Below the pieces are notes generated by a model that worked only from the letters and a program-made list of their open reading frames with translations, did no database searches and was not told the origin of the DNA. From the sequence record PP942979.1: a stretch of DNA of 64,000 nucleotides; one strand, written 5' to 3'. Positions 1 through 64,000 of the stretch are shown here, one piece after another; position 1 is the first letter of the stretch, and each line of letters opens with the position of its first letter. Both the position numbers and the translations under genes were made by a program.

Positions 1-408
1 GCCCTGACTATGGGCCAGCTGGTTATCATCGACACCAAGAGCGCCGAAGAGTATCTGCGTAACAGCAAGATCGCTCAGACCGAGATGCGTAATCTGAATA
101 AGATGAACGCGTCTATCGCTGCTGACCTGGGCGAAGAAACTGGCGAACTGGCTGCAATCGATCTGGGCGGCGGTAGCAAGAAGAAAGAGATCCTGTTCGA
201 AGACGGTGATCAGTATTCTTCTAACCAGTTCGTTAACGCATTCATCATGCGAGCGCAAGAAGACAGCGGCGAGTCCGACGACAATCTGGAACGTGAATTC
301 CTGTCTCGCGGTCTCGGCCTGCCTGTGTCTGAGCTGAACATTCTGCGCGAGCATATCACTCGTCCGGCAATCGTTGAGCTGATCGTTCAGGCGCTTGACG
401 ACGCGTAA
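1..408 (+). CDS. Hypothetical protein, probably 5'-truncated by the window edge
   Basis: Frame open from base 1, first ATG at 10; phage-like codon usage; followed by a terminator. Confidence 0.7.
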   Translation, partial: ALTMGQLVIIDTKSAEEYLRNSKIAQTEMRNLNKMNASIAADLGEETGELAAIDLGGGSKKKEILFEDGDQYSSNQFVNAFIMRAQEDSGESDDNLEREFLSRGLGLPVSELNILREHITRPAIVELIVQALDDA

Positions 409-427
409 TCCAAAGCTACAAACAAAA

Positions 428-463
428 AAAAATGGGAGGCCCCGAAAGGAGTCTCCCATTTTT
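428..463. terminator. Bidirectional intrinsic terminator
   Basis: A-tract, ATGGGAGGCCCC-GAAA-GGAGTCTCCCAT (one mismatch), T-tract; lies between convergent genes. Confidence 0.85.
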
Positions 464-464
464 A

Positions 465-635
465 TTACTGCTGCTGTTCTCTCATGCGATCAAGAAACGC
501 TTTACCTGCGCCTGGCACAAGCACTCGCGGCTCGAAAGGAATCTTATTGATTCTGCGCTGCATGTTACGGCGAAAGCGTTCACGTAGTGCCTGAACGGTG
601 TGTTGCTTAAACTGTGATCTGAATTTCAAAGCCAT
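465..635 (-). CDS. Small basic protein, 56 aa (MALKFRSQFKQH...REQQQ), not in the ORF track
   Basis: ATG 1 nt after the primase stop; AGGA upstream; double TAA stop directly before the terminator. Confidence 0.65.
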   Translation of the reverse strand: MALKFRSQFKQHTVQALRERFRRNMQRRINKIPFEPRVLVPGAGKAFLDRMREQQQ

Positions 636-636
636 T

Positions 637-1695
637 CTACTTTCCTTTCTTCTCTATTGCCTTTGGTCTATTCCACCCAAGTTCTTTCGCAGGCATGATG
701 CACTTCTTACCGTGAATATCACGCAGCGTCATACGAACTTCTTTGATCAACTTGAATGGTGCGTTGTCGGGGTCGAGCTTAATCAGCTTGCCGTCTTCAT
801 CAAACTCACGAGGTAGTTTAAAGTGCTTGACCGGTACTGGTGAGTTACGTTCAAATTCATCTTTGATCTTTGTGCGCAACAACTTCCCACCACCATCGTT
901 ATCTGTCATCGTATAGACAACACTCACGCCAAGCATTTCAATCGTTCTGCGTTTCGTTTCACCAAACTGCTCTGCACCGAGAACAGCCAGCGCTGGTATT
1001 CCGTATGACAGGAGAGCCAGAGCATCTCGCGGACCTTCGACAAGAACGATGTAGCGCAACTTGTACTTCTTCAAACACTCTTTGACCAGAGGCAGTGGGA
1101 ACAGGCCTTTGTCTTTTGCCCAATCGCCTTGCGAGTTCACATAGCTGGTGCCGTTCATTTGCTTACGCAGATAAGCTGCAATCCCACCTATGTATTTCGT
1201 TCCATGCTTACACGGAAAGAAACAAACGTTTGTGCCTGTATGCTGCGCATTAAGCAGACCACCAGCAGCACGAACAAGCGCACCCGGATATCCACGCCAC
1301 TCAACATCAAGCGGCCACTCCATGTATGACTTACGTCCGAGTGCTTTCATCAATAGACCGACAGACGGATAGGTACCAATCTTCGAGCCAATCTGATCAT
1401 ACGTTTTAAGCAAGGCACTGAGCGAGTTCGTTCCTGCGTCTTTTAACGCCCAGCCTTTGATCTCTTGCAGTCGAGCGTGAGCCGCTAATTTATTCCAGCC
1501 GCCTTTCTCGCCACAGCCGAAGCAGTGAAAGAATCCGAGTGGTATCTCCATGCCTACAGAAGTGTAAATACCACAACTAGGAGTCTTATCACTGTGGAAC
1601 GGACAGCACACCATAACAGTGTCGCCGTTATATTTCTTCTCGCCCGGCAGTTTACCTATTTCGTCAAGAATTATCTGATGAACGTCTTCTGCCAT
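637..1695 (-). CDS. dnaG: DNA primase (CHC2 zinc finger + TOPRIM)
   Basis: CPFHSDKTPSC...FHCFGCG zinc finger; VLVEGPRDAL and TDNDGGG TOPRIM motifs; GAGG RBS. Confidence 0.9.
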   Translation of the reverse strand: MAEDVHQIILDEIGKLPGEKKYNGDTVMVCCPFHSDKTPSCGIYTSVGMEIPLGFFHCFGCGEKGGWNKLAAHARLQEIKGWALKDAGTNSLSALLKTYDQIGSKIGTYPSVGLLMKALGRKSYMEWPLDVEWRGYPGALVRAAGGLLNAQHTGTNVCFFPCKHGTKYIGGIAAYLRKQMNGTSYVNSQGDWAKDKGLFPLPLVKECLKKYKLRYIVLVEGPRDALALLSYGIPALAVLGAEQFGETKRRTIEMLGVSVVYTMTDNDGGGKLLRTKIKDEFERNSPVPVKHFKLPREFDEDGKLIKLDPDNAPFKLIKEVRMTLRDIHGKKCIMPAKELGWNRPKAIEKKGK

Positions 1696-1734
1696 ACCAT
1701 CCTCTGTCTATTTCGTAATTTACGCATATAAGCA

Positions 1735-1743
1735 TATTTACAG
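1735..1743 (-). promoter_or_regulatory. CTGTAAATA single-box motif upstream of primase
   Basis: TATTTACAG on + strand, intergenic, 40 nt upstream of the primase ATG; recurrent motif. Confidence 0.55.
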
Positions 1744-1760
1744 ATATAGGGATAACTAGA

Positions 1761-2096
1761 ATGGGTAACCAGCATCGTTATGTAGCTTCGGTAGAACGTC
1801 GCTTTTATGGACCTCAATGGTTGGCGCTATGCGACCTGATTAAGGTAGAGCCTCAGACGTGTGGTGCGTTCGCAAAGAACGGCCATATGATGGGACTGAC
1901 TCTGCCTAAAGAGTTTGATGTTGAAGCTGCAACAAAGAGCCTGCGCCTTGTCTACGCAGTCAAGGAAGAAGACGTGGCCGTGCGCTGTTACCTGTTCGGT
2001 ACTCGCTACTACAAGTTCGTTTTCTTTGAACAAACAATTGCCGTAAGCGAGGATGATTATGAGAACGTTCGCAAACGTACCAGCGCGAGTCAATGA
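1761..2096 (+). CDS. Hypothetical protein
   Basis: 111-aa ORF divergent from primase. Confidence 0.75.
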   Translation: MGNQHRYVASVERRFYGPQWLALCDLIKVEPQTCGAFAKNGHMMGLTLPKEFDVEAATKSLRLVYAVKEEDVAVRCYLFGTRYYKFVFFEQTIAVSEDDYENVRKRTSASQ

Positions 2097-3144
2097 TACC
2101 CGCGCTCTGTCTCGCATAGGCAAGATGATCGATGCGGCACTCGACGTAAAAAATCAAGAGAAGCGCTGGCCAAAGAAACGCGTCAGCCCTTCAATGTTTC
2201 CTATCTGCGCGATTCAAGAAACTGCCAAACTGATTTACCAGAAGCACAACAAGTGCATGACAGGTGAGTCTGGTACGTTGCTGAACATCTTTGCGAAAGC
2301 AGGGACAGGGATGCACGAATCGTTACAGAACGCACTGGGTCATAGTGGTCAGATGGTTGGCCACTGGAAATGTACGAACGAAAAATGCCCTGAATACCCA
2401 AAGACCAAAGGTAAAATGGTTGACGGTAAATATAAGAAGGGCAAGTACACGCGAACTCGAAGCACGAACAATCGCTGTCCGACGTGTGATAAACCCATGG
2501 CTTATGCAGAACTAAAAGTCCTGTATAAGTCACTCAAGGGTTACGTCGATGGACTGATCGATAATCTTGATGGCACGTATAGCCTGATCGATTTGAAATC
2601 GACTATGGTGACCAAAGCTGCTGACGGATCTTTCTTCGTTAAGTATCACCGCTTCCAGATCGCAACATACGCATACCTGCTGAAAAAACGTTACGGTTAC
2701 AACATCGTGGACTATACCCTGGTTTACGTGCCACGCGACAACCCGAAGAAGTTTGTCGAAAAGACCTTTGTGTTTGACGAGGCAGAGTCGAAACGTGCCA
2801 AAGACTTTATGATGGAACAAATACGCGCATGGGATGCTGCGGTAAAATCGGCGCGCACTGGTGATCTGCTGCCAGCTATTAAACGAAAGCCGTGCAAGAG
2901 CGCTGAGTATTATTGGGACGAGTTCCACGGATATGACACATGCCCTTTTGTTGACTATTGCTTTATTCAATCACACATGATTGACTTCATGAAGAAGTTA
3001 GAGCAGCGAATCATGGCCAACCCCGACCTAACTTATATGGAAATTGTAAGCACTGGTCGGAAAACTCAACAACAAGGTCTGCTGCCGGACAAGCCGAAGA
3101 AGTCGCAACGTCCGAAGCATATCGTAAAAACATTTGAGCTATGA
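2059..3144 (+). CDS. Cas4/RecB-like PD-(D/E)XK exonuclease with Cys clusters
   Basis: SPSMFPIC...GTGMH, GYVDGL..IDLKS, FQIATYA, C-terminal PC...CPFVDYC; start uncertain (2053/2059/2125). Confidence 0.75.
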   Translation: MRTFANVPARVNDTRALSRIGKMIDAALDVKNQEKRWPKKRVSPSMFPICAIQETAKLIYQKHNKCMTGESGTLLNIFAKAGTGMHESLQNALGHSGQMVGHWKCTNEKCPEYPKTKGKMVDGKYKKGKYTRTRSTNNRCPTCDKPMAYAELKVLYKSLKGYVDGLIDNLDGTYSLIDLKSTMVTKAADGSFFVKYHRFQIATYAYLLKKRYGYNIVDYTLVYVPRDNPKKFVEKTFVFDEAESKRAKDFMMEQIRAWDAAVKSARTGDLLPAIKRKPCKSAEYYWDEFHGYDTCPFVDYCFIQSHMIDFMKKLEQRIMANPDLTYMEIVSTGRKTQQQGLLPDKPKKSQRPKHIVKTFEL

Positions 3145-3551
3145 GCATACAAAAAGATTATGAACGATCACTGCGCCGACTTAAGGAGTCTGTCTATCGC
3201 ACTGAACAGTTAGGTTATGTTGTGCCTCGCTGTGTTGATATTGTTCTCTCAAAGTTGAAGCCGCCTGAGACTGTATCGTCTAGGAAGTATCTGGTCATGC
3301 TGCTGTTGTTTAGCCAGACCTGTGACAACCTACGATCTGCTTTGACAATGAGAGAGCAACTGGTAGTCAAGATGGCCATACTCAGTCGCAAACACCCAAC
3401 GCCAGAGATTCAACGTCGCATCAGACGTCTTGAAGAACTGGTCAATAATCAGGATAGGAATATCGAAAGTCAGAGGCTGCTGCTTGATTACAGAGCAAAC
3501 GTCCTGCTGGATATCCTTGACGGGAAAGAACCCAACTCACGATACACTTGA
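3141..3551 (+). CDS. Hypothetical helical protein
   Basis: 136-aa ORF, ATGA overlap with the upstream stop. Confidence 0.75.
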   Translation: MSIQKDYERSLRRLKESVYRTEQLGYVVPRCVDIVLSKLKPPETVSSRKYLVMLLLFSQTCDNLRSALTMREQLVVKMAILSRKHPTPEIQRRIRRLEELVNNQDRNIESQRLLLDYRANVLLDILDGKEPNSRYT

Positions 3552-3558
3552 GGTACTC

Positions 3559-4035
3559 ATGGAAATTTATGTAAGCCTGAGTCAGGACTCTACAGACAAG
3601 AACCGCAACAAGGTATCGAGTCCGGAGTCCAACACCGGCCGCGTTGACGTGTCTGAATATGCGTCACTGGAAAAGAAACTGCGTCTGCGTGAAGAAGCTG
3701 TCGATAAAGAGAAACTCGCTCAGAAGGCTGGTGGCGGGGATTCTGTAAAGGGTAAGAAAGGCGCCAAGAAGAAAGGCGATGACAAACCCGAAGAAGACGA
3801 TACTGACATTGATACCGACACTGATACAGATGGAGGCGATGATGATACAGATGACTCTTCCGATGACAGTGGAGACGACTCCGATGGAGACGCTAAAGCT
3901 AAGAAAGGTGGAAAGAAATCTAACAAGTCTGGAGATGCGGACGACGAAGACGCAGAAGACCCTGACGCAGACGAACCCGAAAGTGATGACGGGGATGCAG
4001 ATGCTGAAAGCATTGATGACGAGGACCTCGAATAG
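3559..4035 (+). CDS. MEIYVSLS-family protein 1, D/K-rich low complexity, 158 aa
   Basis: GAGGT RBS then ATG at 3559; N-terminus shared with 8343 and 17572. Confidence 0.8.
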   Translation: MEIYVSLSQDSTDKNRNKVSSPESNTGRVDVSEYASLEKKLRLREEAVDKEKLAQKAGGGDSVKGKKGAKKKGDDKPEEDDTDIDTDTDTDGGDDDTDDSSDDSGDDSDGDAKAKKGGKKSNKSGDADDEDAEDPDADEPESDDGDADAESIDDEDLE

Positions 4036-4531
4036 CGATCCCGTCGATGTGCCGAAGACGCATGATGCGATGATCGAAGTTCTGATCGCTATTCGCTACA
4101 TGTGCACCAAGCGGATGATCTATCCTGTAGTTGCTGCTACCATAGAACAGCGTAACGACTTTCTGGTGATGAACAAGCTGACTTTCCAGATGAAGCCGAG
4201 CATGTTCTACAGCGCTATTCAGGATAGCAACTGCAAAGTGAATGTGTGTTGGCTTATGCGAGCCTTCACACGCACTGCACTGCATTTTGGTCTGATGCCA
4301 ATCATCGCGGACAGAAGCGGTGACTTCCAGCCTCTGGTGAGTCGCTTCTTCACTCAGGACGATCCTGATTTTGCGTATCGACGTTTCTATGACGTGCGTA
4401 AGATGCCGTCAGTAACAGACATTCGCAAGCCCCGCCTGTATACGCTTAACGGAGTTAACTATGGCGTACAAGTCACAAGCCAAGAAACCGAAGAAGTCAA
4501 AAGCTGCGAAAGAAGCAGATACTCGGAATAA
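4016..4531 (+). CDS. Hypothetical protein (start uncertain, 4016 or 4070)
   Basis: 3' part of track ORF 3779..4531; the upstream part is a shadow of the preceding gene. Confidence 0.65.
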   Translation: MTRTSNSDPVDVPKTHDAMIEVLIAIRYMCTKRMIYPVVAATIEQRNDFLVMNKLTFQMKPSMFYSAIQDSNCKVNVCWLMRAFTRTALHFGLMPIIADRSGDFQPLVSRFFTQDDPDFAYRRFYDVRKMPSVTDIRKPRLYTLNGVNYGVQVTSQETEEVKSCERSRYSE

Positions 4532-5117
4532 GGCACACAAGCAAGCGAAGCGCGGTAAGCTCGCTCAGGCAGTGAAGACTCTCAGTGCTGCATCTGCCAA
4601 ATCGCGCCGCATGACTAAAGGTGAGAAACGTGCAATTCAGTTGCAGCCGTTCAAACCTCAGATTGTGCCTCAGCCTCCGAAAACTCCTCTGATGGAAAAA
4701 GGTCTGTCGCTTACTGCGCTTATGCGCTCGACACCTCGCCTGATGAAAGAGAACGCGATGGAGTGTTACGTTAACACTGTGAAACGCGGTAAGACTAACA
4801 AAGGTCTGCCGATGATCATGGCTAACGTTCGACACAAAGATCCACTGCGCCCTAATAAAACAGTGCGCATTCACAAGCCGATGATTATCGGTCTGGATGA
4901 CCCGTACAAGCCTATCTCAAAACAAAAGCGTGTGCTGGTCAGTTGTCCTTGTGAGAACTTTGTTTTCATGTGGGAGTATGCGAACGCCGAACACGGCTGT
5001 GCGCGAATCATTTACGGTAATGGCGAACCGCCGGACTTCACTAACCCCGGTCATGCGCCCGGTCTGTGCAAACATCTGATGGCTTTGGCCGATCAAGTCA
5101 AACGCAATGGAGATTAG
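4461..5117 (+). CDS. SWIM zinc-finger protein with Lys-rich N-terminus
   Basis: VSCPCENF...GLCKHL (CxC...CxH); GGAG RBS. Confidence 0.7.
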   Translation: MAYKSQAKKPKKSKAAKEADTRNKAHKQAKRGKLAQAVKTLSAASAKSRRMTKGEKRAIQLQPFKPQIVPQPPKTPLMEKGLSLTALMRSTPRLMKENAMECYVNTVKRGKTNKGLPMIMANVRHKDPLRPNKTVRIHKPMIIGLDDPYKPISKQKRVLVSCPCENFVFMWEYANAEHGCARIIYGNGEPPDFTNPGHAPGLCKHLMALADQVKRNGD

Positions 5118-5119
5118 TT

Positions 5120-5653
5120 TTGAATATCTTCACATCTGATACGCACTACGGAGCCGAACGCACTCTTCAATTTAGTCGCCGCCCATTTGGCAGTGTTCTT
5201 GAGATGGATAAAACCATGCTCGACCGCTGCAATGAGATAGCTACTGAAAAAGATACACTGTACCACGTAGGTGACTTTGGTTCCTATGAGATGGTGCAGC
5301 ACATCTGTGCGCCTGTCATTTTGATTTGCGGTAACTACGAGATCAATGACATGCACAAACAGTTTGCTTCGGACTTCGATGCTTTCCGTGCGCACCTGAT
5401 GCGTTTGGGTTTTGTTGACGTTGTTCGAGATAGTCTGGAAGTGGATGGAATGTATCTCAACCACTACCCAACTAAGCGCCGCGTTGACCAGTTCAGCCTG
5501 TTCGGTCATATTCACGGATTACAGATGGTCAAACGCAATGCGTTAAACGTTGGCGTTGACTGTCATCATTACGCGCCTGTTGATGCAGAGCGCCTACAGT
5601 TCTTCCGTAATGCAATCGAAAATCATTACGACGAAGACGTGTTTGGTTCATAA
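5120..5653 (+). CDS. Calcineurin-like metallophosphoesterase
   Basis: SDTHYG, HVGDFG, GNYE, NHYP, GHIHG, NVGVD motifs; TTG start after GGAG. Confidence 0.85.
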   Translation: MNIFTSDTHYGAERTLQFSRRPFGSVLEMDKTMLDRCNEIATEKDTLYHVGDFGSYEMVQHICAPVILICGNYEINDMHKQFASDFDAFRAHLMRLGFVDVVRDSLEVDGMYLNHYPTKRRVDQFSLFGHIHGLQMVKRNALNVGVDCHHYAPVDAERLQFFRNAIENHYDEDVFGS

Positions 5654-5662
5654 GGAGATTGC

Positions 5663-5938
5663 ATGTTCTTTAAAAATCCTGCCATGGGCGTTGTGCCCAA
5701 TCAGCCGATCATTCACTCTATTACGGAGATGCACCGTCGTGTTGCAGAACTGAACGGTGAGCTGATTGCTGCTGGCTGTACTGTGGTCGAGAACTGCGGT
5801 GAGATGTTGATTGAAGTACCTGCCGGAGCATCCGCCACTGTTGACGGAATTATGCAGCGTCACATCGACATGTTCAAAGGCCCGATTATCAGCCGCCCTG
5901 CGCGTTTGCAAATCGGAGGTGAAGATGCAGAAGCGTAA
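5663..5938 (+). CDS. Hypothetical protein
   Basis: AAGGAG RBS, 91 aa. Confidence 0.75.
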   Translation: MFFKNPAMGVVPNQPIIHSITEMHRRVAELNGELIAAGCTVVENCGEMLIEVPAGASATVDGIMQRHIDMFKGPIISRPARLQIGGEDAEA

Positions 5939-6359
5939 GTTCGATCCGAACGAACCCTACTCAGTATCTCTGTCGTTTGGTCCGCATATCGTTCACGGCC
6001 ATGCGCAAGACAGCGCGTTTGGTCAGGTGATGCAGAACATGTTGCTGCGCGAGATCAACAAATCATGCGAAGCGATGTTCAAGACTCTGGCTGATGTTCC
6101 TGTCGCTGCTGCTCCTACGTTTGATTGTGCCGAAGTAGAGGCAAGCAACATTCTTGCGGCTGTTCAACGTTGGCACGAAATGATTGCCAATGAGCCACCA
6201 GTGAAAGAGTTCGAACCGTGCTTTGTACCCGACTGGATGCGTCCAGGTCTTCGTGCTAAAGGCATGACTGATGAACAGATTGATAAGATCGTTATCACTG
6301 GCATCGAGCCTTCGTTTGAAGATCGCCCCGGCATCGTTCTGAGAACGGTGGGAGCCTAA
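5925..6359 (+). CDS. Hypothetical protein
   Basis: GGAGGT RBS before ATG 5925 (MQKRKFDP). Confidence 0.75.
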   Translation: MQKRKFDPNEPYSVSLSFGPHIVHGHAQDSAFGQVMQNMLLREINKSCEAMFKTLADVPVAAAPTFDCAEVEASNILAAVQRWHEMIANEPPVKEFEPCFVPDWMRPGLRAKGMTDEQIDKIVITGIEPSFEDRPGIVLRTVGA

Positions 6360-6574
6360 TGGTCTGCGCCGGTTGTGGTCGTCGTAGCTCTCGCATTAGC
6401 TATCACGGCGCCTCTGCTCCTCAAGTTGAAATCGAAGAGGACGATACGTTAAGCGCTGCGCGTTTAACTCCAATGGGTTGGGTACGCACCTGCGTTAAAT
6501 GCGGGAAAGTATCTGAGCCTTCACCCTTTGCAGAAAACATCAATAAGCCATGTGACTGCACTTTAGACGAGTGA
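6359..6574 (+). CDS. Small Cys-rich putative zinc-binding protein
   Basis: CAGC...CVKC...CDC; TAATG coupling. Confidence 0.65.
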   Translation: MVCAGCGRRSSRISYHGASAPQVEIEEDDTLSAARLTPMGWVRTCVKCGKVSEPSPFAENINKPCDCTLDE

Positions 6575-6576
6575 TC

Positions 6577-7305
6577 ATGATGAACAATCTCGTTGGAACA
6601 GCGTGTGCCTTAGACTCCTGCCGCTTCTATGCAGAGAATATGGTGCACATACAATTCGGCAGTTCTCTTTGTCCTGTGTCGCCTCAACCGCCATACAATC
6701 AACCTGTCAATAATCGCAATCTGCATTCGTGGATTGAAAGTATTGAACTGGCGTTTGACAATGCAATCAGTCGTACCGATCTGCAATTCCCGTACGCAGG
6801 CATTCTCTATCGTTTCCGTTCTATCTACGGGAACTATGTGGCCCAATACCGCGATGACATTTCGGCTGGTCGTCAGTATCGTGCGAAAGTAGGAACTCCG
6901 TTGGATGCGGTGCCGGAGCGGATTGAGGGCGAACATGCGAAAGAGTTTGCTTCTCGCTTCTTCAACTACACGGCAGGCCAAGTGACCGCGTTCTTATACA
7001 TGGTCTGTCTCGATCAGTATGCTCGTGAACAAACAGACTGCTATCTACCTGACCCACCACGAGCATTCGATTTGCCTCAGAACATCTTCAACGAAAGCCC
7101 TACCGCTTTCACGAAGACACACGACGTTCTGGTTAATCATCTGATGGAAGCGATGTTGCAGACGCATAGCGATACGCTGGACATTCATGTGTCGTTGCGT
7201 GATTACGGTCTGTCTGTTATCTTCCCGCTGGTGGCTGAGTGTCGCAATGCGATTTACGCCACCTGGCCAATCCCTAATGCCAAAGGACAAAAAGCAAATG
7301 TCTGA
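6577..7305 (+). CDS. Hypothetical protein
   Basis: Long ORF in operon; start 6571/6577/6580. Confidence 0.75.
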   Translation: MMNNLVGTACALDSCRFYAENMVHIQFGSSLCPVSPQPPYNQPVNNRNLHSWIESIELAFDNAISRTDLQFPYAGILYRFRSIYGNYVAQYRDDISAGRQYRAKVGTPLDAVPERIEGEHAKEFASRFFNYTAGQVTAFLYMVCLDQYAREQTDCYLPDPPRAFDLPQNIFNESPTAFTKTHDVLVNHLMEAMLQTHSDTLDIHVSLRDYGLSVIFPLVAECRNAIYATWPIPNAKGQKANV

Positions 7306-7831
7306 TGTTATTCTGTTTGACAATCAGAAAGACTGGGAAGACTTCGGTAGCGCGGTCTACGAAGAATTTCGTCTGAACGTGATGACAGGCAGTAGCAGCG
7401 CCAGTCAGATTCCTACAGTCGCACCGTTCGAAGACGTGAAACACCAACTCAGTTATTCGAACATTCTGCCTGAGGGTGAGCAATCGCCTATCGTTGTGCT
7501 GGACATCCTGATCATGGAAGTTGAACTGGCCGAAGGTGAATCGCGCAACTATAATGCAGACAGTCTGGACGAAGCTGTGCGCAAAGTTGTATCACTGTAT
7601 CAGGCTCGCGCTCGTGATCTAGACTGCCACCTGACTGGTAACTTCATTACTGCCGATCATAAAGTTAATGGTGCGCTGTTGCGTATCTACCGTAATCAGG
7701 ACTTCGTGTGCAAAGGCCATCCTGAACTTCTGCACGGACGTCCTCTGGGCATGTTCCATTGTGACAAGTGCGGTGAGATGCAAATGGCCGGAGCATTCCA
7801 CTTGCCTAAAGAGGAAACTCAAAATGGTTAA
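7298..7831 (+). CDS. Hypothetical protein with C-terminal CxxH...CxxC
   Basis: MSDVILFD start overlaps upstream stop; VCKGHP...FHCDKCG. Confidence 0.75.
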   Translation: MSDVILFDNQKDWEDFGSAVYEEFRLNVMTGSSSASQIPTVAPFEDVKHQLSYSNILPEGEQSPIVVLDILIMEVELAEGESRNYNADSLDEAVRKVVSLYQARARDLDCHLTGNFITADHKVNGALLRIYRNQDFVCKGHPELLHGRPLGMFHCDKCGEMQMAGAFHLPKEETQNG

Positions 7832-8291
7832 AGGCGGACTGTGGCGCGTCTTCCCTGATTACGACTCAGAGGAGATGCTGCTCAAACTCGGTGCTGCTAT
7901 CGGTATCGACCGTGACAGTGATGACGTGCCTGATGAATTGCACGTTACTCTGGCTTACGATGAATCGAACCCTGACGTTGAAGCAGAGCAAAACGATGCG
8001 GGCCAGTTCTTTGGCACCGTTGCCTCTGCTGAATTGTTCGGCGAAGGTCAAGATAAGATTCTGGTGCTCGTACTCGAATCGCCTGACCTGCAACAGGAAC
8101 ACGCTCGTATTCATGCGTGTGGTGCTGCCAAGTTTGCGCACACTCCATACCGCCCGCATGTGACGTTACTCAAACATGCAAAAGACAGCCAAGCTGAATA
8201 TCTCAACCAGATCATTCAGCATCCGGGCCGTCCTCCAATCACTCTGCGCTTCATCGAAGAAGATCGCAAGGTGCTGGAGAAGCGTAGCTAA
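7824..8291 (+). CDS. 2H phosphoesterase, Acb1 (T4 gp57B)-like
   Basis: Two HxT motifs (LHVTLAY, YRPHVTL); LVLVLESPDLQQEH resembles Acb1 LVLVLDSEYLRCRH; similar size. Confidence 0.75.
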   Translation: MVKGGLWRVFPDYDSEEMLLKLGAAIGIDRDSDDVPDELHVTLAYDESNPDVEAEQNDAGQFFGTVASAELFGEGQDKILVLVLESPDLQQEHARIHACGAAKFAHTPYRPHVTLLKHAKDSQAEYLNQIIQHPGRPPITLRFIEEDRKVLEKRS

Positions 8292-8296
8292 AACCT

Positions 8297-8323
8297 AGCG
8301 GTGGCCTTGGGCTGCCGCTTTTG
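8297..8323 (+). terminator. Intrinsic terminator
   Basis: AGCGGTGGCC-TTG-GGCTGCCGCT then TTT. Confidence 0.65.
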
Positions 8324-8342
8324 TCATTCTGGAGAAATTTCT

Positions 8343-8660
8343 ATGGAAATCTATGTAAGCCTTTCCCATGAGATTCGCGTTGGTCGTCAAGACTCTGATC
8401 AAGCTGTTGCGCCTGAAACCACTGACGGCCAGAGACGTGCTGTTGAGCAACAAGAGAAAGAGCGTATTGTTGAAGAATACGGCATCGACACTCCCCAAGA
8501 GGAAATTGACGAAAAAGAGAAGGAACGCATTGAGCGCGAAGAGGAAAAGCGCGACGAAAACAAGACCAAAGCACCGGAAGATTTGGGTCAGCGTAAGCCG
8601 GAATCTGAACTCACTGGTTCTGAGATTCAAGACCAGCATGATAACCTGACAAAGATCTAG
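8343..8660 (+). CDS. MEIYVSLS-family protein 2, E/K-rich, 105 aa
   Basis: GGAG at 8331, ATG 8343. Confidence 0.8.
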   Translation: MEIYVSLSHEIRVGRQDSDQAVAPETTDGQRRAVEQQEKERIVEEYGIDTPQEEIDEKEKERIEREEEKRDENKTKAPEDLGQRKPESELTGSEIQDQHDNLTKI

Positions 8661-8664
8661 GAAT

Positions 8665-8673
8665 CTGTAAATA
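8665..8673 (+). promoter_or_regulatory. CTGTAAATA motif upstream of the sigma-like gene
   Basis: Intergenic, about 33 nt before ATG 8706. Confidence 0.55.
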
Positions 8674-8705
8674 AGAGTCAAAGCAACTAACAGGTGTATT
8701 TGACC

Positions 8706-9743
8706 ATGAACAATAAGTCGAATCTCACAGGCGGTCAGATAGAAAGCGTCATGGACACAATGCTTCATGACTGCCTGCGTGAGATTGTTGAGAACACGGA
8801 CATATTCGATGTTCAACTGACCTATCTGTTGAACATGATTACGTCGAATAAAAAGCGAAAGCCGTACAACGCCGAGACGCGTGACCGTGCTATCAGCCTT
8901 CTGATTAAGGCGCTGTCTGTGCCTCGCGATCAGAAAATGATTTATATCCAGGAGCTTAAAATGGAGCGTAACTTCATTTACGTCTTCCTGGAAAATGTAA
9001 TTAAGCGATACTACACAACGTATGTAGATCTCTATCGGGGTTTCATTTCGACGCAAGATGCTGTTAAGCGCGAAGCGTATTCGAAACGCCTGAATGCCTA
9101 CGTGAAGATGTTTGGGGCAGAGTCTCGCTCCAAACTCTTTATCGCGTTGTGTCGTTTGAACGATCTTCTGCCGCAGTTCATGGAATACTTCCACTCGGTA
9201 GTTGCTGACTTCTATAGACTATGCAGCAAGCAAACAAAATTTTATGTTGATACGAACCGCGGTAAGCTGTATGACAGCAAAGACGTGCGCCAGAACTTCC
9301 TGCGCAACGTTATCGTGGCTATCAACAAGTATGACTCCTCTCGCGGTGCGATTGTGAGTTATACGAAGTGGTGGATCTTGAACGCCCAAACCTGTAGTAG
9401 CAGCGAGCATGAATACGGCATCGCTTATACTATTCCCCAGACTCAACGTAAGAAACTGGCGACAGGTGAAGATACCACTTCTCTGAATTTCTCGGTAAGT
9501 CTCGATACTCCTGCGAACGAATCTGATGAAGGTGCGGACGCGTCCCTACATCAAAAAGTGAGTGACCATCATCACTTAGAAGATCACGTAGATAGTGAAA
9601 GACGTACTGAAAAACTGAGGCTGCTTATTAAGCGCGTAGACCCACTCGGCGTTGCACGATTGACGATGGATGTGGGTGAGGAGTTCGATAAGTTCGAACT
9701 TGATATGATGCGCAAACATATGCAGGCTCAAGGGCTAGCCTAA
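8706..9743 (+). CDS. Phage sigma70-family RNA polymerase sigma factor (regions 2-3; no evident 4.2 HTH)
   Basis: DVRQNFLRNVIVAINKYDSSRGAIVSYTKWWILNA aligns by eye with RpoD [36 protein letters not shown]; later YTIP and VSLDTP. Confidence 0.75.
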   Translation: MNNKSNLTGGQIESVMDTMLHDCLREIVENTDIFDVQLTYLLNMITSNKKRKPYNAETRDRAISLLIKALSVPRDQKMIYIQELKMERNFIYVFLENVIKRYYTTYVDLYRGFISTQDAVKREAYSKRLNAYVKMFGAESRSKLFIALCRLNDLLPQFMEYFHSVVADFYRLCSKQTKFYVDTNRGKLYDSKDVRQNFLRNVIVAINKYDSSRGAIVSYTKWWILNAQTCSSSEHEYGIAYTIPQTQRKKLATGEDTTSLNFSVSLDTPANESDEGADASLHQKVSDHHHLEDHVDSERRTEKLRLLIKRVDPLGVARLTMDVGEEFDKFELDMMRKHMQAQGLA

Positions 9744-9745
9744 AA

Positions 9746-9754
9746 CTGTAAACA
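9746..9754 (+). promoter_or_regulatory. CTGTAAACA motif upstream of SSB
   Basis: Intergenic, about 39 nt before ATG 9793. Confidence 0.5.
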
Positions 9755-9792
9755 GTGATCACATAAGCACAACTCAATATTGAGGAACAACA

Positions 9793-11055
9793 ATGGCACG
9801 TGGATTTGGTGACATTCAAGATAACAGCAAACGCGATAGTTTGCGTGAATCAGAAATCTTTGAAATCTTCCCGCTGGCGAAGAAAGCAAACGGCAACTGG
9901 GTTTCAATTCGTCTGTTAGATCTCGACCTGCTTCCGATTAAGAAGCACTGGATCAAGATCATGGGCGGGAAAGACAAAGACAAAGAGATCAAAATCCCGC
10001 GCATGTGCGTTAGCTTCGACCCGGACAATCAGAACAAACCTCTGAACGGTATGAAGTGTCCGTACTGCGGCATCGCTCACGGCAACGACGAATCTGGTGC
10101 ACCGGCGCAGTACGACTATAAGTGGTACGCACAGGCAATCATTCGTGACGAGCAGGCTGCTGCGCCGCGTAAAATGCCGAAGATGACCAAGAAAGAAGAG
10201 AAGTCAGGCAAGAAAGAAATGGGCAGCGAGTCCTGGACTCCTGTGCAGTGTATTCCTCTGTCTAACTCTCTGGCTGGTAAAATCCGCGAGCTGGGTGAAC
10301 GTAATATTCACACGGTCAAAGACAAAAAGTCTGGCAAGAAGTCTAAGCAGGCGTTTCAGGTTAACCATCCGAAGTATGGCTGCGATATTGAAATCAAATA
10401 CAACGCCAAAAAATCTCCGGCAGAGCGTTACACCATCGAACGTGGCGATCATACTCCACTGACGAAAGAAGAACAGGCGTACCTGACCTGGGACTTCGAC
10501 AACTGGAACGAAATCTACGACATGCTGGGCCGTCTGAACGAAGAAGCTGCTATGGCTGACTTCAAGAAGATGGACGTTATCGGCGTTAACACCAACGATT
10601 CTGACGATGGTGATGACGATGACGATGACGACGATGCTATGGCGCTGGGCCGCAAAAAGAAAGGCGGCAAAGCGGACAAGAAAAAACGTCGCAGCGATGA
10701 TGACGATGACGACGAAGATGACGACGATGATGAAGATGATCGTCCTTCCAAGAAGTCTAAAAAGGCGACCAAGTCTCGTAAGATGTTAGACGATGACGAG
10801 GACGATGACGACGAAGACGACGAAGATGATCGTCCGTCGAAGAAAAAGAAATCTTCGAAAGACAAAAAGTCCTCGAAGGTTAAGTCTAAGAAGTCTAAGA
10901 AGTCAGATGATGACGACGAAGACGACGAAGACGAAAAGCCTAAGAAGAAGAAAAAGTCTTCTGACAAGGTGAAGTCTTCCGTTAAGAAGAAAAAGAAATC
11001 TTCTGACGACGATGACGACGACGCGCCGAAGAAAAAGAAGAAAAAGAAAAAGTAA
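9793..11055 (+). CDS. gp32-like single-stranded DNA-binding protein with long D/K block tail
   Basis: IRLL...HW...C...CPYC...Y....I and GCDIEI...Y pattern of gp32-like SSBs; adjacent to recA. Confidence 0.6.
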   Translation: MARGFGDIQDNSKRDSLRESEIFEIFPLAKKANGNWVSIRLLDLDLLPIKKHWIKIMGGKDKDKEIKIPRMCVSFDPDNQNKPLNGMKCPYCGIAHGNDESGAPAQYDYKWYAQAIIRDEQAAAPRKMPKMTKKEEKSGKKEMGSESWTPVQCIPLSNSLAGKIRELGERNIHTVKDKKSGKKSKQAFQVNHPKYGCDIEIKYNAKKSPAERYTIERGDHTPLTKEEQAYLTWDFDNWNEIYDMLGRLNEEAAMADFKKMDVIGVNTNDSDDGDDDDDDDDAMALGRKKKGGKADKKKRRSDDDDDDEDDDDDEDDRPSKKSKKATKSRKMLDDDEDDDDEDDEDDRPSKKKKSSKDKKSSKVKSKKSKKSDDDDEDDEDEKPKKKKKSSDKVKSSVKKKKKSSDDDDDDAPKKKKKKKK

Positions 11056-11063
11056 TGTGAAAC

Positions 11064-11090
11064 AGGGTGGCTAACGCCGCCCTTTCTTTT
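11064..11090 (+). terminator. Intrinsic terminator
   Basis: AGGGTGGC-TAAC-GCCGCCCT then TTCTTTT. Confidence 0.7.
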
Positions 11091-11112
11091 CTCTAATCTG
11101 GACCACCCAACA

Positions 11113-13641
11113 ATGGCGAAAACGAACAACAAGGCTGAGAAGAAAGCTGAGAAGAAAGCTAAAGTCAAAGCCGGTAAGACAAAAGGCAAAGCAGTCGCCT
11201 CTGATGATATTGGCGGCGTAGAAGTAGCAGGCTTTGACCTTGGTAGTCTGATGGACGATGTGCTCGACGGCATCGAGAAGAAAACGAAAGTAAGCTCACA
11301 GGACGCAGCGCGACACGCACCTCGTATCTCTACTGGTGTGCTTGCGCTTGATATGTACCTTGACGGCGGCATCGTACCTGGCGGCTGGTATACTTTCAGC
11401 GGCGGTGAGCAGTCCTGTAAGTCAACAATGACCATGAGTATCATGGCGAGCCTGATTCGTCTGAAATACTCTGGCATTAGCGTAGTGTTCGACTACGAAG
11501 GTTCTACTGATGCTGACTACGTTGCTGGCCAGCTCAAAACGTTTGGCGTTACTGTTGACGCGAAGACCATCTTTGGTGTGCGTGACGGTGACGACGGCAA
11601 CTGGATTATCAAACCGCGTATTCGCTACTACGCGCCGGACAACGGTGAACGCTTCTTCGATTATATGTCGATGCTGCGTCGTCGTCTGCCTGATAAGATC
11701 GTCGATAAAGACGGTAGCTCGTACTACATCTTTGAGAACAACAAAGAGAACGCCAAGAAGGTTGCTGGCAAGTACGATAAGAAGTGGTTCAGCCGTAACA
11801 ACCAGTTCAAAGTTCCTGCGTCTGACGGTCACATGCAGGCTATGGTTATCGTTGACTCCTATCCTGCGATGATGCCGGATCAGGTCGATGATGACGATGG
11901 CTCAAAAGCAATGGCACTGCAAGCGCGTATGTTCTCTGACGGCATCAAACGTTTCCGTGGTGGTATGCGTCGTAAGATGATGACCATCGTTGGCGTTAAC
12001 CAGTTGCGTCAGAAACCTGCTGTGATGTTCGGTAGCCCTGAGTATGAGCCTGGAGGTGATGCGTTGAAGTTCTATTGCTTCGACCGTGACACTCTGATTC
12101 GTACCGACCACGGTGTGATGACTGCACCTGAGATCGCGCAACTGCTGAAAGATGGCGTTAAAGTTTGCGTTGAATCGTTCGATGGTTATCAGCAAATCAA
12201 TGGCGCGTGGAAAGTTGAAGACGCTCCGTTCCCAATCGAACTGTCTGCTGGAGGCCATAGCTACATCGGTAGCGCAGAGCACCGTCAGTTTGTTCTGGTA
12301 CCTGGCGTAACTGCTGATGGTACGAATGTGTTCTATCCTGAGTGGCGTACTCTGAACGAGATGGCTACCGGTGGGCACGAAGGTGTATACGCTGGTCTGC
12401 GTGTACCGCCTGTCAAAGAACTGAAACAGAACGTACCTGATGCGTTCGATGAAGCAAGCCAGCTTGTAAGCAGTCTGCTTGCTAACTGTGATCCGGTAAG
12501 CGTTCAACTGCCTCTGGCCACGCATGGTGATACTACCTATGCAGCGAACGTGCTGACCATTGACGTAGTTGGTGAGAGCACTGATTCCTCCGACTTCTCG
12601 TTCTGGGCTAAGAAGCTGCTGGACATTGGCGTATTCGCTTACGCTGATGAACGTGGTATTCACATGCCTGGTCTGAACAAGCATGAGCTGGAAGAAGCTG
12701 TTGCGCAGGATGCTGACAGTGCGTTCCGTGGTCTGTCTTATGCCGCCACCTGTCGTCAACGTCAAACGCAGATGCTGATTGCTATTGCTGATCGCTTCCC
12801 GGAACTGACTCGCTATGTTCTGGACTATCAGTTGCAGGTAGGCGAAGCTAAAATCTATCTGGCTCCAGAGAACGACTTTGCCGAAGCGCTTGACCTGATT
12901 CTGCATCGTGAGATTGACGGGTACGATGACCTGTACGATCTGCTGATGCAGCAACTGGCTTACGTTGAAGACTGGTACAACTTCGATAGCTCTATCTTGC
13001 CTGTGCCGTTCTCGCTGAAAGTGCTGAACAAAGAAGTTGAGTTCTGGGATGTTAACGTTGCCGAGACTTCTGTGGTTATCACCAACGGCTTCGTATCGCA
13101 TAATAGTGATGTGCGCGTTCGTCTGGCTTCTCGTGCAGTACCTGATGCAGGCTGGACAAAACTCAAAGACGCACCTGGTGTTGTCGGTGAGAAGTCTGTC
13201 ACTATTGAGGGCGGTACTGACCGCTATCGTTTCATTGCTGCTAAGACCATCAAGAACAAGATGGGTGGCATCCCGAACCAGCAGACTTGGTTGCGTCTGT
13301 GGGAAGCTGACGGTAATGGTGAAGCGCGCGGCTTCGACCCTGTGTTCGATACGTGGCACTATCTGAAAGTTCTCGGCCTGATCAACGGCACACGTAAGAG
13401 CTTTAAGATCAAAGCGCCTTGCCCTCTGGCTTCCGAAGTCAAGATGGACTGGGATGACTTCCGCACTCTTATCAACGGCACCAAGACACAAGTTGTCGAT
13501 GTGTGTAAGAAGCTGAAAGTCAAACCTGCCGGCCTGCGTCTGTGGTGCTTCAAGTTCGTGCAATCTGCGAAAGGCAAAGAAATGTTGAAAGCGTCTATCA
13601 GTAAGTCTGCGAAGACTTCTGGTGATGAAGACGACGAGTAA
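11113..13641 (+). CDS. recA: RecA/UvsX-like recombinase precursor containing an intein (842 aa; 499 aa after splicing)
   Basis: RISTGVLALD..L.GGI..G, Walker A GGEQSCKST, VIVDSY, QARMFS, VNQLR, VMFGSPE..PGGDALKFY, KNK. Confidence 0.9.
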   Translation: MAKTNNKAEKKAEKKAKVKAGKTKGKAVASDDIGGVEVAGFDLGSLMDDVLDGIEKKTKVSSQDAARHAPRISTGVLALDMYLDGGIVPGGWYTFSGGEQSCKSTMTMSIMASLIRLKYSGISVVFDYEGSTDADYVAGQLKTFGVTVDAKTIFGVRDGDDGNWIIKPRIRYYAPDNGERFFDYMSMLRRRLPDKIVDKDGSSYYIFENNKENAKKVAGKYDKKWFSRNNQFKVPASDGHMQAMVIVDSYPAMMPDQVDDDDGSKAMALQARMFSDGIKRFRGGMRRKMMTIVGVNQLRQKPAVMFGSPEYEPGGDALKFYCFDRDTLIRTDHGVMTAPEIAQLLKDGVKVCVESFDGYQQINGAWKVEDAPFPIELSAGGHSYIGSAEHRQFVLVPGVTADGTNVFYPEWRTLNEMATGGHEGVYAGLRVPPVKELKQNVPDAFDEASQLVSSLLANCDPVSVQLPLATHGDTTYAANVLTIDVVGESTDSSDFSFWAKKLLDIGVFAYADERGIHMPGLNKHELEEAVAQDADSAFRGLSYAATCRQRQTQMLIAIADRFPELTRYVLDYQLQVGEAKIYLAPENDFAEALDLILHREIDGYDDLYDLLMQQLAYVEDWYNFDSSILPVPFSLKVLNKEVEFWDVNVAETSVVITNGFVSHNSDVRVRLASRAVPDAGWTKLKDAPGVVGEKSVTIEGGTDRYRFIAAKTIKNKMGGIPNQQTWLRLWEADGNGEARGFDPVFDTWHYLKVLGLINGTRKSFKIKAPCPLASEVKMDWDDFRTLINGTKTQVVDVCKKLKVKPAGLRLWCFKFVQSAKGKEMLKASISKSAKTSGDEDDE
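12076..13104 (+). mobile_element. Intein, 343 aa, in RecA (ALKFY|CFDRDT...GFVSHN|SDVR)
   Basis: N-terminal Cys, block B SAEH, block F FWDVNV, terminal HN followed by Ser; removal restores the RecA motif. Confidence 0.9.
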
Positions 13642-13648
13642 TAAACGC

Positions 13649-13674
13649 GGGAGGGCTTCGGCTCTCCCTTTATT
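13649..13674 (+). terminator. Intrinsic terminator
   Basis: GGGAGGGC-TTCG-GCTCTCCC then TTTATT. Confidence 0.75.
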
Positions 13675-13690
13675 CGTGTAAGGAGAACCA

Positions 13691-14113
13691 ATGCGTACTC
13701 AAATCTTTACCGCTGATATTGTTAATCTGCAAACAACCGCAACTAACGAAGAAACAGGCGAAGAGATTGTCACACAAACAATCGTGCCTAACGTCGAAGG
13801 TGAACTGACAATCAGTGTTGGTGAACTGTCTCGTCTGTCTGAAAGCCTGAGCGAGCCTACCGACTCTGACTGCCGCCTGATTGTTATCGTGTCTCCGGAT
13901 GCAACGCCGGTCTTCTATGACGAAGCGCTGTCCAGTTACTTCGACCCAATCGAGCGTATTGCTGATATTCAGGCCGGCAACATCGGTACCATCAACGGTC
14001 TGCAAGTCATTCGCGGCCTGCAAGGCGATCACCCTTACGTTGCAGTTGTCGAAGTACGTGACGCTGATACCGTAGAGATCGTTCGCTACAACGCGTCTGT
14101 AGTAAAACTGTAA
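13691..14113 (+). CDS. Hypothetical protein
   Basis: AAGGAG RBS, 140 aa. Confidence 0.8.
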   Translation: MRTQIFTADIVNLQTTATNEETGEEIVTQTIVPNVEGELTISVGELSRLSESLSEPTDSDCRLIVIVSPDATPVFYDEALSSYFDPIERIADIQAGNIGTINGLQVIRGLQGDHPYVAVVEVRDADTVEIVRYNASVVKL

Positions 14114-14151
14114 ATACTAAGTGGGAGTCATACTCCCACGTTCTCTGGCTT

Positions 14152-14203
14152 GATAGGCAATGCGCCACAAGCAAAACAAACTAACTCGATAGGCAATGCG
14201 CCA
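14152..14203 (+). repeat. Perfect 16-nt direct repeat GATAGGCAATGCGCCA x2 (period 36)
   Basis: Copies at 14152-14167 and 14188-14203, intergenic, abutting the RBS. Confidence 0.9.
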
Positions 14204-14213
14204 GGAGTGATTT

Positions 14214-14915
14214 ATGAAAAAGATTCAGACTAACATTTTACCCACCGAAGCCCTGCACGGACTAATCCACGGGTACGCGCGTCACGCCAAACAGCCTGAC
14301 GCTGCGAACAAGACGTTGTTCTATGTTGACGTCACTGAACGCAGTGCTAACGATGCACTGTACTCTATTCTTCGCCGCGATATTCCTTCAAACATCATCG
14401 GTACTGCCTACGATTGTCTTGTTGGTTTCCGTGGACATACAGCTCCTGCTCAACTTCCCATCGTGCTGTCGGAGAGTTTATATCACATAGGTTTGGATAG
14501 ACTCGCTAGTTCCCTGGCTGGAATTTTTGACGCTCTCGGCCGTACCGTGCATACTAACGACACGCAGATCACTATTTACGGTGAACCTGCAATTGAGAAA
14601 CTTCTGTCTATTGTTCGAGATACGCAGTTTAAGAGTTTCTTGGAAGTGTGCAACCCTGAACTTGCTTGTGGTGACTTCGACCTACAGTCCAATATCACTG
14701 TAGACAACTTTGTGTCTATGGCAATCGACCCGGACTTTGAAAAGCGTATTCCTGATAGCCCCGGGACCACCTATACATTTGGTCGTGACTTCATGTTTAT
14801 GCACTATGAAGACCTGCATAAAGTTATTCAGATGCTGCGTAAATATAAAAAGAATTGCACCCTGCATCCTGATTTGATGCGCTACTATTTCATGAACGTA
14901 ATCTGTAAATACTGA
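14214..14915 (+). CDS. Hypothetical protein
   Basis: AGGAG RBS, 233 aa. Confidence 0.8.
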   Translation: MKKIQTNILPTEALHGLIHGYARHAKQPDAANKTLFYVDVTERSANDALYSILRRDIPSNIIGTAYDCLVGFRGHTAPAQLPIVLSESLYHIGLDRLASSLAGIFDALGRTVHTNDTQITIYGEPAIEKLLSIVRDTQFKSFLEVCNPELACGDFDLQSNITVDNFVSMAIDPDFEKRIPDSPGTTYTFGRDFMFMHYEDLHKVIQMLRKYKKNCTLHPDLMRYYFMNVICKY

Positions 14916-14963
14916 TCAACAACCGAACACAATTGCTGTGTGTAGTCTCGCCCGACTTGGGCA

Positions 14964-14997
14964 GGGGAGAGCCGGATGGCCTCCCCATTTTTTTTTT
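14964..14997 (+). terminator. Intrinsic terminator
   Basis: GGGGAG(A)GCC-GGAT-GGCCTCCCC then A and a long T run. Confidence 0.7.
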
Positions 14998-15011
14998 GGC
15001 TGAGGGTTTTT

Positions 15012-16025
15012 ATGGCAACATTCATCGAAGTACATGAGGCCTACTTGCAGGAGTCTGCCTCTCGCGGTGCAGCACGATCTAAAATAACCGACCAGTTTAC
15101 TGCTTATCTTAAAAAGAGAAACGGTAAACTCCCGCCACTAGGAATCCCTATGGACGAGTTTGTCCGTTGGTCTAACATGATTCCGACAGAGATCAACCCT
15201 GACATATCTCGTCAGCTAATGTTTATTTCGTCAGCGACCTACACTCATTACGTTTGGTCTTTTACGAAAGCATCCTTTGTGATTGAGAAAGAATTGTGGC
15301 CACATCTGATTGAGGGTGATGCGCCTAAAGTGCTTCCCACTTCCACACTGCGCCAGCTGCCTCACTGGTCGCAGTGGATTAATTGTGTGTTCACGCTTGA
15401 TTACAAACACGCAGCGACAGGTAACAAATATACAATTGACCTAGAAGGATTCTGGGCAACATACACCAACTATCTGGAAGCAACACATCTCAATCTATCC
15501 TGCTTGGGTGTATACAATGATGGTACGGGAGATCAGATCATGTCTCTCTACATCATATTCGACATTACTAAAGACATGGAGTTGTCTGATGGATTCGATT
15601 GGTTCATTCATCTGGTAGGCGCTAGAGGCGCAACTGCTGTGGATATTAATTCTGATAACGGCGCTGAGGTTAATGAAGCTATCATGGCGCTCATGAAGCC
15701 TGTCGTTAACGTGCTACTATTTGTTGCATCGCAGGTAGATAACATCTATAAAGGAGGAATCAAATCACTCAAACCTAGACGTAGCGGTAACAGCTACAAA
15801 ATCATTCCTGTTCGTGATGTTCGTGAGTGGAATGTTGGCACTGAGTTGCTTAATGAAATTCGTACTTACGAAAGCGAAGTGAGATCTCATGAATCAAATG
15901 GTCGTCGTGCTCACATACGTCGAGCGCACCACCATAACTATTGGTACGGCCCTCTCAAGGGCGAGCGTGAGCTAAAATCGCGCTGGGTACCGCCATGCGT
16001 TGTTCGCGGCACTGTCGTAGAATAA
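15012..16025 (+). CDS. Hypothetical protein with C-terminal HIRRAHHH.YWYG...WVPP motif
   Basis: GAGG RBS before MATFIEV; long ORF. Confidence 0.8.
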   Translation: MATFIEVHEAYLQESASRGAARSKITDQFTAYLKKRNGKLPPLGIPMDEFVRWSNMIPTEINPDISRQLMFISSATYTHYVWSFTKASFVIEKELWPHLIEGDAPKVLPTSTLRQLPHWSQWINCVFTLDYKHAATGNKYTIDLEGFWATYTNYLEATHLNLSCLGVYNDGTGDQIMSLYIIFDITKDMELSDGFDWFIHLVGARGATAVDINSDNGAEVNEAIMALMKPVVNVLLFVASQVDNIYKGGIKSLKPRRSGNSYKIIPVRDVREWNVGTELLNEIRTYESEVRSHESNGRRAHIRRAHHHNYWYGPLKGERELKSRWVPPCVVRGTVVE

Positions 16026-16069
16026 CTCTCAAACAACTCCACGTATGGGCGTTATGCCCGGAGGTCAAT

Positions 16070-16828
16070 ATGTCTCGTGTACAAACTCTATGGATTCCTG
16101 ATATGGAATCGTATGAATCTTACATCCGTTCTCTGTGTCATATGGCGCGATCGCTGGAAAACAATGGACTGAACTACGGCAAGATGAAACGTGTCGTGTT
16201 CATCGGCCTGTCAAAGCGTAGTGTTGAATCCTACGTTAAACAGCTTCTCAATTCAAACACGTTGCCGAATACTCTCGTTTGCTTCGGCATCGACGAGCCA
16301 CCTGTTAGTCACCGTGAGTTCTCCTTCATCGGTTCGCATGTTGTGTTGATGCACGACCTGACATATGCAGGAGACAACGCGATGGGCCGCGTGTCGCAGC
16401 GTGTTCTCGAAATCATCCTGAGCCTGAAACAAAAGCCTGAGGATCGTGAACTTAAAAATGGTGCGCTGTCTCTTGTCTACCAAAACCCGATGCTGTGGTC
16501 TTACATCAGGGACAATGGTGCGAGTATGTACATGAACGCCGTACACATTCAATACGCAGAAGGTCTTGTGTCGTCTATCGGTGTTGATCAACTCATGTCC
16601 TGCAAAGACAACGAAGACTATCACAAACTTCATGCGCCTGTGATTACGATCGGCCTTGAGTTCTTCTACGTTAAGCCTGATGAACTGCTGTCCAAACTCT
16701 GCAACCTGATGTGGTCTCTCGGATCAACCACCTGCGAGTTTAAGGACAACTATAAAATCGTACTGCATGACGACTTCCGCCTCGCTTTCTTCGAAGAATT
16801 CCTTCTCAGAGAGTTTAAGGGGTTTTAA
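16070..16828 (+). CDS. Hypothetical protein
   Basis: GGAGGT RBS before MSRVQTL. Confidence 0.8.
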   Translation: MSRVQTLWIPDMESYESYIRSLCHMARSLENNGLNYGKMKRVVFIGLSKRSVESYVKQLLNSNTLPNTLVCFGIDEPPVSHREFSFIGSHVVLMHDLTYAGDNAMGRVSQRVLEIILSLKQKPEDRELKNGALSLVYQNPMLWSYIRDNGASMYMNAVHIQYAEGLVSSIGVDQLMSCKDNEDYHKLHAPVITIGLEFFYVKPDELLSKLCNLMWSLGSTTCEFKDNYKIVLHDDFRLAFFEEFLLREFKGF

Positions 16829-16904
16829 GATTATTCTGAGTTTCGTCATTAATTTCTCCAAGTTAGCAAGAAGTGCTGACTAAATAGTTATTTGGAGAAA
16901 TAAC

Positions 16905-17165
16905 ATGTGCGAACGTAGCCTCGTACGGTTGAAGTACATCGCACGGTCATCGAACTGGTGCAATAATAAAGTAAACGCTTGTAGTGAGCGGAAGGCGACG
17001 AACGTACAATGCGAAGATTTTTTAGCAGTAACAAAAGATTGTCGCAGTGTGCAGGACTCGTCCAATGTTGTTTCCTTCTTCAAAGATCAAGAGCTGGTAG
17101 GTCAAGCTATTTGGGAAGAGAAAGAGGGAGACCACATACTTCAATTCCGACTACTACTCGCATAA
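16905..17165 (+). CDS. Hypothetical protein
   Basis: GGAG RBS, 86 aa. Confidence 0.6.
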   Translation: MCERSLVRLKYIARSSNWCNNKVNACSERKATNVQCEDFLAVTKDCRSVQDSSNVVSFFKDQELVGQAIWEEKEGDHILQFRLLLA

Positions 17166-17224
17166 CTTTCCTAATAGGGCTATCAGAGCAATCTGGTGGC
17201 CCTTCTTCATTTCTAGGAGCTGTC

Positions 17225-17491
17225 ATGCCGTACCACCTGCAACTGCAAGAGAAACACTTTAGAGCTATTCAAGATCACGCGGACCAAATCATCGGTCTGT
17301 CCGCTTTAGTATCGAAGTTAGCTGAGGACGATATTGTCGTTGTCAATGTGTCCGTGTCGCGTCCACAAGACGCGGGTGTTCCCATTACCGTTGTTCGTGA
17401 CGGCTGTGAGCGATACTTGGAGGTGCAGAGAGCGCCTTGGCCCATCTCACCTGATTCACCATCTATAGAAATAGCAATCGTTCAATACTGA
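17225..17491 (+). CDS. Hypothetical protein
   Basis: AGGAG RBS before MPYHLQ. Confidence 0.65.
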   Translation: MPYHLQLQEKHFRAIQDHADQIIGLSALVSKLAEDDIVVVNVSVSRPQDAGVPITVVRDGCERYLEVQRAPWPISPDSPSIEIAIVQY

Positions 17492-17496
17492 CGCTT

Positions 17497-17522
17497 AGGC
17501 TGCCCTCGTTGGCGGCCTTTTC
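17497..17522 (+). terminator. Intrinsic terminator
   Basis: AGGCTGCC-CTCGTT-GGCGGCCT then TTT. Confidence 0.65.
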
Positions 17523-17571
17523 TATTTCTATGCTAATTTCATCTTGCATTCACTCGCACTGGAGAGACACT

Positions 17572-18222
17572 ATGGAAATCTACGTTTCACTATCGAAGCA
17601 GGAAGAACCACCGATAGTAACAGAGATCGACCAAAAGGCGCCTCGCATTAACGACAACAGCAAAGTGGGCCAAGTATTCGACGTTCACGTTCTACAGCAA
17701 ATGAGTTACCTCGACATGAAGAACATTCGTGGTGACGCAGGAGCGAAGTACGCCAAAGCTATTGCTGATTGGCTCAACAGTCAAAGGTCGATCGACAATA
17801 AGTTTCGCGTATCAAACAGAAGTAAAATCTCGATTGCTGTAAAGAACACACAACAGATGGCAGCGCGTTATCGCAACATCTACCTGTTAAGTCCTGAAAG
17901 CAATAAAGATCGCTGCTGGTTGCTGGTGGGTGAAGGCCCACATGACAACAAGCAGACTGTGGAGATTGGTCGGAGTCTTCAAATGGATGTGCTGTATGCT
18001 TCCGTTCGTACTATGCTTGCATCACACTTACCGACCGACGAGTGGCCAGGCGATAACACATACGAACATGTTCAATTGGAGTTGGACAAACGGGGCAAAC
18101 ATGGTGGTCGCGTGGCTAAGCGTCATTACACGTTTGCAAAAGAAAATGAAAATACACTGATCACGATGATGCAGGACGGGTTGTCCATTGCAGAAATCAC
18201 CGATTGGGTTCTGAAACAGTAA
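17572..18222 (+). CDS. MEIYVSLS-family protein 3, 216 aa
   Basis: GGAG RBS, ATG 17572. Confidence 0.8.
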   Translation: MEIYVSLSKQEEPPIVTEIDQKAPRINDNSKVGQVFDVHVLQQMSYLDMKNIRGDAGAKYAKAIADWLNSQRSIDNKFRVSNRSKISIAVKNTQQMAARYRNIYLLSPESNKDRCWLLVGEGPHDNKQTVEIGRSLQMDVLYASVRTMLASHLPTDEWPGDNTYEHVQLELDKRGKHGGRVAKRHYTFAKENENTLITMMQDGLSIAEITDWVLKQ

Positions 18223-18231
18223 GAGGAATCT

Positions 18232-19926
18232 ATGTCCCTGATTAAACTCGAAGGCATCGCATCAACGTCTGCTCCGACCAAGGCGCAGAAAGATGCTGCC
18301 GTTTATTTGTTTGGCTCCAAAGGTCATTCAATCGTTGCCGTGCTCGACAAATTCAGTCGCGCCAAAGAACTGCGCACAGCTCACCTTGACGGTCTGCTCA
18401 AGCTGATGAAAGAAGGCGAAGATGACGAGATCATCAAGTTCGCTGCGTCGGCCCCGGGCAAGAAAACAATCGCTAACGCCAAAGCATTTGCTGTGGCGAA
18501 GACTCTGACCGCTGCAATCAAAGCGCTGAAACTAATCCGCGTTCCTGTTAAGTGGGTTGAGGGGCATTCTGATGCGGCTGCTGCTCGTGTTCAGGAGACC
18601 AAAGAGATTCGCGCACGTAAGACTGCGGGCAACAAGCCTGAGAAGCCAATTAAGCTCGATAACCCAGGCGCGCCGGAGTCTGTGGAAGTTGAACAGACCA
18701 AACCGAACGCCAAAGTAAGCAAAATCTGGTTGGCAAAAAACTTCTCTGCTACTAACAGCGCTACGTGGTCTGCCTTGCAGAAAGCATTCAACGACGAATG
18801 CAAAGACCTTGGTTTCTCTGCTAAGTTCATTAAGAGCGAGGGTGGTCTGCGCATTACTGTTCCGGGCGCGGGCTATCAGCAATTGCGTAACATGCACATC
18901 GGTCTGGATGACTCAGGCAAAAGACCTGGCTGGCATTTATATGCAGTCTCACCGACAGACAAACACGGCGCAGATATTGATGGGCGCTCCATCGGTCCGC
19001 GTCTGACCGTTGCTTCCGTGATTGCTGCTATTCGTGACTTCATCGCCAATGGTGATAAGATCAAGCAGTCTCTGAATGCACGTATCGCAGGCGCTCAGGT
19101 GTTTGACAAAGATCTCACACCAAGCAGTGGTATCTTTGACGAGTATGAAGCTAACGAACGCAAAGCACGACGTGATCCAGAAGCGCCGGTGACTCTTGCG
19201 AAGCTGAATAAAAACAGCATCGGTAAGGCAACAAACGGTATGCTTGGCGGCCTCGCTACTGAGATAAACAAAGTAGTGAAAGACACACCTATCTACGCCA
19301 CGAACTTTATGGGCAAAGAGGGTGCGTATGGTCTGAACGGCTATATCATTGATATGCACATCTCTAAACGAGATAAGCCAGGCAACCTCGCAGGCGTTAT
19401 TTTGATCCCGCCGCAGGCCGGAACTGCTATCAAAGGTGATACGTGGCGCGCTCGTGGTATCAAGATTGGCCGCGAAGAACTGGGTGCTGAATACAGCATC
19501 GGTGCCAAGCTGACGGCTGCCGGCGTAAACAAAGCCTACGCTAAGATCATCAAAGAACCTATGTTTGCAAAGGCTGCTGTGAAAGAAGCGTATACTCCGT
19601 CTGGTAAAACTGACGTAACGCTGGTGGACGAACTGGCAGAAGTGACTGCACGTAAGATCGCTGCGAAGCCTCTTCAAGCGCGTGAAGAATATTTCAATGC
19701 GCTGCGCAACACTCTGCACTCCAACCTGCGTAACTCTGTGGTCAACACTACCTCTGACGGTGTGACAGTAGCTCAGGGCAACAAGCTCTATACAATCCGT
19801 CTGGCCGACAATACGTGGACCATTCAGACTGGCGCTACCGGTAAGCCGAAGAAGGTCGGCTCAACGTTCGACATTGTTGATCTGCTTGGCATGATCGACA
19901 AGAGCATTCTGCGTCCTAAAGCGTAA
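18232..19926 (+). CDS. Lys/Ala-rich 564-aa protein with internally repeated domain; possible virion protein
   Basis: GAGG RBS; repeated W...SIG.(R/K)LT.A.V motif. Confidence 0.8.
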   Translation: MSLIKLEGIASTSAPTKAQKDAAVYLFGSKGHSIVAVLDKFSRAKELRTAHLDGLLKLMKEGEDDEIIKFAASAPGKKTIANAKAFAVAKTLTAAIKALKLIRVPVKWVEGHSDAAAARVQETKEIRARKTAGNKPEKPIKLDNPGAPESVEVEQTKPNAKVSKIWLAKNFSATNSATWSALQKAFNDECKDLGFSAKFIKSEGGLRITVPGAGYQQLRNMHIGLDDSGKRPGWHLYAVSPTDKHGADIDGRSIGPRLTVASVIAAIRDFIANGDKIKQSLNARIAGAQVFDKDLTPSSGIFDEYEANERKARRDPEAPVTLAKLNKNSIGKATNGMLGGLATEINKVVKDTPIYATNFMGKEGAYGLNGYIIDMHISKRDKPGNLAGVILIPPQAGTAIKGDTWRARGIKIGREELGAEYSIGAKLTAAGVNKAYAKIIKEPMFAKAAVKEAYTPSGKTDVTLVDELAEVTARKIAAKPLQAREEYFNALRNTLHSNLRNSVVNTTSDGVTVAQGNKLYTIRLADNTWTIQTGATGKPKKVGSTFDIVDLLGMIDKSILRPKA

Positions 19927-19932
19927 TCAAAA

Positions 19933-19955
19933 GGGTGGCTTCGGCTGCCCTTTTT
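19933..19955 (+). terminator. Intrinsic terminator
   Basis: GGGTGGC-TTCG-GCTGCCC then TTTTT. Confidence 0.85.
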
Positions 19956-20165
19956 CATTTATTTCTGTGCCATTCGTAAATAACCTATCTGCTTCCCTAG
20001 CCAGTTCTCCTCGACACACAATCTCCTATCCTGTCCTGTATTTCAAAACATCTCTATCTCCACTGGTACTACTCAAAAATGCACCAGCGCCTACAGTCAT
20101 CCTGTTCTCTAATTCAACCTTACAGACTCGGTCGTCTGTGTTGTATTTCTCAAGAGGAAAATGTG

Positions 20166-22010
20166 ATGATTGAAGTAAACTGCTTTGCTGATCTGCGTAC
20201 AACCAAACCTGAGAAAGCTGGCGCTCTGGCTTTACTAGCTCGCTACTACGACAAAGACAGTAAGTTCCGTGGTGGTGGTTGGTTCATCGGTTACCCTCAG
20301 AAAGACGTTCCGGCAGACGATGGTGGTATCATCGCTGTAGGTAAAGACGACAAAGGCAACCCGTTTTTCTGGCAGCGCGTTGTCAATGACCCTGAAGAGA
20401 TCAACATTCTTCACTTCGGTGGTAAGTGTGACGGCAAGACAGATGACAGTGATGCGTATCGCCGCAACTTCATGTGGGTGTTCAATATGAAAGACGGTAG
20501 TGACACGCTGGGTGTTAAGCTGCCGTCAGGTACAACTGTTCTCAATCCGATGGACTTCACTGACTTGGGTGAGATTCCGGTATTCGCCATGTACGGCGAT
20601 ACTCGCTGTCTTAAAGGCTGGCGCCCTCGTGTCAAGGTCATTAGTAATCAGGGCGACAAGCAGGTAATCAAAGTCAAGGCGCGCCGCACCGTAATTCAAG
20701 GCATCAACTGGAACGGTCAGTGCTATCCAAAAGTTGACGGCAAGAAGGTTGACGTGGCGACCATTGCTGGTGCAGTAATGCCTGAGCAACGTAGCAACAA
20801 CCAAATCTTCTTTGAGAACATCTGTGCGATGGGTCAGTACGTAGGTGTTCACTGTTTCCGCGCAGAGAACACTGGCGGCTCTGCACTCAAATTTCAGGAC
20901 ACTATCGACACGTCAATCACTGAGATCTATGGCTCGAAAATCTTCGGTGCTGTGCTTGAAGCCAAGTGGTCTAACACGAAAGAAGCAGGCTGGAACCACT
21001 CTACTGCTGTACGCCTTGAGAACGGTAACTTCCAGTACGGCTACGGTCCTGCTGTACTCGATATGCCACGCATGACTCAAGCGTTCATGAAGAACATCTG
21101 GATTGAGCATACGCGCTTCCCCGGTAATCTGAATGACGGTCAGTGGGTATTCGAAGGCAACTCTATCGAAAGCTCTGACAACCCTCTGAATCTCGCCAAC
21201 ACTCGTTGCGTTATTAACGGCTTCTACTTCCAGGGCAAAGGCACCATGACTCTGGAACGCGCTAAGAGTCCTGATAACTGGCTGTCAGGCTACGAGCGCG
21301 GTAACATCCGAACTGAGACCTACGGCATCATCATGACCGATGCGTGTTTCCGTCCGGGTTACTACACTGGCTATAAAGTAACGAACACAACTGATCAGGA
21401 CAAGTGGTTCTATATCGGTGACTTCTCGTTCCCTAAAGTCGGCCAGATTTGGCAGATCGAGTTCCTGTCTAATCACAACGCTCAGGTACCTAACGTCAAG
21501 CTGCAACAACCAGCAGACATGGAAGGTATGGGCCGTCGTGTTATTACTATGCAACGCTGCACGGTGCCTAATGCGAAGGTCTATGCCGATATGCACTGCA
21601 TGGGCAAAGATGCAATTGTCGATGTTGTGTACCAGCGCCTGTGGGATACTCATGGTAAGGTGTTTATCAAAGTCGCAGCCAAAGCAGGCGATGTGATTTT
21701 CAACCTGACCACTACCGGTCCGACTCGTTTCGAAGAAGGCATCTGTACCCTTTACTCTGATGGTCCTGTTGAGTGCGTTGGTGAGCTACTGACAGAAATG
21801 ACCACCAGCGTTGAAAAGAACCTGAAAGACTATGCTCGCCCTCAATCTCGTTTCAGTCTGCATAACGGACTGGCGGGCATTGGCGCAAACGAGCAAGGCG
21901 TCATCACAATGCAGACCAAAGAAGGCTCTGCTCCTAAAGACCCTACCAAGCCTGCAGGCTATACGACAATCAACATCAACGGTGTTGATCGACTCGTTCC
22001 CTACTATTGA
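20166..22010 (+). CDS. AmsF/WceF-like tailspike-fold (beta-helix) exopolysaccharide-modifying protein
   Basis: GGGWF...ADDGGIIA...WQR...INILHFGGKCDGKTDD pectate-lyase-3-like start; NHSTA...MPRMTQ...WIEH...GQW segments recalled from the AmsF family. Confidence 0.65.
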   Translation: MIEVNCFADLRTTKPEKAGALALLARYYDKDSKFRGGGWFIGYPQKDVPADDGGIIAVGKDDKGNPFFWQRVVNDPEEINILHFGGKCDGKTDDSDAYRRNFMWVFNMKDGSDTLGVKLPSGTTVLNPMDFTDLGEIPVFAMYGDTRCLKGWRPRVKVISNQGDKQVIKVKARRTVIQGINWNGQCYPKVDGKKVDVATIAGAVMPEQRSNNQIFFENICAMGQYVGVHCFRAENTGGSALKFQDTIDTSITEIYGSKIFGAVLEAKWSNTKEAGWNHSTAVRLENGNFQYGYGPAVLDMPRMTQAFMKNIWIEHTRFPGNLNDGQWVFEGNSIESSDNPLNLANTRCVINGFYFQGKGTMTLERAKSPDNWLSGYERGNIRTETYGIIMTDACFRPGYYTGYKVTNTTDQDKWFYIGDFSFPKVGQIWQIEFLSNHNAQVPNVKLQQPADMEGMGRRVITMQRCTVPNAKVYADMHCMGKDAIVDVVYQRLWDTHGKVFIKVAAKAGDVIFNLTTTGPTRFEEGICTLYSDGPVECVGELLTEMTTSVEKNLKDYARPQSRFSLHNGLAGIGANEQGVITMQTKEGSAPKDPTKPAGYTTININGVDRLVPYY

Positions 22011-22016
22011 TCACAC

Positions 22017-22039
22017 GAGGGGCGCAATGCCCCTCTTTT
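22017..22039 (+). terminator. Intrinsic terminator
   Basis: GAGGGGC-GCAAT-GCCCCTC then TTTT. Confidence 0.85.
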
Positions 22040-22087
22040 CATTCTGTGACTTAACTCAAACGCAATGCTCCAGAGATGCAACTATGC

Positions 22088-22138
22088 AAATAATAGGCTG
22101 AAATAGGTCTATATACGCACATGCGCCTGTGATACACT
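22088..22138 (+). promoter_or_regulatory. Box + extended -10 promoter
   Basis: AAATAATAGGCTGAAATA ... TGA-TACACT, same spacing as the other copies. Confidence 0.65.
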
Positions 22139-22191
22139 ATATGCAGACGCTACACGTCGTAGCGCACACAACTCATGCTAAGGGGCATACA

Positions 22192-22890
22192 ATGAAAGCA
22201 GCAAACTTTGATAAAGCATTCAACGCGAAAGACGAAGCAACCTTAAACGCATACGCTGATCGTATTCAGCAAGCACTTAACGCTCTGGGCCGTTATGACC
22301 TGAAGATCAAAATCATCTTCGGTACCGACCCGTTCAGCGAGTTCCCTGATTTTGTGAATGACCCGAACGGTTTTCGTGTCGTCCAGAACAACGAAGAAGT
22401 TTTCGATATATACACGCCGACCGAGAGACATATTGAAGGCGACGCGTCACAAACTTTCGTCTACGCGGCAATCGGCGGCGTAGAAGCCTCCAAGTGGGGA
22501 AAAGAAGTTTCCGATAAAGACGTTGAAGAAATCGCCGCTGACCTGAACGAAGAAATCGAACGTGCGGGCCGTATGTTTTATGAAGAAGATCGCGCAATGC
22601 TGCAAGAAATTGCAGACAAGCTCAACTCTCAGATGCAGCGCGCCGACGCTCGCGTGATCGTTACAAACGGTGCCGAAGACAATCTCATTCTTATGGTTGT
22701 CGGTTATGCTGATGGTGAAGTCAGTGACGAGTACGGTTTCTTCTTAGACCTGCCGTACACTGATGAAGACGCCGCTGATACAAACTACGTCCTGCACTAT
22801 GCAGGTTACCCAGATATGAACGATCACACGTTCACTTCTGAATCGCTCGATGAAATCTCAAAAGAGATCGAAACACTCGACCTGCTGTAA
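22192..22890 (+). CDS. Acidic hypothetical protein with internal duplication
   Basis: AAGGGG RBS before MKAANFDK. Confidence 0.8.
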   Translation: MKAANFDKAFNAKDEATLNAYADRIQQALNALGRYDLKIKIIFGTDPFSEFPDFVNDPNGFRVVQNNEEVFDIYTPTERHIEGDASQTFVYAAIGGVEASKWGKEVSDKDVEEIAADLNEEIERAGRMFYEEDRAMLQEIADKLNSQMQRADARVIVTNGAEDNLILMVVGYADGEVSDEYGFFLDLPYTDEDAADTNYVLHYAGYPDMNDHTFTSESLDEISKEIETLDLL

Positions 22891-22951
22891 TCGCTAACAC
22901 TGACTGCGGGGTTACGGCCCCGCTTACTTACTTCTATATAGAGACACGACC

Positions 22952-23572
22952 ATGACTATGCACATCACTACTTTCTTTGTTAAACGCTCTTACGCTTCTC
23001 TGGCTGCTGGTTCATTCACTATTGCTTCGAAGCAAGTGCAAGAGCTGGTGGAATCTGAGGTCTTTATCGTGTACGCAAACACGGGGTTGGGCAACGCATT
23101 CGCTGTACGCAACATCACCCTGACGCCTGTTGATGAAGCAAACGTGCGTGTTGAGTTCGACCCGCTGACCGACGTTCACGCAATGCCGTCTAGTGTTCTG
23201 CCCAAAGAGAGTCTGACTGAAAGCACACAGCAATATCTCATGGCGCCGGATGACGTGGCCGCTGCCCCTCGCTTCTGCGTATCTAACCACGCATCAGGCA
23301 ACGAGCCTAACATGTTGTGTCTGAACCATGATGTACGTGAGCGCCTGATTCAATATAAGGGCGGCATGATCAGTCTCACTGAGCTGGTGCTGGTGCTTCA
23401 CGACCAAGATATTTCAGTGACCGACATTCATCAACACCGTCGCAACAAAGAGAAGTACGTGGCGCAGATCACAGAGCGCACCTCACACGTTATCGAACTG
23501 TCGAAAGACAACGGCGTTAAGCAGCACGATAGCGACTTCCCATTGCTTGCTCGCCTGAACGTGTATCTCTAA
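22952..23572 (+). CDS. Hypothetical protein
   Basis: 206-aa ORF. Confidence 0.75.
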   Translation: MTMHITTFFVKRSYASLAAGSFTIASKQVQELVESEVFIVYANTGLGNAFAVRNITLTPVDEANVRVEFDPLTDVHAMPSSVLPKESLTESTQQYLMAPDDVAAAPRFCVSNHASGNEPNMLCLNHDVRERLIQYKGGMISLTELVLVLHDQDISVTDIHQHRRNKEKYVAQITERTSHVIELSKDNGVKQHDSDFPLLARLNVYL

Positions 23573-23577
23573 TCAAC

Positions 23578-23628
23578 ATAGCTTTGGACAAAAGCGCCGT
23601 TGTGCTCTAACGCTCAATGGCGTACTAT
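23578..23628 (+). promoter_or_regulatory. Box + -10 promoter
   Basis: TGGACAAAAG at 23585; TTGTGC 17 nt before TACTAT at 23623. Confidence 0.65.
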
Positions 23629-23675
23629 GTAATCTCTAGCGCAATGACGCGCTCAACAATGAAAGAGGCAATATC

Positions 23676-23921
23676 ATGTCAGAGAAACAAATCACACTCG
23701 ATCTTATCGCAGACGTAGCATCGCCAACTGAAATCATCTTTGAAGATGGCGAGTCTTCTAACGACTGGCTCAAGCCGTATGACCTGCGCCTGGCTGTTAC
23801 GCAGACTGTCGGCCCGAACGGCTATCCCGAAGTTGCAATCATCGGCCAAGAAGATGATCTGCGTCGCTTCTTGGCTGAGAAGCTGCCTGACACTGACGGC
23901 GAACTCGAAGACGTGCGTTAA
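23676..23921 (+). CDS. Small acidic hypothetical protein
   Basis: GAGG RBS, 81 aa. Confidence 0.75.
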   Translation: MSEKQITLDLIADVASPTEIIFEDGESSNDWLKPYDLRLAVTQTVGPNGYPEVAIIGQEDDLRRFLAEKLPDTDGELEDVR

Positions 23922-23925
23922 TCTT

Positions 23926-23947
23926 ATGGGGCCTCGTGCCCCATTTC
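23926..23947 (+). terminator. Hairpin, probable terminator
   Basis: ATGGGGC-CTCGT-GCCCCAT then TTCT. Confidence 0.55.
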
Positions 23948-23970
23948 TACTTTCTGCCTGAGATACGACT

Positions 23971-24459
23971 ATGAAAAACCAATATCTGATTCTTCGCATG
24001 AGCCCTGCTGATTTATACGACAATCAATTTCTGATGCGCGGCTTCAATCGCAAACGTATCGAAAACGTCATTGGCGTTATCGTTGTCGTGGACCACTCCG
24101 ACAGCATGTATCACCTGTCGCGTGTTCAAGTTGACCTGTTGCAGTCTGACACACAGCAGAACTGGGCAAGACTGAGTTGGTCTAGCATAGATCGTGAGAG
24201 CATTGACTTAGGCATGCGCAGCCTGCCGCCTGAGCTGGCTATTGCCATTCGCGCTATGCGAAACAATCGCATGTATCATACCGTCGATACAAAAATCCCT
24301 GTGGCGTTTCGTGATCGTCACACTAACTTCGCCTACACGACGAGCGCCGTACGCAAGATTGCTAACAGAGAAACGAAGTCACTCGACGACTTCACTGTAG
24401 AAGAAATCGTAGCGCACCTGAAACAGCGTCTTGGCGTTGAGATTGAAATCAAACTGTAA
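23971..24459 (+). CDS. Hypothetical protein
   Basis: 162-aa ORF. Confidence 0.75.
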   Translation: MKNQYLILRMSPADLYDNQFLMRGFNRKRIENVIGVIVVVDHSDSMYHLSRVQVDLLQSDTQQNWARLSWSSIDRESIDLGMRSLPPELAIAIRAMRNNRMYHTVDTKIPVAFRDRHTNFAYTTSAVRKIANRETKSLDDFTVEEIVAHLKQRLGVEIEIKL

Positions 24460-24506
24460 ACACTTAAGGCTCACACTGTGTGGGCCGTTTCTATTTGGAG
24501 AATGCT

Positions 24507-24767
24507 ATGATTTATGAACGCGAAGAACTTGAGGCGATGCCTCTCGATGTGCTGTATAACCTCGCTGGCGCTAAAGGTCTGTTAGACGATCTGACAGACG
24601 ATGATGACGCGCCTGATCGTGAAGCGCTGACTGAAATGATTCTCGAATCGCAGTCACTCGAACAGCAGGCAGACGAAGACGCTGCCGACAAGCAATGCGC
24701 CGAAGATGATCGCGACCCGCGCATCAATCGTCGTGATGGCCAAGACGGCTCGGATGATTACTGCTAA
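24507..24767 (+). CDS. Small acidic protein with HeH/Rho_N-like module
   Basis: GGAG RBS; ELEAMPLDVLYNLAGAKGL...REALTEMIL. Confidence 0.7.
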   Translation: MIYEREELEAMPLDVLYNLAGAKGLLDDLTDDDDAPDREALTEMILESQSLEQQADEDAADKQCAEDDRDPRINRRDGQDGSDDYC

Positions 24768-24985
24768 TGTCACCTACTGAACTGAACGAATACCTACATC
24801 TGGTGCTGACGCCTGTTGCTATGGCGTGGCGTGAACAGTTTCCCAAAAAGAAACAAGTGATCGCTTCGGTGAAAACGCCGTACTCTTGTCGTATCAAGTT
24901 CGTCGAAGACCAAGAAGTTGAGAAGCAGTGGCAGGCATTCTGCCGCACTCACGGTCTCAAGAACGAAGAAACACTCGAAATCTAA
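24767..24985 (+). CDS. Hypothetical protein
   Basis: TAATG coupling, 72 aa. Confidence 0.7.
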   Translation: MSPTELNEYLHLVLTPVAMAWREQFPKKKQVIASVKTPYSCRIKFVEDQEVEKQWQAFCRTHGLKNEETLEI

Positions 24986-24988
24986 ATC

Positions 24989-25018
24989 AAAGGGCTGCCA
25001 TTGCTGGTGGCCCTTTTT
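24989..25018 (+). terminator. Intrinsic terminator
   Basis: AAAGGGCTGCCA-TTGC-TGGTGGCCCTTT then TT. Confidence 0.85.
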
Positions 25019-25023
25019 CATTT

Positions 25024-25032
25024 CTGTAAATA
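25024..25032 (+). promoter_or_regulatory. CTGTAAATA motif
   Basis: Intergenic, just after a terminator, about 32 nt before ATG 25064. Confidence 0.55.
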
Positions 25033-25063
25033 ACTCGTACAACAATCAACGCGAGTCACTACA

Positions 25064-25429
25064 ATGCGCCGCTTCATTCTCGTTCTCAATGTCACTCAGG
25101 CAGAGCTAGACGCCAGCCACTTCATGCAAATCAAACTCAACATCATAAGCACCCTGCGCCGAGCCGCCTGTGTTCTGCTTGTTGTGCGTGAGACGAAACA
25201 GGTCATGTGTGTTTCTGAACTGACCTTTCAAACTGCGTCAGGCAATCTCAAGCGTGTTGACTTCGACGCACCTCGCGATGTTACTGCGCACGTTATCAAA
25301 TACAACGAACTGATGATGGCTATGGCAAACAACGCCAGAGACCTCAGCGTTCGTCACTTTGGCCGGCAGGTCGAGCTAGATACAGCCGACACCAAACGCC
25401 TGTTCACTCAACTGGAGATTATTGCATGA
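25064..25429 (+). CDS. Hypothetical protein
   Basis: 121-aa ORF. Confidence 0.7.
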   Translation: MRRFILVLNVTQAELDASHFMQIKLNIISTLRRAACVLLVVRETKQVMCVSELTFQTASGNLKRVDFDAPRDVTAHVIKYNELMMAMANNARDLSVRHFGRQVELDTADTKRLFTQLEIIA

Positions 25430-25671
25430 GTCAGTCATTAGGCGCCTCGCTTGGCGCTCGCTTTGCTGTTAGCTCACAAGAGAATATCGAACGCCGTAAG
25501 AAGCGTGACCCGAAAAACAAAACGCTGACCTGCGCTGGCACAACGGCTCAATACAACGCAATCGGAGTGCTGGCTAACAAACTCGATGTAAGCCGTTCGC
25601 GTGTTATCGAAATGGCCATCGAAGAACTGCTGGCTAAACACAATATCAAAGTCGGCGGTGATAATGACTGA
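25426..25671 (+). CDS. Ribbon-helix-helix (CopG-like) DNA-binding protein
   Basis: TLTC....QYNAIGVLANKLDVSRSRVIEMAIEELL fits the RHH pattern. Confidence 0.65.
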   Translation: MSQSLGASLGARFAVSSQENIERRKKRDPKNKTLTCAGTTAQYNAIGVLANKLDVSRSRVIEMAIEELLAKHNIKVGGDND

Positions 25672-26026
25672 CACGCATATCTACTGCCGTCTGTATGGTG
25701 TGCAGCATCGTCTAAAGATTACCGCCTTCAACTTTATGAAGCAGCCAAACATGATCACTGTCGATTCGTCTGATGTTCTCAAGATGATGCCGCTGATTAA
25801 TGTGGGTGCAGCCTATGATACATATACGCCGTACAATGTACTCAAGGCAGGGCAGGCTGACTTCAAGATTCGCCTGATCGAAAGAACTGATGCGCATGTC
25901 TGGCGCTACGTGTTCGAAGACTATCGCGGTCAGATGTTTGAAACGTTCTTGATTCGGAGACACTATGAAACGCCTAGGGATTGTAACGGTGTTGTCATTA
26001 AAGGACAAACAACCCAAATCATGTGA
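25664..26026 (+). CDS. Hypothetical protein
   Basis: MTDTHIYC start overlapping upstream stop. Confidence 0.7.
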   Translation: MTDTHIYCRLYGVQHRLKITAFNFMKQPNMITVDSSDVLKMMPLINVGAAYDTYTPYNVLKAGQADFKIRLIERTDAHVWRYVFEDYRGQMFETFLIRRHYETPRDCNGVVIKGQTTQIM

Positions 26027-26600
26027 TCTCGATATTGTGCCTGTGTCGAAAGACGAAGAATGGGGCTCACTGAGTCCCTTTCATTTAGGGCCGTGTCGAA
26101 CGCCTGACGGTACGATGTTTCTCAACATGGAGAATCTCTGGCAGTACAGCAAAGTGTACGACGACCATGTTATCAATTCGAATGACCTGTTCCTTGGTGA
26201 GATCTCAAGTGACTGGTGGCAGTGGCATTTGAAGGGAAGTAAATCACAACAGGCGCATCGCTATCCTATGGGAAAAGGCCAGAAGGCTTTATTCTCCAAA
26301 TGGGGCGACTTGCGCCTTTCGTACATTTCGGCACGTAAACAAATCTATGTGCCTGAGTATGCGAAGCTGGTTGTGCAGCAGCCGAAGTTCAGGCGCTTGT
26401 TGAAAGAGTATAGGAAAGGTGCGCACATAGTTTTACGAGACTATGACACCTACGATATTCTTCGTGCCTACCCCGATGCGCGTAGCCCGTGGGTATCGGC
26501 AATCGAAAACAACAATGCAAAGTTCGGCCATGCGTTTGTTATCGCACTGTGCCTGTTATTCCACGAAAGACCACTTTGGTATAATCAATGGATAATATAA
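25965..26600 (+). CDS. DUF6939-like protein (possible NADAR-related fold)
   Basis: LSPF..GP...MENLWQYSKVY...YISARKQIY...Y...GHA pattern recalled from giant virus and jumbo phage proteins. Confidence 0.5.
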   Translation: MKRLGIVTVLSLKDKQPKSCDLDIVPVSKDEEWGSLSPFHLGPCRTPDGTMFLNMENLWQYSKVYDDHVINSNDLFLGEISSDWWQWHLKGSKSQQAHRYPMGKGQKALFSKWGDLRLSYISARKQIYVPEYAKLVVQQPKFRRLLKEYRKGAHIVLRDYDTYDILRAYPDARSPWVSAIENNNAKFGHAFVIALCLLFHERPLWYNQWII

Positions 26601-26905
26601 AATACGAAGCCTGCATCGATCTATTCACACGCGCCGGAAACATGAACCTCCCGATTCTGCCTAAGTGTGAACTACAGGCCTCTCTATTCGATCAGTATAC
26701 GAAAAAGCGAATACCAGTTCGCTTCAACGCCACAAACGTAATCAAGATCAATGGCGCTACCTGCGGTAGTCTGCAAATCTTCGACTGTGTTAATCTGATC
26801 ATCTGGTCATCGTTTGATGTTAATCGCTTTACGCTGTATGTCGAGCGAGTACACAAGGCAGACGTGTCAGAGAGCGCCCAGCAGTCTGTCGAACTCTGCA
26901 AATAA
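26588..26905 (+). CDS. Hypothetical protein
   Basis: 105-aa ORF; stop is embedded in the promoter box. Confidence 0.7.
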   Translation: MDNIKYEACIDLFTRAGNMNLPILPKCELQASLFDQYTKKRIPVRFNATNVIKINGATCGSLQIFDCVNLIIWSSFDVNRFTLYVERVHKADVSESAQQSVELCK

Positions 26906-26950
26906 CTGGTCAAAATAGCCGTTCTTTTCAGTACCAGTTTATGTTATACT
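26900..26950 (+). promoter_or_regulatory. Box + extended -10 promoter
   Basis: AAATAACTGGTCAAAATAGCC ... TGT-TATACT. Confidence 0.8.
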
Positions 26951-26996
26951 GAGAGCGAGCGCTATTGCTCATAAAACTCAAGCTGAGGAGCTTAAC

Positions 26997-27314
26997 ATGT
27001 CATCTTCTACTACTCTGACTTTCATCTTCCCTGAAATGACCACTCTGGAAGTTTCTATCGGCAACGGCGTTGTGCCACAATATCTGGGTCTCGCGGAAAA
27101 CCGAGACATAACATTCAGCGACATTAAGGCGTTGCGCCTGATGCAAGACTCAAACGTTATCGGAGTAATGAGTCGCTTCGACCAGTCGATGCTGAATATG
27201 CTGATCGCTCGCCACGAAACGAACGAGCATATCCGCTGCCGTGACGCCATTGAGAATGGCAGCGAGTATTTCCCATCTACTTGTCTCTACCTGAAAGTAG
27301 CGCATCACCGCTAA
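26997..27314 (+). CDS. Hypothetical protein
   Basis: GAGGAG RBS, 105 aa. Confidence 0.75.
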   Translation: MSSSTTLTFIFPEMTTLEVSIGNGVVPQYLGLAENRDITFSDIKALRLMQDSNVIGVMSRFDQSMLNMLIARHETNEHIRCRDAIENGSEYFPSTCLYLKVAHHR

Positions 27315-27377
27315 GATTTGTGAAGGGCATTTGCGAGTGCCCTTTGAAAATCAAACCCACGTTCTGAGGAGAACAAA

Positions 27378-27734
27378 ATGACTTCTACTGAAATGCCACG
27401 CGATGCCCGTGCCTTTGACGACCTCGACAACAACGGCTTCTTGCGTATCACTAACTGCCTGTCGATCATTCTTTCTCGTGGCGACTTAGAACTCGTTACT
27501 GATATTGCAGATCGCACCGTCACAGTTAAGTATCGCACTGGCGCTGTGAACAAACTCGGACACGGACACGTTGTTCTGCGTTTCCCGTCTGAGGTCATTC
27601 AGTCTGATGTTCTTGAAGACTTCGAAGTGACCGTCGATAAAGACATTGTGATTCTTATCGAACGCCAGTACAGTTCGGCTGGAACGTTCCAGCGCATTGC
27701 AGGCGTGATTGAAGGTCTGATGTACAAACTGTGA
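27378..27734 (+). CDS. Hypothetical protein
   Basis: GAGGAG RBS, 118 aa. Confidence 0.75.
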   Translation: MTSTEMPRDARAFDDLDNNGFLRITNCLSIILSRGDLELVTDIADRTVTVKYRTGAVNKLGHGHVVLRFPSEVIQSDVLEDFEVTVDKDIVILIERQYSSAGTFQRIAGVIEGLMYKL

Positions 27735-27798
27735 TTGTTGCTCGCAGGTTCTTACGAGAGCCTGCTGTCAACATAACCCATAAGCTGAGGAGCTTAAC

Positions 27799-28203
27799 AT
27801 GAAACAGTACCCGCAACGTGGCCGTGTGTACACACTGAAAGAAATTGAGAACGACCTTGAACTGCGTGACACTCCGTTCTTGCGCTTCGTACCGCAGAAA
27901 GTACGTTACGTTGGAATGCCTGCTGGTATTCAGGTCATTCAGCAGGCGCACATTGCTGACCTGTCTGAGCTTGAGGGTTGGGCAGACACCAAATGGTCTT
28001 ACGTGCGTGAGACCGAAGAATGGATTCCGCTGTTCCGTGCTGTAGACGATGCTACAATCGAATCGCTCTGTGTTATCGAGCCTGACGTGTCGCAGTTCCG
28101 TTCTGACAACACGTTGTTCATCTACCCGAAAGGCACTGAGTGCAAACAGTATGATGGGTACGATGAAGCAGTTCACGGCGATCTGCTTGAACGCGACGAA
28201 TAA
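27799..28203 (+). CDS. Hypothetical protein
   Basis: GAGGAG RBS within a 20-nt block identical to that of 26997. Confidence 0.75.
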   Translation: MKQYPQRGRVYTLKEIENDLELRDTPFLRFVPQKVRYVGMPAGIQVIQQAHIADLSELEGWADTKWSYVRETEEWIPLFRAVDDATIESLCVIEPDVSQFRSDNTLFIYPKGTECKQYDGYDEAVHGDLLERDE

Positions 28204-28209
28204 CAAACA

Positions 28210-28240
28210 GGGATGCTCACGCTGGTGGGTGTCCCATTTT
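28210..28240 (+). terminator. Intrinsic terminator
   Basis: GGGATGCTCAC-GCTG-GTGGGTGTCCC then ATTTT. Confidence 0.65.
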
Positions 28241-28259
28241 ACGTTCAGGGAGGTTTCCT

Positions 28260-28712
28260 ATGGAAATGTTTGACCGCTCAAATGTGATAAGCGCAATCAT
28301 GCGCAACCTGAAAGACGTGCGTAAGATAAAAGACCTGCGCACGTTCGACGACAAGGTTTACTTTCGGCTTAACGACAAAGACTACTTTGTTTCTGGCAAA
28401 CACCCAGAGTTGAAAGTTGTCTGTCAAGGTCAGTACGACTACGAGATGATGGCACAACTCAACTTTGTGTATCGTCGTAAGATGAAGCCCAACACTGATA
28501 CGCCGATGCGCCTTGCTCGTATCGCTATGGGTGTGACGCTTGTTCAGGTAGCCAAAGAGATCGATGTAGATGCAGGCAACCTGAGCCGTATCGAACGGGG
28601 CATTCAGATCCCGGCGATGGAGGTAGCAGAGCGCATCGCCAAGTATTTCAATAACACAATAACAGCCATTCAAATTTGTCATCCAACTTATAAGGGAAAA
28701 ACTAATGCTTAG
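28260..28712 (+). CDS. XRE/Cro-CI-type HTH protein with extra N-terminal domain
   Basis: MRLARIAMGVTLVQVAKEIDVDAGNLSRIERGIQIPAMEVAERIAKYF. Confidence 0.85.
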   Translation: MEMFDRSNVISAIMRNLKDVRKIKDLRTFDDKVYFRLNDKDYFVSGKHPELKVVCQGQYDYEMMAQLNFVYRRKMKPNTDTPMRLARIAMGVTLVQVAKEIDVDAGNLSRIERGIQIPAMEVAERIAKYFNNTITAIQICHPTYKGKTNA

Positions 28713-29244
28713 CCAAATCACTCATATCATCCAAGTGATGATGACCAGCCTGAAAGATGTTCGTGCTGTCGAAGAAGTTCGTATCATCGGAGACAAAGCT
28801 GTACGTTTCCGTACTAACGGCAAAACGTTTGACGTGCGTGGTCATTACCCGCTGTTCTGTGTGCATGAGATTGAAGGCTCCTGCATGTGTGGATCGAAAG
28901 ATGCCTACGAGATCGAACGTCAACTCAACGGCGGACCTATTGAAAGTCAGGACGAAGAAGCCTTCGCGCATGACTCCCACGAAGAAGCGGTTAACGATCT
29001 GCTATGCAATCACGTTGATAGCATGGAAGAAGATCGTGTACGCGCATACAATGAAGAATGCGGCGGTCCTGACTTGGACCCAATCAACGGTCAACGCGTT
29101 TGGTTGAAAGCACACTTCATCCATATCAGTGCGGAAATCCCAAGCATGTTGGAGACCGTGATGTTCATGGAAGGTAAAGAGCGCTACGAGCAACTGCGTC
29201 GCGCAATCAAAGAGATTTACTCACCTAAACCAAAAGTAGCCTAA
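28705..29244 (+). CDS. Hypothetical protein; N-terminal domain paralogous to 28260
   Basis: Shared LKDVR...DK..FR.N.K.F.V.G..P pattern. Confidence 0.75.
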   Translation: MLSQITHIIQVMMTSLKDVRAVEEVRIIGDKAVRFRTNGKTFDVRGHYPLFCVHEIEGSCMCGSKDAYEIERQLNGGPIESQDEEAFAHDSHEEAVNDLLCNHVDSMEEDRVRAYNEECGGPDLDPINGQRVWLKAHFIHISAEIPSMLETVMFMEGKERYEQLRRAIKEIYSPKPKVA

Positions 29245-29256
29245 GAGGAAGTAGCA

Positions 29257-29694
29257 ATGAGCGAAATAGATATTCTGATCCGAGAGTTTGAGCGGGCGTA
29301 TCTCAAGTCACTGGAATCACCTTGGGGTAACGTTGCGTATCATGTTCACGACCTGCACCCTGAGATGAAGAACATCCAACTGTACTTGCGCTTTCGCACC
29401 CAGTTTCAATGTCTCTGGAATCGACCTGTGCTAGTGTTGTCAACAATCAACGTGACAAATCCGGGACAAGGCGAGTTCTCGAAGTTACTCGCACGTACCA
29501 AAGAGATGTGTCGTCAGCGTGATTGGATTCTGCAAGTCGAAAACGTCCTGACGCCGAAGTTTAGAAAGTTTCTACAGCGTGGTGGATTCAAACCATTCGG
29601 CATTGATAAAGACGTGCCAATCGGTAGCCTCTATTGGTTCCACGACGAAACAATCCCGCAGCAATGTGCGATGTACAGGGAGAGAGGTGTATGA
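29257..29694 (+). CDS. Possible GNAT-fold acetyltransferase
   Basis: INVTNPGQGEFSKLL...VENVLTPKFRKFLQRGGF resembles GNAT motifs A and B. Confidence 0.5.
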   Translation: MSEIDILIREFERAYLKSLESPWGNVAYHVHDLHPEMKNIQLYLRFRTQFQCLWNRPVLVLSTINVTNPGQGEFSKLLARTKEMCRQRDWILQVENVLTPKFRKFLQRGGFKPFGIDKDVPIGSLYWFHDETIPQQCAMYRERGV

Positions 29695-30134
29695 CAATCT
29701 GGTGGCCAACTATTCTAATCTGCTTAACGCCGCTGGCTGCCTGCTATGCCACTATCCCATGGTTCCGCGCTGCTGTTGATAGGCGCCTGCGATTTAAGTC
29801 TATGGACTATGATGCCTTGACTGAAATCTTTGATGATGGCATGCCTGAGCGTATGCGCATCGAATGTCTACAGGCAAAGTACAACGCGCACCAAGCGGAC
29901 CATTCTTATGTGGATATTTATCCGCACAAAGAGGGTGTCGCAACTATTCGCTTTCATGTTGACCCTGAGTTTCCTATCGCACGTATGTTTCATGATGTGC
30001 TGGTGGGCAACTACAATGCTCTGGGAATCAAAACAAAGAAGGCGCCAGTGATAAGCATCAATCAGTCTGTGTATCGTGTGCTTGATTTTGAGTATGACGA
30101 TCAGTACCTGTTGATTTACGTGAAACACAACTAA
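29691..30134 (+). CDS. Hypothetical protein with N-terminal hydrophobic segment
   Basis: GAGGTG RBS; MTIWWPTILICLTPLAACY. Confidence 0.7.
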   Translation: MTIWWPTILICLTPLAACYATIPWFRAAVDRRLRFKSMDYDALTEIFDDGMPERMRIECLQAKYNAHQADHSYVDIYPHKEGVATIRFHVDPEFPIARMFHDVLVGNYNALGIKTKKAPVISINQSVYRVLDFEYDDQYLLIYVKHN

Positions 30135-30143
30135 GGCATTATC

Positions 30144-30443
30144 ATGGTCACCCAACAACAACTCAAAGAGTTTTCTGCATTGCCTTCTCTTGACAGGAAA
30201 GTGTTTCTGCGTAGTAAGCAAGTAGAGATGTTGGGTGCCCTCCCTGATGTCGAAGCGATAGTTCGTGAGATGTTGTATCGCGCTATCGTGGTGGACGTAG
30301 CCCAAGCGGAGATGGCACTCCTAGCAGCACGTCAGATGTGCAAGAACAAGGATGTCAGACAAGCCATAGACGAACTACTTCAATTCGCGGCGAAGATACA
30401 TGATGCCGCAACTGATACCCTTTTCCTTGGAGATATAGCATGA
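30144..30443 (+). CDS. Hypothetical protein
   Basis: 99-aa ORF in operon. Confidence 0.7.
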   Translation: MVTQQQLKEFSALPSLDRKVFLRSKQVEMLGALPDVEAIVREMLYRAIVVDVAQAEMALLAARQMCKNKDVRQAIDELLQFAAKIHDAATDTLFLGDIA

Positions 30444-31498
30444 ATACCATTTCTGGCGCAATGATTGACGAAGACGTTCTCGATTGGCTCGACAACTTCA
30501 ACATGCACAAGCAGAAGAATATCTGCGAAGCAATTAACCAACTGGCGTATGCTAACCGTACCGAGCTGTCTATTCCAAACATGGACTCGGACGAAGATAT
30601 TGCAGCGCTGTCTCACTCTGACCTCTTCAAAATCTTAACGCTGGCCAGCCCGAACGCGAAGTACGATCTTACTCTGTCTAACGTTCAACTGTTGGGTCTG
30701 GCAATGGGTGCAATGGGTGTCATTGAATACTCTATGCCGGAACTTAACAGCCCGGTTATGATCGCTCGCAAGTTTGCAGACATGCGCCGCAAGAACATCA
30801 TCGGCTCTACTGGTGACCGCGATAAGATCATCAGGGCGCTTAATGAGTGGGTGTGTGGCCTGCGTGATATTGATTTGTCGAACGCTGGTGCAGACGAAAC
30901 GCCTGAGCAAGCGGGCATGTATCTGTGCGTAGACGAACACGAACAAGTTCGTTACGGTCGCCTGTACCCGAACAGTAGTGAAGGTTTAACGTTCTGTGAA
31001 TCGTATGCAGACGGTGGATCGACTATGTGGTACAGCGGCAACACTGAGCATACCACCGAAGATGACCTGCCGATAACGTTGCTGACTCATTGGGTACTGG
31101 TATCAGAGTGGCATAGCCCGAACGTTAAAGCCGCGCAGAAAGTTATTCCTATGGAAGTGCGTGACACACATCGCATCTTTATGTTCCTGCGCGGACTCAG
31201 CCCGCATGTGAAAGCAGAGCTGGTGGCACACTTCGACGGCGTACTCGACTATAAAGACCCAACGTCCGTTGACGCTATCGGTCGCCTGACTGAACACGAC
31301 TGGCAGATGGCTGCGATAAGTATTGCAGATGACAACAAACTTCCTGAAGGTGCCTCGGCGTGGAAAGAAGTGACAGCGTGGGTCTGCTTCGTAGCGTCGC
31401 TTGAATCTTTGGGTTTCAATTTTCAAACACGTCAGTTTGACCCGCAGTTCGACTATCAGGCAAACGACGATGACCTGGAGGAAGACGACGAAGAATGA
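30440..31498 (+). CDS. Hypothetical protein with acidic tail
   Basis: GGAG RBS, 352 aa. Confidence 0.8.
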   Translation: MNTISGAMIDEDVLDWLDNFNMHKQKNICEAINQLAYANRTELSIPNMDSDEDIAALSHSDLFKILTLASPNAKYDLTLSNVQLLGLAMGAMGVIEYSMPELNSPVMIARKFADMRRKNIIGSTGDRDKIIRALNEWVCGLRDIDLSNAGADETPEQAGMYLCVDEHEQVRYGRLYPNSSEGLTFCESYADGGSTMWYSGNTEHTTEDDLPITLLTHWVLVSEWHSPNVKAAQKVIPMEVRDTHRIFMFLRGLSPHVKAELVAHFDGVLDYKDPTSVDAIGRLTEHDWQMAAISIADDNKLPEGASAWKEVTAWVCFVASLESLGFNFQTRQFDPQFDYQANDDDLEEDDEE

Positions 31499-31701
31499 AC
31501 AGACGAATGATCGCTTTGCTTGCGCTGGTGATCTTCTGCTTGGTGGGAGCAGTTGCTTCCGCCGAAGCAGCAAACCACTACAACATTATGTTGTGTCTTG
31601 GCCTGACACTTATGTTTCTGGCAGGCTTCTTTATCTGTGTAGAATGTTTCCGTAAGACTTCGTGGGAACAACAAAACAAAAAGGACAAAAAGAATGGCTA
31701 A
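31495..31701 (+). CDS. Small membrane protein (two hydrophobic segments)
   Basis: ALLALVIFCLVGAVA and IMLCLGLTLMFLAGFFICV. Confidence 0.7.
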   Translation: MNRRMIALLALVIFCLVGAVASAEAANHYNIMLCLGLTLMFLAGFFICVECFRKTSWEQQNKKDKKNG

Positions 31702-32227
31702 ATCACTCGGCGTTTACCTGACGTATGTTCTGCGCCACAAGCCTCAGGATATTGGTATCGCTATGGACACGCAGGGCTGGGTGTCGGTCTCTGACCTGTT
31801 AGAGAAAGCGAAGTATGTTAAGCCAGTCACTCTCGATATGTTAGTCGCAGAAGTAGACGCAGACGAGAAGGGTCGCTTTGAGTTCAATCGTGACCAGACA
31901 AAGATTCGCTGTGTTCAGGGGCACTCGGTCGAGCATGTTATCATCAACATGGAAGAATGGACTGAGTTGGCTCCACTGTATCACGGCACGGCAGAAAAGA
32001 ACGTGTCGTCAATCATGCACGAAGGTATTCTGAAACGCAAACGCAAGCACGTCCATATCAGCAACGATATTGAAACGGCGCAGCGTGTTGGTCAACGTCA
32101 CGGAGAACCTGTTGTGTTTGAGATTGACGCTCGGGCCATGATCACTCACGGCTACAAGTTCTACCGAGCAGAAAACGGTGTTATCCTAACTGACCACGTA
32201 CCGTCCCGATATATCAAGTTGGTGTAG
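31694..32227 (+). CDS. kptA: RNA 2'-phosphotransferase (Tpt1/KptA family)
   Basis: YVLRH.P..IGI.MD.QGWV, KGRFE, IRCVQGHS, LYHGT, RKHVHIS, G.RHG, NGV.LT..VP. Confidence 0.92.
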   Translation: MAKSLGVYLTYVLRHKPQDIGIAMDTQGWVSVSDLLEKAKYVKPVTLDMLVAEVDADEKGRFEFNRDQTKIRCVQGHSVEHVIINMEEWTELAPLYHGTAEKNVSSIMHEGILKRKRKHVHISNDIETAQRVGQRHGEPVVFEIDARAMITHGYKFYRAENGVILTDHVPSRYIKLV

Positions 32228-32229
32228 TT

Positions 32230-32631
32230 ATGGAAAAGACGTACATGAGTCATTGGGGATCGCGCTATGTGCGGTCGTCATCGGGACGATGGTTCTCAGT
32301 TCATGGACGTGAAGGAACAATGGTGACCAATCGGTATGGAACGACGTTCTACCGTAGCGGTTCAGAAGTGTGGCGCGACATAACCAAAGGGTGGGAGATA
32401 GCTCTGGAGCGCGAACTGCATAGTCGAACTCGAAAGGACTTTGAGGCGATTAATGAGAAGTTCCTTCACTGGGGTAAGATAATCAGAACGATGATTGAGC
32501 AAGGGATCGCAGAGAACAACCAGCATACTCAAGACTTAGCTGAGATGCTTGAGGCGCAGCGCATCAAATCTTACGGACCCAAAATCGAGCAACTACGCAT
32601 AATACTGGATGAAACAGCCATTAAAAGCTGA
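32230..32631 (+). CDS. Hypothetical protein
   Basis: 133-aa ORF. Confidence 0.7.
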   Translation: MEKTYMSHWGSRYVRSSSGRWFSVHGREGTMVTNRYGTTFYRSGSEVWRDITKGWEIALERELHSRTRKDFEAINEKFLHWGKIIRTMIEQGIAENNQHTQDLAEMLEAQRIKSYGPKIEQLRIILDETAIKS

Positions 32632-32649
32632 GTCTGATTGTGTTATAAT
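32599..32649 (+). promoter_or_regulatory. Box + extended -10 promoter overlapping the end of the upstream CDS
   Basis: ATAATACTGGATGAAACAGCC ... TGT-TATAAT at the conserved spacing. Confidence 0.65.
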
Positions 32650-32698
32650 AGAGATGAACGCTAGACATTCGTTTAGCTACTTACATGAGGATATGTAT

Positions 32699-33034
32699 AT
32701 GAAAAAGTCAAAAGTTAAAGCAGAAGTTGTTGCACCTACTATTGAAGGCCGCCCATTCACTTTGTACAACGCCTCGCCTATTCCTGAGGTATCAGAAACA
32801 CCATTCGCTGATCGTGATACATTTCTTCCTATGCTGCGTAAAGTTCAGGACGCTGCTCAACTGGAACGCATTCGTGGTTTATCCTGCTGTCCGTATTGCC
32901 GTGAGACAATGATGCTTGGTGAATACACCAAAGACAACTGGCTCTGGTCATACTGCTATCAGCACATGATTGAGCACCACAACGTAACGCCGTCCGCAGA
33001 ATTTATTGCTTACGTCGAAGCTGCTTCCAAGTAA
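32699..33034 (+). CDS. Hypothetical protein with CCPYC and H...H residues (possible metal binding)
   Basis: TGAGG RBS before MKKSKV. Confidence 0.7.
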   Translation: MKKSKVKAEVVAPTIEGRPFTLYNASPIPEVSETPFADRDTFLPMLRKVQDAAQLERIRGLSCCPYCRETMMLGEYTKDNWLWSYCYQHMIEHHNVTPSAEFIAYVEAASK

Positions 33035-33060
33035 CCTGAAATTTAGCTGAGGATATGTAC

Positions 33061-34467
33061 ATGAAAAAGATTAAACACACCTTCCGCCTGACTGACTTGG
33101 TTCGTATTGCCGATGAACTTCCTTCGACCAAGAGCGCTTTCACTTCTGGTGAAGATGCAATTGTTGTTGGTCGTGATGAAACAGAAGATAAGTATAAACT
33201 TCACATCAAGCATGAAGGCGAATGTGCTTGGTATCACGCAGAGCACCTGACGCTGATTAAACACAATCAGAGCGAATTGCTCGACAAGTGGGAAGCCGGT
33301 AAGTACGGCAAGAAGAAAAAGAAAGAGCGCAAGATTCCTGACGAACTGCGCAACTTCACCGCTATTCTGCCTGTGACCTGTAACGCTGATTGCTCTTTCT
33401 GTCCTGAGAAAGAGATGGAGAATAAAGCAGATCAGAAAGCGTGGTCAAACAATCTGATTGCTGCGATTAAGGCACATGGCCATCGCGTTGACCACGTATC
33501 AATCTCTGGCGGTGAGCCTACACTTCGCATGAAGTACCTGTTCGAAACGATCGACCGCATTCGTGCTGAAACAGGTATGCGTAAAGTGGGTCTGACTTCT
33601 AACGGTCAGTTCCTTGAGAAGCACAATCAAACAATGACGTTCCTCGATCTTAACACGGACGAGATGCTGGAGAGCAAGCTATCGCATCTGAATATCAGTA
33701 TGCACTCATTCGACCGTGAGAAAGCAAACAAGATCATGGGCGTCAAGTATACGTGGACGATTGAAGACCTGGTTCGCTTCCGCCGTCAGTTAGGGCGCAA
33801 GCTGAGTTTCCACATCAACTTCGTTATCAACAAAGAGAACATCGACAGCATCGAGTGGGAGTTTCGTCAGGCAAACGAGTTCATGAAAGCAAACCCGTGG
33901 ATAGACGTTGTGTTCCGTGTTGACTACGACAATAAGAAACTAAGCAAAGAACTGCGCAAGTATGGTCAAGCTGTACAGGCTGCGCGTGAAGAAAAGCGTC
34001 CGCGTGATAAGAGCATCAAGTATACTCCTAAGAAAGTCAAAGAACCTGAACTGATTAAACTGTTCAACTCTATCTTTGACGGCAGCTATTACGACGAACT
34101 GACGGAAGAAACTCTGCCTGGTTTCGGTGACACGTTTACTACAGGCTGCCCGTCCTGCTTCACGCATCGTAGTACCGATCTCGGTAACAGCTTTGCGTAT
34201 CTGAAAGCGTCTTCATACGAACCGAACGAAGACGAAGAAGAATATACTGAGATGGTATTCCACATGGACGGCAGCCTGTACTTCGACTGGTCGCGCAAAG
34301 AGCCTGTACCAGAAGTGAAAGCGAAGAAGGCTAAACCTCTGCCTCGTTTGAAGAAAGCTAAGAAGGCTGAACCGAAAGGTTATCCTGATAGCTGCGACTT
34401 TGGTTCTTCTCGTTGTGGATTCACTGGCGGTAACGGGCGTTGTGGTTTCGGTAGCGGCATGTGCTAA
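33061..34467 (+). CDS. Radical SAM protein with N-terminal extra domain and Cys/Gly-rich C-terminal tail
   Basis: CNADCSFC (CX3CX2C), ISGGEPTL, TSNG, LNISMHS. Confidence 0.85.
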   Translation: MKKIKHTFRLTDLVRIADELPSTKSAFTSGEDAIVVGRDETEDKYKLHIKHEGECAWYHAEHLTLIKHNQSELLDKWEAGKYGKKKKKERKIPDELRNFTAILPVTCNADCSFCPEKEMENKADQKAWSNNLIAAIKAHGHRVDHVSISGGEPTLRMKYLFETIDRIRAETGMRKVGLTSNGQFLEKHNQTMTFLDLNTDEMLESKLSHLNISMHSFDREKANKIMGVKYTWTIEDLVRFRRQLGRKLSFHINFVINKENIDSIEWEFRQANEFMKANPWIDVVFRVDYDNKKLSKELRKYGQAVQAAREEKRPRDKSIKYTPKKVKEPELIKLFNSIFDGSYYDELTEETLPGFGDTFTTGCPSCFTHRSTDLGNSFAYLKASSYEPNEDEEEYTEMVFHMDGSLYFDWSRKEPVPEVKAKKAKPLPRLKKAKKAEPKGYPDSCDFGSSRCGFTGGNGRCGFGSGMC

Positions 34468-34482
34468 TAGGAAAAACTAAAA

Positions 34483-35088
34483 ATGGCTACTCAATTAGAA
34501 GTGAACAAGTTCCTGACCGAGTTTGAAAAGAAATTCCGTCAATCTATCCCGCTGCTTGGGCAGGAAGAGTTCTTTGCTTGTGTGCTTGAGCAAACCAATC
34601 GTGAAAGCTACATCGTGTGTCTTGAGGACGAATCGCTTCTTGAGATGTTTGAGCAGGAAGAGTCTGGCCCGTTAAGTGGTTTCGAGTTCCTTGAAAACGA
34701 ACTAGATCGGATAGAAGCTGAGTTGGACCAAGACCCTGGCTTCCGCGTTCTGCGTATTGCGTTTGCAAACTGGGCAGGAACAACCAAAGAGCTGGAGAAC
34801 ATTATGCTCTGTGTTATGGACGAGATGGGTTTTGATCTGGATGATCATCCTGAACTTATTATTGAACCTGTGGTTGAAATCAAACTGAATGCAGACGAAT
34901 TGAAAGCACTGTTCTCGGTAGTTCAGGAATATACAGGACCCGAAGTTCATCGTCTGTATGCGATGTATATCGTTCGTAAGCTGGAGCGTGTTGCTACAGG
35001 CCGTCCTCTGCTAGAGAAGTTCGCGTACCTCAATAAGTCTAGCAGTGAACAGGAACTCAAGACCGTTCTTGCTGAGATGGGAGAATAG
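34483..35088 (+). CDS. Acidic hypothetical protein
   Basis: 201-aa ORF. Confidence 0.75.
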   Translation: MATQLEVNKFLTEFEKKFRQSIPLLGQEEFFACVLEQTNRESYIVCLEDESLLEMFEQEESGPLSGFEFLENELDRIEAELDQDPGFRVLRIAFANWAGTTKELENIMLCVMDEMGFDLDDHPELIIEPVVEIKLNADELKALFSVVQEYTGPEVHRLYAMYIVRKLERVATGRPLLEKFAYLNKSSSEQELKTVLAEMGE

Positions 35089-35089
35089 C

Positions 35090-35446
35090 ATGACTCGTAA
35101 CTTTTACTATCACAGTCCGTTCTACTACGGGCTTATCGTATGGCGCAGGCGCCTCGCTATTACAGGCGCTATGCTGATTGCTATTCTGATCATGCACGGC
35201 CGTTCAGCGCCTGCTGTTGAGGACATGTGGTTCTGGACAGGCATCATCTTCGGTCTTGTTGGCGGTGTATGCTACATTCGCATGTGGTCTTATGAGCAAT
35301 ACCTGCTCGCTGCAATGGGCCCGCTTGATAACAACACTATTGTGGGTTCGTTGAACTTCGATAAGATCGAACGTAAACACGCAGTCTGGTACGAGAAGAA
35401 GTTTGGCTGCAAGCCTCCTAAAACTAACACATGGAGTATCGACTGA
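35090..35446 (+). CDS. Membrane protein (two hydrophobic segments)
   Basis: GGAG RBS; LAITGAMLIAILIM and FWTGIIFGLVGGVCY. Confidence 0.7.
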   Translation: MTRNFYYHSPFYYGLIVWRRRLAITGAMLIAILIMHGRSAPAVEDMWFWTGIIFGLVGGVCYIRMWSYEQYLLAAMGPLDNNTIVGSLNFDKIERKHAVWYEKKFGCKPPKTNTWSID

Positions 35447-35913
35447 TGCCTCGCATGTTCACTGATACACACCGTAAGAAATACTTTCGCCGTGCTGATG
35501 ACCCGCAATATCATGGTCACAAGTGCGAGGGCATTTACCGTGAAGCAATGGCGACGCTACAGAATCTGCATTATTACAAGCAAGCCATTGGTGCGATGCG
35601 TATGCGCGAGCGTATGACTGTAGATACGTCTCGAAAGTTTCAAGAGTGGGAACGTCTCGGTACGTTGATTAAAGGCAATCCGAGTTATGAGGAATTGCGT
35701 TCAGCGGTCAACATGTGTGCGTTCAGGCTCAAGCGTCTTCGCATTGAATATACCGAAGAGCATTCACGGCGACACAATCAACCACTGAGTTTTGAAGTGA
35801 GAGATGCGGACAACAATCGCGTTGACGTGTTCGTGACTCACGAAGCAGCGAGATACTGCAAACTGCACTCTGGTCTCGGTGCAAACATCATTCGTTATGA
35901 GGAACAGAAATAA
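35446..35913 (+). CDS. Hypothetical protein
   Basis: TGATG coupling. Confidence 0.7.
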   Translation: MPRMFTDTHRKKYFRRADDPQYHGHKCEGIYREAMATLQNLHYYKQAIGAMRMRERMTVDTSRKFQEWERLGTLIKGNPSYEELRSAVNMCAFRLKRLRIEYTEEHSRRHNQPLSFEVRDADNNRVDVFVTHEAARYCKLHSGLGANIIRYEEQK

Positions 35914-35914
35914 A

Positions 35915-36178
35915 ATGGCTGTAGGCTTTGTGAAAGACGATGGCGTAAACGATACCATCGAAACAAACGTAATGAACGAGATTGACCGCGCTCGTTCTGA
36001 ACTTCAAGGCGTAGGTTCTGATTACTGCGTCAACCCTGACTGCGGTGAAAAGATTCCTGTGATGCGTAAGCTCGCTATGCCGAATGCGCGTTACTGCATT
36101 AACTGTCAGGCAAGTCACGATGGTTCTGCTCATGCTGGCTACAATCGTCGTGGCTCCAAAGACTCTCAATTGAGGTAG
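35915..36178 (+). CDS. TraR/DksA C4 zinc-finger protein, YbiI-like
   Basis: C....CGEKIP..R..AMP.ARYCINCQ; C-terminus GYNRRGSKDSQLR as in E. coli YbiI. Confidence 0.9.
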   Translation: MAVGFVKDDGVNDTIETNVMNEIDRARSELQGVGSDYCVNPDCGEKIPVMRKLAMPNARYCINCQASHDGSAHAGYNRRGSKDSQLR

Positions 36179-36180
36179 TC

Positions 36181-36336
36181 ATGGACATTAAAGCTAGCCC
36201 TGAAGAACGCAAAGAACCGTATTCCCGCTGCACTGACTGCCGTACTCCTCTGGCTGAGGGTGAAGTGTATGGTGAGTGGGATGACCTGTGTGAAAATTGC
36301 TCCGCTGATCGTGAAGACGAAGGCGAATCAACCTGA
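36181..36336 (+). CDS. 51-aa CxxC...CxxC protein, not in the ORF track
   Basis: GAGGT RBS; MDIKASPEERKEPYSRCTDC...LCENC... Confidence 0.65.
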   Translation: MDIKASPEERKEPYSRCTDCRTPLAEGEVYGEWDDLCENCSADREDEGEST

Positions 36337-36350
36337 ATAAGGAGAACACC

Positions 36351-36989
36351 GTGGACAGTATCATTCAATTCCTCATGGACGAGGACGAAGTGCAAGACGC
36401 ACTTACTGCATACCGCACTGACCCGACCGAAGCTAATAAGCGTCGTGTGGTTGAAACGATTCTTGCGGAACGCGAAACGGCAAAACGTATTGAGCCTGAT
36501 TTGCCTGTAGTTAAGCCTAAGCCTATTCATCGGTATGTGCTTATACCGAACGTCACCACTATCTATAAACAAAACGTGACGAGTACAGGGAAGGGCGGCA
36601 CTACAATGTCACGCAACATAGACCCGGAACGTAAGTCGATAGCTGCTCTTGCTAGACGCGCCGCTGATCACATTCATCAGCTTGGAGGTTCTGCTGCCTA
36701 CGTCCGTTTTGAATTTGACGAATGGCAGGCGCTGTTTGAGAACGAAGGCCACGTTGGCACAGTCAACATGTTCAACAACATCCAAGAGTACGACGATTTG
36801 GATAAGATAGCTGACGCGCTGAATACTTTTATTGCGCGACTTGGTAACGTCGATAGCCCTGAGTACGGAGCAAAACTTCTGCGTAAGATGTACGCTGTAG
36901 CACAGGGTAAGATTGATGACACTATCGGCAAGGCGATTATTCGCATGATAGATACGTCTGGCACCAAGAACGTACCCAGCTTACTGTAA
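36351..36989 (+). CDS. Hypothetical protein
   Basis: AAGGAG RBS, GTG start. Confidence 0.75.
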   Translation: MDSIIQFLMDEDEVQDALTAYRTDPTEANKRRVVETILAERETAKRIEPDLPVVKPKPIHRYVLIPNVTTIYKQNVTSTGKGGTTMSRNIDPERKSIAALARRAADHIHQLGGSAAYVRFEFDEWQALFENEGHVGTVNMFNNIQEYDDLDKIADALNTFIARLGNVDSPEYGAKLLRKMYAVAQGKIDDTIGKAIIRMIDTSGTKNVPSLL

Positions 36990-37021
36990 AGAACAGACAG
37001 TCGAATAACGAGGATAATAAA

Positions 37022-37381
37022 ATGATCAGACAAGTTCCTATCAGAATCTCCAGCAAAGAGCCTAACACTTCAATCGAAGAAGTTGCTCTTGTTCGCGGCT
37101 TCAAAAACTACACCGTTGTTGTTCGCGGTCCGTGGCGTCTTATTCGTTGTACCGATACTGTTGACCTCAAAGTCGTGCTTATCGGACCTTACGACGTAAC
37201 GCCAAACATTACAGGCTACGAGATTCTGACCTCTGCTGGTTTCTCGTCAGTCGATGCTGCGTTAGCTCTTGGTGCAAAACACTATGAAGTTAAGACGTGG
37301 CAGAAGCAACAACGCGCTCGCCTGAAAGCAGCAAAAGCACAACCGCGCCTCGGCCGTACTAACGCACTCGACGATCTTTAA
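37022..37381 (+). CDS. Hypothetical protein
   Basis: GAGG RBS, 119 aa. Confidence 0.75.
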   Translation: MIRQVPIRISSKEPNTSIEEVALVRGFKNYTVVVRGPWRLIRCTDTVDLKVVLIGPYDVTPNITGYEILTSAGFSSVDAALALGAKHYEVKTWQKQQRARLKAAKAQPRLGRTNALDDL

Positions 37382-37391
37382 GGAGCAAACA

Positions 37392-38192
37392 ATGAAACAG
37401 TTATTCGTAGGTAGCTACCCGAACACTAAGAAGTTTTCTGACCTCGACGCGCGTGACCGTGTGTGCGAGATTCGTGTCATGATCGCCAACGCGTACACAA
37501 CGTTGCGCGATGCTATTGGCGAAGAAGCCAAGAACGAAACGAATACCTTCCACGGACCGTGGTTAGTGTTTCGCAATCTCATGAACGAACACCCGGCCGC
37601 GTGTCTTGAAGAATATCGTCATGCTGCGGTCTACTTCGACACTGATACCGAAGATCAGATCAGTGAGATCTGCAAGCTGATTGAGCAACACAATGAACTG
37701 GTTCGTCAGGAGTACGAACTGAAAGGTCTGCATCAACATCAGGCTGACGCGATGGTTGGCATTCAGGCAAGCCCTGCCACCCACGAAGTAACTATGCGCG
37801 TAGGTGTAGGCAAAACACGCAGCGAAGGTGCGTTTGACTATCAGTTGTCTGGCAATAACCCGCACCTGACTATGGCCGATAGCGTTCGCAAGTATATCGA
37901 ACTGGCTGCTGAGAAAGAATCCGTATTTGCCTTCTGTGTCATGCTGACCAAGAAGTTGAAGTCAGATTGCTATGACCGTTACGAAGATATGACTCAGGAA
38001 GAAATGATTGAGTGCGTACACGGTCTTATTCTAGCTTCGTCTCAGAGCGTGAAGTGCATCCGCGAACACGTTGAGTCCGCCGCTAACGAACTCTCTATGC
38101 CGTATGCGCAGTTCATTACTGATGCTAACTCTGACTTCGATGCAGAAGATGATCAGGCGGCTGGCGATGAAAACTACGCTCTCCGTGGTTAA
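37392..38192 (+). CDS. Hypothetical protein
   Basis: AAGGAG RBS, 266 aa. Confidence 0.8.
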   Translation: MKQLFVGSYPNTKKFSDLDARDRVCEIRVMIANAYTTLRDAIGEEAKNETNTFHGPWLVFRNLMNEHPAACLEEYRHAAVYFDTDTEDQISEICKLIEQHNELVRQEYELKGLHQHQADAMVGIQASPATHEVTMRVGVGKTRSEGAFDYQLSGNNPHLTMADSVRKYIELAAEKESVFAFCVMLTKKLKSDCYDRYEDMTQEEMIECVHGLILASSQSVKCIREHVESAANELSMPYAQFITDANSDFDAEDDQAAGDENYALRG

Positions 38193-38370
38193 ACGTTACT
38201 GGCGCGAAGCTCTGATACTTGCCGTGCTGCTCGTCATTGCTATCGCGCTTCCTTATTTCGAAGTACGCAGTCCTGCATTAACAATGCTGGTGGCTATTAT
38301 TGTTGCTGCGTACTTCTTTGCTACTTGGGCATGTAAACCGCGTTATGGAGATAACAGTGAAAAAGAATGA
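38167..38370 (+). CDS. Small membrane protein (two hydrophobic segments)
   Basis: ALILAVLLVIAIALPY and ALTMLVAIIVAAYFFA; start uncertain. Confidence 0.6.
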   Translation: MKTTLSVVKRYWREALILAVLLVIAIALPYFEVRSPALTMLVAIIVAAYFFATWACKPRYGDNSEKE

Positions 38371-38908
38371 AGTGGTACTGAGTGCAAGCGAAGTCGCTGA
38401 CGGCGTGGATAAAATCAATCAGGCGCTGCTGGAAGTTGGTCTGCGTTGTAGCATCGGTGATGTTGGGTACGAGCCGACATATACTGATGACCTCGGTGAA
38501 ACACAAGGCGGTTGGTACGCACAGTTTGATAAGAAGTCCCGCGACAAGCTGCGTCAATCAAAGCAGGTATCGTGGCACAACACGGGAATGATTGGCGGTG
38601 ATACACTTGAGGAGATTCTCAAAGTGATCGCCTGTCTTAAATTCCGTAATCACAAGAAAGAGCCGACCTTGGTTCAAGTTGAAAAGGTAATGTACACGAT
38701 GACTAAAGAAGGCGCTACAAAGAAAGCTCTTGAAGTCTACAACTCAGCCGCGCCCTTGTCTGACGAAGACCTCAAGTTGTGTATCGATCACTTCCGCACA
38801 CTGGAAGAGTTAATCAAAGTTGACCCGATGTTGAAGCTGGCGCAGCCTTATGTTGTAAACAACCTCTATCAACTCGAAAACTATCTACACGCTCGTAAGA
38901 GCAAGTAA
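38345..38908 (+). CDS. Hypothetical protein
   Basis: MEITVKKN start inferred; followed by a terminator. Confidence 0.7.
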   Translation: MEITVKKNEVVLSASEVADGVDKINQALLEVGLRCSIGDVGYEPTYTDDLGETQGGWYAQFDKKSRDKLRQSKQVSWHNTGMIGGDTLEEILKVIACLKFRNHKKEPTLVQVEKVMYTMTKEGATKKALEVYNSAAPLSDEDLKLCIDHFRTLEELIKVDPMLKLAQPYVVNNLYQLENYLHARKSK

Positions 38909-38915
38909 TAATCAT

Positions 38916-38943
38916 GGGAGGCCCTTAGCAGGGTTTCCCTTTT
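38916..38943 (+). terminator. Intrinsic terminator
   Basis: GGGAGGCCCT-TAGC-AGGGTTTCCC then TTTT. Confidence 0.8.
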
Positions 38944-38965
38944 GTCATTTCTGGAGCATTTTCGC

Positions 38966-39946
38966 ATGAGATTCGGATTCGCCTGCAAGCTGATTGACGC
39001 AAACGGCAAACAGCCCTACCCAAACAAAAGCATTAGCTACGCCCACTTCTCTAAACTTGACCTCGACGCACAACGTCAACGCCTGCGCGAGATAGTCACG
39101 GTCAACCTGACTTCACTTTACGATATGATCGCACACGTTGCGATGTTGCGTACTGACATGCGCATGTTTCGTATCACAAGCGAACTACTTCCGCTCTACA
39201 CGCACCCGCATGTATCTCACCTGTATGACGAGCACGAACTCGCCTCGTACATTGAACACTGGTTGTGGAAGTGCGGTAGTCTTGCACGTAGTTCTGGCGT
39301 TCGTCTTTCGTTTCACCCAGGTCAGTTCACGGTACTTGCATCTGATCGTCCTGATGTTGTTGTCAACTCGATACGCGAACTTGAGTACCACGCATACTGT
39401 GCCTACCACATGGGATACGGTCGTCGCTTTCAGGACTTCAAGATCAATATTCACCTCAGTGGTAGACTTGGTGCGAAAGGCTTCCGTGCTGCTCACTCAA
39501 AACTTTCTGACCACTGCCGTAAGATGCTCACCGTTGAGAATGACGAGATCACTTCGAGCGTAGAAGATTGCTTGGAGCTGGCAGACCTGTGTCCGATTGT
39601 GCTCGACATTCACCACCACTGGGTAATGACAAACGAATACATTCAACCAGACGATGATCGTGTTCAACGTGTCATTGAGTCTTGGCGCGGCATTACTCCG
39701 GTTGCGCACTACTCAGTTTCAAAGCCAGAGTTCGTGCCGTCTCGTGGTCTCCCTGATCAAAACAAGCTGACTGCTAATCGTATGCAGTTACGCGCTCACG
39801 CAGATTACTATCACAACGAAGACGTGAATGACTGGGCCCTCAGTTTCTCTGAATTTGACCTGATGTGCGAGTCAAAAGCGAAGAATAGAGCGCGAATGAA
39901 ATTGGCATGTTTTACGCTCAACTCAGCAAATAACTGGACAAAATAA
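38966..39946 (+). CDS. uvsE: UV damage endonuclease (UvsE/UvdE)
   Basis: RFGFAC, FRITSELLP..THP, RLSFHPGQFTVLAS, NIH, LTVENDE, VLDIHHH, HYS, HADY, MCESKAK. Confidence 0.92.
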   Translation: MRFGFACKLIDANGKQPYPNKSISYAHFSKLDLDAQRQRLREIVTVNLTSLYDMIAHVAMLRTDMRMFRITSELLPLYTHPHVSHLYDEHELASYIEHWLWKCGSLARSSGVRLSFHPGQFTVLASDRPDVVVNSIRELEYHAYCAYHMGYGRRFQDFKINIHLSGRLGAKGFRAAHSKLSDHCRKMLTVENDEITSSVEDCLELADLCPIVLDIHHHWVMTNEYIQPDDDRVQRVIESWRGITPVAHYSVSKPEFVPSRGLPDQNKLTANRMQLRAHADYYHNEDVNDWALSFSEFDLMCESKAKNRARMKLACFTLNSANNWTK

Positions 39947-39979
39947 GGCTTGTTTTCGAAGGTTGCCCTATGATACACT
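39928..39979 (+). promoter_or_regulatory. Box + extended -10 promoter
   Basis: AAATAACTGGACAAAATAAGG ... TGA-TACACT. Confidence 0.8.
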
Positions 39980-40035
39980 GTTTATGAGCGCTATCGCTCG
40001 TTTTTCTCATATAAGAAGACAGAGGAAATAAGACA

Positions 40036-40338
40036 ATGTTCAATACGACAACTATCGCAACGAAAGCAAGCATTGCACCGACCGTTAAACACTCTTTTGG
40101 CATCACGGGTCTTGCACCCACTAATCGTATCTCCTGTGTTTGGCCTGGCGCTCTGGAAGTTCCGCTGCACATTAAACGTTGGTGCCGTGCCAACGAAATC
40201 ATGAATGACCTTGACCCGTACATGCGTGTTCGCTTTAAAGGTCGTCGCGCGGATATTCTGAATTTGGTTGCTGTCCATCTGGCACCAAATAACTCTGAGC
40301 TTGCGGTTCGCATTCTCGCAACTATTACTGAGGCCTAA
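40036..40338 (+). CDS. Hypothetical protein
   Basis: GAGG RBS, 100 aa. Confidence 0.7.
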   Translation: MFNTTTIATKASIAPTVKHSFGITGLAPTNRISCVWPGALEVPLHIKRWCRANEIMNDLDPYMRVRFKGRRADILNLVAVHLAPNNSELAVRILATITEA

Positions 40339-40339
40339 A

Positions 40340-40603
40340 ATGAAAGTCCAACCACTGGAAGCTATGTACGGTGCTACGAAGACCAATACTCCGCTAATAG
40401 AAAAGCGCGGCTTCCGTCCTGTCGAATCAAAATATGTCGATGGCACGGAGGTTAGATTACAACGGCTCTCACACGATGTACATGAACGTGTGGTTGTTGG
40501 TTACGATCAATTTGGTCGTGCTGTGTATGGAACACGGACACCGCAATCAACGTTCGAAGTGCGTGACAGCAAGGAAAGCGAACCGAATAAAACGGCGCCC
40601 TAG
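40340..40603 (+). CDS. Hypothetical protein
   Basis: GAGG RBS before MKVQPLE. Confidence 0.65.
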   Translation: MKVQPLEAMYGATKTNTPLIEKRGFRPVESKYVDGTEVRLQRLSHDVHERVVVGYDQFGRAVYGTRTPQSTFEVRDSKESEPNKTAP

Positions 40604-40678
40604 CAAGCTCACAACCAGAAGCCATAGAATAACCCAAACAATAAATTCATGCGCTGACCTATCGTGGGGTGTCTTAAA

Positions 40679-41056
40679 ATGATCGTTATTTGTAATAGTT
40701 CAAAACAGTTTTGTGCGGATCGCCTAGCACACGGGGATGCTTTTGTTTTTGGGAAGACACGCATGTTACTACGCGCTGACTTCATCGTCCTGACCGACAA
40801 GAACAATAGCTTCTATGTAGTACGCAAATCTGATGTTGTTTGGTCGCCTGAGCTTACAGGTGCTACGCATGTGATTAAAATCCGGGCGTATGCCCAGATT
40901 AAGCCGTTCGAACTCAACGCAGCATGTCCACAATTCAATAGCCGCGTATTCGGAACAATCGCGTTCCGTAATCCGCACTTTGAGCATAGACTCTCGGGTC
41001 TTAAATATGTAGAGACAAACTTCGGAGGTTTACATGGCACGGTATCATGTGTTTAG
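40679..41056 (+). CDS. Hypothetical protein
   Basis: GGGGTG RBS before MIVICNS. Confidence 0.65.
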   Translation: MIVICNSSKQFCADRLAHGDAFVFGKTRMLLRADFIVLTDKNNSFYVVRKSDVVWSPELTGATHVIKIRAYAQIKPFELNAACPQFNSRVFGTIAFRNPHFEHRLSGLKYVETNFGGLHGTVSCV

Positions 41057-41285
41057 TGCGACCCATAAGTATTACGGCGAAGCATACGAAGGTACGTGGC
41101 TGAAAGAGATCGCTCTCAACGGCCAGCAAGTTACCATCGCTGAGTTTCCAAACTTCAACGCTGCCAAAGAGTGCGCTGACAAGCTGCATGAGGTTTGCGA
41201 TATAGGGTGGATCGTCTACAACGCTTTTTCCGAAAGAGCGATGTACGATACCCGTACAGAGCAAGGCGAGTCTGTAAATACATAG
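41034..41285 (+). CDS. Hypothetical protein
   Basis: GGAGG RBS, 83 aa. Confidence 0.7.
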   Translation: MARYHVFSATHKYYGEAYEGTWLKEIALNGQQVTIAEFPNFNAAKECADKLHEVCDIGWIVYNAFSERAMYDTRTEQGESVNT

Positions 41286-41357
41286 CAGCCTCGCCTGCAC
41301 CTTTTCTTACCGTGAGGCTTACGGGCTTCACATAAATTCATATCAATGAGGTTCAAA

Positions 41358-41870
41358 ATGAAATTCACTTCAATCGCTATCGCACTGGTTCTGGCTGCTT
41401 CTTCCGCTAACGCTGCAAACTACAAAGCACCAGCTCCGGCCGCAGGTATGCAGTCGTCTGGCATGACTATTTCTGATCAGCTGGACGATAGCTGCATGAG
41501 CAAGCTCGCTGCCGCCAGTGACCTGCGCGAAGCTGTTGTTGACTTCGCTGTGTCGCGTGATGCTATCGACACTGTTGCACTTTGGCCTCTGGTCTGTTCG
41601 CCGACTGTTGAAGCCAAGTCTATCGACGTTGAGCGTATGGGCTCCGACATGACAATCACTTACGTCAACAAAGACGCGTCTGTGCCAAAACTCACTCTGG
41701 TTCTGCAACGCGTCCGCTCTGAGAACGAAGACGATGCTCCTGCGTATCAGATCGTTCAGGTTGGTGATATGAATGCTATGGGCTACGAAGAACAGTCTGC
41801 TGTTAAAGACTGGCTGCTCGAATGCTACGCTCTCACCGTTCAAGATAGTATGGCGGTGGTGCTGAACTGA
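41358..41870 (+). CDS. Exported protein with Sec signal peptide
   Basis: MKFTSIAIALVLAASSANA followed by a soluble domain; GAGGT RBS. Confidence 0.75.
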   Translation: MKFTSIAIALVLAASSANAANYKAPAPAAGMQSSGMTISDQLDDSCMSKLAAASDLREAVVDFAVSRDAIDTVALWPLVCSPTVEAKSIDVERMGSDMTITYVNKDASVPKLTLVLQRVRSENEDDAPAYQIVQVGDMNAMGYEEQSAVKDWLLECYALTVQDSMAVVLN

Positions 41871-42175
41871 TGAAAGGAAAGAAGTTAGACATATTCCTGC
41901 AACAACGCACGGCAATAAACAAGGTTGCTTCCAGTCCACAAGACTGGGAGACCTATAAAGAAATGCTGCTGAACATACGGCTTGCCGTTGCTGTTGACCC
42001 ACGCCCTGATGCTGCTGTACGCCACTTGGCTCGTACATGGCATGCAGAAAAGAAATATGCGCTCCCTGTCTGTCAGGCTACGCTTCTGAAACTTATGACT
42101 TTGAAGAAAGCGAACCAAACGCTTGAAGAGATGATCGCGTTGTACATTGACCTTGAGGAAGGAACTCAGAAATGA
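41870..42175 (+). CDS. Hypothetical protein
   Basis: TGATG coupling. Confidence 0.7.
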   Translation: MKGKKLDIFLQQRTAINKVASSPQDWETYKEMLLNIRLAVAVDPRPDAAVRHLARTWHAEKKYALPVCQATLLKLMTLKKANQTLEEMIALYIDLEEGTQK

Positions 42176-43356
42176 TCGAAAAGAATGAACAACTGGCCGA
42201 TGCAGTTCGTCGTATGTTTAACTCAGGCAGCGTTGAAGTGCGTGATGCGTTACGCGCAGTAGCAAACACTGTGCTGGCTAAAGATGTTGCTCTGCCTTAT
42301 GAAGGTGACGAGCCGTCTGTAGAGACAACGTATCGTCTGCTGGAAGGTATTCAGTTCTCCGGTGACGGTAAAACGCTTCTGCCGTCCGATGAAATCTATG
42401 CGCTGGATAAACTGCTGTCGAAGAAGTGGCGTAACACCTTCTTCTCCGCCGTGTCGAACATGGCTCTGACTATGCACTGCACTGACCCGCGTACCGCAGG
42501 CAAAGGCTACTGGCCACCGAATAACAGTTCTTGCTGTGAGCTGGTTACTCGCGCATTCATCTGGTGTGTAGCGCAATACGGGCTGGACAATCTTCTCGAA
42601 AAAGACACGTCGGTTGTCAGTCACACGCGTCTGCCTCAGTTTATCATCGCGTTGCAGACCGAAGGCAAAGACGAAGGCTATGCGCGTCACTTTAGTCTGT
42701 ATCATCCTCACAACGATACAGGCAATATCGACACGACCAACTACTGGCCGGACGAGTACAAAGCCCAGCAGGAAGAAAAACGCATCGCAAGTCGCCCTGC
42801 TGAATACGACTCCGTCCGTCATATGGGATTCGACGAGCTGGCCGCTCTGTGTACTCGTCTGAATCTTATTGGACCAAACTCCAAAGTTCGCTGTGATTGC
42901 GATGAAGACGAAGAGGAGATTGATTGCGATTGCCAGCCTATGATGGTGGAAGACTTCGATCAGGACCTCGACGAACTGCAACAAGTCTTCTATGAAAAGT
43001 ACGGTGACCCTGACGACGACATTGAAGAAGATGAAAGCGACTGGATTACTGGCGTGTCTGTTATGGAAGTCACTGTCGATCTTCCTGTTGTGCGCCTGCC
43101 TGAGCCTGCACAAAACAATCGCTCGTATCTGCCTCGTCGTGGTCAGAAGAAAGCAATGCCAAAGTCGGTATCACGCAAAGTCACATTGACTCACGATCAG
43201 CAAATCTGGCATGAGCTAGACAGCAAACAAGAGTTCGGTGATCGCCGCTTCGCTATCACTCTCGTATCTCGCCACACGTGCGGTGTTGATCGTGCTATCG
43301 CTACTAACCGCGAAGCGCTGGCAGTCGCGTATACTCTTATCAACATCGACAAATAA
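42172..43356 (+). CDS. Hypothetical protein with acidic segment
   Basis: 394-aa ORF; ATGA coupling. Confidence 0.8.
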   Translation: MIEKNEQLADAVRRMFNSGSVEVRDALRAVANTVLAKDVALPYEGDEPSVETTYRLLEGIQFSGDGKTLLPSDEIYALDKLLSKKWRNTFFSAVSNMALTMHCTDPRTAGKGYWPPNNSSCCELVTRAFIWCVAQYGLDNLLEKDTSVVSHTRLPQFIIALQTEGKDEGYARHFSLYHPHNDTGNIDTTNYWPDEYKAQQEEKRIASRPAEYDSVRHMGFDELAALCTRLNLIGPNSKVRCDCDEDEEEIDCDCQPMMVEDFDQDLDELQQVFYEKYGDPDDDIEEDESDWITGVSVMEVTVDLPVVRLPEPAQNNRSYLPRRGQKKAMPKSVSRKVTLTHDQQIWHELDSKQEFGDRRFAITLVSRHTCGVDRAIATNREALAVAYTLINIDK

Positions 43357-43401
43357 CTGGTCAAAATAGCGCTTCTTCGTGAGGCGCTTTTCTGCTATAA
43401 T
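43351..43401 (+). promoter_or_regulatory. Box + extended -10 promoter, with a terminator-like hairpin in the spacer
   Basis: AAATAACTGGTCAAAATAGCG ... TGC-TATAAT; AGCGCTTC/GAGGCGCT-TTT at 43368-43391. Confidence 0.8.
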
Positions 43402-43468
43402 AGCAGCTAGAGCAACATCGCTCTCAACGTCACTTTTAACTATACGTTTATAACGGGAATTGTCATTT

Positions 43469-43771
43469 ATGTCACGCACTATTTCACGCAAGAAAGCAGT
43501 AAGCCTCATGTCCACAACTTACAACGCAAAACATCCTGAGTATCTTCCGCGCCTGTTGGCCGAAGATATGGACTCGACTCACCTGTTCGAGTTTCGTGAG
43601 ATGGTTGTTGCTAAGATTCAGGCAGGCGAAGACCCAACTAAAGTTGTCGATGATATGATCGACACGGCGATTCGCGTTACTCAGGTTCGTCGTCGCACCA
43701 GCAACGATTACAACCCGAAGATCGCCGACGTGCTTACTGATGAACTGCGTGATATGCTCCGTAAACTCTAA
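43469..43771 (+). CDS. Hypothetical protein
   Basis: MSRTISRK; start uncertain. Confidence 0.7.
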   Translation: MSRTISRKKAVSLMSTTYNAKHPEYLPRLLAEDMDSTHLFEFREMVVAKIQAGEDPTKVVDDMIDTAIRVTQVRRRTSNDYNPKIADVLTDELRDMLRKL

Positions 43772-43779
43772 GGATAAAA

Positions 43780-44334
43780 ATGAAAAGCTACGGTTACTTT
43801 TATATTCTGAATCACATCGCTATGGCCGTAGATGCACCCAACAAGGAAGTTGGGTTTAAAGCTCTGGTAGAACTGGACATGTTCAATCGCGCATCTACTC
43901 TTACTCGCCCGGACGCTGACCCGCGCGCTGCAAAGATTGTGCGTGATTTGACTGAGGCGCTTTACCCATCTGCATCTGATGTTCATCCGACTATCGCGCA
44001 ACGCATGATGCTGGTGCAGGCGCTGCATGACCAAGAACTCGAATCTATCGTCGGCAGTATTCGTTTCTTCGTGCCGTTCGCGTACACGAAAGAGCAACTG
44101 ACTGACCAATTCGGTTTCTTTGATAACGGTGACGGCTTGAACGTGCCGTACTTCTTGCGTCATCTGTTTATGGAAGATCAAGCAGTCTTCCTTGACGGCA
44201 AGCTGACCAGCTTCGCTAATTCGTGTATTCACGGAGAAGTGTCGCAAACTGCTCGGCAGTATGGTCTGCTCCCTGCTCAGGCTTACGGTAAGAACGATAT
44301 TCCTGAGCGCTTCAAACATCTGCCTCTGTTTTAG
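43780..44334 (+). CDS. Hypothetical protein
   Basis: AAGGA RBS, 184 aa. Confidence 0.75.
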   Translation: MKSYGYFYILNHIAMAVDAPNKEVGFKALVELDMFNRASTLTRPDADPRAAKIVRDLTEALYPSASDVHPTIAQRMMLVQALHDQELESIVGSIRFFVPFAYTKEQLTDQFGFFDNGDGLNVPYFLRHLFMEDQAVFLDGKLTSFANSCIHGEVSQTARQYGLLPAQAYGKNDIPERFKHLPLF

Positions 44335-44343
44335 GAGACACTC

Positions 44344-44802
44344 ATGGGAGTTGTTAAAGGCATAACCGCCACCACGTTCCCTTCTCGGGGACGTGACGAG
44401 GGCCAGAAGATTGCTCTCAAGTGTCGTTGGGGAATCTACCCAGCAACTGTTGTCCGTCAAGACAACGATCAGCCGTATAACGAAATCTGGAAGATCGATG
44501 CAAAGAATCTTCCACATCGTTACTTCTCCACGACTGACGACCTGTTCGTGTCTCGGCACTTCATTGATAACTTCGCAAAGCATTCGCCTATCTGTCCGAA
44601 AGGTGAGTATGAAGATCAATTCGTCGATGTTGTGTTTGACCGCGACACGGAGAATAAATGCGAAGGCGTTGTTATGACGCATCGTGATTTGCTTGTAGTG
44701 ATTCTGATTACTACAGGCCCTCATGCAGGCCGCTACGTCACTGACAAAGAGTGTCAGTACGCGCCGAAGCCTCGCAAAGTAAAAGAACTAATCGACAATT
44801 AA
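44344..44802 (+). CDS. Hypothetical protein
   Basis: AGGAG RBS, 152 aa. Confidence 0.75.
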   Translation: MGVVKGITATTFPSRGRDEGQKIALKCRWGIYPATVVRQDNDQPYNEIWKIDAKNLPHRYFSTTDDLFVSRHFIDNFAKHSPICPKGEYEDQFVDVVFDRDTENKCEGVVMTHRDLLVVILITTGPHAGRYVTDKECQYAPKPRKVKELIDN

Positions 44803-44811
44803 GGATGTAGA

Positions 44812-45348
44812 ATGCAATTCAAAGTAATGCCTGACCTCAATCGTTTCCCTGAATTTAAAATGCCAGCTCGCGCCTCTGGGCAGGCTGCCGGTGTTGACCT
44901 GTTCGCTCAGGAAGACATGATCATTACTGAACAGACAACTCTGTTTGAGCTGGGCTTCAAAGCTGCCGTGCCTGAGGGCTACGTAGGCATCATCTTCCCT
45001 CGCAGCGGTCTGGGCGCTAAATTCAACTGTGAACTGTCTAACACTCTGGGCGTCATTGATAGCGACTATCGCGGTCAGTGGATGGCTGCTCTGCATCTCG
45101 GCGGTAAAGGTACGAAAGGCAACGCACTCGAAGACGTGCGCACTATTCTGCGCGGTGTTGCGCCGGCCGTTGCTTCTCTCGTTGAAGGCCCCGATACACA
45201 ACTCGGTCTGCATATCAAACGCGGTGAAGCGTATGCTCAGGTGTTGTTCTTTGAAGTGCCTCTGATGGAAATCACGCAGGTAGATTCACTGGACGACACT
45301 GAACGTGGTGAGGGTGGCTTCGGTTCAACCACACCTGCTCGTGGCTAA
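44812..45348 (+). CDS. dut: Trimeric dUTPase with insertion between motifs III and IV
   Basis: AAGVDL, FPRSGLG, GVIDSDYRG, GEAYAQ, RGEGGFGST. Confidence 0.95.
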   Translation: MQFKVMPDLNRFPEFKMPARASGQAAGVDLFAQEDMIITEQTTLFELGFKAAVPEGYVGIIFPRSGLGAKFNCELSNTLGVIDSDYRGQWMAALHLGGKGTKGNALEDVRTILRGVAPAVASLVEGPDTQLGLHIKRGEAYAQVLFFEVPLMEITQVDSLDDTERGEGGFGSTTPARG

Positions 45349-45556
45349 TCTGCTGTATGTGCTAATCGCCTACTATCTGGTGGGCGTTATTCAGTTCTTT
45401 CGTGAGCTACGCTCCATCCCAAACGACGATCCCGCAGTAACTCAGTTCAATCGCAGTATGGATAACGAATCCAACCTGCAGGTACTTTGGATAGGGATCA
45501 AACTCGCTGTTACTGTGATATTCATTCACATTCCGTGCTGGATATTTCGTATATAG
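45341..45556 (+). CDS. Small membrane protein
   Basis: Two hydrophobic segments; GTG start inferred. Confidence 0.6.
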   Translation: MANLLYVLIAYYLVGVIQFFRELRSIPNDDPAVTQFNRSMDNESNLQVLWIGIKLAVTVIFIHIPCWIFRI

Positions 45557-45571
45557 TGATGCTACTCACAC

Positions 45572-45594
45572 GAGGAGCCTTACGTGGGCTCCTC
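45572..45594 (+). terminator. Hairpin, possible terminator (weak U-tract)
   Basis: GAGGAGCCT-TACGT-GGGCTCCTC. Confidence 0.45.
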
Positions 45595-45614
45595 ATTATC
45601 GTAATATAAACACT

Positions 45615-45929
45615 ATGGCAAAGAAAACTTATCTGCTACCTCGTGAGCGACCAAGCCCGCTGCCTAACTTACGAGCCTATCTCGCGTTCCTCGCTAGGAA
45701 GCCTAATGCTAATCGCGCAGTATTAGAATCGTATTGCAAAGCAAGTCTGGCACAAATGGCTCGCAGCCGTTTCTTTGTAGGTAAGCTCTTTGGCTACAAA
45801 GTGTATACGAAATCGAACAAGCTCGCATACACGGTTGTATGGATTGACCCATACAACTATGACTGTCTTGTTCTGAATCATCAAAGGAGAGAAGTAGAGT
45901 TCAAAAACCTTTACGGCCTGCTTTTATAG
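45615..45929 (+). CDS. Basic hypothetical protein
   Basis: 104-aa ORF. Confidence 0.7.
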   Translation: MAKKTYLLPRERPSPLPNLRAYLAFLARKPNANRAVLESYCKASLAQMARSRFFVGKLFGYKVYTKSNKLAYTVVWIDPYNYDCLVLNHQRREVEFKNLYGLLL

Positions 45930-45966
45930 TTAGGTCCTAGCGCCTTCACACTAGGGGAAACTTCCG

Positions 45967-46644
45967 ATGATAGCTGTTCTTAACAATCGTACCGACGAGG
46001 TAATTAAACGCCTGAACGTAGCAGTATGGTCTTGTGTAGCCGTTATGTTTGCTGTGTATATCGCAGTAACGAGCAACGCAAACGCCAGTATGTCTACAGG
46101 CCCTGACAACGCCATTGATATATCTTCCGCCGTGTCACTTGATCCCTCCAATCGAGTGGCTACTAAATACAAGGAGATAGAAAAGGCAGTAGCAGTAAAA
46201 GACGAACGAAGGCCCAAACGTTATGTAACGAGAGAGCGCCTCCGGCAACTCTATGCTCACTTGCCTCACCCGTCTGATTTAGGCAAGCAGATTGATTTGG
46301 CCGCAGAGAAGTACAACGTAGATGCAAAACTGCTTCTATCAATCTGCGTGTCCGAGTCGCATCTCCGTGCAAAGATCAGGAACAAATCCGGAGCTACAGG
46401 CCTGTGTCAAATCATGCCTGACATGCACGGACGTTCTGCGCGGGAACTCATGGACTACCGAATCAATGTTGATCAGGCAGCCCAGATTGTTGCGTTACTA
46501 AACAAGCAGTGTAAAGGCAGACGCGCCTGCGTCATTCAAAGCTACAACACTGGTTGGGGAGCATATTTGAGAGGGGTACGTGCCCCACAATATTTAGCGA
46601 AAGTCCAGACTGAGTATCGCCGCAAGCATACTCCTTCTTCCTAA
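45967..46644 (+). CDS. Lytic transglycosylase (SLT domain) with N-terminal membrane or signal segment
   Basis: AAEKYNVD..LL.SI...ES, GATGLCQIMP, INV..A, SYNTG. Confidence 0.88.
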   Translation: MIAVLNNRTDEVIKRLNVAVWSCVAVMFAVYIAVTSNANASMSTGPDNAIDISSAVSLDPSNRVATKYKEIEKAVAVKDERRPKRYVTRERLRQLYAHLPHPSDLGKQIDLAAEKYNVDAKLLLSICVSESHLRAKIRNKSGATGLCQIMPDMHGRSARELMDYRINVDQAAQIVALLNKQCKGRRACVIQSYNTGWGAYLRGVRAPQYLAKVQTEYRRKHTPSS

Positions 46645-46658
46645 TAGAGGATATAATA

Positions 46659-47345
46659 ATGAACATCAATATCACCGCGCTGTACAAAATGCAATTCCAG
46701 TTGCTGAAACCTTTATCGCCTCGTCAGGAGTATGCGCTCGTTGTCCTGCTCTGCGAGAACATCAATGAAGGTGATGTGGCTGCACTGGCAGAAGTAATCG
46801 TTCGTGACTATCCGCATGTAGCGCGTCTGTATGATGCGTTTGCTGCCGCCAACCAGTACGACAATGCTGTACCGTTTATCGTTCCTGTGTTGAACTCGGA
46901 AGAAGTCACCGAAGAGATCTTCTGCATTCGTGATCACGCACTCGTCGTTGCACCAGATCTGCGTGAATCTCTGTGTCAGGCTCTGACTCGCGTTGTGCTG
47001 ATGCGCGAAACGCCTGATGAATTGCTTATGCGCGAAGGCGCCGAAGTGATTCTGGTGACAGATGCTATACCGTATCTGCTTGGCCAGTTCATGGATTGTA
47101 TGCTCGATGCGTACAATTGCGGTGTGCTGCCTATGGTTGTTCGTCCTACGAAAGGCCAGCAGGCCATGCGTGATGATCGTCTGTTGTCGTTTGAGATGTT
47201 GCGCGACAACAATATGTTCTCTGGAAGTCTGGACTTCACTAAAGCTCTACAGCCGAGCGAGAAAGCCAAAGCGATTGCTGCCCAGCTTATCTCTCGTCTG
47301 CGCACTGTCAAGCCTGCACGTGGCTTCGATGCGGTAACACAATAA
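46659..47345 (+). CDS. Hypothetical protein
   Basis: GAGG RBS, 228 aa. Confidence 0.8.
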   Translation: MNINITALYKMQFQLLKPLSPRQEYALVVLLCENINEGDVAALAEVIVRDYPHVARLYDAFAAANQYDNAVPFIVPVLNSEEVTEEIFCIRDHALVVAPDLRESLCQALTRVVLMRETPDELLMREGAEVILVTDAIPYLLGQFMDCMLDAYNCGVLPMVVRPTKGQQAMRDDRLLSFEMLRDNNMFSGSLDFTKALQPSEKAKAIAAQLISRLRTVKPARGFDAVTQ

Positions 47346-47349
47346 ACCC

Positions 47350-47380
47350 AACGGGAGACCTTAACTGGTTTCCCGTTTTT
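47350..47380 (+). terminator. Intrinsic terminator
   Basis: AACGGGAGACC-TTAACT-GGTTTCCCGTT then TTT. Confidence 0.85.
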
Positions 47381-47404
47381 CATTTCTGCGCAAATTTTGA
47401 GACT

Positions 47405-48379
47405 ATGACAATGAACGAACAATTCGAATCAATCCCTGCTGATAAAACCCTTCTGCCCTTCTATTCTTCGGTTGCAGTTAACACCTACTTCGATTACCAC
47501 ATTAAGCGTCTTGGTCTGACTAGCGTGTGGGAATACGTCGAACGCAACAACCGTCCTGCTTTCGGTGACGATCAGATACTGGAAGCTCTGCATTACCATT
47601 CGACGATACACATGAAGCATGTAACTGCGCTCGCTCTTTGGCTGCTCGACTGCGAAGCCGTTCACGATTGGCAGTACCGCAACGGCGCAGTACCGTTAGC
47701 TATCGCCTGTATGTTCCACGACATGAATCACTCACTCGGACAGAAAGATGATGCGTACAACGTTCAGCAAGCCATCGCTGCTCTGGAGAAAGCTGCGCAC
47801 CACGAACTGGCCGATGCCATGCTGATCGACAACTGCGATATTGCCTCAGACCTGATTCGTGTTACGCAATTCCCGTACTCAGATGATCGTGTGCCGAAGA
47901 ATATGATTGAGCGTTGCATTCGTGACGCGGACATTCTTTACGGCATGCAGCCTTTCGTTATCGACTACGTTATGTATGGTCTGCGTGACGAAGTGAACAG
48001 CAACCCTGAAATGCCCTACCCGTTCACTCGTCAAGACTGGGCCTCGGGTCGTGTTGACTTCTTGCATGGCGTTGAGATGTTTACGCAGACAGGTAAAGAC
48101 GCGATGGATTGGTTGCTTGATGAAGAAAACGATCACAACCATCAGTCGAAGATTGAAAACTGGATGACCGACAACATTGAGTTCGTCCTCACCAGTGCGC
48201 GTCATATCAAAGCGAACGACGTTCTGTTTATCGACGTACCAGAAGACACGTTGAAAGCTCGTCGTTTGGTTGAGCGTGTGGAAGATTGTTATCCCGATAT
48301 CAATCTGTATTTCATGGGTGGCACTTCTTGCTCGCTACGCAACGGCGAGCACTGCATTCGCGTCGAAAGAAACAAATAA
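47405..48379 (+). CDS. HD-domain phosphohydrolase
   Basis: YHSTIH...ACMFHDMNHS...IRDADI (H...HD...D). Confidence 0.8.
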   Translation: MTMNEQFESIPADKTLLPFYSSVAVNTYFDYHIKRLGLTSVWEYVERNNRPAFGDDQILEALHYHSTIHMKHVTALALWLLDCEAVHDWQYRNGAVPLAIACMFHDMNHSLGQKDDAYNVQQAIAALEKAAHHELADAMLIDNCDIASDLIRVTQFPYSDDRVPKNMIERCIRDADILYGMQPFVIDYVMYGLRDEVNSNPEMPYPFTRQDWASGRVDFLHGVEMFTQTGKDAMDWLLDEENDHNHQSKIENWMTDNIEFVLTSARHIKANDVLFIDVPEDTLKARRLVERVEDCYPDINLYFMGGTSCSLRNGEHCIRVERNK

Positions 48380-48424
48380 TCGGCTGAAATAACCATGCTG
48401 TCTAAAGTGCGTCTATGCTACAAT
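48374..48424 (+). promoter_or_regulatory. Box + extended -10 promoter
   Basis: AAATAATCGGCTGAAATAACC ... TGC-TACAAT. Confidence 0.7.
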
Positions 48425-48456
48425 ATGCGTAGACGCACTAACAAAGAGAAAACGAT

Positions 48457-49161
48457 ATGAAGCCATTAAAACGAATCCCCCTGAGTTCCGATACAAACCT
48501 GTTTGCTATTAACGCCATAGTTCATATGACCGCATTTCTATATCTGGACGTTACTGTGCATTCCGAACATTTCGGAGACAAAGAAATAATGCTACCAGTG
48601 AGGGTCAATCACAATGTGTCGCCCCATGAACGTCTGGCTGGTGTACAGTATGTCGCTTATATACCTGTGTTGGCGTGTCATCCGATATCCGACATCGAGT
48701 TCCATACAGAGCTTGGTTACACGGAAGTGAATGTCAAACACTTATCCATGGACTATACCAAATGCAGTCATTGGGTATACATCGGCCTTCTGCCTGACGT
48801 GGCTGAGTCTGATATGCGCGACAAGCGTTATGTCGCGCCTCTGCGTGTGTATACAGTTCCACATGAAATGGGTATGCCTGATATATACAAACGGCATATT
48901 GCTCGCGGTGCAGCGATACGTCCTGCCTATCTGCGCACTTCGGCTCTGGACAATATTGACAATGAAACCTGGGAACAACTGCGGGCTCGTCCAGATCGCG
49001 GTACCTCGTGGTCGGACTTCTTAGACGCAATCACTAACGGACGTCTGACACCTAAAGACAATCTATCCGAATGTCTTGAAAGCATAGATCAGGAGTTCAT
49101 GCCTGAGAGTGTAGTTAAACGTCTGCGTCAGGCTCAGGTTCAAAGACGCATGAGAGGTTAA
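48457..49161 (+). CDS. Hypothetical protein
   Basis: 234-aa ORF after the promoter. Confidence 0.75.
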   Translation: MKPLKRIPLSSDTNLFAINAIVHMTAFLYLDVTVHSEHFGDKEIMLPVRVNHNVSPHERLAGVQYVAYIPVLACHPISDIEFHTELGYTEVNVKHLSMDYTKCSHWVYIGLLPDVAESDMRDKRYVAPLRVYTVPHEMGMPDIYKRHIARGAAIRPAYLRTSALDNIDNETWEQLRARPDRGTSWSDFLDAITNGRLTPKDNLSECLESIDQEFMPESVVKRLRQAQVQRRMRG

Positions 49162-49163
49162 TC

Positions 49164-49394
49164 ATGATGCACGATATATACAAGGTGAGTGCTGTCCTGT
49201 TCTACCTGCTTGGCGCTATGGCTTTCCTTGCACATATCGTTGGCTTCGTGAAGAACTGGATGAAGATAAAAGAGATGCGGCAGAAAGCGCAGGCAAAGAT
49301 TGCCAAAGTGAAAACGCCGCACGAACTCATTAAACGCCGTCTGCGCAAAGCAGAAGAACGCGCACGGTACCGCCCACGTAAACTGAGAGACTGA
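49164..49394 (+). CDS. Single-pass membrane protein with basic tail
   Basis: VSAVLFYLLGAMAFLAHIVGFV then K/R-rich tail. Confidence 0.7.
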   Translation: MMHDIYKVSAVLFYLLGAMAFLAHIVGFVKNWMKIKEMRQKAQAKIAKVKTPHELIKRRLRKAEERARYRPRKLRD

Positions 49395-49396
49395 CA

Positions 49397-49705
49397 ATGC
49401 CTACTATTACTCGTAACGACACACTGGAAAAGAAAGTACAACGCGCACTGGAAATCTGCTGGAACGAAACAGTAAAGAACAATTCAGGGCCGACGACTTA
49501 TGCTTTTCTCGCTTCTTCATTTGCTGCTGATGGTCGCAGCCTGTTCGAAAATGAATTGAAGATGATCGGCGTCATGCTGCGTGACGGTCTTAACATCAAC
49601 CTGTATGGTCGCTATGCAGCAACTACCTACACAAGCAACAAGGGAATCATGATCGCATTTCAGCCTGTTGCTGACCTCGAAGATATTGTGGAGATGACTC
49701 TATAA
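49397..49705 (+). CDS. Hypothetical protein
   Basis: 102-aa ORF. Confidence 0.7.
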   Translation: MPTITRNDTLEKKVQRALEICWNETVKNNSGPTTYAFLASSFAADGRSLFENELKMIGVMLRDGLNINLYGRYAATTYTSNKGIMIAFQPVADLEDIVEMTL

Positions 49706-50253
49706 TGGAACAGATTGATTTGTTTGCTTGGCCTGATTGTGGGCGCACGATGTATGAGGCACACACGCTGCTGGAGCCAGCAGTTCGAACGCCTGATTTT
49801 GCAGTACGCCAGATGCGTTATACTCATGCGGCCTTCGGCAATAGCGGGGCAATTGGCGGGGCACTCTTTCCGCAGAAGCTGAACAAGAAGATTGTCAGCC
49901 TGCACGAATTTATCATCGGCCCAAGCCCTGCGTTTCAGCGTGAGATAACTGCTGGCTCTGGTGATGTAGCAAACATGATGGACCCGCAGTATCTGTACAA
50001 CCTGTATCTGCATACAGAGACCGTTGCAATTCGTGTGTCTGAGTTCCATAACTTCACTGAACGGGGTCCGTTGTCTGCGCTGCACCTATTCACTGTGGCG
50101 ACTATTTATGAGATGCGCCTGATCGTTTACTTTGCAGATGACGGCATCGAAACTGATCGTGACCGTGAAGATTGGTTGCAGAGCATTCGTGGTTACTTCT
50201 CGAACCGCAGCAAGTTCCGTATCAAAGCAGAAAAAACTTTATTCACTAAATAA
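49705..50253 (+). CDS. Hypothetical protein
   Basis: TAATG coupling, 182 aa. Confidence 0.75.
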   Translation: MEQIDLFAWPDCGRTMYEAHTLLEPAVRTPDFAVRQMRYTHAAFGNSGAIGGALFPQKLNKKIVSLHEFIIGPSPAFQREITAGSGDVANMMDPQYLYNLYLHTETVAIRVSEFHNFTERGPLSALHLFTVATIYEMRLIVYFADDGIETDRDREDWLQSIRGYFSNRSKFRIKAEKTLFTK

Positions 50254-50289
50254 CCGCAGCGCTTACGGGCGTCGCACAGGAGAAACATT

Positions 50290-51546
50290 ATGTCATTCGA
50301 TATGCGCCAGAACGTACTCATGGTTCGCTCTTTGATTAACGGCCAACCGTTCTATTATTTCTACAACGCAGAAGGCCTGGAGTTCAGCCTGTCTGGTTAC
50401 CAGCTTAAAGAGATTTATGATCGTCACTTTGATGGTCGTATGTCTGCTGTCACTACTTACTGGGGCTTCACAAACAAGCCGAACTATGAGTCTTTCGAGT
50501 TTGCGGATAACGGTGACTTGTTGTGGCATGTTTCTCTGAATGCTGTGTGTCACACGTATCTGCCTCTTGAGATGGTTATCGGTCATGAAGGCTTCAACGT
50601 GATTAACGGATTCATGATCGAAGATCACAAACGCATGGTGATGAAGATTCATCAAAAGGCAGTGGGTCGTAGCGTTGAAAAACTTACATGGTTCCATGAT
50701 ATGTCCGAAGAGCGTATGCGTGAAATGCTGAATGCTCTTGGTCACGGTCCGCTGCGTATTGAACGTGCTGATCGTGAAGAACTGATTAAGATTCATCGGG
50801 ACTGGCAGCGTAAGCACGACGAAGAATTTAAATACACGCACAACGCCTGTGGTATTGATCCGGAAGACAAACTCCCTGCTGACCTGTACGACGATCACGG
50901 CAAGTGGTTGCGCCAGCGGCACATGGCAAAAGGCAAAACGCTTGAGATGATGGCCAGCGAACTTGCGAACATCGTCCGCATCTTTGACCTGTACATCGGC
51001 GATGATGACTTTGACCACATGAATCCGGATTGGGACGAAGGTCTGCGTCGTGTTGCTCAAGCATTCATCTACGGGCCTAACGCCAAAGAGCGTTTCGATG
51101 AAGTGAAGTATAATCCTCAATTCGTTGTCAATGGTATCTATGCGTTGGCGAAAGACTTGAACTGGATTCATGTTAACGAAGAATCTCAGGACTATAAAGA
51201 GTCGTTGATTCGTCGCCTGATGCAAGAACTGAAAAACGAAGTAGAACGGCCGGACGGGGTGTTCGTTCTTGAAGACGGTGTAGTAATGTTGAAAGCTGCC
51301 TTGGCAGTAGCGAACGCAGAAGAGGAAGAAGAAGAAGAGGACGATGATTCTTCCGCTCGCGCAGAAGTGCGTACCTACCTCGAAGGTCTCAGTGAAGAAA
51401 AGCTGCGTACAGTAGCAATTGATCACAAGCTGGCCAAGAAAATGAAGATTGCCAAGATGGCCAAGAGCGAGCTGGTGGACTTGTGTGCTGACTATTTCGG
51501 CTCAGACTTTCCTGAGGACGAAGAAGAGGAAGAAGAACACGAATAG
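50290..51546 (+). CDS. Hypothetical protein with C-terminal HeH/Rho_N-like module between acidic runs
   Basis: AGGAG RBS; YLEGLSEEKLRTVAIDHKL...KMAKSELVDL. Confidence 0.8.
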   Translation: MSFDMRQNVLMVRSLINGQPFYYFYNAEGLEFSLSGYQLKEIYDRHFDGRMSAVTTYWGFTNKPNYESFEFADNGDLLWHVSLNAVCHTYLPLEMVIGHEGFNVINGFMIEDHKRMVMKIHQKAVGRSVEKLTWFHDMSEERMREMLNALGHGPLRIERADREELIKIHRDWQRKHDEEFKYTHNACGIDPEDKLPADLYDDHGKWLRQRHMAKGKTLEMMASELANIVRIFDLYIGDDDFDHMNPDWDEGLRRVAQAFIYGPNAKERFDEVKYNPQFVVNGIYALAKDLNWIHVNEESQDYKESLIRRLMQELKNEVERPDGVFVLEDGVVMLKAALAVANAEEEEEEEDDDSSARAEVRTYLEGLSEEKLRTVAIDHKLAKKMKIAKMAKSELVDLCADYFGSDFPEDEEEEEEHE

Positions 51547-51615
51547 CCTGAAAGAACTAATTAAACACGCAACACTTTAATCTTCCAATCATACCTAACA
51601 TTGTAGGGAACAAAA

Positions 51616-52038
51616 ATGAAATTCGAACAAAACATTCTGGTAGTAAATCGCATCGCTCTTATCATGAACGACGAACTGGTGCAGAAGTGGGGTGATGCAG
51701 CAAACGCTGATCGTAATGCTACAGCGTATGCAACTGCAATCATTCTCGCCAAACTTCAACAGCGCGTGTCCGTCGCTCTGCATACCGAGAATCCTGAGGC
51801 GTGTGCTCGTCCTGAATTGCTCTGGACAGACTACGGTTCTATTTCGGTAAGCGGCCTGTTTATCATCGCCTCTACTTCGGATAAAGAGGTGCTCAATCAC
51901 TACGAAGACCATGACTATCTTAATCATCTGCACACAATCAAACGTGTAGCGGAAGAGAACGGATTTAAGTTAACGGTCGTTCCTGTGAAAGCGAACTTCC
52001 CGTTCTCTAATACTGAAATCCCTGCCAGTATGAAGTGA
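51616..52038 (+). CDS. Hypothetical protein
   Basis: 140-aa ORF. Confidence 0.75.
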   Translation: MKFEQNILVVNRIALIMNDELVQKWGDAANADRNATAYATAIILAKLQQRVSVALHTENPEACARPELLWTDYGSISVSGLFIIASTSDKEVLNHYEDHDYLNHLHTIKRVAEENGFKLTVVPVKANFPFSNTEIPASMK

Positions 52039-52046
52039 GGTGATCT

Positions 52047-52346
52047 ATGAAGCGTGAACACATTCCGATGATCGATGCCGCTATCGTTTTAACGATGGAA
52101 GAAAGTCGTAGCTTTATGGGTCAACGCCCTGATGGCTTTGTCTATCTGCCGAGCAAGGAAGCACTGGAGAAGTTCGAAGCGCATATTCAGAAGCACCGAA
52201 GCTATGACAGCTACAGCACTATCCTGCACCGCGAGCTTCACGCTATCAGCGCTGAGGGCGTCGATGCGCTTACTGCTGATATTGAGCGCGATTCAAGCAA
52301 GCCCTGGATGTGGTCAGACGTAGACTACCGTATCAAGCTGTGGTAA
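52047..52346 (+). CDS. Hypothetical protein
   Basis: GAGGTG RBS, 99 aa. Confidence 0.75.
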   Translation: MKREHIPMIDAAIVLTMEESRSFMGQRPDGFVYLPSKEALEKFEAHIQKHRSYDSYSTILHRELHAISAEGVDALTADIERDSSKPWMWSDVDYRIKLW

Positions 52347-52348
52347 GC

Positions 52349-52399
52349 AAATAACTGGTCAAAATGACGGTAGTATCTGAAACCGCATTATGATATACT
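52349..52399 (+). promoter_or_regulatory. Box + extended -10 promoter
   Basis: AAATAACTGGTCAAAATGACG ... TGA-TATACT. Confidence 0.8.
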
Positions 52400-52452
52400 A
52401 GAAGCGTAGCGACTGCTGCGCTTTTTTAACTTATGTCTGAGGAGACAACAAA

Positions 52453-52917
52453 ATGCTGCAAGAAACTCAAGCCACCCTGTCCGATATCGAACTGCAAGAC
52501 CGCATGGTAGATGCTGCCGCCCAGAAACTTATCGAACTGAAACCTGAGTGGGTTGACGTTTGCGCTGCGGCACTTCGTTTATATCTGACCGTGTGCGAAC
52601 AACTCGGCGGTGAAATTCCTGAACTGCGTTTTGTTCACAACTGCCGTCCGACTCGTTTGCAGTTCCGTCTGGCGGAAAGTGTTGAGGGTGAGGAGTTCGT
52701 TGCCAACGAACTCAACAAAGAACACCAGATGGCTATGGCCGAAGCAATTCTCGATGTTGCCGAAGCAAACGAAGATGGCCACTCGCTGATGGATTTAGCT
52801 ATCTCCTCTGGTCGTCTGTTCATGATTGGTTACGACGGGCTTGCAGGTACGCTTGATAAGATTTGCTTCCGTAGTCATAAAAAGAACTACACCATGAATC
52901 TGGTTAAAGAGGCTTAA
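52453..52917 (+). CDS. Hypothetical protein
   Basis: GAGGAG RBS, 154 aa. Confidence 0.8.
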   Translation: MLQETQATLSDIELQDRMVDAAAQKLIELKPEWVDVCAAALRLYLTVCEQLGGEIPELRFVHNCRPTRLQFRLAESVEGEEFVANELNKEHQMAMAEAILDVAEANEDGHSLMDLAISSGRLFMIGYDGLAGTLDKICFRSHKKNYTMNLVKEA

Positions 52918-52918
52918 C

Positions 52919-53575
52919 ATGAAACAGGAATACACTCTGCTTAAACGAAGCAAAGTTGATGTTAATCGTTTTGCTTTCGTGTGTGATGGCGAGGTGGTAG
53001 CCAACTTTACTGCTGGCCAGTTGTTCGTGACAATGCAAAAACTCAAACACGCCGACGCTATTAAAAACGTCGATGTGCTCTGGCGTGACGGTACGCGCAC
53101 AGTTGAAGAACTGCGTGTGGTTGAGCAACGACGATTTATTCAATTCGATATGCTCGAATATGAGCATTCGATTTGCTTGCTGATGCGAGCACAGGGGCTG
53201 CCTGTTGAGTTGTCCGTTCCTGTTGACGTGCGCAAGCTGTTTGATAAGCATGGACCGTTTATCACAGAAATTCGTGTGCCGTCAGAACTCGTTGCTGATC
53301 TGCATCCTGCTTTAGAGCGCTTCACTCCAGACGAAGACGACGATATGGATGAAGACTTTGATGAAGACGACGAAGCGGAGGATATGGATGACACTGACTT
53401 TGGCTTCCGTCCAGAAGACATTCGCCAGCAGTTAGGTGATTTTAACTATCGCTCACCGGATTGGGTTGTTACTATGACTGATGTTCAGGTGGATGAAGTA
53501 AATCATCTTGAAGTCGGCATCGACCCTGACATTGAACTTCCTCGTGCGGCTGACGCGAAGGACGAATTTTTCTAA
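52919..53575 (+). CDS. Acidic hypothetical protein
   Basis: GAGG RBS, 218 aa. Confidence 0.8.
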   Translation: MKQEYTLLKRSKVDVNRFAFVCDGEVVANFTAGQLFVTMQKLKHADAIKNVDVLWRDGTRTVEELRVVEQRRFIQFDMLEYEHSICLLMRAQGLPVELSVPVDVRKLFDKHGPFITEIRVPSELVADLHPALERFTPDEDDDMDEDFDEDDEAEDMDDTDFGFRPEDIRQQLGDFNYRSPDWVVTMTDVQVDEVNHLEVGIDPDIELPRAADAKDEFF

Positions 53576-53766
53576 TGAAAAGTACAAACGATTTGGTCAA
53601 AGAGTTACGCAGACACGGCCAGCTTACTATTGACGAGCGCGAGAAGCACTTGCTGCCAGATTTGACGTTCACGCTTGATTGCCTGTGTATCACATACAAG
53701 AAGCGGGAAGTAGAGACTACCAAGCGTGGTCGTGTCATAACAATAAAATTGACCACCGTTCATTAA
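53575..53766 (+). CDS. Hypothetical protein
   Basis: TAATG coupling, 63 aa. Confidence 0.65.
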   Translation: MKSTNDLVKELRRHGQLTIDEREKHLLPDLTFTLDCLCITYKKREVETTKRGRVITIKLTTVH

Positions 53767-53780
53767 CAATCCAGAGTTTG

Positions 53781-53891
53781 GCTCGCCCGTCCAGAAATGC
53801 TCAATTCCCCAAGTGAGGTGCTTCGCGCAGAAGCATGACGGTGCGGGTCCTTTTTGAAGCGTACTAATCGAGTGTGTTTCACAAAGAACCC
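53781..53891 (+). ncRNA. Candidate structured cis-regulatory RNA
   Basis: Intergenic; 53781-53791 can pair with 53837-53848, enclosing two hairpins; a competing long hairpin spans 53845-53891. Confidence 0.35.
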
Positions 53892-53911
53892 AAAACAAAC
53901 AGGAGGCTGTT

Positions 53912-54304
53912 ATGAAGTTTAACGATGTGAGTAAAGATGCTCAGGTCATTCTTATGGGCGCTGCACTTGCTGGCGTGATCGAAACGTTCGGACGTGACGC
54001 CGAAGATGAAGGCAAGCAGTTGATTGAAACTGCGTTGCGCCAAGTCGGTTTGACGTTCGACGAGTTCCGCGTCCTGATGACCGAAATCGCACCTGAAGTT
54101 GAAGCGGAAGTTGCGTCTGTCCAGACAGTAGTTGCTGATCCGGACGATGACTTCGAGGACGAACAACTGGACACAATGGAAGAACGTCCAGGCAATCTGA
54201 ACGATGATGGGCGCACTGATGAAAATGGCTGGCAAGATCTTGACGAAGATACTGTGTGCCAGATGTGCGGCAAAGAACACTGCGAATGCAATCGCATAGG
54301 GTGA
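53912..54304 (+). CDS. Acidic protein with C-terminal CxxC...CxC
   Basis: AGGAGG RBS; CQMCGKEHCEC. Confidence 0.75.
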   Translation: MKFNDVSKDAQVILMGAALAGVIETFGRDAEDEGKQLIETALRQVGLTFDEFRVLMTEIAPEVEAEVASVQTVVADPDDDFEDEQLDTMEERPGNLNDDGRTDENGWQDLDEDTVCQMCGKEHCECNRIG

Positions 54305-54308
54305 TCAA

Positions 54309-54521
54309 ATGAGCCGACGCCCAACGCAAGATGAAGTGAACGGCCAGATAGCTGCCTCAGAAGAACAACGCTATAGCGAGCGTGAGGCTCAATATGCTGA
54401 TTGGTCAGATGACGATTTACGCAATGCGCTGTTAGAGAACGGTCTAGTCTTTGATGACGACGACTTGGACGACTACAGCCGACAAGACTGTCTCAGACTG
54501 CTTATGGGCAGTGGCTACTAA
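54309..54521 (+). CDS. Small acidic protein with HeH/Rho_N-like module
   Basis: YADWSDDDLRNALLENGL...YSRQDCLRLL. Confidence 0.7.
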   Translation: MSRRPTQDEVNGQIAASEEQRYSEREAQYADWSDDDLRNALLENGLVFDDDDLDDYSRQDCLRLLMGSGY

Positions 54522-54523
54522 GC

Positions 54524-54574
54524 AAAAATCTGGACAAAATGACGGTTGTCTCAAAACAGCGTCCGTGTTAGAAT
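54524..54574 (+). promoter_or_regulatory. Box + extended -10 promoter (first of a tandem pair)
   Basis: AAAAATCTGGACAAAATGACG, TTGTCT 17 nt before TAGAAT, TG extension. Confidence 0.8.
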
Positions 54575-54580
54575 ATAGAT

Positions 54581-54740
54581 GTAGGGCGCATATCGTGAGG
54601 AGTGCGCTCTATATGCGAATGACGCGATTCGCAGTACGAGAGAAGTTCTTGACCGTGTGTTTTCGTTTTTCCCGGACACACGGTCCTTTTTCAAGTGCCT
54701 TCGAAGTTTGAGGGTGCTTGCGAAAGGGTAGATACTCTTT
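54581..54740 (+). ncRNA. Candidate small structured RNA (alternatively a 32-aa leader peptide, 54613-54711)
   Basis: Own promoter; five consecutive hairpins, including a perfect 10-bp stem followed by CTTTTT. Confidence 0.45.
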
Positions 54741-54769
54741 GAACACTGCCAGCTATCTGGGAAGTATGC

Positions 54770-54821
54770 AGAAAACTGGACAAAATCGTGGTTGTTATCT
54801 GACGGCCACCTGAGCTATACT
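54770..54821 (+). promoter_or_regulatory. Box + -10 promoter (second of the pair)
   Basis: AGAAAACTGGACAAAATCGTG, TTGTTA, TATACT. Confidence 0.75.
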
Positions 54822-54880
54822 ATATGCAGACGCATTGAGCGTCGCAAACAACATATCACTTATACTGAGGAGTATTAAAC

Positions 54881-56488
<1,608 letters not shown>

Positions 56489-56576
56489 GTTCGACCTGTA
56501 ATACAAAACACTGATGATAGATGCGGTTCAGACAGAGCCGCATCTCTGACAACTAAGCTGATTGAGGAATCACACT

Positions 56577-57842
56577 ATGTCAAACGCAAACAAAATCCTG
56601 TTAAACGCTCGTGTTCGTCGTCTGGACGGTACTGTAACTTTCATCAACAAAGTAAACGCGAACGGATATAGCACCGACGCGAAGGGACCTCAGATCCCGG
56701 TCAAGCGTCTCGTAGTCGCAGGCAAAACTCTGAAAGAGATTGAGTCGCCGTTCTCGAAAGAGGAGCACGTAATCGTGCAGGGCGTATCAGTCAAACTGAA
56801 TAAGCGCCAGCAGCGTGAACTTGCTGATGGCTCGCTCGATGTTAAGTCTTTGAACCCTGACTTTGGTAAGCTGGTCTTCATCGACCCTGAAACAGGCAAA
56901 GCGACTGACGGGAAAGCCGTGAAGTCGAAAGCGAAAGCGAAAGATAAAGACGGTGTGAAAGCGGGTGTGAAAGCTACTCGCCAGCGCAACAAAGATACGC
57001 GCACTAAGAAAGAACGTAAGGCAGAAGTCGCTGCGTCAAATGACGAGCTGGACATGTTGCCGTCTGATAAGATTGATCGTAAAGCAGAGCTGGCCGGTAT
57101 CATCGACGCGACTGTGGCTGATGCGACAACCAAAGAACGTCGCAAGCTGTTGTCCGAAGCGTTCGATATGGACTGGAAAGATGTGAAGAAGCATGGCGGT
57201 AAAGGCGTCATCAAACATCTGGGCCGCAAAGCCGCGCAGTCTGCTGTGAATAAACTGAATGCTACCGTAACGCAGGATGCTTTCATTAAGCAGATGCCTG
57301 TTGCGTTGAAGCGTCTGATTCAGGACGGTACGTTGACGCTTAACAGAGCGCAGATTGAGCGCGTACTGAGTGCGCTTGACCTCGACGTGAAGTTCTACAA
57401 CATTGCTATGCAGACACTGTTGGGCAATCTCAAGCTGTCACTCGACCAGTCTGTCGCTGAGCCGAAAGCTGGTAAGAAAGTGAAGAAGGTGAAGAAAGCA
57501 AAAGCTACTTACGCCTCAGAGAAAGAGCAAAAGCGCCGTGTTAAGAAAATGAAACACTCGCTGATTGCTCCGCCGAAGAAAATGCTGAAAGAAGCGAAGG
57601 CCCATATGAAAGCTGCCAAAGCGGCTATCGCACAAAAGCTGGGTATCTCTTCGAAAGAAGTTCAGCGGGGTCTGCTGGTGTATCGTGCGAACGGCGATGA
57701 ACTGATGTTTGTTGCCTGTGATATGACGGGCCCTGTGTTCATCGGCAACGACGGTGAAGTGGCAGTGATTGCCTACGCAAACGTAGAGACTGCCTTCGAC
57801 TTCACTCTGAGCAAAACCTCTGAACTGGACGCCACTGTATGA
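56577..57842 (+). CDS. 421-aa Lys-rich protein paralogous to 54881
   Basis: GAGG RBS before MSNANK; shares the LDGT.T.I...A.GY...EIE N-terminal domain. Confidence 0.85.
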   Translation: MSNANKILLNARVRRLDGTVTFINKVNANGYSTDAKGPQIPVKRLVVAGKTLKEIESPFSKEEHVIVQGVSVKLNKRQQRELADGSLDVKSLNPDFGKLVFIDPETGKATDGKAVKSKAKAKDKDGVKAGVKATRQRNKDTRTKKERKAEVAASNDELDMLPSDKIDRKAELAGIIDATVADATTKERRKLLSEAFDMDWKDVKKHGGKGVIKHLGRKAAQSAVNKLNATVTQDAFIKQMPVALKRLIQDGTLTLNRAQIERVLSALDLDVKFYNIAMQTLLGNLKLSLDQSVAEPKAGKKVKKVKKAKATYASEKEQKRRVKKMKHSLIAPPKKMLKEAKAHMKAAKAAIAQKLGISSKEVQRGLLVYRANGDELMFVACDMTGPVFIGNDGEVAVIAYANVETAFDFTLSKTSELDATV

Positions 57843-58222
57843 CAAACAATGAAATTCTTTTGTCAGGTATGTTTGCTCAACTGTATGCGCGGCTGATGAC
57901 GGCCGCTGTATTGAAAACCCACGTGTACTACTCTGACTTGGCGCCGATTGTGTTCGGCGTCCAACTGTCGGTGATTAGCAGTGCGCAGTACGATGCTCTG
58001 TGGTCGCTTGTAAAAGAAACCATGAGCGTCGATATAGCTCACGGCAGGCCACCGCTTGCTGCGTTGTATGTATCAAGGGCATCTGATAGCAAGCTGCCTG
58101 CTAAGAAGTTCTTTCGTGAGTACCACAAGCTCACGGGCAAGAATTTGTCAGAAGCTGAATGGCAAGCACTCGTCGAAAATGTGTGGGAACACTATCAACC
58201 AAATCTTCGGGGTCTTGTATGA
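57839..58222 (+). CDS. Possible winged-helix DNA-binding protein
   Basis: VYYSDLA...GRPPLAALYVS...LP...FF pattern. Confidence 0.5.
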   Translation: MTNNEILLSGMFAQLYARLMTAAVLKTHVYYSDLAPIVFGVQLSVISSAQYDALWSLVKETMSVDIAHGRPPLAALYVSRASDSKLPAKKFFREYHKLTGKNLSEAEWQALVENVWEHYQPNLRGLV

Positions 58223-58680
58223 AAAAGTCAAAGGTCACAATCAGTCGGGGAGGCTACAAACCCTCCTCGCAAGAAGAGGCACAAAAGCTGGTGGCCGAGT
58301 TCATTCTTGGTACCATCGGTATCAACCCTACTGTTATCAGTCAGCAAATGCTGTTGAACGTTGCGAACTATAACTACCTGACTTCTATCGCCGACACTGG
58401 AAAAGCTAATCAAGCGAACCAGAGCGCATTGCATAAAACTGTAAAAGAACTTAATGCGTTCTGTAGATTGCACAAGATCTCGCTGGGATTACTAATTATG
58501 CCGCATACGTCTGCCAGCGATTATGCTGGTGACGAGGTTGTAGCGATTCCGTGGGAGCATGTGCAGAAAAACGCATTGAGCCAGTCGGCCATCACATCTC
58601 TGTTTGAAACAGTTGAAGCTGATGGTTATCCGCAGTTTGTGACTGATGCGAAAACAGTAGAGGGATACAATGTTCTATGA
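58219..58680 (+). CDS. Hypothetical protein
   Basis: ATGA coupling, MKKSKVT. Confidence 0.75.
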   Translation: MKKSKVTISRGGYKPSSQEEAQKLVAEFILGTIGINPTVISQQMLLNVANYNYLTSIADTGKANQANQSALHKTVKELNAFCRLHKISLGLLIMPHTSASDYAGDEVVAIPWEHVQKNALSQSAITSLFETVEADGYPQFVTDAKTVEGYNVL

Positions 58681-59950
58681 TCACGTATTCAACCACGACG
58701 AAAAGCAATTGCTTCTGTCGGTGGCTGAGTCTAAGTATCTGGTGCGGCTAGACTGCCCAGATTATTTGAAGAAGTCGAAACACGCAATTGAAGTTCGTCA
58801 TACCGTAACCAACCGCGGCGAGCAACGCCGTAGCGGAACAATAACAACTGCGTTTGTGCCTCGTATTCATTCAGCAACCGTACAGCGTTTGGTGCGTGAA
58901 GTGCGTGACACTCAAAGCAAAAGCGCGTCGTCCAGTCTCGCTGCACTATTCGAGCTTGGACTTGGTGTACCGAAGCAGCACGATATTGCGGTATACCTGA
59001 AAGACTACTGCCAGGAAAATGATAAGAAGGGTGTGGGTATCAAGTATATCCGCAAACTGATTAACGAGTACCATCGCAAGCACCGCCATAGTTTTGCAGG
59101 TAGTCGCTGGCTGATGCCTGCTGCGTATACAGCGAACATGCTGAACATGCAGTCCTTCATTCATCTGAAAGAAGGTGGTTACTCGAAGAAAGTGAAGGTA
59201 CCTGACGGCATTCCCGTTGTGTTCATCTATCAGAACACGAACCACGAGAAAGCAACCTTTACTTTGTGTGACGCATTCACGATAAGCCCGCTCGGCTATC
59301 CGATGCCGTTCGCGCAAATAGCTTTACGACCTGAGTTCAAAGCTGCACCGAAAGAGTTCAAGTCGAAAGCACTTCGTGGCAGAAGCATGTACGCGATGGT
59401 TATGGGCGTTGTCTACTGGGGAGAAGGTGATGCGCTTGATAACTTCCGCGAGCTACAGGAAATTGACGATGACCCGTATCTGACGTTGCTGACTAACGAC
59501 AAGTACGCTGATCGCCGTAGCCCTGAGTATCAGGAGCTGCTGGACCAGCGCATTGCGTTAAACGAACAGGCGCCAAAGTGGAACGAGATTATTGCGAAGT
59601 ATGGCAATACAACTCGCGTACTCAAGCCTGAGCAGGCAGAAAAGCTGGAGCAAGCAAACGAGTTCTTCCAGCAGCGTAAAGAGTTCATGGACGCTTTCGA
59701 CAAGTTCGAAAAGAAAGAGAACCATCACGCTGCGAAGCAATTTGCTGCGGCCAAAGCGCTGTTTGCTGCCGTTGATTGTGGCACTATCATGGACCGCACA
59801 ACGTACATGTCAGTGTCGTCCGGTCTTGACGATGTGAACAACATTCTCACCAAGTGGGGATTCACTACAGTCAACACTGTTAATAGTAGTTTGAAGAAGT
59901 CTATCCTTACTTACGACCGTAAAGGCGCAAGTCGCGTCTGGTCCCTGTAG
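58670..59950 (+). CDS. Hypothetical protein
   Basis: GAGGG RBS, 426 aa. Confidence 0.8.
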   Translation: MFYDHVFNHDEKQLLLSVAESKYLVRLDCPDYLKKSKHAIEVRHTVTNRGEQRRSGTITTAFVPRIHSATVQRLVREVRDTQSKSASSSLAALFELGLGVPKQHDIAVYLKDYCQENDKKGVGIKYIRKLINEYHRKHRHSFAGSRWLMPAAYTANMLNMQSFIHLKEGGYSKKVKVPDGIPVVFIYQNTNHEKATFTLCDAFTISPLGYPMPFAQIALRPEFKAAPKEFKSKALRGRSMYAMVMGVVYWGEGDALDNFRELQEIDDDPYLTLLTNDKYADRRSPEYQELLDQRIALNEQAPKWNEIIAKYGNTTRVLKPEQAEKLEQANEFFQQRKEFMDAFDKFEKKENHHAAKQFAAAKALFAAVDCGTIMDRTTYMSVSSGLDDVNNILTKWGFTTVNTVNSSLKKSILTYDRKGASRVWSL

Positions 59951-59977
59951 ACAACATATCTGAGGAGATAGTACAAC

Positions 59978-62900
59978 ATGTCTAATAATAACCTGGGCGC
60001 TGCTGCATCATTTGGTACCGAGACGCAAAAGCAAATCGCTAACGAACAGCGCCGCGCTAATTCGTCTGAGAGCGGTCATGTGAACAAATGCACCATCGTT
60101 GTTCTGACTGCGTTGAACGCGCATAACCGTTTCTCGTATCTGAGCGCGGACGAACAACTCTGTGAAAAGCCGATTGAAGGCAAAGTAATGGATCGTCTGC
60201 CCAACCTGATCGAACGCGCATCTGGCGCGTCGACCGACCAGAACAGCGCGTACTACATTCTGCATCCGAACAACGGCGTACCGACTCGCATCGACGAGCG
60301 TATCAAAGTGGGTGAAGGTGACGCGGTCATTATTTCGTATACTGTAAATAAAGCAGTGTCAGAGATGCACGGCAGTTTGTCTCTCGCATTGTTCAGTGCG
60401 GGCGAAAGCGACCTTGCAGACCTGGCCGCCGAGTTTGGTATTCACGCCATCTCGATTGTTGAAGAAAGCAAAGCTGGTGGTTATATTCAAGCGCTCGCCG
60501 CACAGGTAGAAGCTCTGAATATTGTAAATATCACAAGCATTGATGAAACTGACGGCGCTCTCGATAAAGCAGTAATCGACTACAGCGCGTTGCCGGCCAA
60601 TCCTGTTACTGTGCTGTCCGGCGCTGTGCGTACTTTCATCATGCAAACTATTAGCAGCGAAATCGTTGCTGCAATTCCAAATAACGGAGAACTGAACGTG
60701 AAACAACCTACCAACTCAACGCCTGTCGATCTGAACGAAGACTTCGACGCAGAAGACGAAGTTGTTGATCAGCAGGACGGCGGTGAAGACGAAGCTGCGG
60801 TCGGCACGGACCTGTTTGGCTACAAGGCTGAAACGCTGAGTGTCGAGCAAATGTCCGAAGCGCTCGAAGCTATCGACTACGATCTGTCTGCTATGGATGA
60901 AGACGGCATCCGCGAATCGTTCGAAACTGAGCAGGCCATCTGGCTGGCAAAATCTGATGACGCCGCTGCCGACGACGCGGACGACGCCGAAGATGAAGAA
61001 GAGGAAGAAGAGGACGACGAAGACGAAGAAGGCTTCGACGCTGTTCAGTTCCTCGCTTCTCTGCTGATGGCCGAAGACTTCGACCGCGATGCGCTGAAAG
61101 TTCTGGTCCGTACTCAAGACCTGAAAGTAATGAAGTCGGACACTGTTGAAACTCTGTCTGCTAAACTGCTGGAGCTGGTCGAAGGCGCAACCGAAGAAGA
61201 GATGTTTGAACTGATCAACACCTTCGTCGGCGCGCTGCAAGAGCGTGAAATCGAATGCCCGAACATGCTGGCAACTATCGCTGAGGAAGAAGACAGCGAA
61301 GAAGAAGATGCCGATGAAGAAGACGGCGAAGACGAAGAGGAAGATTCTGAGGAGGAGGAAGATGAAGACTCCGAAGAAGAAACCGAAGAAGAAGACGGTG
61401 ACGAACTGCAAGACCAGATCGAAGCTGTTACCGACCCGCTCGACTACTTCCAGTTCCCGGGCGGCGCTCTGTCTGCTGAACAACGCATGGCTGCTGTTGA
61501 AGCTATGGGCGAAAACGTTGAAGGTCTGACTATCGTGCAGGTAATGAAAGCGTTCACTCGCATTCAGGGCCAGACCAACGAAATCGCGGTAGAAGAAGAC
61601 GCCGAGCTGTCTAACGTTGAACAACTGACTGCGCTGCTGGGCCAGTACGACGAAGCGACCGTGCAGCACGTTGCTGAAAGCCTGGGCATCCTCGTTGACG
61701 AATGCGAAACCGTTGACGAAATGATCGAAGCGATTGCAAACGGCGGTAACGAAGATGACTTCGCTGCTGTTGAAGAAATCGCAACCAACTACGGTGTTGA
61801 CCTGTCCGAAGTTGCTGACGGCGAGGAGCTGGACTTTGTTGACGCTCTGCTGGCAGTGCTGCCGTCGTTCCTGAACGATGATGAAGTTGGCGAGCAGGAC
61901 GAAGAAGAAGACAGCGAAGATGAAGAAGACGCTGACGACGAAGATGAAGATGAAGTCGAAGCTGCTGGTGATGCCACTGCTGAGAACGATCATCTGAAAT
62001 TCGTTAAGTCCGTTGATACCTCCAATCGCGTCGGCCCGATGCTGACTGTCGATATGGACCAAACGCTGATCATCAACTTCACTCTGACCGACGGTGATAC
62101 TTACGCACCGATTGAAAGCGAACTGTCTGACATTAACGGCTTCAACTACCGCTACCCGTTCAACCTGGGCAAAGCTGGTAAAGCACCGGGCGCGATGCAC
62201 CTGCCGGCGCAGTCTCTGCTGGATATCATTGAGCGCACCAGCACCACGCGCTTCATGGCTAACCCGGCAACGTTCGATGTTGCAGCCTGGGCGGAAAGCC
62301 TTGAAGCAACTCTGGAAGATGAAATCGCATCCTCTCTGTATGCCGGTCGCATCGAAGAAGGTCTGGACCCTACCGAAGCCGGTCTGATTGTCGGTGACTT
62401 CATCGACGACGAAGAAATGCAGCAGGCAAGCGAACTCGGTTACATCGACGCTGACCAGTTCGACGAGCTGCAAGGTGATCATCTGCCGATTGCTGGTCTG
62501 TACAGTGCTAAGTCTCGCGTTCGTCCGGTGCAGGTTGATACTGCTCACGTCGCGCTGCACACCACTGTGATGAACGTCGCTGTTCCTGGCTTCTGGGGCG
62601 ACTCTGATGTTTCTCTGCTGGTGCAGGCTGCTGTTAACCGCGTTATCGCTCTGGCCGGTACTGTTGAAAACATCCGTGTGTACGCTGGCTTCACGTTCGA
62701 ATCTGCCGCACTGCTGAACAACGACCGCCTGTTTGCTGCGCTGACCGCTCTGCGCACCATGGAAGGCGTACAGTCTTACTCTGCTGCTGACGCTGCAAAC
62801 TTCGACGACGCCGAAGACGTAATCGAAGTAGCAAGTGCGCTGGACACCCGCGACCTGCCGCTGTCTATTCTGTCTGGTGGTCTGGCTGCTGCAACGTTCG

Positions 62901-62986
62901 ATAACGGCGGTGACCTGACTGTGCTGGTACAGTGTTCTCCGGAAGACGAAGAGTCCGAAGAAGAAGACGAAGGCGACGACGAGTAA
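59978..62986 (+). CDS. 1002-aa extremely acidic protein with repeated short helical modules
   Basis: GAGGAG RBS; D/E runs alternate with helical modules; terminator follows. Confidence 0.85.
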   Translation: MSNNNLGAAASFGTETQKQIANEQRRANSSESGHVNKCTIVVLTALNAHNRFSYLSADEQLCEKPIEGKVMDRLPNLIERASGASTDQNSAYYILHPNNGVPTRIDERIKVGEGDAVIISYTVNKAVSEMHGSLSLALFSAGESDLADLAAEFGIHAISIVEESKAGGYIQALAAQVEALNIVNITSIDETDGALDKAVIDYSALPANPVTVLSGAVRTFIMQTISSEIVAAIPNNGELNVKQPTNSTPVDLNEDFDAEDEVVDQQDGGEDEAAVGTDLFGYKAETLSVEQMSEALEAIDYDLSAMDEDGIRESFETEQAIWLAKSDDAAADDADDAEDEEEEEEDDEDEEGFDAVQFLASLLMAEDFDRDALKVLVRTQDLKVMKSDTVETLSAKLLELVEGATEEEMFELINTFVGALQEREIECPNMLATIAEEEDSEEEDADEEDGEDEEEDSEEEEDEDSEEETEEEDGDELQDQIEAVTDPLDYFQFPGGALSAEQRMAAVEAMGENVEGLTIVQVMKAFTRIQGQTNEIAVEEDAELSNVEQLTALLGQYDEATVQHVAESLGILVDECETVDEMIEAIANGGNEDDFAAVEEIATNYGVDLSEVADGEELDFVDALLAVLPSFLNDDEVGEQDEEEDSEDEEDADDEDEDEVEAAGDATAENDHLKFVKSVDTSNRVGPMLTVDMDQTLIINFTLTDGDTYAPIESELSDINGFNYRYPFNLGKAGKAPGAMHLPAQSLLDIIERTSTTRFMANPATFDVAAWAESLEATLEDEIASSLYAGRIEEGLDPTEAGLIVGDFIDDEEMQQASELGYIDADQFDELQGDHLPIAGLYSAKSRVRPVQVDTAHVALHTTVMNVAVPGFWGDSDVSLLVQAAVNRVIALAGTVENIRVYAGFTFESAALLNNDRLFAALTALRTMEGVQSYSAADAANFDDAEDVIEVASALDTRDLPLSILSGGLAAATFDNGGDLTVLVQCSPEDEESEEEDEGDDE

Positions 62987-62998
62987 TATCGTCTGATT

Positions 62999-63028
62999 GA
63001 GTGGCTCGAAAGGGCCACTCGCTTTTCT
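62999..63028 (+). terminator. Intrinsic terminator
   Basis: GAGTGGCTC-GAAA-GGGCCACTC then GCTTTTCT. Confidence 0.75.
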
Positions 63029-63043
63029 TGGGGATCTGTAAAC

Positions 63044-63871
63044 ATGACACAAGAAGTAGACCACGGAGCTAACATCGTCCGGATGATTGGTGAGCGTGAC
63101 GAAAAAATCCATACGCTTACTAGCGAGCTTGCAGAAGCCGTAGGTGATAAGAAAGACGTGGAACACGTTTTAGAGGATGAGGTTCACAGCAACACAGTGT
63201 TGCGTGTCGCCCTTCAACGTAAGGTTCGCCAACACGCCACTGAAATCGCTCTGCGTGATGAACGCATTCGTGAAGTTACTGGATTCTGCAACGAGCAGAC
63301 CGAAGAAGTTCGCGCTCTGAAAGCTGAACTCGAATCTGTAAAGAGTAAGCAAGAAGCGGCAAACCCGCTGCCTTTTGCTCTGCATATGATAATGTGTGCT
63401 GGCATCAACCACTACTACACAATCGTTATGCAACTCGCACACGGTACTGTAAATCGTGAAACGAATCGGGTAGCGCGAGACCTTGCCGAGCAGAACAAGT
63501 TGGACACGGTAGGTAAACAGCCTTCGCTGTACCGCTCTGTTGCAATGTATTGCTCTGCTGCTGGCACTGACGTACCAACGGGTGCAACGTTGCGTGAATC
63601 GCTTAAAGCTCACATCGAAGCAAATATTGACCTGTTCTTGAAAGACCCGCAATTCGAAATCTCTCGCTCAATGTTACGCCTTGTGTGGGAAGCGAATAAG
63701 AAAGCGGCTCATATGGGTTTCGGTGCGAATAACATCTGCCGCTCATTCAACTGGATGCCTGCCGCAGAAGTTGGCAGTCTTGAAACGCTGGATGATGAAG
63801 ACGACTACGAAGAATTGTTCTGCGAGTCGCTTCAAACAATTTGTTTCGATTTGATTAATCATAGCTTTTAA
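63044..63871 (+). CDS. Hypothetical protein with N-terminal coiled coil
   Basis: 275-aa ORF; heptad-like N-terminal third. Confidence 0.75.
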   Translation: MTQEVDHGANIVRMIGERDEKIHTLTSELAEAVGDKKDVEHVLEDEVHSNTVLRVALQRKVRQHATEIALRDERIREVTGFCNEQTEEVRALKAELESVKSKQEAANPLPFALHMIMCAGINHYYTIVMQLAHGTVNRETNRVARDLAEQNKLDTVGKQPSLYRSVAMYCSAAGTDVPTGATLRESLKAHIEANIDLFLKDPQFEISRSMLRLVWEANKKAAHMGFGANNICRSFNWMPAAEVGSLETLDDEDDYEELFCESLQTICFDLINHSF

Positions 63872-63875
63872 TAAT

Positions 63876-63953
63876 CTGTAAAAGTTACCTGTAATCGAAA
63901 CTGTAAACACTAATTGAAGTTCGAACCGAGCGACAAGCTCACATTTATAAATA
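63876..63953 (+). promoter_or_regulatory. Cluster of three CTGTAA boxes plus TATAAATA
   Basis: CTGTAA at 63876, 63889 and 63901; TATAAATA at 63946; intergenic. Confidence 0.5.
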
Positions 63954-63966
63954 CCGGAGCATTACA

Positions 63967-64000
63967 ATGGCTAAAGCATCAAAGACCACCTCACTGGCAC
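63967..64000 (+). CDS. 5' end of a gene truncated by the window (MAKASKTTSLA...)
   Basis: GGAG RBS then ATG; frame open to the window end. Confidence 0.6.
   Translation, partial: MAKASKTTSLA

Follow-up and report, generated by a model that had tools for sequence, protein, structure and literature searches.

Jumbo phages without an RNA polymerase of their own must re-programme the host enzyme. Several described systems offer comparisons. In bacteriophage T4, late promoters of the form TATAAATA are read by gp55 together with gp33 and the sliding clamp, and middle promoters operate by AsiA/MotA sigma appropriation. The Bacillus phage SPO1 deploys a cascade, with gp28 for the middle genes and gp33/34 for the late genes. 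ECF sigmas typically recognise −10 elements that contain a GT (for instance, GTCAAA for Escherichia coli sigma-E and CGTA for Bacillus subtilis sigma-W), and an ECF-like sigma with a sigma-4 domain normally needs a −35 element; TAnnnT elements, as in TAATTT, fit sigmas that possess region 1.2. We know of no transcription programme worked out for Lu11, PaBG, Alexandravirus, Yoloswagvirus, Salmondvirus, Sasquatchvirus and the more distant 200-kb phages. Pseudomonas phage Lu11 is reportedly the subject of a paper by Adriaenssens and colleagues in J Virol in 2012, and its GenBank record (JQ768459.1) already annotates a 16-base sequence with the core CTGTAAAT as 'putative middle/late promoter'.

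Here, we analysed a stretch of 64,000 nucleotides (hereafter, the window) that is identical to positions 186001–250000 of record PP942979.1, the genome of the Erwinia jumbo phage phB78 (Alexandravirus). The window contains a recurrent box, CTGTAAA(T/C)A, which shares with the Lu11 element the 8-base core following AAA and the place before the SSB gene, as well as an A-rich 5′ flank, orientation along the genes, intergenic placement and occurrence at the same orthologues (SSB, Pol I and primase). However, the Lu11 annotation includes a downstream GTA, of which phB78 keeps only the A (the likely start), and the Lu11 label is a computational prediction without an assigned factor that lumps middle and late, whereas a separate late box is resolved in phB78. 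Judging from sequence, we give a probability of roughly 60% to an explanation in which the box is a middle-class single-box promoter within a cascade that would lead from host sigma-70 to an ECF-like sigma, CTGTAAATA, the sigma encoded in the window and, finally, TAATTT.

Distribution and conservation of the box

The preliminary description of the window listed 11 copies of the box, all of which were verified in position and strand (Table 1), and its chance expectation of about one copy agrees with dinucleotide-preserving shuffles of the window (mean 1.06, maximum 4; at least 11 copies in 0 of 100 shuffles). A codon-aware shuffle, in which synonymous codons were permuted per gene and intergenic runs were shuffled, produced 1.19 ± 0.98 copies in the window (maximum 4) against the 11 observed, and 5.5 ± 2.2 in the whole genome (maximum 12) against 33. 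The reported agreement with gene direction extends genome-wide, with 33/33 nine-mers on the coding strand of their own gene block and 61 of the 62 CTGTAAA cores co-directional with the local genes; the single antisense core compares with about 16 expected, a near-absence that fits avoidance of spurious promoters. The described preference for gene boundaries is equally evident, given that 23/33 nine-mers extend at least partly beyond called genes although coding sequence makes up 94% of the genome. Both caveats raised at the time were right: the copy at 60342 is intragenic, as are about 10 of the 33 genome-wide, and those at 14108 and 24454 overlap a Leu-stop (CTG-TAA). Yet such Leu-stop use involves only 5/33 nine-mers in the genome (2/11 in the window), so that stop-codon context is not the cause of the enrichment. 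The intragenic and Leu-stop copies are what an artefact of chance or of codon and stop context would offer in its favour, but the excess over the codon-aware shuffle, the 61:1 strand bias and the conservation of the box inside otherwise diverged intergenic DNA have already refuted that explanation, the probability of which is negligible. The repeat is real.

In phage Y3, the box is identical at all eight window sites that can be aligned (seven of the 11 nine-mers and one relaxed core), within stretches that are 71–78% identical between the two phages. Pol I is preceded by the box in 6/6 distant phages (phB78, PaBG, Lu11, Peetri, GR7B and PhiXhv), the proteins of which are ~30% identical, and most of these phages also have it before SSB, primase or clamp loader. 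The SSB gene follows a box in Y3, Yoloswag, JA29, Lu11 (where it is the annotated promoter), Peetri and GR7B, and primase does so also in Lu11 and PhiXhv. In all eight genomes compared, the box is co-directional with the genes; its GTAAAT core is nearly invariant across the phage family, and relatives with Erwinia, Dickeya, Pseudomonas, Vibrio and Xanthomonas as hosts have retained the box at matching locations. The box is probably common to all RNA-polymerase-less jumbo phages of the Lu11/PaBG-like family.

Table 1. Copies of the box and associated features; positions are those of the window unless stated otherwise.
Feature	Position	Strand	Context
Box CTGTAAATA	1735–1743	−	39 nt upstream of primase start (1695); kept in Y3, Yoloswag, JA29
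Terminator hairpin	~8297–8322		Upstream of box 8665 and sigma gene
Box CTGTAAATA	8665–8673	+	32 nt upstream of sigma gene ATG (8706); conserved in Y3, Yoloswag, JA29
Phage sigma factor SHZ78_230 (345 aa)	8706–9743	+	Behind box 8665
Box CTGTAAACA	9746–9754	+	38 nt upstream of SSB gene (9793)
Box CTGTAAATA	14108–14116	+	Overlaps Leu-stop of SHZ78_233; 97 nt before SHZ78_234
Box CTGTAAATA	14903–14911	+	Final 13 nt of SHZ78_234; 100 nt before SHZ78_235
Box CTGTAAACA	24454–24462	+	Overlaps Leu-stop of SHZ78_244; 44 nt before SHZ78_245
Box CTGTAAATA	25024–25032	+	Adjoins terminator T-run; 31 nt before SHZ78_247; conserved in Y3
Relaxed box CTGTAAAga	36984–36990	+	31 nt before SHZ78_272; overlaps stop of SHZ78_271
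Box CTGTAAATA	41272–41280	+	End of SHZ78_280; 77 nt before SHZ78_281; conserved in Y3
Box CTGTAAATA	60342–60350	+	Within SHZ78_309; identical in Y3, coding flanks likewise
Box CTGTAAACA	63036–63044	+	Behind terminator; last A is the A of annotated ATG of SHZ78_310
Tandem boxes CTGTAAAag (63876) and CTGTAAACA (63901)	63876–63909	+	57 nt before SHZ78_311; box 63901 conserved in Y3
Predicted ECF-like sigma SHZ78_321	260234–261373 (record)		Outside window

Architecture of the box

The full consensus reads AAWCTGTAAA(T/C)A. Only the three adjoining bases of the 5′ flank (A-A-T/A) are informative, and no informative column was found between −50 and −4 relative to the box, in line with the initial remark that it lacks a −35 partner. 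An A at 7 nt downstream, present in 26/42 sites, is likely the transcription start. Many boxes sit 5–15 nt past terminators consisting of a hairpin and a T-run, and the start codon follows at 8–135 nt (17–100 nt for many copies). Because the box is oriented, intergenic, often behind terminators, close to gene starts, followed 7 nt on by a preferred purine, conserved and avoided in antisense, we consider it very probable that it represents a −10-like single-box promoter element. Strand specificity and a place upstream of start codons would also be expected of an element acting in RNA, as a processing site or translational operator; however, the many copies just past intrinsic terminators would not be part of a transcript arriving from upstream, the spacing to the start codon is variable and the antisense depletion fits promoter avoidance, leaving this alternative highly improbable.

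The box does not conform to host sigma-70 promoters (TTGACA-17-TATAAT, or TGnTATAAT with A at −11 and T at −7), having A or C/A at the position where sigma-70 needs T(−7). Of the bipartite ECF architecture, with an AAC-type −35 and a (C)GT-type −10 some 16–17 bp apart, the GT-containing −10 is present and a conserved −35 is not. Another conceivable reader is the host sigma-70 holoenzyme, diverted to the box by an early phage protein in the style of AsiA/MotA at T4 middle promoters, with neither phage sigma involved. In favour of this, the early proteins of phB78 include many that are uncharacterised, and the phage also encodes a DksA/TraR-like and an XRE-like protein. Against this, what follows the box at a fixed distance is a single preferred A and not a TAnnnT −10 element, and the required T at −7 is lacking; moreover, two family-conserved sigma genes and two conserved non-host boxes are more simply explained by one box per sigma. 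Appropriation of this kind thus appears improbable.

Individual copies differ in their promise. Those at 14108 and 24454, with hairpins directly after the box, and that at 63036, with its ATG overlap, look less like working promoters. An 8-bp hairpin begins 4 nt past the box at 14108, and the activity of 24454 is uncertain because a terminator-like hairpin and a U-run come next. For 63036, the annotated start of SHZ78_310 may be wrong or the copy may serve a downstream start, and 60342 is either an internal promoter or a coding coincidence.

Promoter classes and the genes served

The phB78 genome has three promoter classes, namely, host-type early, CTGTAAA(T/C)A and (G)CTAATTT. The first comprises ~11 promoters, TGnTAnAnT in form and accompanied by a CTGG(T/A)CAAAAT box far upstream, all located at 208–257 kb, and conforms to the extended −10 definition of host sigma-70 promoters. 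Genes downstream of the CTGTAAA(T/C)A box encode primase, sigma, SSB, NAD-ligase, Pol I and clamp loader, as well as a recombination endonuclease, Dam methylase, ParB and dCMP deaminase; virion genes are not preceded by it. The late box stands before virion and lysis genes: 44/49 copies of TAATTT are co-directional, and 26 lie 23–67 nt before starts, mostly of such genes. TAATTT is depleted genome-wide (49 observed versus 96 expected) and shows the same 7-nt downstream spacing as the CTGTAAA box, with G at that position in 15/26. Of the 'middle/late' class originally suggested for the box, the middle part stands, replication, recombination and nucleotide-metabolism genes being those that follow it, and the late part does not, since virion and lysis genes carry (G)CTAATTT. 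The box would thus probably be the promoter of a middle regulon of DNA replication, recombination and nucleotide metabolism, and it offers an immediately usable operon map for phages employed in fire-blight biocontrol, along with a template set for in vitro work.

Two phage sigma factors

SHZ78_230, the sigma encoded in the window, consists of a sigma-70-like region 1.2, a short non-conserved region, region 2, a disordered linker and a small C-terminal helical domain. Its sole Pfam match is a weak one to Sigma70_r2, it falls into PHROG 17569, its family profile matches region 2 of SigA, and residues 3–243 of its AlphaFold2 model align with residues 111–446 of sigma-70 (Z up to 15.6). The protein has a sigma-70-like region 1.2–2 and no recognisable region 3/4. 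The analogy to T4 gp55 drawn in the preliminary description is apt for the working mode, with TGTAAATA set against TATAAATA, and probably does not extend to family membership, no match of SHZ78_230 to the gp55 family having been found. Both phages have a lone 8–9 bp, A/T-rich −10-type box without a −35 (in phB78, TGTAAATA/TGTAAACA, one base apart from that of T4), conserved across the respective phage family and with host core polymerase plus a phage sigma as the reader, proposed in the case of phB78. They differ in that the phB78 box serves replication genes and the T4 box late genes. The window sigma has a primary-sigma-like region 1.2–2 fold. The resemblance of the two boxes counts against the cascade favoured below, since the T4 late box is read by a region-4-less sigma, the architecture of the window sigma and not of the ECF-like sigma.

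The second candidate, SHZ78_321, has no sequence-level Pfam match. In the predicted model of a 92% homologue, residues 146–379 align with full-length ECF sigma-H/E/L at Z ~10, which is moderate for a helical protein, and the sigma-2 domain fits at 2.3–2.9 Å; the model thus looks like an ECF-like sigma-2 plus sigma-4 fold, preceded by an extra N-terminal region of ~145 aa that sets it apart from ECF sigmas. An HHpred result published on PaBG gp112 agrees with this reading (PMC7412058). Homologues of both sigmas are found in 8/8 phages, Lu11 included, and a host-type promoter heads the SHZ78_321 operon in phB78, Yoloswag, PaBG, GR7B (TTGACA-17-TATAAT) and Peetri.

The proposed cascade

In the scheme that we favour, host core RNA polymerase with a phage-encoded sigma would melt the DNA at the box and begin transcription some 7 nt past it, with a preference for A. 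Extended −10 early promoters would be read by host sigma-70, and one of them would head the operon of SHZ78_321; the product of this gene would read the CTGTAAATA boxes, including the copy before the window sigma gene, and the window sigma would, in turn, read the late box before the virion and lysis genes. This cascade is the most economical because the ECF-like sigma operon starts with a host-type promoter and the window sigma gene lies behind CTGTAAATA. By sequence logic, the arrangement is that of SPO1, where there are likewise two phage sigmas and three promoter classes, with the first sigma gene behind host-type promoters and the later one behind the first phage-specific class. By contrast, SPO1 promoters combine a −35 with a −10 in a bipartite design, whereas each phage class in phB78 consists of a single box, and the phB78 sigmas are not detectably related to those of SPO1. 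The two boxes and the two sigma genes together make for a directly testable cascade.

Who reads the CTGTAAA box is the step on which the scheme hinges. SHZ78_321 is the probable reader, and a more economical one than the 8706 protein because host-type promoters head its operon in five related phages; its predicted ECF-like fold also suits a GT-containing, A-rich −10. Its candidacy is weakened because no −35, AAC-type or other, accompanies the box. A CTGTAAATA box is present in the SHZ78_321 operon as well, placing both sigma genes behind the box, which counts against the cascade. That the box is instead the target of the window sigma, as first proposed, seems rather unlikely. We would assign a similarly low standing to the fuller alternative, in which this sigma reads CTGTAAATA as gp55 does TATAAATA, positive feedback arises from the copy ahead of the window sigma gene and the ECF-like protein acts on the late box or on another target. 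A sigma-2 domain without detectable region 3/4 does suit a lone −10 box one base off that of T4, and conservation is stronger in the window-sigma family than in that of SHZ78_321 (profile E-values of 1e-38 to 1e-52 versus 1e-10 to 1e-15 in distant phages), alongside a nearly invariant core. However, the box heads the window-sigma operon in phB78, Yoloswag, JA29, Y3, Peetri and GR7B, and in none of these six is an early source of the protein visible. In phB78, the gene has the box as its only promoter and a terminator ~370 nt upstream, and the 3 kb preceding it yielded no host-type promoter. In addition, this alternative would leave the virion genes under direct control of the early-expressed ECF-like sigma, and the box serves replication rather than late genes. 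The box more likely switches on the window sigma gene than serves as the target of its product.

More tentatively, and with somewhat less than even odds in our estimation, a three-step, two-sigma cascade built entirely on single-box promoters could be family-wide, with the ECF-like sigma reading a lone CTGTAAATA without a −35 despite its sigma-4 domain, and the second sigma reading a lone TAATTT. If true, an ECF-type sigma acting on a lone box would widen the known promoter recognition by ECF-type sigmas. Both boxes, CTGTAAA and TAATTT, are conserved among phages with proteins ~25–35% identical.

An oriented single-box element ahead of replication genes

The window was found exactly in the concatenated record of PP942979.1 (positions 186001–250000; 100% identity over window 8000–14000 by megablast), the 261,824 bp genome of Erwinia phage phB78, a member of the genus Alexandravirus infecting Erwinia amylovora. 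Genes occupy 94% of this genome and are arranged in long single-strand blocks; no phage RNA polymerase is annotated in the genome record, and a single gene, SHZ78_230, carries the label 'RNA polymerase sigma factor' (hereafter, the window sigma).

The nonamer CTGTAAA(T/C)A, referred to as the box, occurs 11 times in the window, each time where the preliminary description had placed it. Dinucleotide-preserving shuffles of the window yielded a mean of 1.06 copies and a maximum of four, and the codon-aware shuffle proposed in that description, in which synonymous codons were permuted per gene and intergenic runs were shuffled, gave 1.19 ± 0.98. Across the whole genome, 33 copies are present against 5.5 ± 2.2 (maximum 12) in the codon-aware shuffle. 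All 33 lie on the coding strand of their own gene block, and the CTGTAAA core is co-directional with genes in 61 of its 62 occurrences, the sole antisense core being located within a terminator stem. Given that about 16 antisense cores would be expected, there is avoidance of the box in the antisense orientation. Furthermore, 23 of the 33 nonamers are not wholly contained within a called gene, and CTG-TAA serves as Leu-stop in only five, so that stop-codon context is not the source of the signal. The enrichment is thus confirmed and robust.

Replication functions are prominent among the downstream genes, which include those for primase, single-stranded DNA-binding protein (SSB), NAD-dependent ligase, a DNA polymerase fragment, Pol I and the clamp loader, alongside the sigma factor, a recombination endonuclease, an HNH endonuclease, Dam methylase, ParB, dCMP deaminase, NTP pyrophosphohydrolase and several proteins of no known function. 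The box had been proposed to define a single-box, phage-specific promoter class of middle or late type. The class itself and its middle assignment stand, but the late assignment does not: the box is a middle, replication-associated element, missing from nearly all virion and lysis genes.

Alignment of the sites extends the consensus to A-A-(T/A)-CTGTAAA-(T/C)-A, adding three informative bases on the 5′ side, upstream of which there is zero information, in agreement with the previously noted absence of a −35 partner. The position seven bases after the last A of the box is preferentially occupied by A (26 of 42 sites); if TAAATA spans −12 to −7, this A would be +1. Many copies follow a hairpin and T-run terminator by 5–15 nt, and many precede a start codon by 17–100 nt.

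Conservation of the box in related phages

Nucleotide divergence of phages Yoloswag and JA29 is too great to align most window sites, and the alignment was therefore performed with Y3, in which every one of the eight alignable window sites has an unchanged box within stretches that are 71–78% identical. In Yoloswag and JA29, a box lies upstream of the genes for primase, sigma and SSB, in otherwise diverged spacers. Conservation extends to six phages compared across a greater distance, with proteins only about 25–45% identical: upstream of Pol I, all six have a terminator and then (C/G)TGTAAA or GGTAAAT, and SSB, primase or the clamp loader lies behind the box in the majority. The core ranks among the upstream words with the highest enrichment as GGTAAATA or TGTAAATA in Peetri, (C/T)TGTAAAT in GR7B and CCTGTAAATA in PhiXhv; the PaBG form is AAACTGT(A/G)AA. 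In all genomes compared, the box core is co-directional with genes.

Candidate late and early promoters

Comparison of k-mers from oriented intergenic DNA with the whole genome revealed a further single box with a preferred orientation, (C)GCTAATTT. Its TAATTT core is depleted genome-wide (49 copies vs 96 ± 9 in shuffles), 44 of the 49 copies being co-directional with genes. Twenty-six copies are positioned 23–67 nt before start codons, mostly of virion and lysis genes, including both tail sheath genes and those for a virion structural protein, a PAAR protein and endolysin; the small gene immediately upstream of the portal gene is also preceded by TAATTT. As with the first box, one base is favoured 7 nt downstream, in this case G. 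This element, which is likely to represent the late promoter class, appears as TAATTT in PaBG, Lu11, Yoloswag and JA29, and as CTAATT in Peetri and GR7B.

A strict scan for TTGACA-N16–18-TATAAT retrieved almost no co-oriented intergenic instances in phB78. However, TGnTA(T/C)A(A/C)T is found in ~11 intergenic regions, all on the + strand at 208–257 kb of the record and mostly in the window. Judging from their sequence, these are host-type extended −10 promoters. Most such regions also contain a (CAAATAA)CTGG(T/A)CAAAAT box ~25 nt upstream of the TG, and a hairpin just downstream of the −10 element would open the transcript. Groups of small genes with no known function follow these regions, which likely correspond to early promoters. 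In PaBG, a similar palindrome, CTGGTCAA, lies ahead of a host-type promoter.

Table. Coordinates of promoter elements, sigma factor genes and associated features in phB78 and related phages
Feature	Position	Strand	Remarks
Box	window 14108		8-bp hairpin immediately after (window 14117–14140); overlaps Leu-stop codon
Box	window 24454		terminator-like 8-bp hairpin immediately after (window 24467–24496); overlaps Leu-stop codon
Box	window 60342		intragenic
Box	window 63036–63044		last base is the A of the annotated SHZ78_310 ATG (box and ATG together, 63036–63046); just behind terminator
Candidate late box, (C)GCTAATTT	window 1716–1721	+	
Candidate late box, (C)GCTAATTT	window 16850–16855	+	
Candidate late box, (C)GCTAATTT	window 17533–17539	+	
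Candidate early promoter	window 22096–22138	+	
Candidate early promoter	window 26906–26950	+	
Candidate early promoter	window 39934–39979	+	
Candidate early promoter	window 43357–43401	+	
Candidate early promoter	window 48382–48424	+	
Candidate early promoter	window 52355–52399	+	
Candidate early promoter	window 54530–54580	+	
Candidate early promoter	window 54776–54830	+	
SHZ78_230 (window sigma)	window 8706–9743		345 aa
SHZ78_321	record 260234–261373		379 aa; hypothetical protein; outside window
Strong terminator	window 8290–8342		between the 2H-phosphoesterase/'RNA ligase' gene and SHZ78_229
Unannotated gap	record 82465–83800		1.3 kb; outside window
Unannotated gap	record 161573–162179		0.6 kb; outside window
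SHZ78_321-operon promoter, phB78			TGATATAAT; adjoins a CTGTAAA box copy
Promoter of the same operon (gp112), PaBG			TTGACT...TGCTACAAT
SHZ78_321-type operon promoter, GR7B			perfect TTGACA-17-TATAAT
SHZ78_321-type operon promoter, Peetri			TTGACA-17-CATAAT

Two sigma-like proteins

The window sigma gives a weak Pfam match to Sigma70_r2 and belongs to a family with 229 relatives, many on contigs of 200–310 kb. The family profile matches SigA region 2 in the correct register and retains a Tyr, a Trp-Trp pair, and Asn and Thr at the positions of sigma-70 Gln437 and Thr440. Residues 3–243 of its AlphaFold2 model (pLDDT 80.6) superpose on sigma-70 residues 111–446 (Z up to 15.6), a part that spans regions 1.2 and 2 with an abbreviated non-conserved region between them. 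In the model, residues 231–289 are disordered and followed by a small three-helix C-terminal domain, for which only one low-ranked, loose match to regions 3/4 was obtained, making the earlier 'region-4-less' label a reasonable one. Even Peetri, PhiXhv-12 and GR7B, 200-kb phages that infect Pseudomonas putida, Xanthomonas and Vibrio and whose sigma is only ~25% identical to that of the window, retain the gene order sigma, SSB, RecA/UvsX.

A second possible sigma, gp112, has been described in PaBG (PMC7412058). Its phB78 counterpart, as judged by a shared PHROG family and synteny (topoisomerase, SHZ78_321/gp112, small gene, DnaB), is SHZ78_321. A homologue with 92% identity was modelled (pLDDT 83.6); its residues 146–379 can be aligned to the full length of ECF sigma-H, sigma-L and sigma-E (Z ~10), the sigma-2 part fits at 2.3–2.9 Å, and the best 27 structure matches are all sigma factors. 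For SHZ78_321, the predicted fold of the C-terminal 235 residues is that of an entire ECF sigma, with sigma-2 and sigma-4. Profile–profile comparison of the two sigma families yielded no significant match. A tblastn-based suggestion that the second sigma is missing from distant phages was ruled out by profile searches, which found both sigmas in all eight genomes (phB78, Yoloswag, JA29, PaBG, Lu11, Peetri, GR7B and PhiXhv-12); consequently, presence or absence cannot assign the boxes to the sigmas.

Which sigma reads the box?

The window sigma gene has a box 32 nt upstream and a terminator ~370 nt further up, with no host-type promoter found within 3 kb upstream, and a box also heads its operon in Yoloswag, JA29, Y3, Peetri and GR7B. 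By contrast, a host-type promoter heads the SHZ78_321 operon in five phages, namely, phB78, Yoloswag, PaBG, GR7B and Peetri (Table). A sigma made only from the box cannot be the first activator of the box, whereas one made early can. Motif type points in the same direction. T(−12), A(−11) and T(−7) are recognized by sigmas with region 1.2, and TAATTT, which retains all three, matches the window sigma; −10 elements that are rich in A and contain GT are characteristic of ECF sigmas. We therefore favour, with a probability of roughly 60%, recognition of the box by the ECF-like SHZ78_321. Against this, the box resembles the T4 late box, the reader of which is a region-4-less sigma, and the presence of sigma-4 in an ECF-like sigma would lead one to expect a −35 element. 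With the two indirect lines, regulatory logic and motif type, pointing away from recognition by the window sigma itself, as originally proposed, we regard that assignment as rather unlikely. A reader other than the two phage sigmas appears more improbable still. Hence, the box is probably a promoter of the window sigma gene rather than a promoter for that sigma.

Among sequencing runs, the phage was present only in metagenomes and metatranscriptomes available as contigs; four of these, compared with window 8001–14000, yielded fragments of relatives but no usable 5′ ends, and one contig beginning at 8664 is not interpretable. With no promoter before it, SHZ78_229 must rely on read-through of the strong terminator upstream.

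Relation to previous annotations

The GenBank record of Lu11 contains 16-base features such as CTGTAAATACATAGTA, one of them preceding the SSB gene, labelled 'putative middle/late promoter', and the GTA ending of this annotation coincides with the position of the preferred A in phB78. As a predicted promoter, then, the box has a precedent. A literature search that did not cover the Lu11 genome note found no paper on the box in Erwinia or Dickeya phages, and none assigning a factor to it or splitting the middle from the late box. Phage sigma cascades with −10-type boxes are already a known kind of system; the new elements are conservation of the box across the family, the division into three promoter classes and the hypothesis of a two-sigma cascade, all amenable to standard experiments.

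Individual box sites

Several window copies make less tidy candidates (14108, 24454, 60342 and 63036; Table). At 14108 and 24454, the gap between the box end and a stable 8-bp hairpin is 4–5 nt. Transcription starting 7 nt past these boxes would set in where the 5′ arm of the hairpin begins, which could destabilize the structure; box-initiated transcripts could thereby escape a terminator halting upstream read-through. For SHZ78_310, translation may in fact begin at an ATG further along. Finally, two unannotated gaps open with CTGTAAATA boxes and may harbour unannotated genes or RNAs.

Follow-up and report, generated by a model that had tools for sequence, protein, structure and literature searches.

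A short N-terminal tag in Erwinia jumbo phage phB78 and its relatives: a candidate counterpart of the T4 capsid-targeting sequence

Three genes with one N-terminus

Why should three dispersed and otherwise dissimilar genes of a jumbo phage begin with the same eight residues? The genes lie in a window of 64,000 nucleotides from the 262-kb genome of Erwinia phage phB78 (PP942979.1, Alexandravirus), where window position x corresponds to record position x+186000. The original prediction had described three open reading frames sharing the N-terminus MEIYVSLS, each with a good ribosome-binding site and a divergent body, and had proposed an address tag for packaged or injected cargo, comparable to that of T4 internal proteins. 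The three ATGs are the annotated starts of SHZ78_220, SHZ78_229 and SHZ78_238, and a Shine-Dalgarno-like GAGG or GGAG stands 6-9 nt 5' of each (Table 1). The bodies do diverge, as SHZ78_220 carries a D/E/K-rich tail, SHZ78_229 is E/K-rich, and SHZ78_238 is globular. Across the genome, the exact 8-mer occurs at these three places only.

Table 1 Features of the three tagged genes in window coordinates
Feature	Position	Strand	Details
SHZ78_220 ribosome-binding site	3550..3553	+	GAGG
Tag 1, MEIYVSLS codons	3559..3582	+	ATG GAA ATT TAT GTA AGC CTG AGT
SHZ78_220	3559..4035	+	158 aa, pI 4.1
SHZ78_229 ribosome-binding site	8331..8334	+	GGAG
Tag 2, MEIYVSLS codons	8343..8366	+	ATG GAA ATC TAT GTA AGC CTT TCC
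SHZ78_229	8343..8660	+	105 aa, E/K-rich; phage sigma-factor gene immediately downstream
15-mer TTTCTATGCTAATTT	17525..17539	+	just 3' of a hairpin and T-run
SHZ78_238 ribosome-binding site	17561..17564	+	GGAG
Tag 3, MEIYVSLS codons	17572..17595	+	ATG GAA ATC TAC GTT TCA CTA TCG
SHZ78_238	17572..18222	+	216 aa, globular, accessory

Selection acts on the tag peptide, as had been argued from its synonymous codons. The three 24-nt tag stretches differ at 5, 10, and 7 positions while the amino acids stay unchanged, and both serines alternate between the AGY and TCN codon classes among the copies. A shared N-terminus may also arise without any targeting role, as the relic of a duplicated or converted 5' end, through an effect on translation initiation or early elongation, or as the beta-1 strand common after Met in alpha/beta folds. 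The three window peptides are identical in phB78 yet vary among relatives, a pattern that might hint at gene conversion, and ordinary enzymes start alike, for example the GT2 glycosyltransferases of Lu11 (MKIAVYAIA) and PaBG (MKLAVYAIA). Recent conversion is nevertheless excluded because up to 10 of the 24 nucleotides differ and the serine classes switch. The regions 5' of tagged genes are also unrelated, intrinsically disordered proteins bear the tag as well, and S-L-S is nearly invariant across five genera, while an effect on translation would predict neither the lineage-wide change to LAVA in Lu11 nor the exchange with a T4-type leader described below, making an origin without targeting most improbable.

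SHZ78_220, assigned to phrog_30142 (unknown function), is composed of the tag, a conserved N-terminal module of ~60 aa, and the variable D/E/K-rich tail. The tag persists in its orthologues from Alexandravirus, Snuvirus, Sasquatchvirus, and Yoloswagvirus, in the forms MEIYVSLS, MTIVYISLS, MIVFISLS, and (TTG)EIIVSIS, and orthologues of SHZ78_229 begin with MEMLVSLS, MEIFVSLA, MEMMVSLS, MEMLISLS, or MQIVFSLS. SHZ78_238 was not found at the syntenic site in SNUABM_32, SNUABM_22, or AD1; it occurs in SNUABM_30, SNUABM_7, SNUABM_5, and Yoloswag, with the tags MKIFVSLS and MEIIVSLS, and a variable linker of 3-6 residues with indels splits tag and conserved body (EPPIV...). Despite in-frame TTG and GTG codons found 5' of tagged ATGs, ATG and tag form a conserved unit among orthologues in five genera. 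The 15-mer TTTCTATGCTAATTT upstream of SHZ78_238 also stands 5' of SHZ78_181, a tagged gene beyond the window, and may be a promoter element.

Extent of the tag in phB78 and related phages

The search for N-terminal M-x-I-x-(V/I)-S-L-S that had been put forward as a check turned up 6-7 further tagged phB78 genes and numerous ones in its relatives, so that 9-10 annotated phB78 genes start in this way. Exactly nine ORF starts match the expression ^M.[IVLM].[VIFL]S[LIVM][SA] genome-wide, all nine being annotated gene starts, and SHZ78_071 is a tenth, more diverged candidate. With a relaxed expression, 11 ORF starts match in the real genome vs 0.5 in shuffled genomes. The five-residue tag core is found at nine N-termini and at four sites internal to real proteins. 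Y3 and JA29 have seven tagged genes each (partial loci), and in 60 kb of Pseudomonas phage Lu11, at least 12 genes carry the variant tag MKIQLAVA; no phB78 homologues of the Lu11 tagged proteins were found. In IMG/VR, the Lu11 pattern matches Lu11 only, and genuine MEI[YF]VSLS gene starts are confined to ~260-kb Alexandravirus-like contigs.

The tag is strictly N-terminal, modular, and lineage-specific in form. Orthologues from five genera retain it although the remaining protein diverges, and it behaves as an addition to existing folds: the NUDIX domain of SHZ78_114 begins only at residue 22, and the homologue of SHZ78_181 in phage RsoM2USA aligns starting just past the tag. The set of carriers also changes, as SHZ78_238 is accessory and Y3 has one extra tagged gene. 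Among 31 tags compared, position 2 is mostly acidic (E in 13, Q in 9), Ser or Ala occupies position 8 and is followed by Ala in 12, and no conserved Glu was found inside or beside the tag. Sec, Tat, and lipoprotein signals have a positive n-region and then a hydrophobic h-region of at least ~10 residues; the tag was rejected as a signal of this kind, having only ~6 hydrophobic or small residues, a mostly acidic position 2, and polar or charged residues thereafter.

The three genes of the window adjoin replication, recombination, and transcription genes, one lying directly 5' of the sigma-factor gene. For a capsid-targeting role this context counts only weakly against, since the T4 ip genes are also scattered away from the head genes. 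The same neighbourhood could point to a tag that docks accessory factors on a non-capsid hub, either a DnaN-like sliding clamp or RNA polymerase. The bacterial beta-clamp-binding motif (QL[SD]LF or QLxLxL) can stand anywhere in a protein and occurs on repair enzymes and the replicative polymerase, and T4 gp33 binds the sliding clamp. Like the tag, the motif is a short alternating-hydrophobic peptide, sometimes N-terminal, and the phage has a DnaN-like clamp. The 'Lupandier' phages have genes for a beta-clamp homologue and for a clamp loader (PMC7412058), and clamp loader, SbcCD-like, SSB, UvsX, and sigma-factor genes neighbour tagged ones. Where position 2 is Q, the tag with its hydrophobics at 3, 5, and 7 loosely recalls QLxLxL, and the small acidic SHZ78_229 5' of the sigma factor recalls gp33. 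Yet the tag departs from the clamp consensus, as position 2 is more often E than Q and the tag ends in Ser or Ala instead of Leu or Phe; unlike the clamp motif it is bound to the N-terminus, and its core was not found in the phB78 DNA polymerase, ligase, or clamp loader. Docking on such a hub would further leave unexplained both the T4-type leader at the same place in homologues of T4-like phages and the tag copies in a scaffold-like protein, and appears quite unlikely.

Exchange with the T4-type leader and predicted cargo

The address-tag proposal was borne out in each part that the sequence analysis could probe, including the comparison of cargo families, in which a T4-type capsid-targeting sequence (CTS) occupies exactly the place of the VSLS tag on homologous proteins of T4-like phages. 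A profile built from orthologues of SHZ78_184, a tagged gene beyond the window, retrieved 102 relatives with homology beginning immediately after the tag. The stand-alone relatives start with either VSLS-type leaders (MRIIISLS, MQIQLSLS, MKIFVSLA, and others) or leaders of the MKTFKQFIxEK type. One of the latter belongs to a T4-like metagenomic phage (Pfam Gp23, Portal_T4), where it lies in a run of seven genes all beginning MKTFKQFIxE; in T4 itself (NC_000866), ipII and ipIII start with MKTYQEFIAE and ipI with MKTFKEFTST. The same swap is seen in a second cargo family, as the RsoM2USA homologue of SHZ78_181 starts with MKTFKQFL. Another RsoM2USA gene likewise begins MKTFKQFL. The T4-type leader was not found in phB78, nor the VSLS-type leader at T4-like loci.

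The SHZ78_184 domain coincides with the Pfam ART-PolyVal regions of polyvalent proteins of 2-5 kaa, one of which also has MuF_C; the profile covers residues 1781-1950 vs 1777-1959 for ART-PolyVal in P0027, and 1122-1284 vs 1117-1287 in P0039. No direct ART-PolyVal (PF18760) match of SHZ78_184 reached the gathering score, the best being that of homologue P0021 (E = 0.0024, 19 bits vs a cutoff of 31.2). The family has an invariant Y-R-G plus one Glu. SHZ78_184 is a putative remote ART-PolyVal-like ADP-ribosyltransferase, the assignment being transitive with direct Pfam scores below threshold. Besides this enzyme, the predicted tagged cargo includes a Nudix hydrolase, low-complexity proteins of strongly acidic or basic character, and a number of unknowns. 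For the polyvalent-protein class, packaging and injection have been predicted (PMC5512222), and T4 Alt, a packaged ADP-ribosyltransferase, is a precedent for such cargo (PMC5512222, PMC5694885).

Tag copies in a scaffold-like head protein

An acidic scaffold-like protein, whose gene lies between the prohead protease and major capsid genes, repeats the tag core internally, in the version proper to each lineage. In Lu11 gp67, four [LIV]A[VI]A motifs occur, PQLAVAAA among them, vs 0.13 expected (P about 1e-5), and PaBG gp82 has 6-7 motif copies vs 0.5-0.8 expected (P about 2e-5), the motif having been defined post hoc and significance being reached in these two phages only. In phB78, JA29, and Yoloswag, the scaffold-like proteins have in common a conserved DP[QS][LM]VSLSR. 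The 'LALS' motif of the major capsid protein (MCP) is absent from JA29. The phB78 MCP and head protease gave no Pfam match at E <= 0.01, including the T4 Gp23 and gp21 families, and phrog_18299 is the sole match of the head protease. Further peptidases of phB78 are SHZ78_136 (KMPT-N plus HExxH, head module) and SHZ78_204.

These additional peptidases would suit an N-terminal propeptide or degron with no packaging role, by which toxic enzymes are silenced until cut by one of the phage's Zn-peptidases or are destroyed by host AAA+ proteases in a timed manner. A cleaved N-terminal motif common to ribosomal protein L27 and head proteins of Staphylococcus phage 80alpha offers a precedent, the tag ends in small-x-small, often followed by Ala (12/31), and at least one tagged protein resembles a potentially toxic ADP-ribosyltransferase. 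Eight residues before variable linkers are, however, unlikely to inhibit such varied folds, disordered proteins among them, and the scaffold-like head protein repeats the core. Packaging is also favoured by the equivalence to the T4 CTS, for which a targeting role was shown experimentally (PMC9026906), and the propeptide or degron reading is considered unlikely.

A probable capsid-targeting leader as the best explanation

In the 'Lupandier' jumbo phages, the tag is probably a capsid-targeting leader specific to the lineage and a functional analogue of the T4 CTS, judging from the leader exchange and other comparisons of sequence. Its carriers in this group are Alexandravirus, Snuvirus, Sasquatchvirus, Yoloswagvirus, Salmondvirus, and, as MKIQLAVA, Lu11. 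No published description of the tag was found in the literature searched, and the comparative evidence indicates a putative, previously undescribed counterpart of the T4 head-loading tag.

For the tagged proteins we infer packaging, cleavage, injection, and a docking partner as follows. Positions 1 (the retained Met), 3, 5, and 7 carry hydrophobic side chains and positions 6 and 8 small or polar ones, so that the eight residues may form a short amphipathic beta-strand. This strand would dock the protein on the assembling prohead core, the likeliest partner being the acidic scaffold-like protein. Cargo of diverse kinds would thereby end up inside the head and be delivered along with the DNA. 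The prohead protease probably frees the cargo at the C-terminal half of the tag, where the pattern hydrophobic-small-hydrophobic-small is suggested as an alternative protease site by its enrichment in the scaffold-like protein; cleavage of the tag is a guess, as it is dissimilar to the T4 CTS and has no terminal Glu. In the PaBG proteome, a low-depth survey of which 11 of 14 abundant gel bands are listed, three products of unknown function appear (gp83, gp191, and gp261), of which gp191 is untagged and gp83 starts with MLIKINLL, an ambiguous case, and no tagged orthologue is labelled structural in the Y3 GenBank record.

The tags may also pair strand to strand, so that tagged proteins co-assemble in the cell or head with no dedicated receptor for each. 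The tag is strongly beta-prone and alternating hydrophobic, and an identical VSLS segment lies inside the scaffold-like protein. Structure models are uninformative, AlphaFold single-chain models being of too poor quality to reveal the state of the tag. Co-assembly seems very unlikely and, should the body arise in the prohead, would overlap with capsid targeting. Finally, it is conceivable, if doubtful, that the tag, instead of bringing cargo to a T4-like scaffold core, binds the HK97-fold shell directly in the manner of encapsulin cargo or addresses a novel 'hairy' jumbo-phage structure, for example a compartment of early infection or a protein body that is ejected. Were either the case, the eight residues would be a portable, lineage-specific code by which all delivered effectors could be listed from genomes.

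Comparison with known systems

A capsid-targeting leader in phB78 would most resemble the T4 CTS of IPI, IPII, IPIII, and Alt. Both are short leaders at the extreme N-terminus of unrelated, fast-evolving proteins with scattered genes, both are kept while the cargo is hypervariable among related phages, and cargo families that bear the VSLS tag in the phB78 lineage have homologues with the T4-type CTS in T4-like phages. The turnover of tagged cargo (SHZ78_238, Y3, Lu11) agrees with the T4 internal proteins, which have in common 'only a conserved CTS' (PMC3012670), and the recurrence of the motif in a scaffold-like protein is comparable to that of gp21 sites within T4 core proteins (PMC5694885). 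In contrast, the sequences are unrelated (M-x-I-x-V-S-L-S vs MKT[YF]..FI.E), and the tag has 8 residues vs 10-19 in T4. The T4 site is cut C-terminal to Glu in [LI]-x-E; the tag has no terminal Glu, which rules out cleavage by that T4 rule. Targeting and cleavage were demonstrated experimentally for the T4 CTS (PMC9026906), whereas for the VSLS tag they are deduced.

Head-internal ejection proteins of phiKZ, 201phi2-1, and SPN3US have N-terminal propeptides with a presumed targeting role, which the prohead protease removes (PMC5694885). These are also putative N-terminal targeting elements of jumbo phages, and the SPN3US paralogues gp53 and gp54 have an identical 15-residue N-terminus (PMC5694885). 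In contrast to the tag, they are mostly >100 residues long, cut at A/S/G-x-E, and common to paralogues only, vs ~10 unrelated tagged proteins here, and occur in another lineage of phages. Encapsulin cargo-loading peptides are short, extended terminal peptides with alternating hydrophobic and small residues that load diverse enzymes into an HK97-fold shell; usually C-terminal, they bind the shell protein itself in bacterial nanocompartments. The tag shares their length, terminal placement, and alternation, but is N-terminal and found in phages. Lastly, polyvalent and MuF fusions deliver effectors into the host with the DNA, including ART-PolyVal (PMC5512222), and the SHZ78_184 domain lies within such proteins. 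There the effector is joined covalently to head or other domains within one giant polypeptide, whereas the phB78 lineage has separate small tagged proteins.

A shared N-terminal tag in phB78

The window matches Erwinia phage phB78 (PP942979.1) at 100% identity, window position x corresponding to record position x+186000. This phage of the genus Alexandravirus has a genome of 261,824 bp and is one of the jumbo myophages grouped as 'Lupandier', together with PaBG, Lu11, NCTB, Dickeya JA/AD1, Erwinia Y3, Yoloswag, and Alexandra (PMC7412058). According to the original prediction, three genes in the window share the N-terminus MEIYVSLS behind a ribosome-binding site, and indeed all three are annotated genes, with a GAGG/GGAG site 5' of each. 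The phB78 genome contains three copies of the exact 8-mer. The three 24-nt stretches encoding the tag differ pairwise by 5, 10, and 7 nucleotides, all synonymous, while AGY and TCN codons alternate at both tag serines among all tagged genes compared, and the DNA upstream of the tagged genes is unrelated. Selection thus acts on the peptide rather than on a DNA or RNA site, as had been proposed.

Further carriers were sought using a degenerate DNA pattern followed by the regular expression ^M.[IVLM].[VIFL]S[LIVM][SA] in ORFs 40 aa or longer. Across the 262 kb of the genome, this matched nine ORF starts and no others, all of them annotated gene starts, adding six members to the three genes in the window. 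A relaxed expression matched 11 ORF starts versus 0.5 in shuffled genomes, and SHZ78_071 may be a tenth, more diverged candidate. The five-residue core of the tag occurs nine times N-terminally and four times internally in real phB78 proteins, and the nine tagged proteins are mutually unrelated in sequence, length, and charge.

Positions of tagged genes and of other features discussed in the text (L-numbers denote individual loci)
Feature	Position	Strand	Particulars
SHZ78_220	ATG at window 3559		158 aa, pI 4.1; MEIYVSLS
SHZ78_229	ATG at window 8343		105 aa, E/K-rich; MEIYVSLS
SHZ78_238	ATG at window 17572		216 aa; MEIYVSLS
SHZ78_181	outside window		628 aa; MEIQVSLS
SHZ78_184	outside window		MQIFVSLS
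SHZ78_187	outside window		MQIYVSLS
SHZ78_197	outside window		MKILISLS
SHZ78_198	outside window		MEIFVSLS
SHZ78_114	outside window		Nudix hydrolase; MMINVSLS
SHZ78_071	L002 44054-44293 (phB78 record)	-	79 aa; MQLTVAMS; starts MQLTVAMSAKQY, good ribosome-binding site upstream
15-mer TTTCTAYGCTAATTT	window 17525-17539; L005 11903-11917	+; -	after hairpin and T-run; precedes SHZ78_238, SHZ78_181
Unannotated ORF	window 3141-3551	+	136 aa; directly upstream of first tagged gene; no annotation in PP942979
SSB-like protein	window 9793-11055	+	
UvsX/RecA-like recombinase	window 11113-13641	+	842 aa
SHZ78_182	L005 12481-12846; phB78 record 162180-162545	-	
SHZ78_136	L004 6832-7956; phB78 record 106631-107755	-	adjoins head protease
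Lu11 tagged cluster	L013 13481-28716 (gp203-gp219)		at least 12 genes; MKIQLAVA or close variants
T4-like leader run	L058 10001-15980		metagenomic T4-like phage, JGI 3300008007; seven consecutive genes starting MKTFKQFIxE or a close variant

Features neighbouring the tagged genes

The 15-mer TTTCTAYGCTAATTT is also found at orthologous sites in relatives, and in SNUABM_22, where SHZ78_238 is missing, it stands ahead of the following gene; it was rejected as a common promoter of the tagged genes, as only SHZ78_238 and SHZ78_181 share it. The unannotated 136-aa ORF is probably a missed gene, since SNUABM_32, SNUABM_22, SNUABM_7, and Yoloswag all have an annotated orthologue. In the SSB-like protein, the C-terminal ~170 residues consist of alternating poly-D/E and poly-K runs, and similarly extreme low-complexity charge blocks are seen in the first tagged protein and in the scaffold-like protein described below. 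The RecA Pfam match of the recombinase is split in two by an insert, starting between ...KFY and CFDRDT and ending between ...VSHN and S, that looks like an intein. SHZ78_182 displays a Tlde1 / L,D-transpeptidase-like domain (type VI effector fold) and is untagged, though it lies within the tagged-gene cluster.

Conservation and lineage variants of the tag

Searching related genomes for the N-terminal motif extended the prediction, as orthologues of the window genes are tagged in every relative examined, with conservative changes. These include the Alexandravirus relatives, Snuvirus SNUABM_7 (MTIVYISLS, MEMLVSLS, and MKIFVSLS), and Yoloswag ((TTG)EIIVSIS, MQIVFSLS, and MEIIVSLS). Seven tagged genes lie within 50 kb in Sasquatchvirus Y3, among them one that phB78 lacks, and Salmondvirus JA29 likewise has seven. 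From 31 tags, the consensus reads M-[EQK]-I-[FLY]-[VI]-S-L-S; the next residue is A or K, and conservation ends there. In Pseudomonas phage Lu11, whose host is the non-pathogenic Pseudomonas putida, MKIQLAVA and close variants instead start at least 12 genes in 60 kb. One gene of the Lu11 cluster, annotated as topoisomerase I, starts with MNVHIAVA, and gp68 of the Lu11 head module with MKVYLAIA. Within IMG/VR, the MKIQLAVA pattern matched Lu11 only, and genuine MEI[YF]VSLS gene starts were confined to ~260-kb Alexandravirus-like contigs; other matches of the latter, on short unrelated contigs, are not ORF starts and were rejected. Word-indexed homologue searches returned nothing beyond close relatives.

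The tag as a module and its cargo

The tag behaves as a module. The NUDIX domain of SHZ78_114 starts at residue 22, and members of the SHZ78_238 family have a linker of 3-6 residues, variable through indels, between the tag and the conserved body. Distant jumbo phages encode homologues of the N-terminal domain of SHZ78_181; in that of RsoM2USA, the alignment begins just after the tag and the leader differs, being MKTFKQFL, which also starts another RsoM2USA gene. The cargo changes as well: SHZ78_238 is absent from the syntenic site in three relatives, and the tagged proteins of Lu11 lack homologues in phB78. When the three window proteins and six further tagged ones were scanned against Pfam and PHROG, the only function to emerge was NUDIX, in SHZ78_114, and neither the SHZ78_184 profile nor the head protease matched PDB sequences. 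AlphaFold2 models of SHZ78_238 and the AD1 orthologue of SHZ78_184 (mean pLDDT 50 and 58.6) were too poor to show the state of the tag or an ADP-ribosyltransferase (ART) fold, and Foldseek found no match to them in the PDB at E <= 0.001.

A putative scaffold-like protein and the head module

SHZ78_135, encoded between the head protease SHZ78_137 and the major capsid protein (MCP), is 672 aa long, acidic over a long central stretch, annotated as 'ATPase' and, by inference, scaffold-like. It contains DPQLVSLSRAV, a site conserved in JA29 and Yoloswag and aligning with SYVSIAAS in Lu11 and SFVALSG in PaBG. In the Lu11 orthologue there are four [LIV]A[VI]A tetrapeptides, including PQLAVAAA, versus 0.13 expected (P about 1e-5), and in that of PaBG 6-7 versus 0.5-0.8 (P about 2e-5), the motifs in both cases being defined after the data were seen. 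In S-type lineages, the one conserved VSLS site apart, enrichment did not reach significance. Of the PaBG virion proteins, gp191 carries no tag and gp83 is ambiguous. An N-terminal 'LALS' in MCP, conserved in four lineages, is lost in JA29; it was therefore dropped as a cleavage site and not counted as evidence. SHZ78_136 combines a KMPT-N domain with an HExxH motif, and is thus a second, metallopeptidase-like protein in the head module.

A leader swap with T4-like phages

When 1.84 billion representatives were searched with a profile built from SHZ78_184 orthologues, 102 relatives emerged, in which the homology begins directly after the tag. In giant proteins of 2-5 kaa, the matched region coincides with Pfam ART-PolyVal, and one of these proteins also contains MuF_C; the polyvalent-protein class is predicted to be packaged and injected (PMC5512222). 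SHZ78_184 may thus be ADP-ribosyltransferase-like, an assignment to ART-PolyVal that is remote because direct Pfam matches of the small SHZ78_184-type proteins are sub-threshold. Arg15 and Glu147 of SHZ78_184 are invariant.

The stand-alone relatives carry two kinds of leader, one VSLS-type (MRIIISLS, MQIQLSLS, MKIFVSLA, MKVYVSVA, and MKLILSMS) and one MKTFKQFITEK-type with many variants. The latter starts seven consecutive genes in a metagenomic phage that is T4-like by Pfam (Gp23, Portal_T4, and T4 gp19). This run, which looks like a rich internal-protein locus, includes an SHZ78_184 relative, and two of its genes are ART-PolyVal-like and one DUF5662. In the T4 record, ipII and ipIII start with MKTYQEFIAE and ipI with MKTFKEFTST. 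Given this gene run and these T4 starts, the MKTFKQFI-type leader is the T4 capsid targeting sequence (CTS). This propeptide of 10-19 residues binds to the scaffolding core, is cut off by gp21 after Glu, and is sufficient for packaging foreign proteins (PMC9026906, PMC5694885, PMC3012670). The T4-type leader was absent from phB78 and the VSLS-type leader from the T4-like loci. On a small metagenomic contig, three neighbouring genes start with MKIQLSMS (Pfam ART-PolyVal), MQIQLSLS, and MKVELGLS. Two cargo families, on these comparisons, bear either leader according to phage lineage, and nothing argues more strongly than this swap for a CTS role of the VSLS tag.

Each of the other explanations does not account for the swapped leaders, for the tag being strictly N-terminal, or for the copies in the scaffold-like protein. 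It is unlikely that the tag is a propeptide or degron without a packaging role, and docking to a clamp or RNA polymerase appears rather improbable, the clamp-binding reading having been considered and down-weighted. Self-assembly of tagged proteins through their tags is very unlikely, and a relic of translation or gene conversion most improbable of all.

Implications and comparison with T4

In the library of papers searched, neither the tag strings nor any N-terminal motif of these phages is described. While the CTS is already known as a kind of system, the VSLS tag, its lineage, its cargo set, and its probable non-Glu processing site are new. If the tag is a capsid-targeting leader, the delivered proteins of this group of Erwinia, Dickeya, and Pseudomonas jumbo phages could be listed from genomes. 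Besides many unknowns, the candidates comprise a Nudix hydrolase, an ADP-ribosyltransferase-like enzyme, and highly acidic proteins that may mimic DNA, and these would likely serve early host takeover or counter host defences. Short N-terminal address tags of unrelated sequence would then have arisen in different phage lineages and been swapped onto the same effector families. Recurrent N-terminal k-mers on unrelated genes of one phage may expose similar systems elsewhere; here, comparing leaders uncovered the T4-like metagenomic phage with seven CTS genes. Like the T4 CTS, the tag would offer a handle, in this case of eight residues, to load foreign proteins into jumbo-phage heads. A further likeness lies in the core: in T4, the protease site ending the CTS recurs in core proteins (PMC5694885), as tag-core motifs recur in the scaffold-like protein.

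Follow-up and report, generated by a model that had tools for sequence, protein, structure and literature searches.

The question raised by this locus is what a small phage protein, named 'RNA ligase' in its source record but read as an 'Acb1-like' 2H phosphoesterase in first-pass annotation of the DNA, actually does. The window, by which we mean the whole 64,000-nucleotide stretch that was analysed, comes from Erwinia phage phB78 (PP942979.1), an Alexandravirus jumbo phage of 261,824 bp whose isolation host was E. amylovora Ea102. Over the 4 kb surrounding the gene the match to this phage is 100%, and record coordinates equal window coordinates plus 186,000. The 155-amino-acid open reading frame at 7824–8291 that carried the earlier reading, its two HxT motifs and the strings quoted from it are all present in the sequence, with LVLVLESPDLQQEH corresponding to residues 80–93 of the protein and YRPHVTL to residues 109–115.

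The gene and its surroundings

The gene and the elements that flank it are as follows (window coordinates).

7298–7831, + strand: SHZ78_227, 177 aa, matching PHROG 29033, with a C-terminal Cys/His-rich, zinc-ribbon-like segment
7810..7815, + strand: Shine-Dalgarno-like AGAGGA, 8 nt 5' of the ATG of the 2H gene, read from the sequence
7824..8291, + strand: gene for an Acb1-family 2H phosphodiesterase, 155 aa (SHZ78_228, annotated 'RNA ligase'), supported by the ORF listing, Pfam, profile and AF2/Foldseek comparisons
8297..8323, + strand: intrinsic-terminator-like hairpin with T-run (TTTT), 10-bp stem with 7 G-C pairs, 6 nt past the stop codon of the 2H gene, found by pattern scan

The 2H gene is the last of a tightly packed block on the + strand, positioned just upstream of genes for a sigma factor, SSB and a recombinase; its ATG and the stop codon of SHZ78_227 share an 8-nt overlap (ATGGTTAA). 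The N-termini of close relatives fall at the same aligned position as that of the phB78 protein, with some distant relatives carrying 2–14 extra residues. At the DNA level, the region around the gene is matched by 48 phage records (46 Erwinia and 2 Dickeya), and its synteny is maintained across Alexandravirus, Sasquatchvirus (Y3) and Yoloswagvirus; the conserved order being the 177-aa gene, the 2H gene, a ~105-aa gene, a sigma-factor-like gene, SSB and a RecA/UvsX-like gene. SHZ78_227 is itself syntenic in every relative examined. Pairwise Nei-Gojobori dN/dS values for phB78 against the AD1, SNUABM_22, Alexandra and Y3 orthologues lie between 0.04 and 0.13 for non-saturated pairs: the gene is real and under purifying selection. 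In Dickeya phage AD1 the orthologue is annotated 'putative cyclic phosphodiesterase'.

The hairpin beyond the stop codon has a calculated fold of -18.1 kcal/mol, with a z-score of only -1.7 and 10 of 200 shuffles folding equally well. Across the six phages compared, from three genera, neither stem nor T-run varies, even in Yoloswag, where the 2H protein is only 47% identical to that of phB78; the hairpin is better conserved than the flanking coding sequence. Given a conserved hairpin at this point, the 2H gene probably closes a transcription unit. A scan for sigma-70 promoters returned no more sites than in shuffled sequence. A screen of the neighbouring genes with Pfam and PHROGs turned up no other anti-defence function: apart from families of unknown function, the sole matches were to a metallophosphoesterase and a PD-(D/E)XK nuclease.

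Family membership

The Pfam Acb1 model (PF23474) matches the protein with 46.5 bits against a cut-off (GA) of 27 (E 4e-12), the match covering profile positions 31–120 of 144, i.e. the core only; the same model is matched by all 80 of the aligned relatives. Models from elsewhere in the superfamily fall below their thresholds: narrowly for the 2'-5' RNA ligase superfamily model PF13563 (26.9 bits, cut-off 27), and by more for LigT_PEase (PF02834; 18.9 bits against 23.3) and for the NCBIfam ThpR equivalog TIGR02258 (24.1 bits against 65.7).

The protein also matches PHROG 755 ('RNA ligase') with E 2.7e-31. Since T4 gp57B, identified as Acb1 by Hobbs et al. (PMC9117128), matches this same PHROG (5e-68), we take the GenBank label to be a legacy PHROG name. 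An RNA ligase proper, as the record would have it, is scarcely credible: the product name inherited from PHROG 755 is all that speaks for it, whilst a proven phosphodiesterase, T4 Acb1, sits in the same PHROG, no nucleotidyltransferase ligase domain is present, and both LigT_PEase and TIGR02258 stay under their cut-offs. Family and fold comparisons effectively refute that reading.

Searched as a single sequence against PDB chains, the protein returns Acb1 entries only (7T26, E 0.004; 9Q2G, E 0.046). The separation widens with a profile made from an 80-sequence alignment, A1, collected from two protein searches: solved Acb1 structures are matched at 3.6e-25 (7T26), 1.7e-24 (9Q2G) and 8e-22 (9Q2Y), as against E 0.1–0.3 for LigT/ThpR/2'-5' ligase structures (0.23–0.32 for those of LigT), and the plant CPDase structure gives no match at E<=1. 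Taking these data together, it is near certain that the 2H protein belongs to the broad Acb1 family.

Public resources had already made this identification: a relative with 84% identity goes under 'Anti-CBASS protein Acb1' in UniRef, DefenseFinder-based counts of acb1 include Erwinia phages, and Pfam, too, recognises Acb1 here.

Predicted fold and nearest structures

An AlphaFold2 model built on A1 (pLDDT 92.6, pTM 0.87) has the strand/helix order of the 2H fold. Compared with the PDB by Foldseek, a check that the first-pass annotation had itself proposed, ranks 1–5 are all Acb1/PDE-9 entries (9Q2Y, 9Q2G, 7T27, 7T26; TM 0.61–0.76), the best being PDE-9 of Burkholderia phage BCSR5 (9Q2Y/9Q2G; TM 0.75, E 4e-8), followed by FBB1 Acb1 (7T27/7T26; TM 0.61–0.71). 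The Arabidopsis Appr>p cyclic phosphodiesterase comes next (TM ~0.55, E 2e-4), with Usb1, CNPase and LigT lower down (TM ~0.5). Amongst viral models (BFVD), the top matches (TM 0.72–0.84) carry the UniProt name 'Anti-CBASS protein Acb1' and come from further jumbo phages: Dickeya JA29, Yersinia fHe-Yen9-04, Pseudomonas PaBG, Erwinia RisingSun and Edwardsiella pEt-SU. These share the size and fold of the phB78 protein, with JA29 40% identical to it, and the names are automatic.

PDE-9 (9Q2G/9Q2Y), the nearest solved structure, shares a compact 2H core with the phB78 protein, as well as an additional helix, absent from T4 Acb1, that follows the second HxT motif; it differs in having a 15-residue N-terminal lid (Doherty et al., bioRxiv 10.1101/2025.08.21.671373), missing from phB78, and pairwise identity is ~20%, in a comparison drawn from HMMER and Foldseek output only. 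BCSR5 is absent among the 40 listed of the 1,349 records matched by tblastn with a PDE-9-like relative as query. T4 gp57B and Acb1 of Erwinia phage FBB1 (7T26/7T27), also single-domain proteins of ~150 aa, belong to the same Pfam family and PHROG as the phB78 protein and are 20–24% identical to it; relative to T4 Acb1, the phB78 protein has a 9-residue insertion after motif 2, which forms the helix. LigT/ThpR and the Arabidopsis CPDase have in common with it the 2H superfamily fold and two HxT/S motifs but are larger (170–190 aa), with TM values of only ~0.5–0.55 and profile E of 0.1 or worse.

Pfam, PHROG 755, the A1 profile and Foldseek thus all place the protein with Acb1, in line with the identity first proposed. 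The earlier annotation had also named closer similarity to LigT/ThpR-type RNA-processing enzymes as the outcome that would tell against it; Acb1 proves the closer by profile and by fold (TM ~0.5 for LigT), with TIGR02258 below cut-off, and on the scores given here (TIGR02258, PF02834, profile E and TM) we reject membership of LigT/ThpR.

A related reading, prompted by two other genes of the phage, has to do with function.

31694–32227: gene for a Tpt1/KptA-family RNA 2'-phosphotransferase (PF01885, 154 bits)
10481–11074 of the record, outside the window: macrodomain gene, annotated O-acetyl-ADP-ribose deacetylase

With these as partners, the 2H protein could be a LigT/ThpR/CPDase-type phosphodiesterase acting on RNA ends or on ADP-ribose-1'',2''-cyclic phosphate, the combination of Tpt1, macrodomain and 2H CPDase recalling how fungi and plants handle the by-products of tRNA ligation. 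Tpt1 is shared by these Erwinia and Dickeya jumbo phages, the Arabidopsis Appr>p phosphodiesterase is the first Foldseek match after Acb1, and PF13563 is missed by a fraction of a bit. We nonetheless consider this improbable: profile E-values for Acb1 and for LigT/ThpR differ by more than 20 orders of magnitude in favour of Acb1, with CPDase unmatched at the threshold used; the TIGR02258 score is far from its cut-off; the 2H, Tpt1 and macrodomain genes are ~24 kb to 80 kb apart; and gp57B matches ~1,500 T4-like phage records, whereas Tpt1 matches 98 records, none of them T4-like among the organisms listed. The annotation of the whole 262-kb phB78 record lists neither an RNA ligase (the 2H gene's own label aside) nor RtcB nor a polynucleotide kinase; this is weak evidence, as many phB78 genes are merely 'hypothetical'. 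Most of the 98 records with Tpt1/KptA belong to jumbo phages of Erwinia, Dickeya and Klebsiella.

Catalytic residues and ligand contacts

For Acb1, the catalytic tetrad is H44/T46/H113/T115 and the bases are stacked by Y12, W74, F107 and W147 (Hobbs et al. 2022, PMC9117128); a C-terminal lid is formed by residues 145–152 (PMC9117128). Because E141 reads adenine N6, T4 Acb1 needs adenosine and leaves cGG uncleaved (PMC9117128). All nine of these named residues are confirmed in T4 gp57B by identity and number. We transferred them with a second alignment, A2, of the phB78 protein with T4 gp57B and two T4-like homologues, in which identity at the C-terminal strand is ~20%; the pocket and ligand contacts given here are thus assigned from alignments at about that identity.

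7839..7844, + strand: L6-W7; L6 at the position of base-stacking Tyr12 of T4, W7 conserved throughout the subfamily
7941..7949, + strand: first HxT motif, H40-V-T42, equivalent to T4 H44/T46; invariant in 80 of 80 relatives
8037..8039, + strand: F72, equivalent to base-stacking Trp74 of T4 Acb1
8139..8141, + strand: H106, at the position of base-stacking Phe107 of T4 Acb1
8157..8165, + strand: second HxT motif, H112-V-T114, equivalent to T4 H113/T115; H112 invariant and position 114 T or S in 80 of 80 relatives
8268..8288, + strand: K149 and a short C-terminal tail (150–155); K149 at the position of the adenine-N6-reading Glu141 of T4 Acb1

As aligned, the catalytic tetrad of the phB78 protein is intact, and conserved His93 and Tyr109 are present too. 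The aromatic at the W74 position is Phe also in the T4-like Erwinia phage IT22. Elsewhere in the pocket the correspondence with T4 Acb1 is looser, with L6 in place of Y12, H106 in place of F107 and K149 in place of E141. The Phe107-equivalent position is F, H or Y in sister phages and lies in the loop that the model predicts with lowest confidence (block mean pLDDT 75).

At the C-terminus, Ser155, the last residue of the phB78 protein, aligns at T4 Trp147, such that three of eight lid positions exist and the tail carries no aromatic; the lid is therefore cut off, with five of its eight residues and the Trp gone. A Trp in the C-terminal tail is found in only 6 of 80 relatives. At the other end, a PDE-9-type lid (~15 residues) is likewise absent, there being five residues ahead of the Tyr12-equivalent position in phB78 and at least 13 in 48 of the 80 relatives. 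In detail, then, the protein is by alignment not a T4-type Acb1: tetrad and one stacker are kept, two contacts are replaced, the one at Phe107 is ambiguous and the lid is mostly gone.

Two of the replacements travel together. Leu at position 6 is seen in phB78 and 8 of 10 close relatives, with Tyr kept in relatives at <=68% identity; Lys at position 149 is seen in phB78 and 7 of 10 close relatives, with Glu in 8 of 9 at middle distance. At >=75% identity (n=8, phB78 included) the pair reads L/K in seven and L/T in one, and at 36–68% identity it reads Y/E in 9 of 11; Y/E is also the commonest state of the wider family (29/80). In the literature searched we found neither a characterised member of the L6/K149 clade nor a description of the lid-less L6/K149 variant.

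A probable anti-signalling role

We think it likely that the phB78 protein cleaves cyclic oligonucleotide immune signals, independently of metal, and so serves an anti-signalling role; substrate class and anti-defence role are both inferred from homology to Acb1, whose mechanism is metal-independent and proceeds via a 2',3'-cyclic phosphate intermediate (PMC9117128). On this model, the protein would target the 3'-5' phosphodiester bonds of host cyclic di-/trinucleotide signals, such as those of CBASS, with H40/T42 and H112/T114 acting as the acid-base tetrad. The ribose 2'-OH would attack the phosphate to give a 2',3'-cyclic phosphate intermediate, and hydrolysis of this would yield a linear 3'-phosphate product; the signal being destroyed, the host effector would never be switched on.

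Studies of viral 2H phosphodiesterases give some idea of the range to be expected. T4 Acb1 is broad on messengers, members of structural group 3 (to which the broad Acb1 family corresponds) degrade CBASS messengers and some structural groups are inactive on every messenger tested (bioRxiv 10.1101/2025.08.21.671373). PDE-9 cleaves 3'3'-cGAMP and largely spares 2'3'-c-di-AMP (Doherty et al., bioRxiv 10.1101/2025.08.21.671373), by virtue of which it avoids triggering Panoptes. Substrate choice is set by the core and not by the lid (Doherty et al., bioRxiv 10.1101/2025.08.21.671373); when the T4 Acb1 lid is deleted Panoptes is no longer activated, and the authors take this to mean that catalysis needs the lid (bioRxiv 10.1101/2025.08.21.671373). 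Against this background, three points above all call for caution about an anti-signalling role: the absence of a lid, the replacement of Glu by Lys and the existence of viral 2H groups inactive on every messenger tried.

Because phB78 lacks both types of lid and has Leu for Tyr12 and Lys for Glu141, it probably has a substrate spectrum unlike that of T4 Acb1. At first pass, what was there called a divergent jumbo-phage member was suggested to have possibly another range of substrates, and the residue map (Y12 to L6, E141 to K149, F107 to H106, no Trp147 lid) is compatible with this.

How far the difference might go is a more speculative matter. Family and chemistry could be retained and the target shifted, the lid-less Leu6/Lys149 clade having moved off the adenine-dependent broad spectrum and toward G-containing signals or a narrow subset of messengers, much as PDE-9 spares 2'3'-c-di-AMP and with it Panoptes; we regard this as possible but rather unlikely. 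In its favour, Lys replaces the very Glu that reads adenine N6 in T4 Acb1, the Y-to-L and E-to-K changes are coupled at >=75% identity as described above, substrate choice in this group of enzymes lies in the core, and the closest solved structure is the selective PDE-9. Set against these, the argument is one of sequence alignment, at ~20% identity in the C-terminal strand, and Lys149 could equally be neutral or merely weaken binding. In its fullest form, to which we give only a minor share of belief, the Alexandravirus/Sasquatchvirus clade would represent a minimal, lid-less Acb1 in which coupled Tyr12-to-Leu and Glu141-to-Lys changes re-tune base recognition, either for guanine-containing or non-canonical messengers or so as to spare the decoys of Panoptes-like guards. 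If true, the clade would be a natural case of specificity switching in an anti-signalling enzyme.

Which host system the proposed cleavage of immune signals would counter is a separate matter. In a 2026 pangenome study, DefenseFinder calls acb1 in 61 of 227 Erwinia phage genomes, more often than any other anti-defence gene, and its presence correlates with phage dam (2026 pangenome study); a dam gene is also annotated in phB78. In the 317 E. amylovora genomes of that study, CBASS type I appears only among the rare systems (2026 pangenome study). CBASS is thus evidently rare in E. amylovora itself, a point against the anti-signalling reading as far as this host goes, so that the phB78 gene may owe its selection to different hosts or to signalling systems other than CBASS.

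Correcting the misleading 'RNA ligase' label affects a core gene of ~50 or more Erwinia/Dickeya jumbo phages, some of which are under development against fire blight, and which probably bear a counter-measure to cyclic-nucleotide immunity. According to a 2026 review, no anti-defence protein other than Tad1 has yet been described in jumbo phages (PMC13282480), so that a characterised Acb1-type enzyme would add a second class. A clade with neither type of lid and no adenine-reading Glu also offers a natural variant for studying substrate choice in viral 2H phosphodiesterases.

Acb1-like domains in virion proteins

In other phages, Acb1-like 2H domains turn up fused to virion proteins or annotated as part of them. 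One lies within the portal protein of cyanophage Pam3 (PDB 8HDS chain A, residues 481–610; E 8e-14). Weak tblastn matches are annotated as the portal of Synechococcus phage Yong-M2-251 (E 0.4) and a prohead protease of Roseobacter phage DSS3P8 (E 4), and a further match, in Erwinia phage pEa_SNUABM_50, as a structural protein. These are hints that some phages carry an Acb1-like enzyme in the particle.

Other genes of the window

Several further genes were noted.

2059–3144: gene annotated 'CRISPR/Cas system associated-protein', matching only the generic PD-(D/E)XK nuclease model PF12705 (33.6 bits)
5066–5653 (ORF), 5216–5653 (annotated CDS): SHZ78_222, 'phosphoesterase', PHROG 547 metallophosphoesterase
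33061–34467: gene for a radical SAM protein of 468 aa (PF04055, 54.7 bits), ~830 nt (two small ORFs) downstream of Tpt1

The first is Cas4-like at best, with no CRISPR context seen. In the annotated SSB (gene at 9793–11055), poly-Asp/Glu blocks alternate with poly-Lys/Ser blocks along an extended C-terminal tail, a low-complexity segment that is the source of many spurious antisense ORFs. In the longer ORF at SHZ78_222, the PHROG 547 match already begins at residue 21, which lies 5' of the annotated start (5216); the protein as annotated thus probably lacks N-terminal sequence of the domain. In Yoloswag the orthologue of this gene is annotated longer, at 534 nt.
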